A stretch of DNA of 64,000 nucleotides from Macrostomum lignano. Its lineage: Eukaryota. Numbering within the stretch: the first letter of the stretch is position 1; every line of letters begins with the position of its first letter. The position numbers and the translations under genes were made by a program. This document shows, piece after piece, positions 1 through 64,000 of the stretch. The notes under the pieces were generated by a model. The model ran no database searches, was not told the DNA's origin, and was given only the letters and a program-made list of their open reading frames with translations. The DNA is taken from NCBI GenBank assembly GCA_002269645.1, contig NIVC01002011.1, forward strand, positions 124,001 through 188,000, written 5' to 3'.

Positions 1-3000
1 GTAGAAGCGTCATGTAAACAATCATAGAAGCGTCATGTAAACAATCATAGAAGCGTCATGTAAAAAATCGTAGAAGCGTCATATAAAAATCGTAGAAGCG
101 TCATTTAAAAAATCATAGAAGCGTCATGTAAAAAATCATAGAAGCGTCATGTAAACAATCATAGAAGCGTCATGTAAACAATCATAGAAGCGTCATGTAA
201 AAAATCGTAGAAGCGTCATGTAAACAATCATAGAAGCGTCATGTAAAAAATCGTAGAAGCGTCATGTAAACAATCATAGAAGCGTCATGTAAACAATCAT
301 AGAAGCGTCATGTAAAAAATCGTAGAAGCGTCATATAAAAATCATAGAAGCGTCATGTAAAAAATCGTAGAAGCGTCATGTAAAAAATCGTAGAAGCGTC
401 ATATAAAAATCGTAGAAGCGTCATGTAAACAATGATAGAAGCGTCATGTAAAAAATCATAGAAGCGTCATTGAAAAATCATAGAAGCGTCTTTTAAAAAA
501 TCATAGAAGCGTCATATAAAATCGTAGAAGCGTCATGTAAACAATCATAGAAGCGTCATGTAAACAATCATAGAAGCGTCATGTAAAAAATCATAAAAGC
601 GTCATGTAAAAATCATAGTAGCGTCATGTAAACAATCATAGAAGCGTCATGTAAAAAATCGTAGAAGCGTCATGTAAAAAATCGTAGAAGCGTCATATAA
701 AAATCATAGAAGCGTCATATAAAAATCATAGAAGCGTCATGTAAACAATCATAGAAGCGTCATGTAAAAAATCGTAGAAGCGTCATGTAAACAATCATAG
801 AAGCGTCATGTAAACAATCATAGAAGTGTCATGTGAACAATCATAGAAGCGCCATGTAAAAAATCATAGAAGCGTCATGTAAACAATCATAGAAGCGTCA
901 TGTAAACAATCATAGAAGTGTCATGTGAACAATCATAGAAGCGTCATGTAAACAATCATAGAAGCGTCATGTAAAAAATCTTAGAAGCGTCATGTAAACA
1001 ATCATAGAAGCGTCATGTAAACAATCATAGAATCGTCATGTAAAAAATCGTAGAAGCGCCATGTAAACAATCATAGAAGCGTCATGTAAACAATCATAGA
1101 AGCGTCATGTAAACAATCATAGAAGCGTCATGTAAACAATCATAGAAGCGTCATGTAAACAATCATAGAAGCGTCATGTAAACAATCATAGAAGCGTCAT
1201 GTAAACAATCATAGAAGCGTCGTGTAAACAATGATAGAAGCGTCATGTAAAAAATCATAGAAGCGTCATTGAAAAATCATAGAAGCGTCTTTTAAAAAAT
1301 CATAGAAGCGTCATATAAAATCGTAGAAGCGTCATGTAAACAATCATAGAAGCGTCATGTAAACAATCATAGAAGCGTCATGTAAAAAATCATAAAAGCG
1401 TCATGTAAAAATCATAGTAGCGTCATGTAAAAATCATAGAAGCGTCATGTAAACAATCATAGAAGCGTCATGTAAACAATCATAGAAGCGTCATGTAAAC
1501 AATCATAGAAGCGTCATGTAGAGAATCATAGAAGCGTCATGTAAACAATCATAGAAGCGTCATGTAAAAAATCGTAGAAGCGTCATATAAAAATCGTAGA
1601 AGCGTCATTTAAAAAATCATAGAAGCGTCATGTAAAAAATCATAGAAGCGTCCTGTAAACAATCATAGAAGCGTCATGTAAACAATCATAGAAGCGTCAT
1701 GTAAAAAATCGTAGAAGCGTCATGTAAACAATCATAGAAGCGTCATGTAAAAAATCGTAGAAGCGTCATGTAAACAATCATAGAAGCGTCATGTAAACAA
1801 TCATAGAAGCGTCATGTAAAAAATCGTAGAAGCGTCATATAAAAATCATAGAAGCGTCATGTAAAAAATCGTAGAAGCGTCATGTAAAAAATCGTAGAAG
1901 CGTCATATAAAAATCGTAGAAGCGTCATGTAAACAATGATAGAAGCGTCATGTAAAAAATCATAGAAGCGTCATTGAAAAATCATAGAAGCGTCTTTTAA
2001 AAAATCATAGAAGCGTCATATAAAATCGTAGAAGCGTCATGTAAACAATCATAGAAGCGTCATGTAAACAATCATAGAAGCGTCATGTAAAAAATCATAA
2101 AAGCGTCATGTAAAAATCATAGTAGCGTCATGTAAACAATCATAGAAGCGTCATTTAAAAAATCGTAGAAGCGTCATGTAAAAAATCGTAGAAGCGTCAT
2201 ATAAAAATCATAGAAGCGTCATATAAAAATCATAGAAGCGTCATGTAAACAATCATAGAAGCGTCATGTAAAAAATCGTAGAAGCGTCATGTAAACAATC
2301 ATACAAGCGTCATGTAAACAATCATAGAAGTGTCATGTGAACAATCATAGAAGCGCCATGTAAAAAATCATAGAAGCGTCATGTAAACAATCATAGAAGC
2401 GTCATGTAAACAATCATAGAAGTGTCATGTGAACAATCATAGAAGCGTCATGTAAACAATCATAGAAGCGTCATGTAAAAAATCTTAGAAGCGTCATGTA
2501 AACAATCATAGAAGCGTCATGTAAACAATCATAGAAGCGTCATGTAAAAAATCGTAGAAGCGCATGTAAACAATCATAGAAGCGTCATGTAAACAATCAT
2601 AGAAGCGTCATGTAAACAATCATAGAAGCGTCATGTAAACAATCATAGAAGCGTCATGTAAACAATCATAGAAGCGTCATGTAAACAATCATAGAAGCGT
2701 CATGTAAACAATCATAGAAGCGTCGTGTAAACAATGATAGAAGCGTCATGTAAAAAATCATAGAAGCGTCATTGAAAAATCATAGAAGCGTCTTTTAAAA
2801 AATCATAGAAGCGTCATATAAAATCGTAGAAGCGTCATGTAAACAATCATAGAAGCGTCATGTAAACAATCATAGAAGCGTCATGTAAAAAATCATAAAA
2901 GCGTCATGTAAAAATCATAGTAGCGTCATGTAAAAATCATAGAAGCGTCATGTAAACAATCATAGAAGCGTCATGTAAACAATCATAGAAGCGTCATGTA

Positions 3001-6000
3001 AACAATCATAGAAGCGTCATGTAGAGAATCATAGAAGCGTCATGTAAAAAATCATAGAAGCGTCATGTAAACAATCATAGAAGCGTCATGTAAACAATCA
3101 TAGAAGCGTCATGTAAACAATCATAGAAGCGTCATGTAAACAATCATAGAAGCGTCATGAAACAATCATAGAAGCGTCATGTAAAAAATCATAGAAACGT
3201 CATATAAAAATCATAGAAGCGTCATGTAAAATCATAGAATCGTCCTGCAAAAACTCGTAGAAGCGTCATGTAAAAAATCATAGAAGCGTCATGTAAAAAA
3301 TCATAGAAGCGTCATGTAAAAATCGTAGAAGCGTCATGTAAAATCATAGAAGCGTTATGTAAAAATGATAGAAGCGTCATATAAACAATCATAGAAGCGT
3401 CATGTAAACAGTCATAGAAGCCTCATGAAACAATCATAGAAGCGTCATGTAAAAATCATACAAGCGTCATATAAACAATCATAGAAGCGTCATGTAAACA
3501 ATCATAAAGCGTAATGAAACAATCATAGAAGTGTCATGTAAACAATCATAGAAGCGTCATGAAACAATCATAGAAGCGTCATGTAAAAAATCATAGAAAC
3601 GTCATGTAAAAATCATAGAAGCGTCATGTAAAATCATAGAAGCGTCATGTAAAAATCATAGAATCGTCCTGCAAAAACTCGTAGAAGCGTCATGTAAAAA
3701 ATCATAAAAGCGTCATGTAAAAAATCATAGAAGCGTCATGTAAAAATCGTAGAAGCTTCATGTAATAATCATAGAAGCGTTATGTAAAAATGATAGAAGC
3801 GTCATATAAACAATCATAGAAGCGTCATGTAAACAGTCATAGAAGCGTCATGAAACAATCATAGAAGCGTCATGTAAAAATCATACAAGCGTCATATAAA
3901 CAATCATAGAAGCGTCATGTAAACAATCATAAAAGCGTCATGAAACAATCATAGAAGTGTCATGTAAACAATCATAGAAGCGTCATGTAAAAAATCGTAG
4001 AAGCGTCATGTAAAAAATCGTAGAAGCGTCATATAAAAATCATAGAAGCGTCATATAAAAATCATAGAAGCGTCATGTAAACAATCATAGAAGCGTCATG
4101 TAAAAAATCGTAGAAGCGTCATGTAAACAATCATAGAAGCGTCATGTAAACAATCATAGAAGTCATGTGAAACAATCATAGAAGCGCCATGTAAAAATCA
4201 TAGAAGCGTCATGTAAACAATCATAGAAGCGTCATGTAAACAATCATAGAAGTGTCATGTAACAATCATAGAAGCGTCATGTAAACAATCATAGAATCGT
4301 CATGTAAAAAATCTAGAAGCGTCATGTAAACAATCATAGAAGCGTCATGTAAACAATCATAGAATCGTCATGTAAAAAATCGTAGAAGCGTCATGTAAAC
4401 AATCATAGAAGCGTCATGTAAACAATCATAGAAGCGTCATGTAAACAATCATAGAAGCGTCATGTAAACAATCATAGAAGCGTCATGTAAACAATCATAG
4501 AAGCGTCATGTAAACAATCATAGAAGCGTCATGTAAACAATCATAGAAGCGTCATGTAAACAATCATAGAAGCGTCATGTAAAAAATCATAGAAGCGTCA
4601 TTGAAAAATCATAGAAGCGTCTTAAAAATCATAGAAGCGTCATATAAAATCGTAGAAGCGTCATGTAAACAATCATAGAAGCGTCATGTAAACAATCATA
4701 GAAGCGTCATGTAAAAAATCATAAAGCGTCATGTAAAAATCATAGTAGCGTCATGTAAAAATCATAGAAGCGTCATGTAAACAATCATAGAAGCGTCATG
4801 TAAACAATCATAGAAGCGTCATGTAAACAATCATAGAAGCGTCATGTAAAATCATAGAAGCGTCATGTAAACAATCATAGAAGCGTCATGTAAAAAATCG
4901 TAGAAGCGTCATATAAAAATCGTAGAAGCGTCATTAAAAAATCATAGAAGCGTCATGTAAAAAATCATAGAAGCGTCATGTAAACAATCATAGAAGCGTC
5001 ATGTAAACAATCATAGAAGCGTCATGTAAAAATCGTAGAAGCGTCATGTAAACAATCATAGAAGCGTCATGTAAAAAATCGTAGAAGCGTCATGTAAACA
5101 ATCATAGAAGCGTCATGTAAACAATCATAGAAGCGTCATGTAAAAAATCGTAGAAGCGTCATATAAAAATCATAGAAGCGTCATGTAAAAATCGTAGAAG
5201 CGTCATGTAAAAAATCGTAGAAGCGTCATATAAAAATCGTAGAAGCGTCATGTAAACAATCATAGAAGCGTCATGTAAAAAATCATAGAAGCGTCATTGA
5301 AAAATCATAGAAGCGTCTTAAAAAATCATAGAAGCGTCATATAAAATCGTAGAAGCGTCATGTAAACAATCATAGAAGCGTCATGTAAACAATCATAGAA
5401 GCGTCATGTAAAAAATCATAAAGCGTCATGTAAAAATCATAGAAGCGTCATGTAAACAATCATAGAAGCGTCATTAAAAATCGTAGAAGCGTCATGTAAA
5501 AAATCGTAGAAGCGTCATATAAAAATCATAGAAGCGTCATATAAAAATCATAGAAGCGTCATGTAAACAATCATAGAAGCGTCATGTAAAAAATCGTAGA
5601 AGCGTCATGTAAACAATCATACAAGCGTCATGTAAACAATCATAGAAGTGTCATGTGAACAATCATAGAAGCGCATGTAAAAAATCATAGAAGCGTCATG
5701 TAAACAATCATAGAAGCGTCATGTAAACAATCATAGAAGTGTCATGTAACAATCATAGAAGCGTCATGTAAACAATCATAGAAGCGTCATGTAAAAATCT
5801 TAGAAGCGTCATGTAAACAATCATAGAAGCGTCATGTAAACAATCATAGAATCGTCATGTAAAAAATCGTAGAAGCGCATGTAAACAATCATAGAAGCGT
5901 CATGTAAACAATCATAGAAGCGTCATGTAAACAATCATAGAAGCGTCATGTAAACAATCATAGAAGCGTCATGTAAACAATCATAAAGCGTCATGTAAAC

Positions 6001-7950
6001 AATCATAGAAGCGTCATGTAAACAATCATAGAAGCGTCATGTAAACAATGATAGAAGCGTCATGTAAAAAATCATAGAAGCGTCATTGAAAAATCATAGA
6101 AGCGTCTTAAAAAATCATAGAAGCGTCATGTAAAAATCAGAAGCGTCATGTAAACAATCATAGAAGCGTCATGTAAACAATCATAGAAGCGTCATGTAAA
6201 AATCATAAAGCGTCATGTAAAAATCATAGAAGCGTCATGTAAAAATCATAGAAGCGTCATGTAAACAATCATAGAAGCGTCATGTAAACAATCATAGAAG
6301 CGTCATGTAAACAATCATAGAAGCGTCATGTAAAATCATAGAAGCGTCATGTAAAAAATCATAGAAGCGTCATGTAAACAATCATAGAAGCGTCATGTAA
6401 ACAATCATAGAAGCGTCATGTAAACAATCATAGAAGCGTCATGTAAACAATCATAGAAGCGTCATGAAACAATCATAGAAGCGTCATGTAAAAAATCATA
6501 GAAACGTCATGTAAAAATCATAGAAGCGTCATGTAAAATCATAGAATCGTCATGCAAAAATCGTAGAAGCGTCATGTAAAAAATCATAGAAGCGTCATGT
6601 AAAAAATCATAGAAGCGTCATGTAAAAATCGTAGAAGCTTCATGTAATAATCATAGAAGCGTCATGTAAAAATGATAGAAGCGTCATATAAACAATCATA
6701 GAAGCGTCATGTAAACAGTCATAGAAGCGTCATGAAACAATCATAGAAGCGTCATGTAAAAATCATACAAGCGTCATATAAACAATCATAGAAGCGTCAT
6801 GTAAACAATCATAAAGCGTAATGAAACAATCATAGAAGTGTCATGTAAACAATCATAGAAGCGTCATGAAACAATCATAGAAGCGTCATGTAAAAAATCA
6901 TAGAAACGTCATGTAAAAATCATAGAAGCGTCATGTAAAATCATAGAAGCGTCATGTAAAATCATAGAATCGTCCTGCAAAAACTCGTAGAAGCGTCATG
7001 TAAAAAATCATAAAAGCGTCATGTAAAAATCATAGAAGCGTCATGTAAAAATCGTAGAAGCTTCATGTAATAATCATAGAAGCGTTATGTAAAAATGATA
7101 GAAGCGTCATATAAACAATCATAGAAGCGTCATGTAAACAGTCATAGAAGCGTCATGAAACAATCATAGAAGCGTCATGTAAAAATCATACAAGCGTCAT
7201 ATAAACAATCATAGAAGCGTCATGTAAACAATCATAAAAGCGTCATGAAACAATCATAGAAGTGTCATGTAAACAATCATAGAAGTGTCATGTAAACAAT
7301 CATAGTAGCGTCATGTAAAAATCATAGTAGCGTCATGTAAAAAATCATAAAAGCGTCATGTAAAAATCATAGAAGCGTTATGTAAAAATGATAGAAGCGT
7401 CATATAAAAAATCATAGAAGCGTCATGTAAACAATCATAGAAGCGTCATGTAAAAATCATAGAAGCGTCATGTAAACAGTCATAGAAGCGTCATGAAACA
7501 ATCATAGAAGCGTCATGTAAAAACCATAGAAGCGTCATGTAAACAATCATAGAATCGTCCTGCAAAAATCGTAGAAGCGTCATATAAAAATCATAGAAGC
7601 GTCATGTAAACAATCATAGAAGCGTCATGTAAACAATCATAGAAGCGTCATGTAAAAATCATAGAAGCGTCATGTAAACAATCATAGAAGCGTCATGTAA
7701 ACAATCATAGAAGCGTCATGTAAAAATCATAGTAGCGTCATGTAAAAAATCATAAAAGCGTCATGTAAAAATCATAGAAGCGTTATGTAAAAATGATAGA
7801 AGCGTCATATAAAAAATCATAGAAGCGTCATGTAAACAATCATAGAAGCGTTATGTAAAAATCATAGAAGCGTCATGTAAACAGTCATAGAAGCGTCATG
7901 TAAAATATCATAGAAGCGTCATATAAAAATCATAGAAGCCTCCTTTAAAA
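1..7950. repeat. Tandem satellite, 23-bp monomer (TAGAAGCGTCATGTAAACAATCA), roughly 345 copies, with higher-order repeats; runs off the left edge
   Basis: Monomer period is 23 (TAGAAG at 2, 25, 48...). Variants are AAACAATCA/AAAAATCG etc. There are no unique spacers. It degenerates at about 7930-8045. Confidence 0.98.
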
Positions 7951-8039
7951 ACTAATGAAAGTGTCATTTAAAAAATTAAGAAGCATCATGGTAGAATAAA
8001 AGAAGCGTCATGTCAGACATGAAAGGTGCCATGTAAAAA

Positions 8040-8900
8040 TTAAATGAAGCTATAGTGCTGTGCTAGGGAGAAAAACTGAGACGTCAAGGCTCACAGAGAA
8101 TAACTGAGATTATGGGGGCGTTTCTGAGATGTCAAAGCAACAGTCAGAAGCTACTTCAAAGTTCATTTACTTTACTCAATTTTTTTATTACATTCTTTGT
8201 TGGCTCGCCACGGGGGGGGGCGCTGATAGAAGAAGAGTCATGTAAAAAATAAAAGTAGCACTATGTATACATATAAGAAAAGTCATGTCGAAGTTAAAAG
8301 ATTCATTTGGGAATTGCTACGATGTCAAAGCGAGGGAATCGTTATAGTGCTGTGATTCTTAAAGAAGGAATCACTAAAATGTCAAGGCTTAGGGGAGAAG
8401 AATTGCTGAGATTCAAGGCTTTAGGTTGGGTTAAAGTTAGGTTTAGGTCAGGTGTGGGTTGAGGGTTATATTTTATCGGGTTTCAAGGTTAACGGGGGAT
8501 TTTTCAGATTTCAAGGTTTATGGAGGCCATCGCTGACATGTCAAGGCTTACGGGGGGATAGCTGACATGTCAAGGCTCACGGGGGTATAAATGAGATTTC
8601 AAAGCTAAAGTCAGAAGCTACATGTAGTTTATTGAAAACTTTTTATTACATTATTTGATGCCTCCTCAGGGGAGGGATCGCTGATAAAAAAGCGTAATGT
8701 AAAAAATAAAAGAAGCTTCATGTCGAAGTTAAGAGATTCATTTGGGAATCCATTGCATTGCTGAGATGTCAAGGGGGGGAGTTGATATGTTAAAGCTTGT
8801 GGGGGGGATTACTGACATGTCAAGGCTTACAAGGTTTGACAGGAGATTTTTTAAGATTTCAAGGATACATGTAGCTTATTAAAAAAACGTGCATTGCATT
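8040..8900. repeat. Degenerate ~460-bp direct duplication containing satellite-like monomers and GAGATGTCAAGGCT motifs
   Basis: Paired blocks: GTCAGAAGCTAC (~8143/~8610), CGCTGATA..GTCATGTAAAAAATAAAAG (~8221/~8680), CATGTCGAAGTTAA.AGATTCATTTGGGAAT (~8284/~8719). Confidence 0.55.
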
Positions 8901-9184
8901 TCTTTGGCTCCCCAACGGGGGGCGTAGATTGCTAGTTGTTTTAACTAACTTCAGCCAATGGAGTTTAATAATTTGTTATAATTTCGTAAGCTATTTTTGT
9001 TATAATTAATTTCATCCAATCAAATTAAGTTTTATCCTCTATATAAACGGAACGATTGACCAAGAATAAAATTAACTTGCTCTTCCGCGAATTTTCGCGA
9101 GCTCGCTCTCAACCGGAGAAGAAGCGTTTTTGCCATCCAAACCAAAACGTGAGTTGAAACTTGCGAGTCTTAGTTCTTTGTAGG

Positions 9185-9365
9185 AATAGGGAGAAACCAG
9201 AGGTCGTGGAGACCCAGAACTAGGGATCTGAATAGGGAGAAACCAGAGGTCGTGGAGACCCAGAACTAGGATCTAAATAGGGAGAAATCAGAGGTCGTGG
9301 AGACCCAGAACTAGAATCTAAATAGGGGGAAATCAGAGGTCGTGGAGACCCAAGACAGAGGTCTA
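9185..9365. repeat. 45-46-bp tandem repeat x4 (AATAGGGAGAAACCAGAGGTCGTGGAGACCCAGAACTAGGATCTA)
   Basis: Units start at 9185, 9231, 9276 and 9321. One minus-strand frame reads DPSSGSPRPLVSPYL, possibly a gag-like repeat. Confidence 0.9.
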
Positions 9366-10793
9366 AAATTAAGAAGAAATTTAAGGTCGTGCAGAAGCCG
9401 TACTGGCTAATAATAGGTATTAGGCGCTAGGAAATTAGGCATTAGAGGAGTGAATTAGCTACTGCTGGACACCCTTGATCCTCGGAAAACGCTAGACTTT
9501 CGGACTAAAATTAGGAAATTAGACAGTGTCTTACCGCTCGGGCACTACACGCTATCACAAGGTTTCCAAGAAATCGTGTGAAATTAGAGAAGGGTCATAG
9601 TTCAGAGGCAGCCAATACTACTAGAAGTAGACAGCTTAGGGACAGGAACCAGAAAGTCTGTGAAAGGCTCAGTAGCTTTAAGGTGGAATTGCAGTTAGAA
9701 CGAGTACGTCTGTGATGATTGGTGACATCTAGAGGTCAGCAGAAGAAGGAGGAAACAAGTCTGTAACACATACTTGTAGTAGTGAATCATGAATCTTTTA
9801 AAAGAAAATTAAAAGAAGCGAAATAAAAGTTAAAACAGCCTGAACGAATCCGTGAAGGTACAGCTGAAGATGCTGGTGGAGAAGCTATTCCGGACGGCCT
9901 TTAACACGATAGGCCGCAATTATAAAACCACCAAACGTCCCAAGGATGGAATCAGGTATAAGCGAATGACTTGCTTATTCCACTCCTTATCGATGCTAAT
10001 GATGAGGACGCACTTTTTTCAATCTTAATACCGCACATTTGGATTTTCTCTCTCTCTCACCTATACAATTTTTCCAAGAAACTTTTTATGTCATTGGTGG
10101 CAATGCTACACTCGTTCTACTCTACAAACATTAATGAAGCAAGTGCAAGAACGCGTTTTTTTGCATCACCTCGATAAATGCTGTCCTAAACGATTCCAGA
10201 CGCTGAATGTTCATCTACTGCTTCATATCTTCTATTCACACTATATATACTTTGTTATATTCACAAAATTCATGTTTTGCGACACTAAAACAACTTTGCA
10301 GCCTGTTTTTAAATATTGTCCCACATATTTTGGTGAACGATTTTTACTTTTAAATTTCCATCCTTTGAGCCACATGCCTGAGCAATATGCGCGCTAAAAA
10401 ATAAATAGGTTCTTTTTCAATACAAGCAAATTTTTTGCATGCTTATGTCCTAATATTTCAATATTTATATTTATATTTATCGCGCAAAAATATTCATTCC
10501 ACCTCATTTTCTGTACAACGGATTACTGGATGGAGTGGCATAGTTTCAAAATCGATGATTCAATAGCAGGACGGCCGCAGGATATTAGCGACACAATTCA
10601 ATCTACTCAGACCTACATCTACATTGTAAAAGTAATTTACACTTAAAAAAACCATTATATTTTAATAAGATTATTTTTAACATTATATTCGCGCTTGTTT
10701 CGCATTATAATGATATTATAATGCAATTTAGCGGCACTTAATGACATTATAATTTGAATTAAAAATGCCTTTTTTGCCATTATTCCTGACTAG

Positions 10794-11140
10794 GGTAATA
10801 TCAAACTAAAAGCTAAAAAATGTCACGCTTTCAAGTCCGAACAACAAAATCTAGGGCACGTCATAGGAAAATCAGGAATTAAGAGATGCGGTAAACTATA
10901 AGCGATTAGGAACTGGCCGAAACCTAAGACTGTGACAGAGCTTCAAAGTTTTCTCGGACTATGCAATTATTATCGGAATTTTGTTAGAGATGATGAATCA
11001 GATGCACACTGATCATCACACTGATGCACCAGATGTCAGAAACGGGGCGGTCTTGAATCAAGTTCAAAGCGACGGTTTTGAAAACGCCGATCGTGTATCT
11101 TAGTCGAAAGATGAGGCAGTCAGAAGCTAGTCAGAAGGTA
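10794..11140 (+). pseudogene. Ty3/Gypsy RT C-terminus/RNase H relic
   Basis: Translates KLKAKKCHAFKSEQQNLGHVIG...[28 protein letters not shown], then HTDAPD..GAVLNQ and PIVYLSRKM, with stops and deletions. Confidence 0.85.
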
Positions 11141-11911
11141 GTTAGTTACAAACTGAGTCATCAAGCTAAACTACTTGCAGACAATATACATGCTTATTTT
11201 GCATACACCTCCAAGTGGACCAGTTTTGAGAATGTACAGAAGCTGGCCGTACAGAAGCCAACTAGAAGAGAACCAATAAATACTTTTTTATCAATTAGTT
11301 ATGCAATACTTCAATTTATTTGTCTGGTATCATACTTGAAAATATTCAGGCATGAATATGCCTGACTTTCTAAACTTTGTCTAAACTTTGTTAACTGATG
11401 ACTATATATGTTATAACTATGCTTATTTAGAATGACCCTATTAACTGTTAAGCCTATATGATAAGACAGTCGGGTAGCTTAGAACAATTTGGTTAAGAAA
11501 TTCTACAAGGGCACAAATAAAGTCCAAATTAAATTCTAAAACACTGCATATTATTGCTATTATGTACTCTGGCCTACCCCCCTCCTATTCTGGAGAAATG
11601 AGAACAAGAACAACTCAACACCAGAAAAAGCAGCCAAACTTCATATGCTTATAGTTTCTATTCTAACTAAGATACAGAGTTGAGACTTTGTAATTAGATA
11701 AAGAATAAATCAATGAAGACTTGTATCACGTTTGAAGTCAATTGCTTTGCATGGAGCAAACTTATGGCAGCCAAAAGTTAGTCAATTTTAAAATATATTT
11801 ACACCCTTTAGGCCCAGATCGGGAAAGAGAAGCAGGCAAGAAGGTTGGGTGGCTGTCCTGCTAACAAAAAATAGCCTAACTTTAATTGTGATTCAAGAAT
11901 ACCTTTCAAAC

Positions 11912-12934
11912 TAGGGATGTCGATCCCGGGGAGCTTGTCGGGGAATACTCCCCGGGGAATTGGACCGGGGACCCCGGGGAGAAAAAATATTTTAAAAAGC
12001 ATTTGTAATTTCATTTTGCCATTTAAATAAGAATAATTCACAGAAAGCAGATTTAATCTCTGTCTATGCTCTTTTAATGCATAACTGCTGCTATTCAGTT
12101 GCTATACAATGCCCTACTTTCATTTACTCCCATGAGCGTAGCTGCTGAGCGAACATTTTCCGCCTCCGGACACTTTCTGACAAAGGTGCGCGCACGATTA
12201 GGTGATGCCAAGTTGTCTAAGCTAGCCCTGCTGCGACACTTTTAAGAATCGGCAGAAGCAGCAGTAGTGGAGTAGCTACCCAGCACCAGATAGCAACAGA
12301 CATCAGTAGACAGTATGATATGGCAGCAGACTGCAGCAGAAAGCAGAAGGCAGCTGAAGGCAGCAGGCAGCAGACAGAAAAAAGCAGCAGACAGCAGACA
12401 GAGAAAAAAGAAGCAGACAACTATATTGAAGCGATAATCAATAGATAGCACCAGGAAGCAGGTAGTAGCTGACAGCAGCAGATAGCATCAAGCTGTAGCA
12501 GACAGCATATCAGGCTGTAGAACACAGCACCAATCTGCTGTAGCAGACCTTTTTTTGCTGATTGCTCGCTTTTTATTGCCGCTTGCTGCTGCTTTCCAGT
12601 TGTTATATAATGCCCTAGGCCCGACTATCGGTTCCTCCCACGAGTGTAGCTGCTGAGCGAACAATTTCCGCCTCCGGACTCTTTCTGACAAAGGTGCACG
12701 CACGATTTGGTGATGCCACATAAAATACAATTTTAAATAAGCATTGTTTAAGCATTGTTTAAACAAGCCTTAAACATATAGTCCAAAGCTTAAATTAAAG
12801 TTAAAAAATGCCAGTTAACACTTTGTTATCCGCCGTTGTTTACTTATTTTTTCTTTTCCCCGGGTCCCCAGGGAATGATAGTAAATTTCCCGGGGTCCCC
12901 GATAAGAAAATTCCCCGGGGAACCAACATCCCTA
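11912..12934 (+). mobile_element. Non-autonomous hAT DNA transposon with two copies of the C-terminal dimerisation domain
   Basis: TIRs TAGGGATGT (11912) / ACATCCCTA (ends 12934) with CCCGGGG-rich subterminal regions. 12081-12245 reads ...ALLSFTPMSVAAERTFSASGHFLTKVRARLGDAKLSKLALLRHF*. A second copy at ~12600-12716 reads PTSVAAERTISASGLFLTKVHARFGDA. The putative 8-bp TSD is degenerate (TTTCAAAC/TCTAAAAA). Confidence 0.85.
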
Positions 12935-13201
12935 TCTAAAAATCAAAATTTTTAACAATTGCATTAAAATAGTTGAAGATTGAATGCGTCCATATTGAAA
13001 AAGATTGGTACAACTGAAGCAACACTATAGAAGTTTTAATTTTAAAAAGCATTTTTAGTGTTAGTTTTTGCAAATTTTGCACACTGCACGAAGTTTACAT
13101 ATTCGTGTAAAATTAGGATTTGGGGAAAACATGTATTGGCAAACTCTGGTTTCTGCCCGACACTCCCTATGTCCCTCTTAGGACAAAGAATTATTATTAT
13201 A

Positions 13202-13773
13202 CGAGGGTCATCCCAAAAGTTCTCTGTATCACTGAATTACTCCTACGAACTGGCACCAATTTTGAAGAACTGCACACAAACTTGCACCAATATCTGCACA
13301 CAACATTGATGAATTTTCATAAAAAAATCTCCATGCAATTAGAAATAACAAGCTGAGTTGTCCAACACCTTCAGAGCAAATGGACAGCTCTCACATTGAC
13401 TTCTTTAACTGGCACAGTGCAGCTCGTGCAGCATCACCGACTGAATAGGCAAGTGTCACAAGCAGAAAAGTGAATGAACTTGACAAGAATTCCATCATTT
13501 ATTCTTGAATGACTGGCTGACTCACATGACTGGTCGGTGATGCTGCACGAGCTGCACTGTGCCAGTTAAAGAAGTCAATGTGAGAGCTGTCCATTTGCTC
13601 TGAAGGTGTTGGACAACTCAGCTTGTTATTTCTAATTGCATGGAGATTTTTTCATGAAAATTCATCAATGTTGTGTGCAGATATTGGTGCAAGTTTGTGT
13701 GCAGTTTCTTCAAAATTGGTGCCAGTTCGTAGGAGTAATTCAGTGATACAGAGAACTTTTGGGATGACCCTCG
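13202..13773. mobile_element. Tc1/mariner-type MITE with ~240-bp TIRs and TA target duplication
   Basis: TA|CGAGGGTCATCCCAAAAGT ... ACTTTTGGGATGACCCTCG|TA. Arms 13202-13441 and ~13533-13773 are near-perfect, with a ~90-bp spacer. It is inserted in an (ATT)n tract. Confidence 0.92.
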
Positions 13774-14378
13774 TATTATTATCATCAAGTAATATCAATT
13801 ATTTTTATTTTTATCATTATCATTATTATTATTACTATTACAGAATTATTATTAGGACAAAGAATTGTGATCCTTTGAAACTTTTATCTTCTCTTCTGTT
13901 TCCTCTCTTCTCAGTAGTATGCGAAAGGGGCAATCTAGGACAAAAATTATCGCAGCCTCCATAATGCACAAACGATTAACTTTATTCTTCCCAAATCGAT
14001 CAGGAAAAAGGGTACCTGCTCCTCACAAAACTATGTCTTCATATTCTAAATTCTCTACTTTTATTATTCCAGATCAGTTTGTGATTTGCATTCTGTGAGT
14101 ATAGTATTCTAGGACAAAAATTATCAGAGCCACAATAATAGCTTTATTATTCCCGAAGAAAAGGGTCTCTCCAAAAATTATTCTAACCTCTTCTAACTTA
14201 CTCTAACCTCTCTACATTTATTATGAAAAATATACGCAGCCTCATCAGTCTAGCACAAAATATCAGTCTCCTAAGGAGCCTCCCAGCCTTGCAAAAGTGT
14301 GCCAAGACAATCAAATTAGCGCCAATGCCCAAACCCAGGGTGCTCATCCTCCGAAAAAAAATTAAATTCTCAATAAAA

Positions 14379-14621
14379 ATGCTTCCAATCGTCTCTCCAG
14401 GTTCTTATTACAAAGCGCACGAGCCTAATTACAAGAGTAAGTACCGATGCAAACTAGAATGCAGCGAATACATGAGAAAATATTGGCCCGGCGTTGATAT
14501 CAATGTCTCTAATATTATTCTAGCTCTCTAAAGACACTGGTTTCTTAAGTATGGAGTAACTTACGTAAAAGATTACGACAGCTACTATAACTTTGCAGAA
14601 ATCATTAGGCAATTGCGTTAA
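14379..14621 (+). pseudogene. Unknown ~80-aa virus-associated small gene, copy A (internal TAA)
   Basis: MLPIVSPGSYYKAHEPNYKSKYRCKLECSEYMRKYWPGVDINVSNIILAL*RHWFLKYGVTYVKDYDSYYNFAEIIRQLR*, colinear with the intact copy at 16256. Confidence 0.7.
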
Positions 14622-14862
14622 AAATCTCAAGCCGAAACTCTCCATAAAATGTAGCGACCAAAAATTCTGCCACATGGGCGAGCAAAACTTCGAGGGATTT
14701 GGTCGCTACTCCCAGTATTGGTCGCTATTTTAGGGATTGGGAGAAGAATTCTATTTTTGCTCATGAAACATTATTGCGTGCTTGTGTGAAATTTTTTTCT
14801 TCTAGAATTTTCCCCATACTATATATTCAACGATTCCTCCTAGTCCTACCCAAACCGAAAAC

Positions 14863-15560
14863 ATGGCTGCAAAAAGAGCTTCGTCAATTCAACGCCTGTT
14901 GGTGAAAGTATCGAAAAAAGAGCCCGTTTCACTCGGCATGGCAGTGGCAACCCTTGCCGAAGATCACAAAAGCTTCTGGAAAAGACTATTTCACAACTGG
15001 GTAAATGCACAGAGAAGGAGATTCACAAAGAAAAGGAAGGAGGAAACAGCACTGCAAGACGCGTACAACAATTTTTGGCACGACCTTGTACAAAAGTTGA
15101 TGGTATTGAGCGCGAAGAAGTATTGATTAAAACGGTCTTTCGTGGTTGTAAAGACATCCTCAAAGAAGAACCGGAGAACACTGAAGTAGCCAAATTATTT
15201 GCGAATTGGAGAAACTGGAAAAAATTGTTGCTGACGTTGATATTCTGAAGAAAATCGCACAATATCAACAAGAAAGCGTCCTTAACATCCTGGATAGCCG
15301 ATGCAATCGACAAGATGTTGAGGAAATGACACATTTTACCCCCGCTTATATCAACAAACTGCTTCGATTATTCAAATTTGCAAACGACTACCCGCTGCTG
15401 CTCTACACTGGGTACTCGTTCGAGACTGATGCATCATAAGAAGCATATCGAAGATGAAATGGATGAGACGAAAACTTCCGGTGCAAGCTGGCTGTAAAGC
15501 CAACAGTATTCTACGAATATGAAACTGAGGCGGCGCTGTGTGAGAAGATGGAAGAAGATC
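14863..15560 (+). pseudogene. Frameshifted helical, Lys/Glu-rich hypothetical gene (probably viral)
   Basis: ORF pieces 14863-15126 and 15206-15439 in different frames read as one continuous protein-like sequence. No family recognised. Confidence 0.4.
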
Positions 15561-16255
15561 TGCTCGGTGGTAATCAGTGATTGTGTGTGCGAAGCTGACC
15601 TAAATTAGAAACTTCCAAAAAATTTTCTGGCTGCCGCTCGTACCATTTTTTGCTAATTGCTTTTTTCCGGTTTTATATTTCTGTATTTTCAATATCAACT
15701 CAAATACACTAGACTTCCCTATCGAGTGAATATTCATTCGATAGAAAAAATCCACTACTAAAACAAACTAGACTTCAATATCGAGTGAATATTCATTCGA
15801 TAGGAAAAATAGTAGAATGCATGAGGGGGCTTTTGGGACAAATTTTTAACGTCCTCCAATTTAACTGACGTTTTTAACTGAATTTTTAACTGACCCTCGT
15901 AATCCCATTAAATCGATCCCAGACAGAATCAGAAAAAAGGGGGGTCGCACTTGCTCCGAAAAATTCGAACATAATCCTCCTAAAACCATCCATATTATCC
16001 CTGACAGAATCAGATGAGGGCCGCACTCGCTCACAAAACGTCATCCATAATCCTCCTAAATCCATCTATATTATCCCTTACAGAATCAGAGCATAACAGG
16101 TGTCCTACATAATCTGTCCATACCATCTTCGAAACAATCAGAAAATAATTTGCATTCTCCCCACATTCAATTCGCAATGCGAAACCACATCCTCAAGACT
16201 TTAAATCATCAGCGCAGGGTTCTTACCCTTTGAAAAATCTAAATTTTCTCTAAAA

Positions 16256-16492
16256 ATGCTTCCAATCGTCTCTCCAGGTTCCTATTATAATCAGCCTCAT
16301 TCATTGTACAAATCCAAGTACCAGTGCAAGAAGGAATGCACTCTCTACATGCAAAATTTCAGGCCTGGTGTTGATATTAACGTTCAAAATATTAATAAAG
16401 CACTTGAATCTCACTGGTTTGAAAAACACAGAGTAGTCACTAACGATTTTGACAGCTATTATAACTTTGCTGAATTTATAAGGCAGTTGTAG
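16256..16492 (+). CDS. Unknown 78-aa virus-associated small protein, copy B (intact ORF)
   Basis: AAAATG start. The protein pattern is conserved with copies A and C (MLPIVSPGSYY, CK.EC, PGVDINV, DSYYNFAE.IRQL) despite divergent DNA. Confidence 0.65.
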   Translation: MLPIVSPGSYYNQPHSLYKSKYQCKKECTLYMQNFRPGVDINVQNINKALESHWFEKHRVVTNDFDSYYNFAEFIRQL

Positions 16493-16553
16493 TAGCAAAC
16501 TAAAAGGATGTACCTGGCGGCTTATATCGTAATTTTACAAGCCCGAAGACGAC

Positions 16554-16754
16554 TCACATTCTCTCAATAATAATTGTTAGCACAAAGTCTTCCCCATTAA
16601 AATCGACACCAACTCCATCCTCTGTCTCAAACTGCAGAACGATTTCATGTATCTCTCTATTACTCAGAATCACTCTTTTCACGGGGTTTGGCTTTTGCAC
16701 AAGCATTTGGCCACCAGCAACAGAGTTTGAAATGTTAAAAAGTATGTTGGTCAT
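16554..16754 (-). pseudogene. Polinton-type minor capsid (penton) C-terminal fragment, copy 1
   Basis: ...GQMLVQKPNPVKRVILSNREIHEIVLQFETEDGVGVDFNGEDFVLTIIIERM* matches the I..I.I...D..G..VDFNGE...L.I pattern. It is 5'-truncated at a duplication junction. Confidence 0.65.
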
Positions 16755-16803
16755 CAGCGCAGGGTCCTTACCCTTGGAAAAAATCTAAATTTTCTCTAAA
16801 AAA

Positions 16804-17039
16804 ATTTCTAATCGTCTCTCCAGGTTCCTATTACAAAGAGCACGAGCCTAATTACAAGAGTAAGTACCGATGCAAACTAGAATGCAGCGAATACATGAGA
16901 AAATATTGGCCCGGCGTTGATATCAATGTCCCTAATATTATTCTAGCTCTCTAAAAACTGGTTTCTTAAGTATGGAGTAACCTACGTAAAAGATTACGAC
17001 AGCTACTATAACTTAGCAGAAATCATTAGGCAATTGTAA
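16804..17039 (+). pseudogene. Unknown small gene, copy C (start lost, same TAA as copy A, 2-nt deletion)
   Basis: The coding DNA is nearly identical to copy A, while the upstream sequence is nearly identical to copy B. Confidence 0.7.
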
Positions 17040-17049
17040 TTTTTTCTCA

Positions 17050-17245
17050 TATTCTCCCAATGATTAACGTCAATACAAACTCTTCACTGTTGAAAATAAC
17101 ACCCACCCCATCTTCAGTCTCAAACTGTAGCACAATCTCGTGAATCTCCTTATTACTCAATACAACTCTTTTCACTGGATTTGGTTTCTCTACTAGCATC
17201 TGTCCTCCAGCTACAGAGTTGGCTTTTAGTAAAGACGTTTTCTAG
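17050..17245 (-). pseudogene. Polinton-type minor capsid C-terminal fragment, copy 2
   Basis: KANSVAGGQMLVEKPNPVKRVVLSNKEIHEIVLQFETEDGVGVIFNSEEFVLTLIIGRI*. Confidence 0.65.
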
Positions 17246-17807
17246 AAAATCAAAACAGATTGAGGAAGTAAAACAGAAAGGAATTTATGATTTAAGAGAG
17301 AATTATTTTGAGAGCTCATTCTACAAATTGCAAAAATAACAGTGAATTTGAAGAGAAGGAAGAGGATTATTACTTAAGAATAATAGCTCTTGAGAGCGAA
17401 AAGGAGGATTAAAAAACTACTTATAGTAAATGATGAGTGTTTTAATGCGTCAAATATCTGTCAGTCTGACGGAAATTTGCAGAAACGCGGTAAATTTTCG
17501 ACAGCCAGTTAGAATTCTGACAGAAAGGATTGCATTCCTTTGTGTGGCTGCCCTCACCCCTTTGTACACCAAATTTCGTCCCTCCGTACAATCTCTATTG
17601 TTCTCAAAAGGGGAAGCTATGTTTCTGCAGCCATATATATTGGGTAGATTTTTTTAATCACTCAGCTTTCGCTGCGCTTCTCACAAAAAATTCACTGAAA
17701 AATGTCTGGCCTTGCCACAGTTAGAGCTAGGCGAGCTACGGCGCAGATGACAGCTGCGCTTTATAGAAATGTCTTAGCAGCCCTAAAGCCCGAAACTATT
17801 TTATAAA

Positions 17808-18086
17808 ATGGACGACCAGGTTCTCCTAGACACTTCAAAAGTGCTAAAGAAGACCGAAAGATTCATCCAAAATTTAAGACGATTTAAACAACAACTATCA
17901 CGCCAAAGAAACTATGACGAGCAAGAAGCAGTCACTCTGCAGACTTGCAACATCCGCAACATTGAGTTGTCACTACCACCGCCACCATACCAAGAAGTTC
18001 AACCTCAAGCTCAACCTCAAGCTCAACCTGAAGCTCAAGCACAACCTCAAGGCAACCGACTGTCGCGACTTTCCCAGCGAACCTAA
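17808..18086 (+). CDS. Hypothetical 92-aa protein with PPPPY motif and QPQA repeats
   Basis: TATAAAATG start context like the neighbouring viral ORFs. No homology recognised. Confidence 0.4.
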   Translation: MDDQVLLDTSKVLKKTERFIQNLRRFKQQLSRQRNYDEQEAVTLQTCNIRNIELSLPPPPYQEVQPQAQPQAQPEAQAQPQGNRLSRLSQRT

Positions 18087-18489
18087 AAAAGCGCGCGACA
18101 AAAAATCAATGAACTGGCTTATTATTCTACTTTAAGATTACAGTCTACTATAGGATTGTGTTTTCACACAAAAAATACAAATACCAACTTTTTGAAAACA
18201 CGTTGACTGGCTTGAGTCACTTTTACCATCTTTGGATTGAAAATATTTTTTGTCGTCAATTTTTTCATTATAAAAATGCCAATGATTTTTGAAGCAGAAT
18301 AAAAAAACATTTTAGATATGAAGGAGAAGGAATTCTAGATTTCTAAACTTCTGCAGAAAATTTAGTTAAAGATAATCTACCTCTAATAGCTCAAGCTGGT
18401 TCAGGTGCTGGATTAATTGCAACACTGTTAATGGGTCAATAGATGCTGCAAAATCTGCAAACGGTGCAAATAGTTGTTGTGAACCGCTT

Positions 18490-19310
18490 TGTTTTAATAA
18501 CTGTCGAAATCTTTTTGCTCAACAGAAACTGTCGGAAAACTGTCTCAAATACTGGGAAATGCATTGTCAATGTACGCAGTCTCTTTTTGGCGCGTGCAAT
18601 ACAAACCCCCCTCCTGGTTCTCTCTTCCAAACACCCGCCAATCCAAAAAATGAGCTGAATTTTCTTGCTTGAATCATTCTGCTCTCTCAACCCCCAGCTC
18701 TTTCAGCAGTCTTCCAAGTTCTTTATTAGGAGCATGCAATACAAAACCCACAATACAATACAATACAATTACCCTCTCGTGGCTGCAACTGATGCTGTAA
18801 GAAAAGCACTGTATAGGTCCGTAGACATTTTTGTGCCGTCAAGACATTTATGGGCGGTTTCTGTAATAGTTTTAATCGACTGACAAGCAATTTTAGCTAC
18901 ACATTTAGACTGACTAGAGATGATCGGAACAGAGGAATTTGGTCAGGGGCTAATCATACATCGATGGAGATTAAGCTAACTGGCGTAAAGCTGTACTTAG
19001 AAATTATTGAGCCCAAGACTGCACTCAAAGCTGAATACTTGAGGGCGATTGAGAAAGACATTGATGTTGCTTATACAGCTTATATGTGCAGAGATGAGCG
19101 GAATGATTCTACACAATATCTGCATTAAAGAGGGTTCCTGTAGCAATCCAAGGTACATTATCGTCACTTTGAGGAATTCGAATTGCATAGGACGCTACGA
19201 ACACGAAAGCGTTTGATCAGTCCAGCATGAAATCAGTGATAATCTTTACCCTGCATTGCCACAAAATGGGAATTTCTCGGAAAACAAGATTAGTAAGTTT
19301 TCACGTGAAC
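18490..19310 (+). pseudogene. Polinton-type major capsid protein (double jelly-roll) relic, frameshifted
   Basis: Ordered motifs: IFVPSRHL/GFCNSFNRL..NFSYTFRLTRD, EIKLTGVKLYLEIIEP...EYLRAIEKDIDVAYTAY, NPRYIIVTL, NLYPALPQNGNFSENKISKF. These match the remembered Polinton MCP pattern IPL..IFGFC...PRYII...YP...F..N. Confidence 0.7.
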
Positions 19311-19339
19311 TAGGAATTTCGTGAACAAAGGCACTGCTT

Positions 19340-20064
19340 TGAAGCAAATTCTTTCGCGTATGATTGCCAAGCATGGGCTGTCATTCTTGCTAATGGTGAC
19401 TTCCAAGAACATTTGATTGGGATGGGAGGCTTGTGGTTTTCACCTGCCTGCCTCGCATGAAATCATCAAGGCTTATATAATGGATTATGCTTAAGTAATT
19501 GAAGGCAGAATCCAAGATGATCTTCTACAACTGAGGAGTGCTGGTGAGCACTTTCTTTGACACTGGATGAGTGGATGGGCCTTAATAGCAATAGGTAGCT
19601 ACGTGAACATTAATGTTCACATGCCTGATCAAAAGTTTCACAACTTAGGCCTTGTTCGTATCAAAGGCTCTTTCTCTGCTAAGGCACTAACAGCACTGGT
19701 CTCTGAGCAGCTAAAACGTTTTGGGTTGCACCTCCACAATGACATCATATGCTACACCACCAATAGTACAACGATTATGGTAAAATTTGGAAAGCTTATT
19801 GATTGCGAGCAGCAATTTTGCATTGCCCATGGTGTTTACCTGGCTATCTGCAATATAATTTATATTACTTTGTCTACAGCCGTGATTGAGAATGAGGCGC
19901 TAGAGGATCAAGCTACAGCTATTGAGAATCAAGGTGGTATTGACTCTGACTCCAATGATGAGATGATGCTGATGAAACTCAGTTGCAGGCTAATAATGAA
20001 GTACAGTGGCACATCCAGGCTAAACAAGTTGCTTCTATGCGGCCTGCTGTACAAAGCACTATGA
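19340..20064 (+). pseudogene. hAT transposase relic (catalytic core, N-terminal part)
   Basis: SLTLDEW..., YVNINVH...LGLVRIKGSFSAKAL...LKRFGL...DIICYTTNSTTIMVKFGKL...QQFCIAHGVYLAIC (degenerate TTDGAS and CxAH motifs), with frameshifts and stops. Confidence 0.85.
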
Positions 20065-21309
20065 AGATAGTGCAAGGTGTAGTGGAAATATTCTAACACA
20101 AGCCAGTTTAAAATGATGTGCCAAATTTTTATGTACTCTTATGAATTTACATAAAAAGTTTCATCAAAAAACAGTTTATAAACAACTATTACATGTTTAC
20201 TGTCCTAAGACTAGAATTATCATTAAAAATGATTCATTAAAAATTTAAAAAAAACTTTTTATACAGGTTCAAATTTGCAAAAAGAACTTTTCATTTTTAC
20301 ATTTTACTTCAATTTCAAATTCTAGCAAAACTCTGCATAACTTTGAAAAGCTACAACTTTTTTGTATTGCTGCAAATAGCTTTAGTTTAGTCTCATATTA
20401 AAGATATAACTCTTTATTTTCTAAAGTCTAAGCTCTTTACTATAGCTTAAAAGCTTTTCAATTTACATGCCATATTCAGGAAAACATACATCATGCCAAA
20501 AAATTCTGGCATGCATTTAGTTCAGCAAAAAATGTGTGTGCATTGATATGCATTTTGGTTTGGCAAAAAAATTGGCATGTATTGACATGCATTTGGATAT
20601 GTGGTATACTGGCATGTTATGCTATAGAATAGTTTGATGACATAAAATGTGGTGTGGTATGATCATCATTTTAGGTTTTTGAAAATACTTATAATCTATT
20701 TCATCTTATTTATTTTTACTAGAAAAGAGAAAAGTATATAATTCAATGCTTATTCCTAAATGTTATAATTTTTTAAGCTTTGTTTTTTCTTATGCATTTT
20801 TTACATATAATGTTTGAATGTATTTTTTTGCTTTTGTTTGTAAGCCTATTGTTAATTATTGTCAATGACATGCATGATATGTAGTAAGCAATAATGAAAT
20901 GCAATAGGTATGCAAACAAACTCTCTAGTATACATTCCAGTATGCATCTAACATGATCCTGAGTATGTCTAGTATGCATTTGAATTTGTCATTTTTTCAC
21001 TTTTCTACACACCTTATGGAGAAAAAATAGCTTACTAGACATTCTAATTAGCATGCTGCCACTCACAACAAAATTTTTTGCACAGGGGAAAAAAATTTGT
21101 GCAGATAAAAACCTAAGCTGATTGTTATTAGTAAAATGAAGAAACAAATAAAGAAATTCAATCCAGCATCCTTTTTCTTGTTCTAATTTTTTCTTAGTAA
21201 CAACTTTCAAAACTTTTAAATCCCTAAAAATCTTTTCTAAATGAATCAAATGATAGATCAAATGCTTTTTAATGCTTGAAAATTAACAAAATAGTATGAA
21301 AATAGGGGT

Positions 21310-21610
21310 CTATGAGAATTTCCCGCAGGAATTTTTCCTGCCGAGCTTTCCTACACAAGTTTTGCCTGCATGAGATTTTCCCACAGCAAGTTTTTCCGGC
21401 AACAAAAATTTGCCACAGGAACTTTCCCTGCACAAGATTCTCCCGCAGCAAGTTTTTATTGTAGCAAGAGTTCCCGCAGGAAATTTTCCTGTCGAGATTT
21501 TCCTGCCGAGCTTTTACTGCCGAGATTTTCTTTGTCGAAGATTTTCTTGCCGAAAGTTTCAAAAACTTTTTCCAGCAGAAAGATTTTCCTGCAAGAAATT
21601 TCTTGTGACT
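21310..21610. repeat. Degenerate ~15-bp minisatellite (GAGATTTTCCTGCC-like), ~20 units
   Basis: Recurrent TTT(T)CC(T/C)GC(A/C) cores at ~15-bp spacing. Confidence 0.75.
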
Positions 21611-24600
21611 GTCTGTTTACCTTAAGAAAGAAATTATAAGGAAAGCTATTAGCAGAAATGCGATTTTCTTTGATAAATTTAACACAGGCAGCCAGCCAGG
21701 CAAATTCTTGTGCTCCCTAAAATAGTATGTTTAATTTTAAGTACAAACAAATAGCAGCCATAATTGACAAATGAAATATCAAAGTATAATCATTTGAAGT
21801 AGAATTGAACATTTTGCTATTGCTAGATTGTCAACAATCCAAAAAAGTCTGATTTGTGCAGAAATTTAGGATCTTGCATATTATTTATGCATTGCACAAA
21901 ATTTGTGCAGCTATGGTAAGAGGGTCCAATGCAAAAAAAATTTTAAATCCAAATTTTTCACCATGTCATGTTACAGCCCTGGATGATATGAGTGAAATGA
22001 CACTAGACTTTTGAAAATTATTTAGTAATAAAAAGTTATAAAGTTTTTCATTTCAAAAAATGTTGTTTTTTCCTATCTCAAATACACTAAAAACTGTGCC
22101 ATTTTTAGGCAAAAAGCATTTTTTGCAGTAAAATGTCTGTAACTTTTTTATTTTATATCCACTTTTAGTGTTTTAAGTGTTATTTTATAAATTTTTGTTG
22201 CCACAACATTTTCTGATATTTTATATTTATATATACTGTTTTATATATGCAGATATCTAGGGATTAGGACTAAAAAATTTTTTTTTGTGGTATACTTTCT
22301 ACTTACCTTATTTTAAATTACTTTCATGTCAAAGCAATACTTGTATACTGTAGTTAGTAAGATTTTTTACTTCCTACTGTAAGTAGTATGTAAATGGTTG
22401 ACCATTATTTCCATGAAAATGGGTCTTCCAAAGTACCACTCTGGATATCTATGTTGTCTAAAAATCTATATAGCTCCTGTCAATATTAATCTTAACTATC
22501 TTCATGCTAGAGTCATTCAAAACATTTTTGTAGTCTATCTGATAACTAATGAATTAAAGCTTTACTAAGTAATATGTCACTAACTCATGTACCTTATGTT
22601 TGAAAAGCCCATGCCCAAATTCAGCAATTGAATCTATCTTCATAGTTTACCTGTATCATTTGATTCATTTACTTGTTCACTGTGTCCACTTTTTAGCACA
22701 ATAGCTTTTCATGGTACTCCAATCAATTTGTCTGCTACCAATTCATCTGTAGTTCATTTGTCAACAAATATCTGAATAAGCATTTTGTCTGCTATGCTGG
22801 CTTTCTCATTGTACTATGAGTCTACTACAGTATTACAACTGCAGTTACTAACAGTCAAGCCAATCAGGCATGATCAAGACAATGTTACAGAGTGGGTTTT
22901 AGGGCCTTGACACAAATATAGGTTGCACCATCAGCAGTATCCAGGGTGTCAGCTGCATCAGCCAGCAGGCAGTCAACAAAATGTGAGTGTGTGTCTTTCT
23001 TCTCCAGTATTAAGATACCTGTAGCATTAGCAACATCTGCACCAGCTGCCGGCAGTACAAATCAGCTTGGATGACATGTCCTGGCAGCTGGAGACTCAAG
23101 TCACCAACTGCGCAACAGTTTGCTAGGACAAGACATCAGTTTGGCAATAGAGTATTGGATTGGTAACTTGCTCATAGCCAATCTAACAATCTTAAGGGCA
23201 ATACATAGTGTGATTACATTTTGTATGTACATGTACATGTATGAGAGTATGACAATCAATTTGTCTGCTCCTATATCCCCATCCCACTTTATCTGCAAGT
23301 AGCCAAATCAACTGAGAACCTTTTTAGTCAGCTCAGCTTTTACTTAGCTAGTACATTTTAATGCTTTTAATTAGCTTGGCAGAATGTCTTAGTCTGTCTA
23401 CAGACACTAAACCAAATGTACTTTATAACTTTATAATCTGTGGCTGTAGGAAGCAATAATGAAAGTGAAGGAAAAGGTGCGAGACTTGCTGAGGTTGAAT
23501 GTGTGCCAGGAAGCTGCTGGCAAGCAGAGTCTTTAGGTTATCTACATGGACCAAGCATTTGTCTTTCTTGCAGTGGTCCCAGCTGCAATTGTGCCAGAGT
23601 CAACTTTTAAATACTAGTTTGCTAACATTTCTCTGCTGCTACTGTTGCCTGCTCCCTTTAAGAGGAGAGGGACACCTATGCAAGCCTTTGAGAAGCTGTG
23701 TGCAGCTTGGGGCCCAGCTAAAATGATAGAGGTGACTATATAGTAGCACAAAGCAGCACAAAAGCTTGTCAAATGCTCATAGCAGATATTGTAGGTGTAA
23801 TGTGTATGGGATCTGCAAGATTGGCAGATAAAAGATGGATTATTGAGAAATGCATAAAAGATAAAATACATTGTAAGTCCTACTATCCATTTTTGAAGAA
23901 AAAATTGCATACATGACTTCTTTTTGAATGTAAAACCCCTCAATATACATTTTTCCTATAGTGTATTTTGCATGCACACCTATGCCAATTATGCTTAATA
24001 ACTTTGGTGGCAAAAGTTATCAGGATTTGCCTTTATGACAAAGAGTTTGGCCTATTTTGTTATCATTTTATCAAAGAAACTAACTGGCTCTTATTTTGAG
24101 CTTCAAAAAATTCCCCATTTTTTTATGTCTCTTATGGGGATTTGCATTCATTTTGACAATTTCTATTAAATATATTGTAGCAAGAGTTACAATCATCCTA
24201 TTTTGTCTAAAAGTTTCATTTTTGTCACTAGAAGTAAATAGCAAAAAGAATCAGGGTGGCCCCTTTTTCCATTCAAAAGTTATGGCCATTTTAAATTTTA
24301 TATGTATATGTATATATATATTTTTAAATAAAAAATTCACTTAAAATGATCTCCAGGAAGTTACCTATACCTACACTCAGTGTGCAAGCATTCTTAACAG
24401 TTATGCACTCATTTGCTAAAAAAACAAATCCTCCCAAACCTATATTTTCATGCACATTTAGCACAGTTTTGAAAATTTACAAAAATTTATATAATGTTTG
24501 ACAGTCTGTATCTTTGTAATCATGTCCTAAACATAATAACTATATGTCATTTGAAAGATATATTTGTCTATTTTTCAACAAACATAAGAATGTAGCCAAT

Positions 24601-25779
24601 TTTCATTATTTGAAAAGTTACAACCATTTAAAGTAATTAAAGAAGACAACTTTTTCACCATTTTTTTGTTTTTGCATATGCTAAAAATAGGCTCACTGGA
24701 CACCCTAGCTATGGCAACACTGCTAGTTAATGAAAATCCTAAAAATATTATATAGCCTAGCCATATAGGCCTACTTAAAAATTTATATTAGAAACCTCTA
24801 ATACCTTGTTCTTAATTCACAAAACATAAATCTAGAGATAAACTAACTAGAAACAAAGGGTGTTAGAATTTTATAAATTGATTTTAAGTCTTAGACTTAG
24901 GGAACAAATAAATTTTCTGATGCAACTAGTTTAGTATATATATATGTCAATAATTTTTGAGAAAAAAATAGGCCTAGAGCTAAGACTGAACCAAGCTAGG
25001 GCCTATACCTTGAGAGATAAAAGGTATCTATAAAAGAGATGATAACTGGCTCTAGCTAAAACTTAAAGTTTATAAAGTAGGGCCTACCTAGGCCCTAAAC
25101 TAATATAATAAAAAGGCTAATTCCCTAATGACTTATATATTAAACATAAATTAATTTTATATATAGGCCTAGAAAGCCGATATCTATGTAAACGGTTCAG
25201 ATAGCTGGAAAGCTATTTAACCCAATAAATAAATAAAGGTTACTTACTTAAAGAGTTGCTGACTGCTAGGGGGGAAGTAAAAGAATTAGACACGTGATGG
25301 GGGTGTAGCAATTTAAATAAATGAGGCGTAAAGGCGTTCCGTATGGAAAATTTAGGCTTGAGAAATGCAGTAGCAGTGCCGGGTGCTTTTTATTTAAAGA
25401 TAATTTCATAGAAGGTTCGGGAATTTTCGGGAAGCATGTTGTTTAAGCGCCGCGGAAATTTCGAAATTTCTAGAAAGATGGATACGATAGAGCCTGGTGC
25501 AGTAGTCTATGTTCTAATGGTTTATTTCGTTCATCTGCACCGGTGCAGATAAATGATTTATTTGCACCGGCACAGAGTGCAAATAAACGAGAACTTTATA
25601 TTTTAAAATGAAATCGATTCAACATGAAATTGTAACCATTTAACAATTGCACTTGTGCAACAGTCTAAGTTCCAGTGATATACGCAGAGGCTGACATGAC
25701 GCAGATAACAGTGATTAGTCCTTGTTTACGAATATGATGGTCACCTTATTAGTGTCACCACAAGCCTCAATCCGCATTA

Positions 25780-26170
25780 GTTTGTGCGGTGTTCCTTGAA
25801 CCACAGTAGTTTCACAGAAGTCCGTCCCGGTTGTAGCAGTACTGCCATCGGGTGTAGTCACAGTTGACATGGTCCTTGTACTGATCTCACGAGTTTGACT
25901 GTCGACTTAACCGCATAGAATTGCGCTTACGGTTTTCTGCTTCGTGATAGATGGCGAGATATAGCGCTGTGTAAGCACTGAAATTGTGCTTACATCGAAG
26001 CGAAAAAACAACGGCCTCCTCTCGTCTCAACCGGTTCTATCCAGCAGACCAGCTCTACACTAAAGGGCAGATAACAAAGCTGAGGTTCGAAGGCCAAGCC
26101 AGCAGCCTGCGAACGCGTGACACAGTGGACTCGCAGCAATGCTTTGGGGGTGATATGGTTGCCTAACAAC
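25780..26170 (-). pseudogene. Possible Crypton/DUF3504-type tyrosine recombinase C-terminal relic
   Basis: Ordered degenerate motifs across frames: LRVHCVTRSQAAG (cf. HSLRAT..TRL..AG), RTG* (cf. TGH), QRYISPSITKQKTVSAIL (cf. Y..PS..Q...VS.IL), then a Ser/Thr-rich tail. Confidence 0.33.
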
Positions 26171-26649
26171 GGGACAGAGAAAAATGCTCGAGCGATAACC
26201 CTGCCCCGCTCAAACTATGCATTGCTCTTCATTTTGTCAACTTAACCAGTTTGCTTGCTTGACTATAAAATACACTGTCTTGAACAATTTGTGGCACAGA
26301 GAGAGAGTCGGAGATGTGAGCCTCACACTCATAACAGGGCCCTTGGAGGCCAGTGTGTTAGGAATTCTTTCTGACTTGTGAGCAGAAGATAACAGGAATA
26401 AAAACTGTTATACGCTGTGTTTGTTGGAACCGACGTTCCTTCGATGAGTGAACTGACTTCTTCGTCAGTCAGATTGACAAATCTTTCGGTAGCCATTTTA
26501 ACTAGCTAGCTAAGCCAAGCACTCGCGCTGTCTCTCTTCTTTTTACGAGCGCGTCTTTCATTTAGCGGTACAGTACCTAAATGCTAGTGTCTATGGCCAT
26601 TTTTTCTTTTAGCTTTGTACTTTATGCTATTCAACTGAGGGATACATAT

Positions 26650-27040
26650 AATATTCCCCACAATACCAAGTGTCTAGGGCAAAAATGCATTCGTGCCTCG
26701 CTTATTGAACTCGGCTTCGCCTCGGTCAATAAACAAGTCACTCAAGCATGTATCCCCCTTTTGCCCCGGGCGAGTGTCTATGTGACGCATGTTTTCATTT
26801 ATTTCCCTAGGTGAATAAATCATTTATTTCCCGCTGCCCCGCGGGCTGCTAAATTCGAGACAACAACCATAGACAACGAACGGGGGATACATATCATATT
26901 CCCCACTCATTTAGCTGTCTAGGGCCAAAAGCACTCGGTGTCTCGATCATTGACCTCGGCTTCGCCTCGGTCAATAAACGAGACACCTCTTGCTTTTGCC
27001 CGCTAGACAACAAAATAAATGGGGAATATATACCATTTAC
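26650..27040. repeat. Two copies of a long imperfect hairpin element with core ATTGA(A/C)CTCGGCTTCGCCTCGGTCAAT
   Basis: Cores at 26704-26730 and 26949-26975. Copy 2 folds over ~26897-27028 (ATATTCCCC...GGGGAATAT). No TSD seen. Confidence 0.75.
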
Positions 27041-27042
27041 AA

Positions 27043-28558
27043 CATTTTACTCTCGATTTTGAACAAGGAGAACTTCGAAACTGACAAACTCCTCTTCAAT
27101 ATTGACACTATGGTCGGGCACTCAAAATCTACAATCAATATTGACAGATCAAGCTTCAATTTTGACAAACTCTGGTTCAATTTTGATAATGCACGTTTAT
27201 AGTCAACTTCTCCTGGGAGAATTCGGTAACAAAGTAATCCAATGAAAGCCTGAACGGGGCTGAAGTGAGCTGTGCAAAATCAGCTTATTCTGACTTTGCT
27301 TTTTGGATCTACAAGTATTGATAAAATTTATTTTTCTCCATCCTTTAGACACAGAATAAAATAGCCTGACTGGTTGGGCTGCAAAGTCCGATTCTATTTT
27401 GACAGAGTTGCTTCAAAACTGACACTCTATGGTTTGTGTACCTAAAAAGTCCGCTTCATTTTTGACAACTCCGAATCAATATTGAACAGTTTACAATCGA
27501 TTTTGACTAAGACATTTTTTGAAATAGATTTTAACAATTTTTACTAAGATTTCTCTCTTGAGGGGGGTACTTGCTATTTGGGAGAGGGGCTGCATGTATC
27601 TACGAGTACATGTATGGGAATCTTTCTATCCAGGGATGCTTGCTATCTGGGGGATGCTTAGTATCTGCAGGATGCTTGCTATCTGGGTGTATGCTTGCTA
27701 TCTGGGGGATGCTTAGTATCTGCAGGATGCTTGCTATCTGGGTGTATGCTTGCTATCTGGGGGATGCTTAGTATCTGCAGGATGCTTGCTATCTGGGTGC
27801 ATGCTTGCTATCTGGGTGTATGCTTGTTATCTGGGTGGATGCTTGCTATCTGGGGGATGCTTGCTATCTGGGTGGATGCTTGCTGTCTTGGGGTGTTAAA
27901 TGACCGGCCTTTTGCTAGAGTCTCTTGAGAGAGCAGGGACTCTAGCAAGCATCCCTGGATAGAAAGATTCCCACATGTACTCGTAGATACATGCAGCCAG
28001 TACCCCCTCTCCCAAATAGCAAGTACCCCCCCCCCCTCAAGAGAGAAATCTTAATAAAAATTGTTAAAATCTATTTCAAAAAATTTCTTAGTCAAAATCG
28101 ATTGTAAACTGTTCAATATTGATTAGGAGTTGTCAAAAATGAAGCGGACTTTTTAGGTACACAAACCATAGAGTGTCAGTTTTGAAGCAACTCTGTCAAA
28201 ATAGAATCGGACTTTGCAGCCCAACCAGTCAGGCTATTTTAGTTTTTGTGTCTAAAGGATGGAGAAAAATAAATTTTATCAATACTTGTAGATCCAAAAA
28301 GCAAAGTCAGAATAAGCTGATTTTGCACAGATCACTTCAGCCCCGTTCAGGCTTTCATTGCAGGATTACTTTGTTACCGAATTCTCCCAGGAGAAGTTGA
28401 CTAAACGTGCATTGTCAAAATTGAACCAGAGTTTGTCAAAATTGAAGCTTGATCTGTCAATATTGATTGTAGATTTTGAGTGCCCGACCATAGTGTCAAT
28501 ATTGAAGAGGAGTTTGTCAGTTTCGAAGTTCTCCTTGTTCAAAATCAATGGTAAAATG
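27043..28558. mobile_element. Foldback element: ~600-bp inverted arms around an internal minisatellite
   Basis: The left arm ~27043-27645 is the reverse complement of ~27943-28558 with few indels (the ORF track shows mirror ORFs 26990-27202 and 28366-28575). Confidence 0.92.
27636..27895. repeat. 18-19-bp minisatellite (ATGCTTGCTATCTGGG..) x14 with a 55-bp trimeric higher-order unit
   Basis: ATGCTT at 27636, 27654, 27672, 27691, 27709, 27727, 27746, 27764, 27782, 27801... Confidence 0.9.
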
Positions 28559-28849
28559 GTGTATTGCCCTAGCACTGGTATAAATGGGGAATATATACCA
28601 TTTATCTAACTGTAGCGAAACTACAAGTTTCTAGATTCTTGAGTCAATGTTGATTTGTATTTGCTTTGCGAGTAACGATAAAAAAAGGTTGGGGCACATA
28701 CATGCACTGCAAGAAGCCGAGAACGAAGTGTAAAAGGAAATAGTCTATCAGAAAATAATGACTGGTGTATAGCGTATGGGTTTCACAAACTCGACTAGAG
28801 AGACAAATTGAGTCGCAAATAAAAAGTACAACGAAATATCTATACAGTG

Positions 28850-29110
28850 CAGATGGTGCAGCTAGCAGATGAGAACGCTCCGGTCGTTGTGCTTCAGCGA
28901 TACTCAACAGATCGACCGAGTTGATGTGGCAGCGACTACGTCAGCTGTTGCAATTTGGAAACGTAGTCTTCCACTGAAATTCAGACAGTCGAGAAAGGGT
29001 ATCAGCTATTACGTTGTCTTGTCTGCACCGCGAATGTACTGCAGGACATCTGCCACGTTACTCGGACAAGACAGTATTAGTGTTGTGGTGCGATTGGCGT
29101 GGAAGGCCTG
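28850..29110 (-). pseudogene. Gypsy RNase H C-terminus (distal piece of the split element)
   Basis: PRQ...LSE...DVLQYIRGAD / NVIADTLSRL, then SVDLLSIAEAQ. Confidence 0.7.
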
Positions 29111-29269
29111 AGCTAGGGGTTTATGATCTGTGAACAAGCTCACGCTCAGTCAAGGCACGCATCAGTCTTAGGACGACCACAACACAGCTGAAGCGGCCCC
29201 TGCTGCGGGGCAGCCGCACGTCGAAGCCATGCAGCGGCCCGCCGCCGGCAAAGTCAGCCGCCCAGACTA

Positions 29270-30540
29270 TGGAACCTATTTTCCCGATTACCCCACTTTC
29301 CAGTCGTCAAGAACGAGCGTTCGCACTCAACGAATATCCGCCCCGTCGTCGATGCCTCCGCCAGGACCTCTCTCACCGGTGCTACACTGAACAACTTCCT
29401 CGAGCCCGGGCCCAACCTGTTAAACTCGCTACAAAAGGTCCTACTCGTCCATCGGAGCCATCGCTTCGCCATCACGTCCGATCTCAAGGCCCCATTCTAC
29501 CAAATCGGTGTCAACGCGCCTCACAGTGACGCCCTCCGTGTCATCCTCCCGTATACATCACAAAACCACTCGTCCAGGGCAACTTCGAGATCTGGCGCTT
29601 CACTTGCATAGTCATGGGTGCCTCGCCCAGTCCTTGGATCCTGCTCGCAGTCCTTCATAAAGTTTGTCGGGACGCTATTATATCCGAGGATTCGGCCCTC
29701 ATTCGCCTTGAAATACAGCGCATTATCGGCGGCCTCTACATCGACAACCTCGTCGTCGGTGCCAAAATTGAAGACGACTCTGCCCGCCTCGTCTACGGTC
29801 TCCGCGAGCTTCGCCAGCAACCTCCCTGTCTGCCCGACGAACAAAGCATCACAGGCAATTTTGTCGGCCTCTTGGGCCTATACCAACCTTCGACAAAATC
29901 TCACTCAAAAAGCCCAATTTGTCGCGTCCCGAAGAGCTGACTTGCCGCACACTCTGTCGAGGTGTCTACACCTCCTACGATCCGGTCGACTACTGCATCA
30001 CTCATCCTTGCTGGTCGTCTTCTGTACCGTCAGGCCTTCCAGGTCTCCACTTCCTGGGACGAGGCGGCCAGCCAGGTGACCCGCGATGCTTGGGCAAAGC
30101 TCTGATCTGCCCGATCTCCTCCGGCTCAACGAGATCGCCGCGTCCCCCACTTTGCTATTCAAAACGCCAGCCAGTCGGTACGCATCGTCATGCTCTCCTA
30201 GTGCTTACGGCTTCGCTGTCTACGTCCGGCAGGAACTCAGATCACCTGCGCCTCTCCTCTTCGCCAAGGCCCGCCTCGCCCCCGTCGCCAAGAAAGGCAC
30301 CCGCGCTGCATCGGCTATCAAAGCCTACAACCGTTGGCCTTTCCAACGGCAGGCGTTGCGTTGGCCGGGCCAATGGAACAACTACCCCACCCGTCCGCTG
30401 GCTCGCCCACCTGTCCGGTTGTCGGTCCGGCCTCCAACCTCACCGCTCGTGACTTCCGTGCCCTCCACCGTCAGAAAATCCGTGACGGCATCTTCGATGC
30501 CTGATGCCCCGTGCACCTGCGCTTGTACTGTTGCATTAAC
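29270..30540 (+). pseudogene. BEL/Pao retrotransposon pol relic (RT + RNase H)
   Basis: LPHFPVVK...IRPVVDAS...LNNFLEPGPNLL...AITSDLKAPFYQI; GASPSPWILLA; YIDNLVVG; TSYDPV; AYGFAVYVR...LLFAKARLAPV. Several frameshifts. Confidence 0.88.
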
Positions 30541-31283
30541 CTAAACCTACGTTTGTTCAGAATAGACAACTGCTACGGGCTCACTTGCTAGTCCCCTCCG
30601 CCTCTGTTACCCCCCCCATCCTGCTACTATTGTACTTTGTTTTGCAAAAAAGCCTCATACTTTTTAGTTAGCCGACTCCCTTCGTCTCCCATGCTCTTCC
30701 CCACAGATGTCGAGTATCTGCGTGCATGCACTCAGTGAGCATTGACTCATGTTTAAACTCTCATTATTTTTTTATTATTTTTAATGCTGGCTTGGCACGT
30801 TGGGTTCGAGTTATTTACAATTCGTGCAGGTTCAAATTATGTCATCGTTCACCTGCACGTAGCATCGCTTTACAATAAATTCGGACAAAAGAGCCGCGAT
30901 AGCTGTCACGATTCTTCTACCCATTTTAAACAAGCAGCATAGCTTATCTATCACAATAGACCATCCCAACCGTTCATTTATTACAGTATTGCAGTTACCC
31001 TGTTCGTTATGTTAGCATAAATACAAGTTCGACTCGCGGCTTGAGCCCTTCACTTCGTTTTATTCCGTCCCCTTCTCTGCTAACCGTTCGCAATAAACTT
31101 ATTCAATATTAGTTAATGGGCCCTGCGCCCACTTCTGCTCGTTTTAGTCTTACTATTCAATTTAACTCTTATTTAAATATTCTTTAGTTTAGGTCTATTT
31201 AATCATAGATACGGAAATCAGGCTTGCGAGACTGAAAATTTTGTCTATGGTCGACACTCGTTGGCATAGCAGAGTTCAATTTA

Positions 31284-31803
31284 ATCCTGGGGGCATCAGT
31301 TTGATCATTATAATCATATAACGTTAGATATTCTGTGTTGAAACGAAATTCGCTTCCTCTGCAACCCTCTGTAGGACAAGGATTCGCCACTCTTGTAGCG
31401 AATGACCATCAGGCGGAGTGTCCAGCTCTTCTTGCAGTTGGGGTTGAGCCAGCTGGCGTTTGATGGCTGCCTTCAGGCAGGCGTGCGCGTTCTCCACAGG
31501 ATTAAGGAACTACGAGTAAGGAGGCAATGTCACCAGGCGCCAAACGGGCTAAAATTTATCTGGGATTGTCACTCCATGATGAAAACGGGCTCCATCTACG
31601 ATCACACAGAACTCCTCGCCATCAGGTACATCACCACGACTCGTCACGCTTTGCACCAGATCATTGATGAACGTCTGGAACCTGGATGCCATCATAGTCT
31701 CTCCGAGGATCATATGATGTAAAAGACAAGCTAAAAACAAGTTACCATGACAGTAAAAATGTGCATTGAGTGCATAGAATGATCAAATTGATGCCCCCAG
31801 GAT
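31284..31803 (-). mobile_element. Internally deleted IS630-Tc1-family transposon with 26-bp TIRs and TA TSD
   Basis: TA|ATCCTGGGGGCATCAGTTTGATCATT ... AATGATCAAATTGATGCCCCCAGGAT|TA. The minus strand encodes VIVDGARFHH...LPPYS*FLNPVEN (33 codons between D and E as preserved) with two TAG stops. Confidence 0.85.
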
Positions 31804-31805
31804 TA

Positions 31806-33650
31806 TTCTGCAGTGGTTGGCTGCAGAACAAGGCTGCGGAAGTGCTATACAGCTATGTATGCCACAAGTCGAACTTTCTGTACGTCGAACTTGCTGTTCG
31901 TCGAACTTGCTGTACGTCGAACTTGCTGTACAACTTCTTGCTGAACATGCCAAGAGGTGACGTTCTGGTTGAAAAGGTTTGATGCAGAACGGCACCAACA
32001 CAGCCCGCTGAGGCATCAGTGTACAGGTGGTACGCAGTGCAGTTTGGATCCGGATAATGCAGCAATAATCTCTCTGAGAGAACTTGTTTGACGTTTTCAA
32101 AAGAGTTTATGTGCTGCTCTGTCAATTGGAAGTTTCCTGCTGACTAGTGATGCAGTGAGTAGGTCTTGCAGCGGACAGATGCGGTCAGCGAAGTTTGAAA
32201 CGAATCGGCGATGGAGACCGACGACTCCGAGGAAGCGCCGAAGTGCATTTGAATCAGTGGGTGTCGGCCAGTTAGTGATTATTTGAATCTAATTCTGGAG
32301 AGGTCTTATTCCTTCTGGAGTCACGCGGTGGCCGAGGAAATCTACCTCAGATTGAAAGAACTCGCATTTCTTCAGGTGAACCTGCAGTCCGTGTGTTCGT
32401 AGGCGGTCTAAAACTTGTTCCAAATGCGAGTAGTGGTCTTCCTAGTATTCGAGGAGATCAAGACATCATCGATGCAAGAGATGACGAATGACAGTCCGTC
32501 AAAAAAACAGAGTCGATGAAGCGTTGGAATGTTTGCGCTGCATTTCGCTGGCCGAAGGGCATTTGAGTGTACTTAAACAATCCAAACGGTGTGGTGATAG
32601 CGGTTTCGCAGATATCTTCTTCTACGAGTGGAATTTGATGAAAGGCGCGAACGAGGTCCAACTTTGAAAACACAGTGCTTCCGTAGGTACGTAGTGAAGG
32701 TTTGAAATTGTGGAACCGGATAGTTGTCCGGATTTGTTGGTTTGTTCAGTTCGCGATAGTCACCGCATTGACGCCAGCCCTTGGGTGCCATGTGGAGGGG
32801 TGACGACCAAGCGCTTGAGGATGATCTGAGGTAGCCTGCATCGATTAGTTGCTAGAACTTCTGCTTTGTAGCCTGCATTTTTGCAGGGTGCAGTTGCCGG
32901 GGTCGCAAGTGAACCGGTTGTCCACTACCAGTGTCTAGCCGGTGAACAGTGTCGTGCTTGACCTCTGAAGCTGGCGGAGGGGCTCTGCCTTCAACTAAAA
33001 AAAACAATCTGCAACAATTTGTGAACAGCGTACTCGTCCGAGAATCCAGGTTGGGTGGCAGTCCAACCGATACAGTGAATGGGCTACAATGAACATTTGA
33101 AATTGACCAGGTAACAGTAGATAATCCCGTTTCTGAGTCTAAATCGTGTTTGCGCCGGCAATAGACAACTAATCCATGGTGAGCCAAGAAGTGGTAACCA
33201 ATGATGGATTTTACCACTGAGGCCACGAGAAAGGTCCACCAGAAGGCGCGACGCAAACTGCGGATTGAGACATCCAGCAGGACCGACCCGCGAACTGGTA
33301 TGGTGGCTCCGGTAGTAGTAATTAAACGAACGTTTGTATCTTGAACAAGTGCATTAAATAGTTGAGGTGAAACGATGTAAACCGAGGCTCAAGTGTCCAC
33401 GAGAAACTTGTTGTAGGTTTTGTTTCTTTTAACGTCCAACTCCAAACTGGTGGTTGATGTTGTCTCGGCACTGCGTACCGCGACCACGGTTGCAGTGCAA
33501 CTTTGTTTTCCGACTGTCGAGAACGCGATTGAGATGGCGCATTTTCGTTGGGATGCAGCACTCGAATCGGACGCGAGCTGTCCTTAGAAAACTGGCACCA
33601 GGTGCGACACGACCGAGCATGGCGGCCATAGGGTCTTCTTTAAGTTTATG
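31806..33650 (-). pseudogene. Ty3/Gypsy gag-pol relic (protease, RT, RNase H N-terminal part)
   Basis: FLVDT*ASV (protease), [25 protein letters not shown]...TPFGLF...[55 protein letters not shown]...PLGMFSKKL. Frameshifted. Confidence 0.92.
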
Positions 33651-34559
33651 CTGATAAATTTGTCGTAACCAGGGTCGGTCTGAGGGCCCAGTCCCGAGTA
33701 CAATATAGGTTACATACATGTAATATAACAAGCGTAGTGACGCTCTGTCTAGTACTTATATGGATGCAAGCAGGCGTGACGACGCTCTGCGATAATAGGT
33801 TGCTCCGTCTGGTGTTGTGACACTCAGAGTTCGCGCTGCGGCTCGGTGTGGTGACACTCTCAAGTGCTTTTACAGTGGGTATATAGTATAAGTAGAGGTA
33901 CAGTTTGGTACGAGCTATATGCTCCCGGCGTTATGACGCTCTGGCAAGAACTCCCTGCAGCCTAACAAGCTCCCCATAAAAGAATGAACTCAAGCAATTG
34001 GCTTACCAGTGGCCAAATTACTGTTCGCACGTTTATTGATTTTGCTCGTAGGTCTCAAGCGCAGCTCGACTGACTTTTCAATTGGGGCTAAGTGACTAAT
34101 GTTAACCTTCCCAGATCGCTCGCAGTTTCTTTGATTTAGGTTGGCTAATTTCGCTGTTTCTTACTTGGTAACTTGAGTCAAGTCTCGCTTGCAATCTCGG
34201 AGCGCAACAAAAATCAACAAACGCAGGGCGAGGGCAAAACCCAGAGTCACGCAATAAATACTAACCAAACCCTGGGGCAGACGGCCCCATCGGCTAAGCC
34301 CCCAAAACGAGCAAACTACAAAAAAATAGAGACTGGCCGCGCGCCGGCCAGCTAATCAAAACCCCGCCAAGGGGGGGGGGGGTTGCACCCGCGCCAAAGC
34401 CCGCCCGGCCGAAGCCAACCAGCCCTGAGCACGGGGCAGGGGGCACGGCTGAGGAGGGGCACGAGCAAAGCACGGCCGCCTCATGCATGGTGGGTTCAGC
34501 ACGCCTGTGTAGCACGAGACAGACCAGGCCTACGAGCTACGAGGCCTACGAGGCCTACG

Positions 34560-36065
34560 AGCCTACACCTGCACCCCCTCTATTCTGGTGCAGGAATGGT
34601 AGGAGAACTCTCTCCAAGCTGACTCACAAGCCGACCCAGGGGTTTACGCCCCGCATGTGTTCAAGGCAGCTCTAGGGCTGCTGGACTGACTGGGCTCCGG
34701 CGGCAGCAACCCATCCGTGGCCTGTTGGCCAAGTTGGGTACGGGCTCCGCCCGGAAGTGAACCTGTCCGTATCAGGTACCACTGGCCACCAATACTGAGT
34801 TTCGCAACATTGGTGGAACCCCCACCTTTGACAACGGGCGATGGACGGAGGCCCTCGACGTTACCCTCGTCTCCCATGGCTTGACTCCTTTAGTCAAGGA
34901 CTGGGAGGTTTGGGACGAAGAGGAATCTCTGTCTGACCTTGCAGACTTGCTCAGCAAGACCGTCCTGACAGCCCATGAGGCTTCCTGTCCTCTTAAAGCC
35001 TACAAAGGCAAAAAATCCGCCCCCTGGTGGCACCCGGCGCTTGGATCCCTCTGGCGCAAGGCAAAGTGCCTCCAACGGAAAGCTCGCAAGAGCAAGGACC
35101 CAGCTGACCTGGCCGCCTACCAAGAAGCGATCCGCGACTTTAAGCGTGAAACCAGGAAAGCCAAGTCCGACAAATGGCGCCAATACTGCGCGGAGTTAGA
35201 AGGCACCCGCACTTCGCGCGTAGTTAAGGCTCTCACCCTCGACAAAATGTCAAAGCTCTCAGTCATTAAAAGACCGGACGGCCGGCTCGCTGAGAACCCT
35301 GGGGAATCGCTGGACATTATGCTCACCAGCTCTTTTTTCCCACGTGCCGCACCGCAGCTAGGCCCACCGGACCACTCTCCGGGCGGACAGATCCTGGCTT
35401 CGACAATCATCACTAGAGAAAGGACGGCTCGCGTCGCAAAATCCTTCTCTCCTTTCAAGTCTTCGGGTCCTGACAACATTTATCCTGCCTTCCTTCATGA
35501 GGCAGTTAAAAATGACAGGCTTCTCGGCCAACTCTGCAACCTCTTTAAGGCCAGCATTACTCTCGGGTACGTGCCTAAAGCCTGGCAAGAGGCTACGGTA
35601 GTCTTCCTACCCAAGCCAGGGAAGGGAGACTATCACTCTGCCAAAGCTTACCGCCCTATCAGTCTGACGTCTTTCTTCCTCAAACTGATGGAACGGCTGG
35701 TGCTCTGGCGCCATCTCCTCGTAGAGCTGAGGAACTCCCCGCTCTCCCCTAATCAGCACGCCTTTCGTCCTGGACGCTCCATCGAAAGTGCGCTGCACGC
35801 AATTGTCGACAAGCTGGAGCGCGCCGTACTTTGCAGTGGATACGCGCTGTCGCTTTTCCTCGACATTGATGGTGCTTTTAATAATGTGCTCTTTGATGCC
35901 TTTAAGCGGGCCCTGGAATCCCGGGGCAGGCACGAGCACCTCACTCGCTGGATCATGTACATGGTCTCCCATCGTACTGCCACCTCCTGGGACACTCGCG
36001 CTCCGTGGAAGTCTAGAAAGGCGGAGGTGCAATACTCAGCCCGATCCTCTGGAATTCAGTCATGA
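34560..36065 (+). mobile_element. LOA/R1-group non-LTR retrotransposon fragment (5' region, APE tail, N-terminal half of RT)
   Basis: NIGGTPTF...ALDVTLVS...WEVWDEEESLSD (APE end) is in frame with ORF 34881-36065: APWW, KSSGPDNI, VVFLPKPGK.DY..AKAYRPISL, QHAFRPGRS, LFLDIDGAFNNV. Homology ends before the GxPQG motif. Confidence 0.85.
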
Positions 36066-36283
36066 ACGAGCTGCTTGTTACAAAGAGTAAATAGCTAACG
36101 TTGGCTCACCATTATTATTGTAGTAGCAGGTTAGTGAACACATTAGTAGATGCAGTTATAGAATTAGTGCAGATATTTATTGTTATTGATTATTTACATA
36201 ATTAATTATTCGGCATGTAGATCATTCTATGTAATGACCTGCGAATTCAATGTATGACCTGTGGATGAGCCTACGAGCAAGTT

Positions 36284-36900
36284 GTGAAATCCTGGTATTG
36301 CGGAAATCCTTCTCAATGTGTTGAGTTTGGCAATGGTGTTGCCAGCCCGGAGAAGTGTTGCTTTAAATTTGGCTCCTTGTCGAGAGTGACACCCAGGAAG
36401 GTTGCAGAGTCACAGTACTGGATGTCATCCTTGCCTAATTTGAGCGAAGGCTTTTCAGGGCCTGCAATGCGATCACCTTTGTGTTTGAAGAAAGAGACTG
36501 CCTTTCCGTTGGTCGGGTTGGAGATGCCCAGCCATTTATTCAAAATTATGAAGTTACCCATTGAGTCTTTTGGCAGACATACGGGACTTTCTGGCCAAAG
36601 CCCAGACAGCAAGATCGTCTGAGATATGGCTAAATTTGACCCTATTGTCCAGAGGCCTTGGAATCGAGCTGACGTAGACAATGACGAGGAGGGGGACAGC
36701 ACGCCGCCCTGAGAGACGCCAGCTGCTGGCTTAAGGAATATCGCATTCAAGGAATCGCCTAAGATAATTATGTCAGACTCCGTCAAAGGCACCCTTGACG
36801 TCAGGAAGACGCCAATGGTGTAGTTCTTAAGTTGGAGCATCTTCAGAACATCGTCTGTGACGCGTACAATGTTGTCAAACGTATAGTGGTCTTGTCTGTA
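36284..36900 (-). pseudogene. Second non-LTR RT fragment of a different family, opposite strand
   Basis: RQDHYTFDNIVRVTDDVLK...YTIGVFL, GVSQGGVLSP, HISDDL (degenerate YADD), ATFLGVTLDK. Confidence 0.75.
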
Positions 36901-36997
36901 CGCGCATTGGTCTTTATTTATAATTCATTTATTTTTAAGTATGCTTCGCAGGCAACTAAACTTCTCATAAATTTTTCACAGGAATGAGGTTGAACTT

Positions 36998-37090
36998 TTT
37001 GCAGGCAATCACTTTTCCAACGACTGCCCGAATGACACGGGCTTCAAGTGTGTCAACTGTGGCCTGGATTATCCAGCACAAGCTCTTTTA
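36998..37090 (+). pseudogene. CCHC zinc-knuckle (LINE ORF1/gag) fragment
   Basis: (F)AGNHFSNDCPNDTGFKCVNCGLDYPA. Confidence 0.55.
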
Positions 37091-37286
37091 AATGAGGAAA
37101 ATTTACATTGCAAATCAAATGGCCACAGAACGCGAGCACAATACAGTCCTAGAACTCAAAAATAAATCTGGGGGAATTTAGTCAGGGGGAATTTAGACAA
37201 GGACTGGGACTGCAGGAGACCTTCCCCGTGTATCATGCTAGTGTGGCGGCGATGGCCGGGGCTGTTGCCCCCAGGACCCCAAGAAA

Positions 37287-37772
37287 ACCAAGAAACAGTG
37301 TCCCCAACCAAGAGACACTGTCCCCAACCAAGAGACACTGTCCCCAACCAAGAGACACTGTCCCCAACCAAGAGACACTGTCCCCAACCAAGAGAAAGCA
37401 TCCCTAACCAAGAGACCGCGTCCTCAGAAATAAGAGACAGCGTCCCTAACCAACAGACAGCGTCCCCAACTAATAGACAGCGTCCCTAACCAAGAAACAG
37501 CGTCCCTAATCAAGTGAAAGCGTCCCCAACCAAGAAACAGCGTCCCTAACCAAGTGACAGCGTCCCTAACCAAGAAACAGCGTCCCTAATCAACTTAAAG
37601 CGTCCCCAACCAAGAGACAGCGTCCCTAACCAAGTGACAGCGTCCCTAACCAAGTGACAGCGTCCCTAACCAAGAGACAGCGTCCCTAATCAAGTGAAAG
37701 CGTCCCCAACCAAGAGACAGCGTCCCTCACCAAGTGACAGCGTCCCCAACCAAGAAACAGCGTCCCTAACCA
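37287..37772. repeat. 20-bp tandem repeat x~24 (CGTCCCTAACCAAGAGACAG / TGTCCCCAACCAAGAGACAC)
   Basis: Continuous head-to-tail units, with a variant gradient along the array. Confidence 0.95.
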
Positions 37773-38437
37773 AAAGAATCCCAGGACAGTGGGTAATATC
37801 CCAACTTGCTGCAGCAGCAGCAGCCACTGCCGTCGAACTGCACTCGGCCATCGACAATGAAGCCGATGAAGTGGACAGCTCGAAACTCCAACCTGCACTC
37901 TCCCACAGACTGCAAGCCAAGTCAAGCTTGTTCAGATTCTGCTCTCTGGTTAAAAGACAATAAAGTATAAAATTTTAAAGCAAGTGGACGCAGAACTTCA
38001 TTCCTGACACTTGTCGCTGATTTTATTGGAATTATCCACTTGATTGATTGGCTTGACTGGCTTGTACCGGCATAATGTGAAATAGAATTTAGGAAATAAT
38101 AAAGTTCACTGAACAAGTATTGGGCTAGTTAAAAAACGTATTTAAAAGGAACAAAGGGAACCATTTTATTCACGGAGAAGCCAAAAGTAACAGTTTGCTG
38201 CTAGCGACATTTATAAGATATCAAGCTTCAGTTTTATATTTTTATTGTTCCAATTATGAAAAAAATTGCGTCTTAGAATCCGAAACAAAACTTTAACCAG
38301 TACTGTAACTGTAACAAAATTTCAAAAATTTTCGTTTAATTGTTTCGAACATGAATCTGATTTCTCACATAGCAGCCTTGTATTTTAAAAGCCAACTTTC
38401 TGAGTTAAAAAAGGCACATCAGCCGTGCAGTTGCAGC

Positions 38438-41400
38438 TCAGTCGGACGGCCGGACGTCCCATGGTGCGCTTTCGTCAGTGTTGATTACCTGGCGATAAGT
38501 AGAGAAGATGAGGATAAGCGTGTGTAAAAATGATGTAAATAACTGCGTAAAGGTGGTTTCTAACATGACCGACACTAAACAAAAACAGACAGGATCACCT
38601 GTCGTAACAGACAGGATCACCTTCTTAAGCTGAAACTTCGCAAAGTCTAAGCTGCACAAGATTAAAATTTCACATCTTCGAAAACAGAAAAATTCAGTCA
38701 CTTCTACTCGCTCAAACCAAATTGTAAAAAAAAATTCGCTGTTACTTATGAAAGCTCGATTAAAACGAAATTCGACTTTCGAGTCACCGCTCCTCCAGGG
38801 AGACCCGACAATTTTTAGCACCTGTAATATGTCAGGAGTAATAATGCGACAGGGCTCTACCCTGAGGTGCATGCGGCCAGCCCCATATATTGATAACCCC
38901 AGAACCGGTTCGTGGTCAGGTTCGTCAGAGCAACCGGACGGGATTTGTACCCTAGCAACCCTAGCAATCAGAACAAGCTGTACAGGAAGGACCTCAGGAC
39001 CCGCCCTGACTGGCTAGCTGAATGGGCGGAAGCTAGGCCATGATCAGCCATGATCTCCTTGGTCTCAACGAGCCCTCAACGGGTTTCCCCAGGCACTCAC
39101 CTCAGCCACCAGCCCACCTCCACAGGCCAGGCGGATTCGCTCCGAGGTCGCCGGCGAGTCCAGCTGGAAGCTGAGCTGGCCCTGATGACCGTTCGGAAGC
39201 TCGACCTGGCTGTCCAACCTGGCCGCCAGCACCGCCTGCCTGATGGCCGTCAGCACCGAGGCTGCCAGGTTCAGCGGCGGCTCGCCGACCGCCTTGGACG
39301 AGTGAACGGCTTTGGGGTGCTCGCAGCGGCTGCCTCTCAGCAGGCGGATGTTCAGCTTCTCCGGGATGTCAGAGAAGCCAGGAATTTTGTAAGCGCCGGG
39401 CCCGCGGGTCAAGAGGCGGCCATCGGGCGAGTAGCGAAGGTCTTCGATGGTGTACAAGCCGCAGCCCTGCGTGAAGGCGCCTTCCACCTGGCCGATGTCG
39501 ACAGCCGGGTTGAGGCTGGCGCCGAGATCCATAACGATGTCGCAGCGTCGGATCACGTGATCGCCGGTCAGGGCGTCGATTTCCACCTCAGAGCAGGCGG
39601 CTCCGTAGGTGAAGTAGAGGGCAGAGTCGCCCCGGCCGCTGCGCCTGTCCGCGTCCTCCTTGGGCGGATTGAAGCAGAAGCCGCAGGCCGAGAGGCTGAC
39701 GCCAGCCAGGTAGGCGGCGCCAACCCAGTCCTCCCAGGCGGCGGTCGGGTTCGCCTCGACGAATGGCGCCAAGCGTCGGCGCAACTGCAGGCAGGCGTCG
39801 AGAACAGCCGGAGCGTTGATGTCGGTTGTTATGGAAGCGGCCGATGACGTTGTGTTTGGAACCTGTAAAGAGGCGTTGATAATTATTTGTAGTGCACAGA
39901 ATTATTCCCGCCCGCTTAAGAGTGCATCAATGACAAAAGCGCGAGTACGAGTGAGGTACATGTACTAAAGCACGGCTTGGTCGTGTGTCCACGCCCATAG
40001 ACACTCGTGCGCTACGCGCACTCGTGTTATGAGCGTTGCTACACTCCGAGCCGTGCTTTAGTTACATTGTTTTTCTGTCCGTGCATCAATGCCGTCCTTA
40101 AGTTTTTCTTATTTTGCGTTTTGTCTATGGTAGTGTTCAGCGCCGTTCCGGGGGTGTGGGGCGGAGCCCCCACATAAGCCAGCTAAAATTTAATATTCAG
40201 AAAAATTGTATGTATATACTTATGTCTATGGTATGAACTAAATGGTTCGTACTATTTCACTTTTACCAGACCATAGACTATGTCCTACGAAACATTGCTA
40301 TATAGATAGTGAGTTAAGGAAACGAGAAAGGATTTCTCAGTTGACGAGCTGTAAAAATGACTACGGCCCGGCTTCCTCATTGGGACGCTTTCCCTGGCGG
40401 AATGATAAGTGGACTTACTGGCGCCGAGATCGAGAAGTACATGGATAATTCGTTCCTGTCCTTTTTCTCTCTCTCTCCACCCTTCTCTGTGACCCCCCCC
40501 CCCTGGTCCAGCCGATCAGCTCTGTCCTGCGCGGCACGCTGATTGGCTGGGCTTGACTATCGTCTGCTCTGTCTCTTCCCCGTTTTGGGTATTTATTATG
40601 CCATCTGGGTTCCCCAGTCCATGCACTAACTTGGGCTCCTGTGGCGATTTGCTCTGACTGTACCACATCGACCGTCTCTAACTGCCAATAAACAATCGAA
40701 CCCAGTAACAGCCAGCTATAAGTACACGACCGGTAGGCTCTGTCTCCTGCGATCTTTCGGGATTGTCATATCCGCTACTAGGTCTCATACATGTATGTAT
40801 TTATGATAGGGTCACTATATACCTTTTTTATATTTGATCGCCTGAGCATCCCAATGCCCCGCTTAATACAATCGTAACACTAATTTATTTTATAGTACTG
40901 GGGCTGAAAACCCAAATTAACCCTCGTTACTAGAAAGTCATCTACTATACTCAAACCAGAGCTATTCTGTCTCAGCTATGCTCAAACCCTGCCTCTGCTA
41001 TCGCTGTCTCTAGATCAAAAGAATCCAACCTTGTCCGTGGAAGTCTCTGCAATGTACAGCCGCCCGATGGGCAGTTGAAGAGCCCTGGCGGCTACCTGGA
41101 GCAGCTTGGTGTGCACCCCCTGGCCCATTTCCACTCCGCCGTGACAAATCAGCACGGAGCCGTCCAGATAGATGTTGACAGTGGCTCCGCTCTGCAAGAG
41201 GAATTTTTTGCCCATGCTGATGCTGTAGGCGATAGGGCAGAGGGACAGACCGCGTTTCTTGTGCCGGCTGGCGTGATTGAAGACCTCAAGCTCGCGCAGG
41301 CGGCCATGATAGTCGGAGGCGGCCAGGCACTCCTGCCAGCAGCGCCACAGGTTGTCGCTCTTCACCGGAGCTCCGTTCGGCGTGATCTCGCCGGAGCGGA

Positions 41401-44400
41401 ACAGGTTCAGCTCGCGAATCTGGCACTGCGAGAGGCCCATGGATTCGGCCAGGTGTGACACCGCCGTCTCCATGATGGCGCAGGCCTGCGGAGTGCCAAA
41501 CGCCCGGAAGGCCGTGTTGGAGGCGAGGTTGGTGCGGCACAGCCGGATCTCAATGCTCAGGCTGGCTAGCCGGTAGGTCTCCATGCAGGCGTGCAGCATC
41601 CGTCCAGCCACCTGTTCGGACATGTCCAGCGTACAGCCGGCGTTCAGCAAGATGAGCAGGCGCAGCCCGATCAGCCGGCCGTCTCTGTCCGCTGCCAGCT
41701 TGTAGCGCGCCTTGACTGGGTGACGACCTCCGGACACCGCCATGTCGTCCCAGCGGTCCAGTACGGCCCGCACCGGCCGGCCGAACTTCAGTGCGGCCAC
41801 CGCAGCCGGAGTGGCGAGCTGGCTCGGCCGCGTCTCTTTGCCGCCGAAGCCGCCGCCGATCCGCTTGACCTTCACCACGATGCGATTCCTGGCCAGCCCC
41901 GTCACCTTGGACAGGTCGCTCTGCATGCCGCTCGGGTTCTGACTGGTGGCGTAAACTAGCAGCTCCGAGCCGCCGTCCTTAGGCTCCACCAGGACGGAGA
42001 AGGGCTCGAAGTAGAAGTGCTCCTGGCCTCCGACATTCATCTCGCCCTCAACGCAGTGCTCAGCCGTGGCGAACGCCTCGTCAACATCGCCAACAGTCAG
42101 CTGCTTCCAGTGTTCCTCCGGAAAGAAGCTGTCGTAGGCGGCCGCGTTTGAGATGGTGACCACAGGCAAGCGCTCCGCAGGCCCGTACTGCACGCGCACT
42201 AAACGGGAAGCTCGACGCGCCGTGTCGCGGTCCGCGGCCAGCACACCCGCCAGGAACTGGCCAGTGAACATCACGTCGGAGCTTGCGAAGACCGGCTCGT
42301 CATCGAATGCGTAGCCGTACAAGTTGCTGCCCGGAACGTCTCGGCTGTCCACGAAACCGGCCACGCCGTCCATCGCCAGGGCGTCCGTAAAGTCGATGCC
42401 GACCACCGTCGCTCTGGCCCGGTCGCTCATCACCGGCGCCAGGAACAGCTCGCCGGTGGCCGCCTGTGCGTCGTCAGTGTACATGGCTTCTCCCGTCACC
42501 TGGGCGATAGCGCTAGCGTGGGAAACTGGCCGCCCCACGAGGTCCTCGATCGGTTGGTCTGCCGGGACGGACTCAAACACCTGCGTGGCCGACAGTGGTC
42601 GTCGGTCGAGTTCGTCTACAGCGGACACGTCGAACGGAAGTCCGACGTCGCGGCAGACGCGCTGGTAGAAGCGGAACAGCATCGAGGCGGCTAGCGTAGA
42701 CCGGTAGGCGGCCTGTCCTCCCGGAGCGCCCCAGGCGACCGCAGCCTCTGTCTTCAGCTGGCGCAGGCCCGCCTCCAACGCGTCGCCGTCCTCCCAGCGG
42801 CGCCCGACCATGGCGGCGGCGGCCTGTCCAGCCGACAGCACAGTTGGCGCCAGACCGCCGAAGCAGAGACGAGCGGCGGCTACTTGATCTCCGCCGGGCC
42901 CCAGGTCGACCCAAATTGCTGCGTTCACGATGGCGATGTCGTCCTCTTTTCGCCGAGCCTGCTTGACGGCGTAGCAGTGCTGCCGCTCGGAGCAGAAGGG
43001 TATCGACACACTGCGCAGTACCTCGTCAGGCCTGGCCGCCGTGCGTCTGTAGCCGACGAAGAAGCTTTGGTCCGCTGCCACGTTGCGCTCTCCGCCTGCG
43101 GGCAAAGCAAGGATCCTTATGGGTTGTCATGGGGCTCTGCGGTTTATGAACATGATGTGGTTTAATGAAACGGTGCATGTTCTCGTAGAGATGGCTTAGA
43201 CAACAGCTCAGACTCACGCAGCGACGCCAGCGTCAAGGTGGCTCCTAGAGCTCCGAGAAGAGGAATCAGGTCCGAGATCGGGCTGGCTGTCATTACATTG
43301 CCGCCGATTGCCTGCAGAAAAAGCAAAAGTCGGTCAGTTTCCAGATGAAGGCGAATCAGGCCGACAGTTGACTCACAGAGACCAAAGAGTCAAGCAGTCT
43401 TGCCCGTTCCCCCGCCCATCTCAATTACCGCAACGTTGCGGATCTGCGGCCCGGCAAACTGGTCCAGCATATCCAGCAGGGCCCGGCAGCCGCGCTTCTG
43501 GTGCTCCAAGGACAGCCCACCGGCCTTGGCATCCGAGCACAGGCGCCGGCACAGCTGCGCCAGGCGTGTTAGGCTTACGCTGGCGCCAATCACAAAGCCG
43601 GCGGGTGTCGCCTCCATTGACGTCAGCTCAGGCACGCCGGAAGTGCAAATTAGATGCGGATAAATGGCGCCCTTCTGCTTGGTCTCGATGCCTGGGCATG
43701 GTTCATTCGGTGAGGTGCATTGCATTTATCTAAGATACTGAAATTCATTCTACAGATATGATATTGGTACTACTGACAAGAAAGCCACATATATTGGTGC
43801 AACTGACAAGATAGCCACAGATTTTGATACTGTTGACACGATACCCACTGATATTATCGGTACTAATTACAAGATTCCAACTACCAGTAATCCTACTGGC
43901 AAGCATTCATGATCTGTGAACCAAAACTCACCAATCTCGCTATTTCCCACAACCAGCTTAGCTTCGGGGTGCTCAGATTTGAGCTGCAGAAGCCGCTCCA
44001 GGCTGACTGGCCGATGCCACGTGACCCGATCTGAGGTGAAGCGTAGCTCACTTGCGTCGTACCGGTCCGTCAGCTAGATGAATTTAAATTGGCGATTTGG
44101 TTAAACTAAATTCCAGAACAAATGCACAGCTTTCAATCCCGGTTCGAAATCGAACAACCTGCAGCTCGCTGGGGAACAGCGGCTCCTGGCTGGGATCGTA
44201 AGGCAGCAGGTCGGTCGTGTCAAACAACTCCGTTGCCACCCCGGAGCCCTTTGCATCCATGCAGCATCCGGAGGAGCCTCGGCCGCCGCCGCAGCAACCG
44301 CTGCTGTCGCCGCCGCCACCGCAACGCAGAGACCTCAGGCCGTCCAGTATGGGTCGATAGCCGGTACAGCGGCATAGGTTGCCCTGAAGACTGGCCGTCA

Positions 44401-47400
44401 GCTCGGCGTCTGTAGGATGTGACCGCTCTCGCAGCAGGCTGTAGGCGGACATCAGGACGCCGGGCGTGCAAAAGCCGCACTGGGAGCCGTGCGCCCTGGC
44501 CAGGCGCTCCTGCACAGCGTGCAGCGCCCCGCTTCGCCCGATGCCTTCGATAGTGGTGACGGAGGCGCCGTGCACCGAGCAGAGGGGCGCCAGACAGGCG
44601 TTGACGGCGAGGTGCAGCGGCGAGTCGGCCCGCCGGTCCCATCGAGAGATCATCACGGTGCAGGCGCCGCAGCCGCCCTCTCCGCAGGCGAGCTTTGTGC
44701 CGGTGAGATGCACTGGGGGCGGAGCGGGTGAAGGGCAATTTACTGTTAGCTTGGCAGAAGGCCAGGTTTAAGCTAGTCCGAGAAAAGACGAAGTGGCTAA
44801 AGCTAAGCGAGATATTTTATATTTTATAGTGCCGTCTACGCTAGAGAATGTGCACTGAGAATAAAACAAATGAGTGGACGAGCACAGGAGAACGAAGATG
44901 ATGTTTCCTAATTGAGAATGAAGATTGAGAATTGAGAATGGATAAAAATGCAGATTTAACTAATGTTTCAATGCGAGCGGCGACAGGTTTGTTCGACTAG
45001 AACTGCCTAACAAAAAAATTAGGCGGTCTCCGATTCTTCTCAGAGCGACGACGCCCAGCAGTCGTCGACTCGTCCAGCAGTTCGTCCAGGTCCGTCGCGC
45101 TTTAACAGTACTGGGCGGCCGACCGTCTTCTGCTGCATGCGGGCCCGCTCTCCCTTGTTCAGGACTCGGACGCGTATGTTATGGGAAATTCGTGCAGCTT
45201 GCTGAGGACGCCCGCAAAGCCCCCTGCTGCTATCACAGCTAGCACAGACGGAATCCCTTGTAGAATTCCGGAATCTTCCGCACTGGAGGCGCCGAAAAGC
45301 GCTGACTTCAGCTTCTGTAGGGCCAGTTTGCACTCCGTATTTCACCGTAGCTGCCGCCCCTTCTGAGCTGTTTGATGTAGTGGATTTGCGATGCTGGCCA
45401 AGTGTGGGACGAATTGGGCAGAAGCTCATCGTACCAACAAGCCGATGAATGTCTTCGGCGCAATCAGGAGTTGGGATGGACTGGATGGCGCTGATCTTGT
45501 TCTGAGTTGGCTGAATCCCCTTGGCAGATGTTTTTTGTCCCAGGTACTCAGCTCCGGGTTGATTTTGAATCCAACCTATTTATCAGTTTCTTCATCAGAT
45601 CCTTGAAGCTTTGCAGCTTCAAATTTGTTAATTGCCTGATTAGAGCTCCAAACTCAGGCGCTCAGATTGCAGACGTCCACTGGCAGGTTGCCATCAACGC
45701 TTGACACCACGAGCGCCCTGTTCGGCAGCAGGCCCGTCTTGTCGATGAAATCAGAGCTGGGCTTAAACTGATCCTGCTCGACGGACGACGGCACCTTTAC
45801 CGGGATTATGACGCAGACAGGTATCGTCACAGTACTGGCAAATCATTTGGGCACCACTCGGCAGGCTGGCGCGGGGCTTCTATCATGAAAAATGGAGATC
45901 CTGGTTGACCCAAGCTGAACAGAAGACATCCGGAGGTCCACTATGAAACTTGAGCATATCTTGCCGATGGCGTCGAAGCCGAGTACGCATTTCTGTTGGA
46001 TATCGACAACCACCGTCCGCTGATGCTCTGTTGGCGGCAGACCACCGGCGGCAGGCCAGCGTTGCACTCCCTGGAGACTCCAAGCGTTGGCGTGCAGATG
46101 TTGGATAGCCACCTAGAATCAGTTGAAGAATCTTCCTGGATGCTGCCCCTGTGTCAGGCTCATTTTCCTCTTTCACGTGAATTGCCGCGGCTGCTGATTG
46201 TGGTGACTGGTCGCGGCCAGGTCTGCCAGCTGCTCCTGCATCTGCTCCAGTCGATCAGATACTTGATTGCTAACTGATATCAACGCTTGCAGAGGCTTCC
46301 TTGCTGCCGATGCTCTTCAGCTTTGTAGCAAATAGGTTAATTCCATGGAACTTAAATGCACTTCAATTTCAGAGCTGACTTTGTCACAATCGGGCTCTTT
46401 CGGTAAAACTTCGAGAATTCTCCCTAGGTAGCAGTGCTACAAAATCTTCGAACATCTGCAGCCACATGTTAATGTTGGCATCGTCTGCACACAAAAAATT
46501 AGGTGGCAAAAGTTCATTCACATGCGCCATGAGTGAGCCGGCTCGAGTTAGAGACCGCTGCCACCGATGTACGACCCTAGCCAATGTACCCTGAGTAAAA
46601 ACACAAAACTGCACGCTCACACGAGAGAGCGAAATTGATGTCGTTTGCGGTACGAAGACGGCTTGGCTGTCAAATCGCCGTTGGAGGCAATTTAAATTGG
46701 GAAACGGTTTTGTGTAGAAGGGTGTAGAATGTCTTTTAGATATTATTCGTATTAGAGTATTGGCTGATTATCTAAAGTTCAATTAAAATAGTTAATAATT
46801 AAATGTACTTTTATGCATAACAAGAAAAAATAGCAAGTGTTACATTTTCGCCGCAGATACGAGATTAACGTCTCTTCCGGATCCGGTGCGGATTCCACAA
46901 TCTGAAAAAATAGAAGTACGATACTCTATACGCACTACTTTCACAAAAAACAGTAGTATTTATGACCTATCATATTGCCTGTCTTGTTTTTTCTAGTATT
47001 CACAGAGACTAATTTATTTAAGTAGCTGATAATACTACATAAAATGGTTTCCAGCTCCTAGGGTCACTGCAGTTTGAAGGCCCAAGCTATAGAAGTGCAC
47101 TAGAAACTAAGAAAAACGAAAAAGAAAATTTTCAGCGCGACGTTCTGGGTCGATAATATTCATGAACTCAGCGTGCAAACGTGCAGTACACAGTTTGGCA
47201 CCACTGACTCCCAATTAATCTCCCCTGACACTCAATTAGGTACCCCTGGCACTCAGTTAAGTGCCCCGTGACGCTCAATGACGCCCCTGACACTTAATTA
47301 GGCGCCCTCTGGCAATTAGGCGCCCCTGACACTTAATTAGGCGTCCTCTAGCAATTAGGTGCCCCTGACAATTAAATGCATCTGACACTCAGTTAAGCGC

Positions 47401-47536
47401 CCCGTGGCACTCAATTAGGCGCCCCTGACACTAAAGTTGCTACTATTACTAACCCTGGGTTTGGCCATCCGGAAGAATTTCGTCAATTCAAACTTACCTT
47501 CATCTGATTAACATAGAATACGAGTTTGGTCTCCAT
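38438..47536 (-). CDS. XDH: Xanthine dehydrogenase/aldehyde oxidase family molybdo-flavoenzyme, paralog 1, 9 exons, 1342 aa
   Basis: Exons (5'->3'): 47498-47536, 46844-46901, 44159-44712, 43932-44073, 43429-43691, 43218-43311, 41030-43095, 39101-39862, 38438-38488 = 4029 nt. All introns are GT-AG with consistent phases. Motifs: [106 protein letters not shown]-terminal PWDVR. Confidence 0.95.
39961..40066. mobile_element. ~105-bp hairpin element (GCACGGCTTG...CCATAGACACTCGTGCGCTACGCGCACTCGTG...AGCCGTGC); second copy at 48171-48271
   Basis: Terminal inverted match TGTACTAAAGCACGGCT/AGCCGTGCTTTAGTTACA. Absent from the equivalent intron of paralog 2. Confidence 0.7.
40490..40750 (+). mobile_element. 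Possible solo-LTR/regulatory block in XDH intron 7, shared with 55705-55960
   Basis: Both paralogs keep the order GATTGGCTG (CCAAT), TATTTAT(A/T), then CAATAAACAAT, while the surrounding intron is poorly alignable. Confidence 0.4.
45040..46620 (-). mobile_element. Deleted Gypsy-like LTR retrotransposon relic inside intron 2 of paralog 1 only
   Basis: gag start [13 protein letters not shown]...[10 protein letters not shown]; RT thumb-like [19 protein letters not shown]; TEAEVSAF..L; C..C. PBS-like TGGCAGCGG at 46563-46555. Intron 2 is 2131 bp here versus 271 bp in paralog 2. Confidence 0.65.
47200..47432. repeat. ~21-bp degenerate minisatellite (CACTCAATTAGGCGCCCCTG) in XDH intron 1; counterpart at 60955-61138
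   Basis: About 9-10 units in each paralog, so it predates the duplication. Confidence 0.85.
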
Positions 47537-48089
47537 GTCCAAACGGTCTCCGAGTAGATTCAGATGTATCGACTGAGTTTCAATAGAGTTAAAACAGAAT
47601 ATTACAGAGTTTAAATATTTAAACTCACTCTAAGTCAATCCCACCTTTATCTGTAGTCATGGAATACTAGACTTAGAGACGTCTGGCTTGCCCCCCCATG
47701 CATCTTGTAGGGCCCTGCATAAGAGTGGCTGTGTGCGTCGCCACCTTATGAGTGGCCCTAGGAGAATGACTGCTAAAGTAACTGCGCTTAGATTTAGCGC
47801 AGCTATAAGATAACGAACCACATGCCAGTTATATTACTCTTCGTGCTAGTCTCCGCTCAGTGTTCGTTGCTCTCGTTTTATGATAATCGGCTTTTAATTT
47901 CCCATTTTTTCATTCCTTGTACGCAATTGAAGTGCATTTAAGTTCCATGGAATGTACCTATTTGCCAGCCGATACTTTACTCACGAGTCGTTTCCCCACC
48001 GGGTGTTACCCACCCGCCGGTAAATTGCTTTATTGTCAATTTCAAACAATGATCGGTCATTGCTTGACATGTCATTGCCTTAACGTAAA

Positions 48090-49555
48090 TTACCATAGAA
48101 ATTTTGAACAATGACGCATTAATGCACGCTAATTGATCTTTCATATGGTCTTCTCAACAGTTGGCAATTCGATAGATGCACGGCTTGATCTTGCAATAAT
48201 GCCATAGACACTCGTGCGCTAACGCGCACTCGTGGTCTAGGCATCGTTACACTCTCAAGCCGTGCACTATCTCTCCATTGTTTGAAATTGACAATGGAGG
48301 AATCTAGCACGCTGACGAGTGCGTCAATGGCTGAAACACGAGTGCGCGTAGCGCACGAGGGTTTTTGCCATAGACGCACAAGTCAAAGTGCTTGATTCCC
48401 ATTCTTATTTGATCCAACATGTGTGGCTAAAGTAGACAAGGGTGGAGCTGGGGGTGTGGAGGTAGACTTGAACCATAGACAAAATATGCGCGAGCTAGTC
48501 TGAACATTCTTGCACGATTGAAAGAAGATTATGCTTGTAGTCTATGGCTGTTATGCTAAATATAGAAACATTGCGCATTACATTCTTGCACGATTGACAT
48601 TCCTGCACCGAGTGCACATGCAAATTCAAGGTGCTTTTACCATAGACACTTGCATTTCTGCACGCATATGGCGACTTCCAAAGCATTCTTGCACGCTGGA
48701 TCAAATAAGAATAAAGCAATTTACCGGCATATCATTTTAGAAAACGAACGAGTCTATGAGCGTAAAATAAAATAGTCTATGGTTGCAAGTGGCGGGCTTC
48801 GCCCCCACACTCCCATTCCCTCTTCCCACTCGGATCCTGATGGAAAAATTGACCAATAAAGTTAGCTGGAAATGAGAAAACATGGTAATGGCCATAGACA
48901 CTAGCAGCGATACTTCCAGACAACCCCCATTGTTTAGCAATTTGACGATCATTATTCACATTTTTAATGCAGAACAATCCATTACTACAAACAATGCATT
49001 GTCTGTAGGATCGTCAAACAGAAAAACAATGCAAAGAATCAGCGGTCGCAGTGTTTGAGCGTATGAGCTCCTACCGGCGCTCGCCAGACAATCGTTGTCA
49101 CGCACTGGGACCGCTGATTATTTATTTATCCATTGTCTGCACGCTGATTGACGCTTCAGTAGCCAGCATGCAAAAATGCAAGATTGTCTGCACGCTGGTT
49201 GATTTACCAAGATTTTTATATAAAGTGCTTTAACGTCTATGGTAAAAATCATGATTAACTGCATTCACTTGCTGGCTATACCATTCGGCAACGACGGCCA
49301 AATAGTACATTAATACCCATGCTTTGCGGGCGTTAATAAATCAGAGGGCGCCCTCTGATTTTCCCATTAACGCCCTTAAAGCATGGGTATTACTATTTTT
49401 GTGCCATAGACATTTGTGTCCTTGACAAAGTGGGACAGAATAATCGGGCGTTAAAGTGAAATACCGACCCCAAACCCATAGAATATCTTATACTTAACTG
49501 CCCGCTAATTTCGATATTTCTTTCCTGCAAGCGGGCTTAAATGTAGTCTATGGCA
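48090..49555. other. Cluster of CCATAGAC/GTCTATGG-bounded short modules
   Basis: Exact 8-mer at 48202, 48368, 48473, 48540(r), 48640, 48775(r), 48892, 49235(r), 49404, 49546(r), plus variants at 48093, 48752 and 49476. Confidence 0.85.
49301..49397. repeat. ~97-bp near-perfect hairpin (MITE-like)
   Basis: TAATACCCATGCTTT...GGGCGTTAAT AAATCAGAGGGCGCCCTCTGATTT ...ATTAACGCCC...AAAGCATGGGTATTA. Confidence 0.85.
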
Positions 49556-50162
49556 TTAAAAGGCAAGAATAAGTGCCCAGCGGGCACAAAGGTCATGGTA
49601 CAATGTTTAACCTCCGATGTTTAACCCGCCGCCGACGTTTACCACGTTAAGTAGATCAATTTTAGCCTAGGTCACTTAACTTTAGCGAAGATCAAAAGTC
49701 TGATCTAGCTAGTATTAAATCTATGAAAACTCTTTCAGAAGCAGCTTATTGACCGGCAATGCTTTGAAACCGCCCTTACGAGTGTAGTTTACCGCAAGGA
49801 ATGAAAAACTTGGCTGCCAACCATTCGCGTGTCTGATCCTGTAAAAATTGCGTGGGGTTTGATAAGAAATTTTTAAGGAGTACATTGGGTATGTGGGGCA
49901 TGCAGATCGTGTGACTCTTCCTGGGCGGGTGTTCTCAGTCACGAGATGCTAGGAAACTATTGCTAACGCATGAAGGTCACACAGCTATAGAAGATACTCA
50001 TTGACTCAAAAACCAAGGATCAACTTTTTATGTAGGTTTAAATATTCGAGCTTGTGAAGATTACAGCTGGCGAAAATTCGATTTCTAAGTTTGAAATCTA
50101 TAGAATTTGCTATAGAATTTAGCTGGCCTTTTTTTAAACGCTTATCTCCTCCTGATAGCTGC

Positions 50163-50575
50163 GCCACTTCTCATTAAGTTCGCAGGACTAGTCTCTCCCA
50201 CTTCTCACCAAGTTCGCAGGACTAGTCTCTCCCACTTCTCACCAAGTTCGCAGGACTAGTCTATCCCACTTCTCACTAAGTTCGCAGGACCAGTCTATCC
50301 AACTTCTCACTAAGTTCGCAGGACCAGTCTATCCAACTTCTCACCAAGTTCGCAGGACTAGTCTATCCCACTTCTCACCAAGTTCGCAGGACCAGTCTAT
50401 CCCACTTCTCACCAAGTTCGCAGGACCAGTCTATCCCACTTCTCACCAAGTTCGCAGGACCAGTCTATCCCACTTCTCACCAAGTTCGCAGGACTAGTCT
50501 ATCCCACTTCTCACCAAGTTCGCAGGACTAGTCTATCCCACTTCTCACCAAGTTCGCAGGACCAGTCCATCCCAC
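50163..50575. repeat. 34-bp tandem repeat x12 (CCACTTCTCACCAAGTTCGCAGGACTAGTCTATC)
   Basis: AAGTTCGCAGG at 50176, 50210, 50244... to 50550; no spacers. Confidence 0.97.
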
Positions 50576-51124
50576 GCCGCTTCAACTTGGTGCGTCAATT
50601 TGCCGCATTATGACAGCAGTTTGATTTTATACATTTTATCATTTTTATGAGTTGAGTAGCCTCATTGACACATGAAGTAGAAGGAAACTAAATTTTATTT
50701 TGTTTCAAATGAACTAAGCAATGCACGGTACCTATGTTTTGATCTATGTTTTGCAAAAGTTGAGCCGAGAAATTTCGCCACAGGACTGCGCACTCGGCCA
50801 TGGACAATAGAGCCAATGAACTGGGCAGCTCGCAATTCTCAGCCGTACTCTCAGACAGACTGCGAACCAAGCCAAGTTGCTTAGGATCTGGGATGGTGGC
50901 CCAGCTATTGAGGATCTGAGAACCTGGTAGCCCACTTCGGGCCCAGGTTAGCTAAGTTGTGTATTGTTAATAATTATTTTGCTCTATTTTAGTCACGCGT
51001 TTTGCAATGTACTTTTTGATAGTTAGAGTTTCTTTTTAGTGTAAACAGGCCAAAACAGCTAGACGCAAATTACCAGTCAAGAGTGACTCAGCGGAGGGTC
51101 GACAGTTCCAGTGTACCCCGGCTT

Positions 51125-51295
51125 AGCGCGGCCAGCCAATCACAATCGGCCTGGACCCCTGGCACGCGGCAAAACAAGTTTTACCCGGCCTGAGAGAGCG
51201 CCGCGATTCGGCTTAGCGAGCGGCCGGCCAGACACCCACCACCCGGCTTGAGGGGGGGGGTTGAAAGGTTTGGAAGTGACTATATAGGAAAGTGT
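51125..51295 (+). promoter_or_regulatory. CCAAT + TATA promoter-like/LTR-like segment
   Basis: GCGCGGCCAGCCAATCAC (~51127), a G9 run, and GACTATATAGGAA (~51279). A similar GCGCCGGCCAGCTAATCA plus G run occurs at ~34340-34382. Confidence 0.35.
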
Positions 51296-52184
51296 GTTTT
51301 GGCGGTCGGATCTCATGCTCGTTTTCTCTTATGTTTGGCTCCTCTGGTTTTTCCCATTTCCCGGCCGTTCTACCTTTTGTCGCGCTTTGAGGCGCTCGAT
51401 TTAAATCGACCCCCGGTCTTTGCTTTGTTCCCCCGCCCAACCGCAATAGTCTTGCTGGCGTAACGCTCGCGATAACCTTGTCCAGAGAGCGTCGTTGGCA
51501 AGCGCGGTTAGATAGGAACTGACGGTTTTGACACAGTACGTGGCCTCGACCCCGAGGGCCTCAGTGTTGCACTGAAGGGCAGAGCTGGTAGGACTTGCCA
51601 GAGCTCCGCTGAACTGTCAATCCGTCAGGGTCCTCGCCTGAGAGTAGGCTTTGGGTTTAGGCCGGTGGTTAGGGATCTTTCTCCGTGGTCCTGTGTTCGG
51701 TTCTCTTTCTTCCGTCTTCTTCCAGAGCTGAGATCCGCTCACCAAGTTTGCGTCAATCATATTTTGTATTATTATCATTCGAGTTTAACTGCGTTGCGAA
51801 TTACGTTATTAAGAATTGTGTAACTATAACTTGAATTAACTAAATTAAAGCGTCAAGTCTCGTTATCAGTCATTATCAATTAGGATTATCACTCTCTAAA
51901 TCTGCCTGGAACCGCTTTCAATCGCGTTCGTTATTTACTTGTACCGTACCTGCGACTATTGCAGAAAGTCTGGTAGGACTCGCCGACCGGCGATAGGCAA
52001 ATAGGACTACATGCTCCAACATAGGTTTGTCTAGGGCCTAATCTATTTGCCGTATCGCATTTATTTCATCACACAGACCAATTTGTCTTTTTGCTGAATC
52101 AGGCCCGGGCACACCCTAAAAGCCCAGAAGTAAAGTATACCACAGAGTTCTGCTAGTTTCTGTTTAAACCTTTTTTACCCACAA

Positions 52185-52550
52185 ATGGATTCTAAAAGTG
52201 AAGCTTAAAGAAAAGGAAGTGAAGAAAAGAAAAGCTAAAAAAGGACGCCCTGCACAGAACAGACTACATGGAACTCGATTCCCGATTCGGAAGACGCATT
52301 ATCAATGGACGACTCGAAGCAGATTAAGTCAGAAACGGAGTCGGAAAGCATGGATTCAGAATCTGATGAGAGCCAAGATGAGGCGACTAATGGGTTGAAG
52401 TAGCCCCTGGAAATGACAACTTGTTTGACTTACATGTAGACGGGGTGCCGAAACTCCCAGGGTTTTCGACAATCAATCCAAACATCGATCTACCAGAGAA
52501 TGCAGACGAGGGTATAACAGACTTTTTTCACTTTCCTGAACTGAAGAGTT
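52185..52550 (+). pseudogene. Possible piggyBac-type transposase N-terminal relic
   Basis: Acidic Ser/Asp/Glu tract followed by WVEVAPGNDNLF...PKLPGFSTINPNIDLP...DFFTF. Frameshifted; no TTAA ends found. Confidence 0.3.
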
Positions 52551-52695
52551 TCTCAACAGTCTTATCACATGGAAATACATGATGGTCTTTTTCATACTGG
52601 GCACTTGCTTTAGTGAATGGGGAGATGGTTTTTGATGCCATAGGAATTTTTTAATCTCTGGGCTTTTGGGCCGTTTTGGTATGGCATGCGGTGCA

Positions 52696-53585
52696 TTTTC
52701 CGTTCAATTTAAACAAAACTCGCATTCTATTTCGGCAAGCTGATATTCGATTTCATTATTCGACATTTAGCGACTTCAACCGTCATTCGAATTCGGCAAG
52801 GACCCATTCAATTTCGGCAAGCAACATTTAATTTTGGCAATTAGATATTCTATTTCAGACCATAGAAAGATATTCTAGTTCATTCTGTCTATGGACAAAA
52901 CTTTCTCCTGATTTCCCATTCAATTTCGGCATGCAGCAGTCAAGTTCAGCACAACACTTTGGCGCGCTGTTTTAGTGTACTGTATAATCTTCAACAGCCT
53001 CCCTCTCAAACTAAACAACAATACTGTACCTGTCTATGGCCCTCTCTATAGCATCCCTCTTTAAACTGAGTGCTCTCCTTGAAGTTCGTTTCCAGAAGAC
53101 AGAAGCTTCATGTACGGGAGCATGCACTGATTTCATTTTTGAAGATATATAGCGAATAAGAAGAAGAATGAGCGACGAGAAGTTCGAAGAAACAGAAGAA
53201 GAAGATATCGGTGACGAAGATGATGAGATTGAGCCCCGAGGGCCATACGGACGAATGCCTGATGGAGACAGAGCCCACCTTGACGCACACGAGAACAGGC
53301 AGGATTATGTCCATCTGGCGCAACTCAAGAAGCCGCCTCTGCATCTGCCCTCGTACCTTCGGCTTCATGTTTAAATTGAATGCTGCATACCGAAATTTAA
53401 TGGGAAACCTGCATGCAGGAGCAAATTTTGTCCATAGACAGAATGAACACCGTCACTATGGTATGAAATAGAATGTCCATCAAAATTGGAATGACGGTTG
53501 ATCGAAGTAGCTAAATATAGAATGATGAAATTGAATGTCATTTTGCCGAAATATAATTCGAGATTTGTTGAAATTGAACGGAAAA
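52696..53585 (+). mobile_element. ~890-bp DNA element with 43-bp TIRs, subterminal TTTCGGCAAG repeats and a short acidic ORF (53168-53374)
   Basis: Left TTTTCCGTTCAATTTAAACAAAACTCGCATTCTATTTCGGCAA matches the reverse complement of 53543-53585 at 39/43. Superfamily not identified. Confidence 0.7.
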
Positions 53586-54221
53586 GGTGTGGTGACATTT
53601 AAATTAAGTATTCTGGTCTCAGAGCTTCATTTTTAAACTTGCGTGCTGATTTTTAATTGAACGTACAATCCGCTGGATTGATTGACTTATTAAATCACTT
53701 TTATACTGTTAAGTACAGTTTAAAAGTAAATACGGTTCCCAGAAAAAAACAGTTAACATATTAAATATTGCTCACAGGATGAAACAGAGTTCACAGAAAG
53801 TATCATTTACAAATTTAACACACAAAGTTCACGGAAAAAGCACTGTCGTATCGGTTGACAAAACAATTAGCAAGTGAAAAAAGTTTACTTAAATTAATGA
53901 TATTTTTCTTCATTTTAATACCTAAGAAGTCAAATTAATTTTATGCCTGGCGAATATTTTTAACCAAAAGTAAGTTTATTTATAAGATATAAAACTTCAC
54001 TTGTATAATTTTTATTCTCGAATTACTCGGATACATAAATGAATTAAATTTTTGTCCCAGGATCTCTAAAAAACAAAGCAGCACGGCAACAAAAAATGTT
54101 TGTGCACCAAGTTCCTTTCTCATGCATATGCCTCTGATTTATTGCATAGAAACGAGCATTGCATTTTAATTAAAAGCCAGCATGCCAAGTTTCCTACAAA
54201 TAGCACAGCGGCCCGTGCAGC

Positions 54222-57200
54222 TCAGTCGGACGGCCGGACCTCCCATGGGGCGCTTCCGTCAGTGTTGCTCACCTGGCGTCAATTGATGAGGGTAAAGGCA
54301 TGAGTAAAAATGATGCGAAGGATTGCAAAAACTATTATTCTCACATTGCCAACGATGAATAAAAAAGGATTGTGATGGATGGGGTCACTTCAAATTGTCA
54401 AAAACAATCGCTAAAGTTACTTTCAAAAGATCGGTTTCAACAAAATTTCGAGCTTCAAGTCACTGCTCTTGAAACTCGACGTCTGGACAATTTTTTAGCA
54501 TCTATAATATTGACAGGCTGCTCCGGCCCAACCATGCTTTACCCTGAATAAATCGTCTTTTGGCCATGGACAAATCGTTTTGGTTTAAATGAGCCCTCAA
54601 CGGGTTTCCCCAGGCACTCACCTCAGCCACCAGCCCACCTCCGCAGGCCAGGCGGATTCGCTCCGAGGTCGCCGGCGAGTCCAGCTGGAAGCTGAGCTGG
54701 CCCTGATGACCGTTCGGAAGCTCGACCTGGCTGTCCAGCCTGGCCGCCAGCACCGCCTGCCTGATGGCCGTCAGCACCGAGGCTGCCAGGTTCAGCGGCG
54801 GCTCGCCGACCGCCTTGGACGAGTGAACGGCTTTGGGGTGCTCGCAGCGGCTGCCTCTCAGCAGGCGGATGTTCAGCTTCTCCGGGATGTCGGAGAAGCC
54901 AGGAATTTTGTAAGCGCCGGGCCCGCGGGTCAGGAGGCGGCCATCGGGCGAGTAGCGAAGGTCTTCGATGGTGTACAAGCCGCAGCCCTGCGTGAAGGCG
55001 CCTTCCACCTGGCCGATGTCGACAGCCGGGTTGAGGCTGGCGCCGAGATCCATAACGATGTCGCAGCGTCGGATCACGTGATCGCCGGTCAGGGCGTCGA
55101 TTTCCACCTCAGAGCAGGCGGCTCCGTAGGTGAAGTAGAGGGCAGAGTCGCCCCGGCCGCTGCGCCTGTCCGCGTCCTCCTTGGGCGGATTGAAGCAGAA
55201 GCCGCAGGCCGAGAGGCTGACGCCGGCCAGGTAGGCGGCGCCAACCCAGTCCTCCCAGGCGGCGGTCGGGTTCGCCTCGACGAATGGCGCCAAGCGTCGG
55301 CGCAACTGCAGGCAGGCGTCGAGAACAGCCGGAGCGTTGATGTCGGTTGTTATGGAAGCGGCCGATGCCGTTGTGTTTGGGACCTGGAGAGGTGTTGAAA
55401 TCTATTGCAATGCACTGAATAGCCTGTCTCAGAAGCCCTGTTACATTGTGGTGCCTACGCACTTATTGTTGATTTGGGGTGCCTGCGCACTTGTGCTGGC
55501 GCTGGATAACCTTCAGCTCTAGTCCGTGCTGGCTGGTCGCCAGTCGATTGGCTGGTCCGGGGGCTCCCTCGCTCTCTCTCTGTTTCTCTCAGTTTCTCTC
55601 CCTCTGTTTGGGACCCGGCTTTCCTTCCCCCCAGCTTTTCTGCAGTTGATTGGCCAGTCCTCCCTGCCCTTTTTCTCTCTTTCCACCTTCTCAGTGACCC
55701 TTCCTCTTGGTCCAGCCGATCAGCTCTGCCTTGCGCGGCGCGCTGATTGGCTGGGCTTGGCAGTCAGTCGTCTGCTGTCTCGCCCCAACCTTTTTTGGTA
55801 TTTATATTGCCGTCTGTTCTCCTCCTCCCCCTTCGCTACCTTGGGCTCCTGTGGCGATTTGCCCTGCTCTGTGCCGTTTGACGGTCTTTTACTACCAATA
55901 AACAATTTAACCCAGTAACGGCCAGCCATAAGTAATACGACCAGTAAGCTCTATCTCCTGTGTTTTGTCCTGTGTATGAGATTGCCAGATCCGCCACAAG
56001 TTCTCATATGTATTAAGTATATATGTTGGAATGTGCTCAGGCTTGAAACATTTGAGCTGGAGCTCGCCAAGATCATAAAAATTGTTCTAATAACTAGTAG
56101 GTCTATTGCGCGTCCCAACGCTTCTGTACCCAGGCTGTACGAGCTACTGGGCTAGGAACCCAAATCGACCACCGTTACTACGCAGTCGTTTGCTATGCTC
56201 AAACCTGCGCTGTGCTGTCTCTGCTATGCTTAGCTCATAAGCTGCCTTTATACTTTTAGCTATGCTTAGGTTCCATATGGAAGAACTTCAAGCAATGTCC
56301 CTTTGTCTCAAAAGAATCAAACCTTATCCGTGGAAGTCTCTGCAATGTACAGCCGCCCGATGGGCAGTTGAAGAGCCCTGGCGGCTACCTGGAGCAGCTT
56401 GGTGTGCACTCCCTGGCCCATTTCCACTCCGCCGTGACAAATCAGCACGGAGCCGTCAAGATAGATGTTGACGGTGGCTCCACTCTGCAGGGGGAATTTT
56501 TTGCCCATGCCGATGCCGTAAGCGATGGGGCAGAGAGACAGGCCACGTTTTTTGTGCCGGCTGGCGCGGTTAAAGACCTCAAGCTCTCGCAGGCGGCCAT
56601 GATAGTCGGAGGCGGCCAGGCACTCCTGCCAGCAGCGCCACAGGTTGTCGCTCTTCACCGGAGCTCCGTTCGGCGTGATCTCGCCGGAGCGGAACAGGTT
56701 CAGCTCGCGAATCTGGCACTGCGAGAGGCCCATGGATTCGGCCAGGTGTGACACCGCCGTCTCCATGATGGCGCAGGCCTGCGGAGTGCCAAACGCCCGG
56801 AAGGCCGTGTTGGAGGCGAGGTTGGTGCGGCACAGCCGGATCTCAATGCTCAGGCTGGCTAGCCGGTAGGTCTCCATGCATGCGCGTAGCATCCGGCCGG
56901 CCACGTTCTCGGACATGTCCAGCGTACAGCCGGCGTTCAGCAAGATGAGCAGGCGCAGCCCGATCAGCCGGCCATCTCTGTCCGCTGCCAGCTTGTAACG
57001 CGCCTTGACCGGGTGACGGCCTCCGGACACCGCCATGTCGTCCCAGCGGTCCAGTACGGCCCGCACTGGCCGGCCGAACTTCAGCGCGGCCACCGCAGCC
57101 GGAGTGGCGAGCTGGCTCGGCCGCGTCTCTTTGCCGCCGAAGCCGCCGCCGATCCGCTTGACCTTCACCACGATGCGATTCCTGGCCAGCCCCGTCACCT

Positions 57201-60200
57201 TGGACAGGTCGCTCTGCATGCCGCTCGGGTTCTGACTGGTGGCGTAAACTAGCAGCTCCGAGCCGCTGTCCTTTGGCTCCACCAGGACGGAGAAGGGCTC
57301 GAAGTAGAAGTGCTCCTGGCCTCCGACATTCATCTCGCCCTCAACGCAGTGCTCAGCCGTGGCGAACGCCTCGTCAACATCGCCAACAGTCAGCTGCTTC
57401 CAGTGTTCCTCCGGAAAGAAGCTGTCGGAGGCGGCCGCATCTGAGATGGTGACCACAGGCGAGCCCGCCGCAGGCCCGTACTGCACGCGCACCAAGCGGG
57501 CAGCTCGACGCGCCGTGTCGCGGTCCGCGGCCAGCACACCCGCCAGGAACTGGCCAGTAAACATCACGTCGGAGCTTGCGAAGACCGGCTCGTCATCGAA
57601 TGCGTAGCCGTACAAGTTGCTGCCCGGAACGTCTCGGCTGTCCACGAAACCGGCCACGCCGTCCATCGCCAGGGCGTCCGTGAAGTCGATGCCGACCACC
57701 GTCGCTCTGGCCCGGTCGCTCATCACCGGCGCCAGGAACAGCTCGCCGGCGGCCGCTTGCGCGTCGTCAGTGTACATGGCTTCTCCCGTCACCTGGGCGA
57801 TAGCGCTAGCGTGGGAAACTGGCCGCCCCACGAGGTCCTCGATCGGTTGGTCTGCCGGGACGGACTCAAACACCTGCGTGGCCGACAGTGGTCGTCGGTC
57901 GAGTTCGTCTACAGCGGACTCGTCGAACGGAAGTCCGACGTCGCGGCAGACGCGCTGGTAGAAGCGGAACAGCATCGAGGCGGCTAGCGTAGACCGGTAG
58001 GCGGCCTGTCCTCCCGGAGCGCCCCAGGCGACCGCAGCCTCTGTCTTCAGCTGGCGCAGGCCCGCCTCCAACGCGTCGCCGTCCTCCCAGCGGCGCCCGA
58101 CCATGGCGGCGGCGGCCTGTCCAGCCGACAGCACAGTTGGCGCCAGACCGCCGAAGCAGAGACGAGCGGCGGCTACTTGATCTCCGCCGGGCCCCAGGTC
58201 GACCCAAATTGCTGCGTTCACGATGGCGATGTCGTCCTCTTTTCGCCGAGCCTGCTTGACGGCGTAGCAGTGCTGCCGCTCGGAGCAGAAGGGTATCGAC
58301 ACACTGCGAAGGACCTCGTCAGGCCTGGCCGCCGTGCGTCTGTAGCCGACGAAGAAGCTTTGGTCCGCTGCCACGTTGCGCTCTCCACCTGCGGGCAAAG
58401 CAAGGGTCCTTATGGGTTGTCATGGGGCTCTGCGGTTTATGAACATGATTTGGTTTAATGAAACGGTGCATGTTGTCGTAGAGATGGCTCAGACAACAGC
58501 TCAGACTCACGCAGCGACGCCAGCGTCAAGGTGGCTCCTAGAGCTCCGAGAAGAGGAATCAGGTCCGAGATCGGGCTGGCTGTCATCACATTGCCACCGA
58601 TTGCCTGCAGAAAAAGCAAAAGTCGGTCAGTTTCCAGATGAAGGCGAATCAGGCCGACAGTCGACTCACAGAGAGCAAAGAGTCAAGCAGTCTTGCCCGT
58701 TTCGTTGACCCCTAAGCTTTTCCATTTACTTTAGTACATTCCCTGCTGCCCTCATGGGCGAGAACTGCACAAGCATCACAGCCTAATTCATGTTGGGCTC
58801 GAGCCCCAAATTACATGTGGCTGCGCACAGAATCGAGTCTAACTACTTTGAACGCGTCAAACGCGTTAATCACTGAGCTACCCTGCTAACTCGCAGTTTG
58901 AGCTGGTTCCCCAGCCCATCTCAATTACCGCAACGTTGCGGATCTGCGGCCCGGCAAACTGGTCCAGCATGTCCAGCAGGGCCCGGCAGCCGCGCTTCTG
59001 ATGCTCCAAGGACAGCCCGCCGGCCTTGGCGTCCGAGCACAGGCGCCGGCACAGCTGCGCCAGGCGTGTTAGGCTTACGCTGGCGCCAATCACAAGACCA
59101 GCGAGTGTCGCCTCGATTGACGTCAGCTCAGGCACGCCGGAAGTGCAAATTAGATGCGGATAAATGGCGCCCTTCTGCTTGGCCTCGATGCCTGGGCATG
59201 GTTCATTCGGTGAGGTGCATTGCATTTATCTAAGATACTGAAATTCATTCTACAGACATGATATTGCTACTACTGACAAGAAAGCCACAGATTTTGATAC
59301 TGTTGACACGATACCCACTGATATTATCGGTACTAATTACAATATTCCAACTACCAATAATCCTACTGGCAAGAATTCATGATCTGTGAACCACAACTCA
59401 CCAATCTCGCTATTTCCCACAACTAGCTTAGCCTCGGGATGCTCAGATTTGAGCTGCAGAAGCCGCTCCAGGCTGACTGGCCGATGCCACGTGACCCGAT
59501 CTGAGGTGAAGCGTAGCTCACTTGCGTCGTACCGGTCCGTCAGCTAGATGAATTAAATTGGCGATTTGGTTAAACTAAATTCCAGAACAAATGCACAGCT
59601 TTCAATCCCGGTTCGAAATCGAACAACCTGCAGCTCGCTGGGGAACAGCGGCTCCTGGCTGGGATCGTAAGGCAGCAGGTCGGCCGTGTCAAACAGTTCC
59701 GTTGCCACCCCGGAGCCTTTTGCATCCATGCAGCATCCGGAGGAGCCTCGGCCGCCGCCGCAGCAACCGCTGCTGCTGTCGCCGCCGCCACCGCAACACA
59801 GAGACCTCAGGCCGTCCAGTATGGGCCGATAGCCGGTACAGCGGCATAGGTTGCCCTGAAGACTGGCCGTCAGCTCGGCGTCTGTAGGATGTGGCCGCTC
59901 TCGCAGCAGGCTGTAGGCGGACATCAGGACGCCGGGCGTGCAAAAGCCGCACTGGGAGCCGTGCGCCCTGGCCAGGCGCTCCTGCACAGCGTGCAGCGCC
60001 CCGCTTCGCCCGATGCCTTCGATAGTGGTGACGGAGGTGCCGTGCACCGAGCAGAGGGGCGCCAGACAGGCGTTGACGGCGAGGTGCAGCGGCGAGTCGG
60101 CCCGCCGGTCCCATCGAGAGATCATCACGGTGCAGGCGCCGCAGCCGCCCTCTCCACAGGCGAGCTTTGTGCCGGTGAGATGCACTGGGGGCGGAGCGTG

Positions 60201-61242
60201 GGCGGGTCTACTTATAGTGTACGGAGACGGATGGGTGTAGAGCTGTGAGATTAGAATGGCAATGTACATTGCGGACGGGTGGATGTATAGAGCTGTGAGG
60301 GGGAATGGAGGCAATGTGCACTGAAAAGCGATTTGGTGTAAAGGGGTTTAGCCTGTGTTGGGACATATTAGAGTATTGGTCGAATTATCTACAGTTCAAT
60401 TGAAAGGGCCCGTGTACTTTTATGCATAACAAGCAAAAATAGCAAGTGTTATTACATTTTCGCCTCAGATACGAGATTAGTGTCTCTTCCGGGTCCGGTG
60501 TGGGTTCAACGATCTGGAAATTATATAATTAGAATATTTTAGTGCTAGCTTGTACTACTTTTCAAAAACATACAGTAGTATTATGACGCTATCACAATGC
60601 CTGGTTTCTTTTTTTGAGTCTTCACAGTGACTAAATTATCTAAGTAATTGATAACAGTACATAAAATCGTTTCTAGGGTTACTGTAGGTTGAATTCTCAA
60701 ATTATAGTGCACTGAAAACGAAGAAAAACGTAAAAGAACATTTTGAGCAAGATGCGCTTGTTCGATAAATTCATGAGCTCTGGTTGCAAGCCTACAGTAC
60801 GCAAGTGAGCTATATAATGGGTTAGGGGTTAACAGTTGAGTGAGAGATAACGCGAGATAGAGGCGCTTCAAAGAGCGAGCGATAACAACAGGTGGGGGGC
60901 TGCGAGTAGCTGTCGCAGACCCTAAAACTAAGAGTACAAGACAGTGGCAGCTCCTATCCTGACACTCAGTTAGGCACACCTGACTATCAATTAGGCGCCC
61001 TTGGCACTCAATTAGGCACCCCTGACGCTCAGTTAGATGCCACCTAACACTTAATTAGGCGCCCTTGACCCTCAATTAGGCGCGTCGTGACAAATCAATT
61101 AGGCGCCCCTAGCACTCAATTAGGCGGCCCTGGCACTAAAGCTGTCACTATCACTAACTATTAGTATTGGCCATCCAGCAGAAAGTTTTCAATCCAAGCT
61201 TACCTTCATCTGATTAACGTAGAATACGAGTTTGGTCTCCAT
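54222..61242 (-). CDS. XDH: Xanthine dehydrogenase/aldehyde oxidase family molybdo-flavoenzyme, paralog 2, 9 exons, 1343 aa
   Basis: Exons (5'->3'): 61204-61242, 60456-60513, 59628-60184, 59402-59543, 58929-59191, 58511-58604, 56323-58388, 54622-55383, 54222-54272 = 4032 nt. All introns GT-AG, same phases and motifs as paralog 1. Ends [16 protein letters not shown]. Confidence 0.95.
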
Positions 61243-61759
61243 GTCCATCGGTCTCAGAATAGAATCAAGTGTATCTATAGAGTTTCAGTATAGAGTTAAA
61301 ACAGAGTATAACGGAGTTTAAATATTTAAACTAAACTCCAAGTCGATCCCGCCTTATCTTTAGAGCACAAATTTAACCACCCTGTCTTAAATTACACCTG
61401 CAGTCATGGAATACTAGACTTCCATGGAACGACTGATAAAGTGCTGGCCTCTGAACTTTGCCAGTTTAATAAGCATTCAGTAACTTACGAGAGTAGAGTT
61501 GCGCAGTCAAAATGGAAAATTCGCTGTGAATAATGACGTAAAATTACGCTCGTAAGATTAACGAAACACATGCACGTTCAACCGTTCATTAGAGGACTGC
61601 TCCTTTGAAAGATAGTCTCCTGCTCAGATTTTCATTCCCGTACGTTTTCCAAGTCGACTCCAACAATAACAGGCAGACGAAACCCGAGCTCGTGAAGGCG
61701 TATTCAGCATGCCAGTAAAGTACACGTATGAGACAGACCAGGCCTATGGACTAAGGTCT

Positions 61760-64000
61760 GCGATGCTCCACGCCTGCCCCTATCTTTAGCAGGTAAAGGC
61801 TGGTGGGAGGTCTGCACCCTCTATTTGCCTCCGGCAGCCGCAGACCCCCACGCTGTCTCGCAAGTCGACCGAAGGGTACTCGTCCCCGCGTATGTTCAAG
61901 CGAGACCCTAGGGCTGCTGGACAGTCTGGGCTCCGGCTCTGGTTAACCATCCAGTGGTTTTGGCGGAACTTGGGTTTGCTGGTCTGGCTCGCCAGTCCGC
62001 AGGTCATGGTACTGCTTAACGTACCCTCTTAATGCCTAAGGTGTTTGACCGCGCCGATGGGCTAGAAGGCCGGGAGTAGTCCGGTCGCTAGCGGTCCTCC
62101 TTTTTTGTTCCTTTCTTCTCTTCCTTGTGACTTGCTCACTCCTTTCCGCTTTCACGCTGCAACGAGCGGCGACGACGACACGACAGGGAGGCTGCGGGCT
62201 GGCCACCTGCGGAGGGGGAACCTCAGAGGGTGAGGCTACTGCTGTTGAGCTGAAAGGAGCCATAGCAACCCTTGCCTCCCACCCCCCCTTAGGAAACACC
62301 CCCAGCTGGTGTGCCACCCAGCAAACCTTCCATCAGCGCAGTCGGGCCTTCGGGAGCCGGTGGAGGAGCAGGACCTTACTGCCGATCAACTCGACAGTAC
62401 CTGGCGCACCATCAACGCAGCGCTTATTGACCAGCTCCTGGCAGGCCGCTCCGTGGGTGTAGTCAGATCAGCCAAAACCGACGGCTACATTTTCATCTGT
62501 TGCAACTCGGAGGAGAGCAGCCGCAGTCTACGCGAGCTTCTACCGAAACAGGCCTAAGAAGCTCGGCAAACTCGTCTTCGTTAGCGAGGGCAAGCGACAA
62601 AAGACCCTGCGCTTTCGCGTATCCCGGCCGGCAGTGCCATTTAGTACCATTGTCCTGCTGAAGCTGCATCCTGACCTCGAGGTCAACGGGCTCCTACACC
62701 ACGCCACTTCCGGCAAGGAGAAGGGGGCCACTGTGATCTTAGGGCTCTCTCACGATTGGGCTAAGCGCTTGCCGCCTAAGTCCACGATCCATCTTGGTCT
62801 GACTCAGCTGACCATACTCCGTTGCGAGGAGCGAAAAGCTGACGAAGCATGCTGAGGCTTCTGAAACCGGAACTGGGGCCCAGGCACCTCCGACAAAGAA
62901 GCTGAGACAAGCGGCTGACCCCAGCCCGGAAAGGCAGTCCGCGCTGCTGAAACCGGCAGCCGAAACCGCAGACCTGCCAGGAGCACCCGAAGGTCGGGTC
63001 TGATTCATCGCGCGCTGGACCAGGCCAGGAGCCTCCGGGCGCATCTTGAACGGGTCCGCACTTCTCGCGCTCCCAACAGCCAGAAGGTCGGGCTGAAAGC
63101 GGGGAGGCGCTGACTGACTGGTTCGAGGCTGTCACTCACTAGAAGGCTGGCGTCACCCGCATCGACCTGACCAACGAGGCGGAGGGTCTGGGTAGTGACG
63201 GCACCGAAGCACGTAGGGGAGGCGACGGTTACGTCCACGCTGGGCTCACGCCCGGGGAGGACTCCACAGCCACCCTGACTGCCGAGGACGCTGAAACTCG
63301 CATTGGAGGTCTGCGGGCCAACCAGCTCTGAAAAGGAGGATGACCTGCTCCACGATTCCCCAACTGTGAAAATGATCAGCAGCCAGGGACTCCGGTGTTT
63401 TCAGATCAATCTGCAGCACTGCGTCACAGCCTCTGTCAACATTATGCGTTATGCCGAGTTCGACATGCCGGGGCTCATCCTCGTCTGGGAACCCTGGACC
63501 CTCAAAAGTAAGCCTCAGAACGCCGGCACGTCCACGGATAACCCACGGGAAACGCTTGATATAATTCTTTCTGAGTTTTTCCCTAACGAGCCGGCTAACC
63601 GACCACCCCGGATCACTCTGAGGGAGGTCACGCGCTCGCTGCCTCTATCATCACGAAGAACCGCATCGTTAAAGCAGCTACCTCATTCAAGCTCGTCAAA
63701 GCTCCAGGACCTAACGGTATTGTACCTGCTTCTCCTAAGAGGGGCGGTTAAATGCCCAGGCTTCCTGCGTAAACTTTGCAGCCTTTTACGGGCATGCATC
63801 ACGCTTGGATGCGTCCCACGGGCTTGGACCGTGGCAAAGGTGATTTTCATCCCTAAGCCAGGCCTACCATGACTACCATTCTATCAAATCCTTCAGACCG
63901 ATCAGCCTGACCTCCTCCCTGGTCAAGCTGATGGAGAGACTGGTGCTTTGGCGCCTTCTCTCTGTGGAGCTGAAGAACAAGCCTCTCAGCGAGAACCAGC
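61760..64000 (+). mobile_element. LOA/R1-group non-LTR retrotransposon relic (5' region, ORF1, deleted APE, RT start); truncated by the window edge
   Basis: The 5' block is homologous to 34600-34760. ORF1-like pieces at 62309-62855 (GATVILGLSHDWAKRLPPKSTIHLGLTQL, DUF4780-like by pattern). FQINLQHC...LILVWEPW (APE start) is joined to DNPRETLDIILSEFFP, then KAPGPNGI, KVIFIPKPG, FRPISLTSSLVKLMERLVLWR. Confidence 0.85.

Follow-up and report, generated by a model that had tools for sequence, protein, structure and literature searches.

An old tandem pair of xanthine dehydrogenase-like genes homogenised by gene conversion, with islands of divergence at substrate-pocket loops

Two intact xanthine dehydrogenase (XDH)-like genes, copies A and B, lie in tandem within a 64-kb stretch of Macrostomum lignano DNA (the window). 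What is new here is an old duplication that was homogenised by gene conversion and has kept two islands of old divergence, both located at substrate-pocket loops. Our overall account, to which we assign a probability of about 0.55, is that of an old pair and a conversion mosaic, with a substrate range that would be non-standard and specific to each copy.

Structure and family assignment of the gene pair

Manual gene models, based on tblastn matches of homologs and on splice sites, revealed a head-to-tail pair of XDH-like genes, both on the minus strand, which belong to duplicated units delimited by self-BLAST at 38432-47656 and 54216-61363. Each gene consists of eight exons; all introns are GT-AG, and there are no internal stop codons.

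Copy A, XDH-like gene: CDS 39065..47536, minus strand; ATG at 47536, stop at 39065-39067; 1337 aa
Copy A, exons 1-8: 47536-47498, 46901-46844, 44712-44159, 44073-43932, 43691-43429, 43311-43218, 43095-41030, 39862-39065, minus strand
Copy B, XDH-like gene: CDS 54502..61242, minus strand; ATG at 61242, stop at 54502-54504; 1366 aa
Copy B, exons 1-8: 61242-61204, 60513-60456, 60184-59628, 59543-59402, 59191-58929, 58604-58511, 58388-56323, 55383-54502, minus strand
C-terminal extension of copy B, 28 codons: 54505..54588, minus strand; the TGA stop of A is TTA in B

The original prediction spoke of two XDH paralogs with about 30 differences, in agreement with our count: 26 substitutions and an indel of one codon separate the proteins, which are 98% identical and also differ in a terminal R/H and in a 28-residue C-terminal extension of B. 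Long stretches of the DNA are 99-100% identical. The extension is due to the replacement of the TGA of A by TTA, which lets translation of B run on into diverged 3' sequence. The interval proposed for the pair (38438-61242) ends exactly at the ATG of B and starts ca. 630 bp past the stop codon of A, almost at the 3' edge of its duplicated unit (about 6 bp away). We conclude that A and B are two real, intact genes in tandem, encoding molybdenum-flavin hydroxylases of the xanthine oxidase family. A third XDH-family copy was not found by tblastn within the 64-kb window. The window also contains a LINE reverse transcriptase (best match 41%), and Rfam and tRNA scans of it gave no matches.

In a phmmer search, A matched the rat, human, and bovine XDH structures over its full length (E=0; query residues 4-1320 on bovine XDH 5-1310), and PDB scores were 1248 bits for XDH structures versus 1064-1084 bits for aldehyde oxidase (AOX) structures. 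The homologs carry Pfam domains PF00941, PF03450, PF01315, PF02738, and PF20256. In both copies, the N-terminal 2Fe-2S domains contain all eight Cys ligands, including those of the motif NLCRCTGY, and the FAD and Moco domains are present on the same chain of ca. 1330 aa, which can be aligned end to end with solved members of the family; domain order and length are the same as in eukaryotic XDH (bovine, rat, and human XOR; PDB 1FO4, 1WYG, 2CKJ). Each copy is predicted to bind two 2Fe-2S clusters, FAD, and Moco, and both look catalytically competent.

The closest of the 120 homologs listed is only 44% identical (exon 7), and metagenome contigs reach no more than 40%. A neighbour-joining tree places A and B on a long stem (0.55) beside nematode XDHs, a grouping that may reflect long-branch attraction; identity to two nematode homologs, from Aphelenchoides avenae (P0006) and Toxocara canis (P0022), is only 40-44%. 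A deviates at 12% of conserved columns, compared with a median of 1.8%.

Gene conversion mosaic and islands of old divergence

Comparison of the two copies along their length revealed a mosaic made up of the following segments.

Homogenised block 1, A exon 3 to exon 7 with introns 3-6: 41030..44712, minus strand; 96-100% identical to B 56323-60184, except for intron 5
Homogenised block 2, A exon 8: 39065..39862, minus strand; 98.9% identical to B 54586-55383; carries residues 1076-1079 and E1261
Unconverted old part, A exons 1-2 and intron 1: 46844..47536, minus strand; B 60456-61242; exon 2 86%, intron 1 70%, dS 0.43
Island 1, codons 877-886 (bovine 875-884): A 41588..41617, B 56881..56910, minus strand; of 10 codons, 5 differ synonymously and 2 nonsynonymously
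Island 2, codons 984-1027 (bovine 982-1025): A 41165..41296, B 56458..56589, minus strand; of 44 codons, 13 differ synonymously and 4 nonsynonymously
Patch of mostly nonsynonymous differences outside the pocket, codons 680-704: A 42134..42208, B 57427-57501, minus strand; S/A, ERL/AGS, N/D, Y/S

Synonymous divergence (dS) is 0.43 in exons 1-2, about 1.3 in island 1, 0.63 in island 2, and 0.041 in the remainder of the coding sequence. A permutation scan indicated that synonymous differences are clustered (p<0.0002 for island 2 and p=0.018 for island 1). Introns 3, 4, and 6, like the exons, are 97-100% identical, while introns 1, 2, and 7 are 60-70% identical and the flanks about 55%. Intron 2 is 2131 bp long in A and 271 bp in B, and intron 5, the exception within block 1, is 88% identical over an alignable 117 bp and contains a 207-bp insertion in B. 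Purifying selection was rejected as the reason for the similarity of the exons because introns 3, 4, and 6 match as closely as the exons do. A simple recent duplication was likewise rejected, since the islands, exons 1-2, and introns 1, 2, and 7 retain the old divergence. We conclude that the duplication is old, with synonymous divergence of about 0.4-0.6 where it is still visible, and that non-allelic gene conversion homogenised exons 3-8 and the small introns to ca. 4% synonymous divergence. Homogenisation of paralogs can also come from assembly polishing.

Both islands lie within exon 7 and coincide with the pocket segments bovine 873-884 and 1004-1016, an overlap that was observed post hoc and for which a rough chance estimate is a few percent. 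Island 1 contains S876 (Q in A, N in B), R880, and F883 (H/R). Island 2, with a dN/dS of about 0.065, contains the pocket loop 1004-1016, and both copies read SMGKKF around positions 1009-1010. In the patch outside the pocket, dN is 0.12 versus a dS of 0.15. The dN/dS ratio, determined by segment and overall (0.14), is low everywhere and thus carries no signature of positive selection. The original prediction, that the copies are diverging from each other, holds in part: A and B are real paralogs with pocket differences, but they are mostly homogenised (dS 0.04), and the pocket differences are old and persisting, not new.

Substrate pocket residues and their interpretation

Bovine numbering was verified on PDB chain 3eub_C (index +570), in which Q767, E802, S876, R880, F914, F1009, T1010, L1014, P1076, and E1261 were found at the expected places. 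Under this numbering, Q767, E802, R880, F914, and E1261 are retained in both copies, as had been proposed for the last four. The pair Glu1261/Gln767 at the Mo centre corresponds to E1266/Q769 in A and E1267/Q770 in B, and the purine-recognition pair Glu802 and Arg880 is present in each. The proposed shared replacements F1009M, T1010G, G913A, and G916T were also found at the verified positions, together with further changes common to A and B that had gone unmentioned (L873M, E879G, H884A, K1004A, V1011K, P1012K, N1015L, and T1077S). Loop 648-649 at the channel mouth was considered as another shared oddity and set aside, because it is highly variable among homologs and therefore uninformative.

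Several of these replacements affect residues that hardly vary. Phe914 and Phe1009 sandwich the purine (PMC5746545; PMC3311054), and Phe1009-Thr1010 is conserved in every characterised XDH, bacterial enzymes included (PMC5746545). In A and B, F914 is present, but position 1009 is Met and position 1010 is Gly, leaving the aromatic sandwich expected of an XDH incomplete. Among the 120 homologs, position 913 is G in 120/120, 1009 is F or Y in 117/117, 1077 is T in 111/111, 1015 is N in 112/115, and 873 is L in 113/119. At highly conserved pocket columns, A deviates in 7 of 23 cases versus 24 of 236 elsewhere (Fisher p=0.011), i.e., about three times more densely, and the maximum in any homolog is 4 of 23.

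The six differences between the copies that had been predicted on or beside the channel (876 Q/N, 883 H/R, 1006 S/G, 1008 S/G, 1014 L/P, and 1076 S/A) were all reproduced, residue by residue. Five of them are inside the two islands; the sixth is in block 2.

Codon of bovine P1076: A 39845..39847, B 55366-55368, minus strand; Ser in A, Ala in B

The placement of these differences was assessed against a ligand-contact list, which includes Q767 and E1261 as residues that we take to be contacts. The list comprises 22 residues, mainly from PMC8979054. Three of the 26 paralog differences are on it (hypergeometric p=0.008, post hoc) and six of 26 are within three residues of it on either side (p=0.004, post hoc); to this extent, the differences are enriched at or next to contact residues, as predicted. 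A literature search for 1006, 1008, and 883 as pocket residues gave almost nothing, and these three are treated here as putatively pocket-adjacent.

The shared pocket and the copy differences suggest two enzymes with distinct, non-standard preferences, and altered substrate specificity of A and B is plausible from their sequences. Both would be NAD-dependent hydroxylases of N-heterocycles with a substrate range unlike that of standard xanthine dehydrogenase, and residues 876, 883, 1006, 1008, 1014, and 1076 would tune each copy differently. The islands may have survived through selection against homogenising these same six residues. The gain of Lys, His, and Arg, together with the loss of Glu879, could point to a substrate of more polar or anionic character, which is speculation. 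More tentatively still, the pair might belong to a hitherto undescribed class of eukaryotic molybdenum hydroxylases, one that would keep Glu802/Arg880 and NAD dependence, abandon the Phe1009/Thr1010 clamp, and have copy-specific preferences, with the differences selectively protected from conversion; we regard this as possible but doubtful.

A comparable arrangement is found in the primate red and green opsin genes, gene-converted tandem paralogs in which short function-defining segments are kept different. As in A and B, most of the length is homogenised and short segments differ; the opsins are another protein family, however, and selective maintenance in A and B would be deduced from one genome only. 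Within the XDH family, HxnS, the nicotinate hydroxylase (purine hydroxylase II) of Aspergillus nidulans, is a paralog of the XDH HxA (PMC5746545). HxnS keeps E802/R880 and is marked by a change exactly at Phe1009-Thr1010 (PMC5746545; PMC3311054). It thus resembles A and B in being an XDH paralog with both purine-recognition residues kept and with alterations of the pocket at and around Phe1009-Thr1010, with which its change of specificity is associated. The details are different: HxnS keeps Phe1009, with an Ala inserted after it (FATAL), and has F1013H and Ser-Gly in place of V1081 and S1082, whereas in A and B the insertion is absent, F1013 is kept, and I1081/T1082 are found, so that neither copy classifies as HxnS. 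No evidence was obtained for common descent of A and B with HxnS, which by analogy would be the best precedent for the acquisition of new substrates without becoming an AOX.

It is also possible, though not the reading that we favour, that A and B are ordinary xanthine dehydrogenases whose lineage evolves fast. Both would then still make urate from xanthine, the pocket changes would be tolerated or compensated drift, and the copy differences would be neutral leftovers outside conversion tracts. The retention of E802, R880, F914, E1261, Q767, and the NAD-site residues is in keeping with this, as is the low dN/dS. Part of the pocket change may be general fast evolution, given the long branch of the whole protein (stem 0.55) and the 24 of 236 deviating conserved columns outside the pocket. 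Furthermore, T1010G and K1012 are not unique to the pair: nematode homologs P0006 and P0022, which are presumably ordinary XDHs, have Gly1010 and Lys1012 as well. Packing against an aromatic ring is still possible with Met at 1009, which leaves room for activity on xanthine. Unlike A and B, however, the same nematode homologs keep F1009, G913, L873, H884, K1004, N1015, and T1077. The roughly threefold denser deviation in the pocket, the near-invariance of positions 913, 1009, and 1077, the conservation of Phe1009-Thr1010 in all characterised XDHs, and the location of both old-divergence islands on pocket loops also speak against ordinary XDHs.

It appears improbable that the islands instead entered one copy through short tracts converted from a diverged third gene of the family at another place in the genome. 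The clusters are sharp-edged and mix synonymous with nonsynonymous differences, as imported tracts would. Against this, a third copy is not present in the window, dS in the islands is like that in exons 1-2, which escaped conversion, and within island 2 each copy carries ancestral-looking states (B has G1006; A has S1008 and L1014).

Dehydrogenase features and implications for the family

The FAD side of both copies is of the dehydrogenase type, as the original prediction had stated: F337, Y393, R394, D429, and D430 are kept, and the motifs FFVGYR and FAGPQ and acidic loop A (Asp429/Asp430) are present. Roles of Tyr393, Phe337, and acidic loop A at the FAD/NAD site have been described (PMC3509653). 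The mammalian switch elements are absent, C535 being in a deleted linker and the other positions being changed (C992R, R335D, W336Q, R427K, and F549L). With neither the Cys535/Cys992 pair nor the R335/W336/R427/F549 cluster in place, mammalian-type conversion of XDH to XO is not expected.

These features bear on the suggestion that the pair follows an oxidase-like trajectory. AOXs go back to duplicated XDH genes whose pockets were then remodelled, and they often form tandem arrays. In AOXs (vertebrate AOX1-4, PDB 4UHW and 3ZYV; insect 7PX0), E802 and R880 are replaced and NAD+ is not used; neither residue has been lost from A or B, nor has the tyrosine of the NAD site. That the pair is on an AOX-like or oxidase path, with purine specificity and NAD dependence lost, could be argued from the remodelling around 1009-1015 and 873-884, regions that differ in AOXs too, and from the C-terminal extension of B, since the mammalian C-terminal peptide influences the XDH/XO equilibrium (PMC3509653). 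We consider it distinctly improbable: E802 and R880 are never conserved in XDH-like AOXs (PMC5746545), the better scores of A and B are on XDH structures, and, with Y393, F337, and D429/D430 kept and the switch elements missing, the dehydrogenase-type FAD side leaves the proposed trajectory unsupported.

The weakest alternative, also raised with the original prediction, is that A and B are allelic haplotypes or an assembly duplication wrongly placed in tandem; despite the 98% protein identity and the long DNA stretches of 99-100% identity, this is very unlikely, because haplotypes are expected to be collinear past the gene and more evenly diverged, whereas here exons 3-8 and the small introns diverge by 0-3% but introns 1, 2, and 7 and the flanks by 30-45%, the intron 2 lengths, the intron 5 insertion, and the stop codons differ, similarity does not extend more than a few hundred bp past either gene, and the intervening 6.5 kb have no counterpart.

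Duplication has repeatedly given the XDH family new specificities, examples being the aldehyde oxidases and the nicotinate hydroxylase of fungi. If our account of A and B is true, the pair would be a further and different route, one that leaves NAD dependence and the purine-recognition residues intact and exchanges the aromatic clamp together with several near-invariant residues of the pocket. The mosaic left by conversion would then serve as a natural experiment, since residues that still differ despite homogenisation point to positions that may set specificity. If A and B are instead ordinary XDHs, Phe1009 and Thr1010 would be less indispensable than has been assumed.

A tandem pair of XDH-like genes

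Self-BLAST of the window revealed a single duplicated unit, present at 38432-47656 and 54216-61363 in direct orientation; beyond it, no further shared sequence except simple repeats was found in the window. A matching series of minus-strand coding blocks was detected in both units by tblastn with XDH homologs. Gene models were built by reading exon junctions by hand, and each copy comprises eight exons, is free of internal stops and has canonical GT-AG boundaries at every intron.

Gene models of the two copies
Copy A: ATG 47536 to stop 39065-39067, minus strand, 1337 aa by junction reading
Copy B: ATG 61242 to stop 54502-54504, minus strand, 1366 aa by junction reading

Both proteins securely belong to the xanthine oxidase family of molybdo-flavoenzymes. 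Between the two there are 26 substitutions and one single-codon indel, and the last residue also differs (R/H). Because the TGA stop of A is TTA in B, B carries 28 extra C-terminal residues (54505-54588, minus strand), read from diverged 3' sequence; TGA is the ancestral state, lost in B. The C-terminal peptide of mammalian XOR inserts near the FAD site and influences the XDH/XO equilibrium (PMC3509653), and by analogy the extension of B could be functionally relevant.

With its spliced genes, transposon fragments and satellites, the window is eukaryotic in character.

Repeats and other elements in the window
2-8013: satellite array (~8 kb) of a 23-bp unit, TAGAAGCGTCATGTAAACAATCA, ~355 copies, 91% matches, strong AT skew; it reaches the left edge of the window and may be longer
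9185-9352: minisatellite, 45-bp unit x3.7
19567-20064, plus strand: lone 165-aa ORF in AT-rich sequence, suspected to be a hAT-type transposase remnant
27038-27645 and 27943-28563: inverted repeat (~610 bp, 95% identity) on either side of an 18/55-bp tandem array (27633-27893); possibly a foldback-type or TIR element
~31800-33300, minus strand: broken, stop-interrupted ORFs with LTR-retrotransposon-type reverse transcriptase motifs, assigned by motif only
34881-36840 (both strands) and 63303-64000 (plus strand): non-LTR (LINE-type) retrotransposon fragments; the 394-aa ORF resembles RVT_1- and endonuclease-domain proteins, the best match, from metagenome contigs, being only 41% identical
37286-37777: minisatellite, 20-bp unit x24.5
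50164-50575: minisatellite between the two XDH copies, 34-bp unit x12

Substrate pocket and flavin side

Bovine numbering was anchored on PDB chain 3eub_C (bovine XO, residues 737-1332, chain index +570), where Q767, E802, L873, S876, R880, F914, F1009, T1010, V1011, L1014, P1076, A1078/9 and E1261 fell at their expected numbers. When A and B were aligned with 120 listed database homologs and the bovine fragment, no gaps fell within 870-887, 908-919, 1000-1018 and 1072-1082. The alignment bore out the original prediction that both copies retain E802, R880, F914 and E1261, replace F1009-T1010 with M-G, G913 with A and G916 with T, and differ from each other at 876 (Q/N), 883 (H/R), 1006 (S/G), 1008 (S/G), 1014 (L/P) and 1076 (S/A). 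Further changes common to both copies, absent from that prediction, are L873M, E879G, H884A, K1004A, F1005Y, V1011K, P1012K, N1015L, T1077S and K771G.

Among the 120 listed homologs (gaps excluded), G913 and T1077 are invariant, position 1009 is F or Y throughout, N1015 is N in 112 of 115, and L873 is L in 113 of 119. None of these 120 has the A/B residue at 913, 1009, 1077, 1015 or 873, either copy's residue at 876 or 883, or the Pro1014 of B. Gly1010 and Lys1012 also occur in nematode XDH homologs and are thus not unique to A and B. Both copies lack the Phe1009/Thr1010 motif, a defining feature of canonical XDHs, and on this feature fall outside that class. HxnS of Aspergillus offers the nearest functional precedent: this XDH paralog retains E802 and R880, as A and B do, and became a nicotinate hydroxylase via changes at precisely the Phe1009/Thr1010 motif (PMC5746545). 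Since the HxnS signature is missing from A and B (there is no Ala insertion, and F1013 is retained), their pocket would be an independent variant.

The A/B stem is long (0.55 substitutions per site in a neighbour-joining tree). The two proteins are off-consensus at 12% of columns conserved at 90% or more, versus a homolog median of 1.8%, a somewhat biased comparison since the homologs helped define the consensus. Deviating conserved columns are ca. three times denser in the pocket than elsewhere (7/23 versus 24/236; Fisher p=0.011). The homologs have at most four pocket deviations each, the runner-up to A/B being an AOX-like springtail protein without R880. We conclude that both hold: the whole protein is divergent, and the pocket is specially changed.

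Human and bovine numbering agree over residues 201-528. On the FAD side, A and B, when aligned with the rat and human enzymes, retain Phe337, Tyr393, Arg394 and loop A with Asp429/Asp430; we take Arg394 to belong to the NAD site and Asp430 to have a role in loop A. Phe337 stacks on the flavin, Tyr393 belongs to the NAD site, and Asp429 has a role in loop A (PMC3509653). The mammalian switch elements are absent from both copies (R335D, W336Q, R427K, F549L, C992R, and C535 in a deleted linker segment), so A and B should be stable dehydrogenases. An oxidase-like trajectory had been proposed as possible; no feature points to an oxidase or to an AOX, and both copies have the E802 and R880 that are never kept in AOXs (PMC5746545).

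Old and young sequence side by side

Taken as a whole, A and B differ with dS 0.067 and dN 0.009 (ratio 0.14, Nei-Gojobori), an average that masks a mosaic.

DNA identity between A and B along the gene
500 bp upstream of ATG: 57%
Intron 1: 70%
Exon 2: 86%; exons 1-2 together, dS 0.43
Intron 2: mostly unalignable, with lengths of 2131 bp (A) and 271 bp (B)
Exon 3 to exon 7: 96-98%; dS 0.041 with exon 8 included, without the islands and the 680-704 patch
Introns 3, 4 and 6: 97-100%
Intron 7: 60%
Exon 8: 98.9%, counted within dS 0.041
3' flank: 55%

Because the small introns are equally similar, the exon similarity does not come from selection on the protein. We infer that an old duplication is overlaid by homogenisation, through gene conversion or a comparable non-allelic exchange; assembly polishing can mimic such a pattern. 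Intron 2 of A (44713-46843) and intron 5 of B (58605-58928; 324 bp versus 117 bp in A) contain copy-specific extra sequence, probably transposon or other insertions bounding the conversion tracts. Intron 1 holds a tandem repeat of ~21 bp (39 bp in A), related in the two copies (47282-47375 and 60958-61137) and different in copy number; it is older than the duplication.

The differences remaining in homogenised exon 7 are strongly clustered in two islands of old divergence. Codons 877-886 (bovine 875-884) contain five synonymous and two nonsynonymous codon differences, and codons 984-1027 (bovine 982-1025) contain 13 and four, respectively, with dS 0.63, at least as high as that of unconverted exons 1-2. 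By permutation, clustering of synonymous-difference codons was significant for both the 44-codon (p<0.0002) and the 10-codon cluster (p=0.018), as was the longest identical run (130 codons, p=0.011). The islands include 876, 880, 883 and the entire 1004-1016 loop, and hence five of the six predicted pocket-side differences; the sixth, 1076, stands alone as a nonsynonymous difference where exon 8 begins. Codons 680-704 form a third cluster, which lies outside the pocket where the Moco domain begins (A 42134-42208, B 57427-57501, both minus strand). Six of its 25 codons differ nonsynonymously and two only synonymously (in A, S..ERL..N..Y; in B, A..AGS..D..S). It is the sole segment where dN (0.12) approaches dS (0.15), and we have no explanation for it.

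Significance of the islands

Substitutions were compared with a list of 22 ligand-contact residues. PMC8979054 was its main source; Q767 and E1261, from outside that paper, are among the 22. In post hoc tests, three of the 26 substitutions (876, 1014, 1076) fell on the list (0.43 expected, p=0.008), and six within three residues of it (p=0.004); 883, 1006 and 1008, near listed contacts, are candidate pocket-facing positions. The observation behind the original prediction was accurate and non-random, and its interpretation partly right.

The serious rival is that A and B are simply the normal XDHs of their lineage, whose altered pocket is tolerated, and that the islands survived conversion by chance; we consider this unlikely, at a sizeable minority chance. 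There is a slim chance that the islands were imported from a third XDH-family copy. Haplotype mis-assembly is very unlikely: the divergence is extremely uneven, the copies have different intron sizes and stop codons, and their similarity ends at the gene edges. Conversion that left islands of old divergence on the pocket loops strengthens the case for a functional difference and suggests, from the sequence of one genome, that such a difference may have been kept between the two copies.
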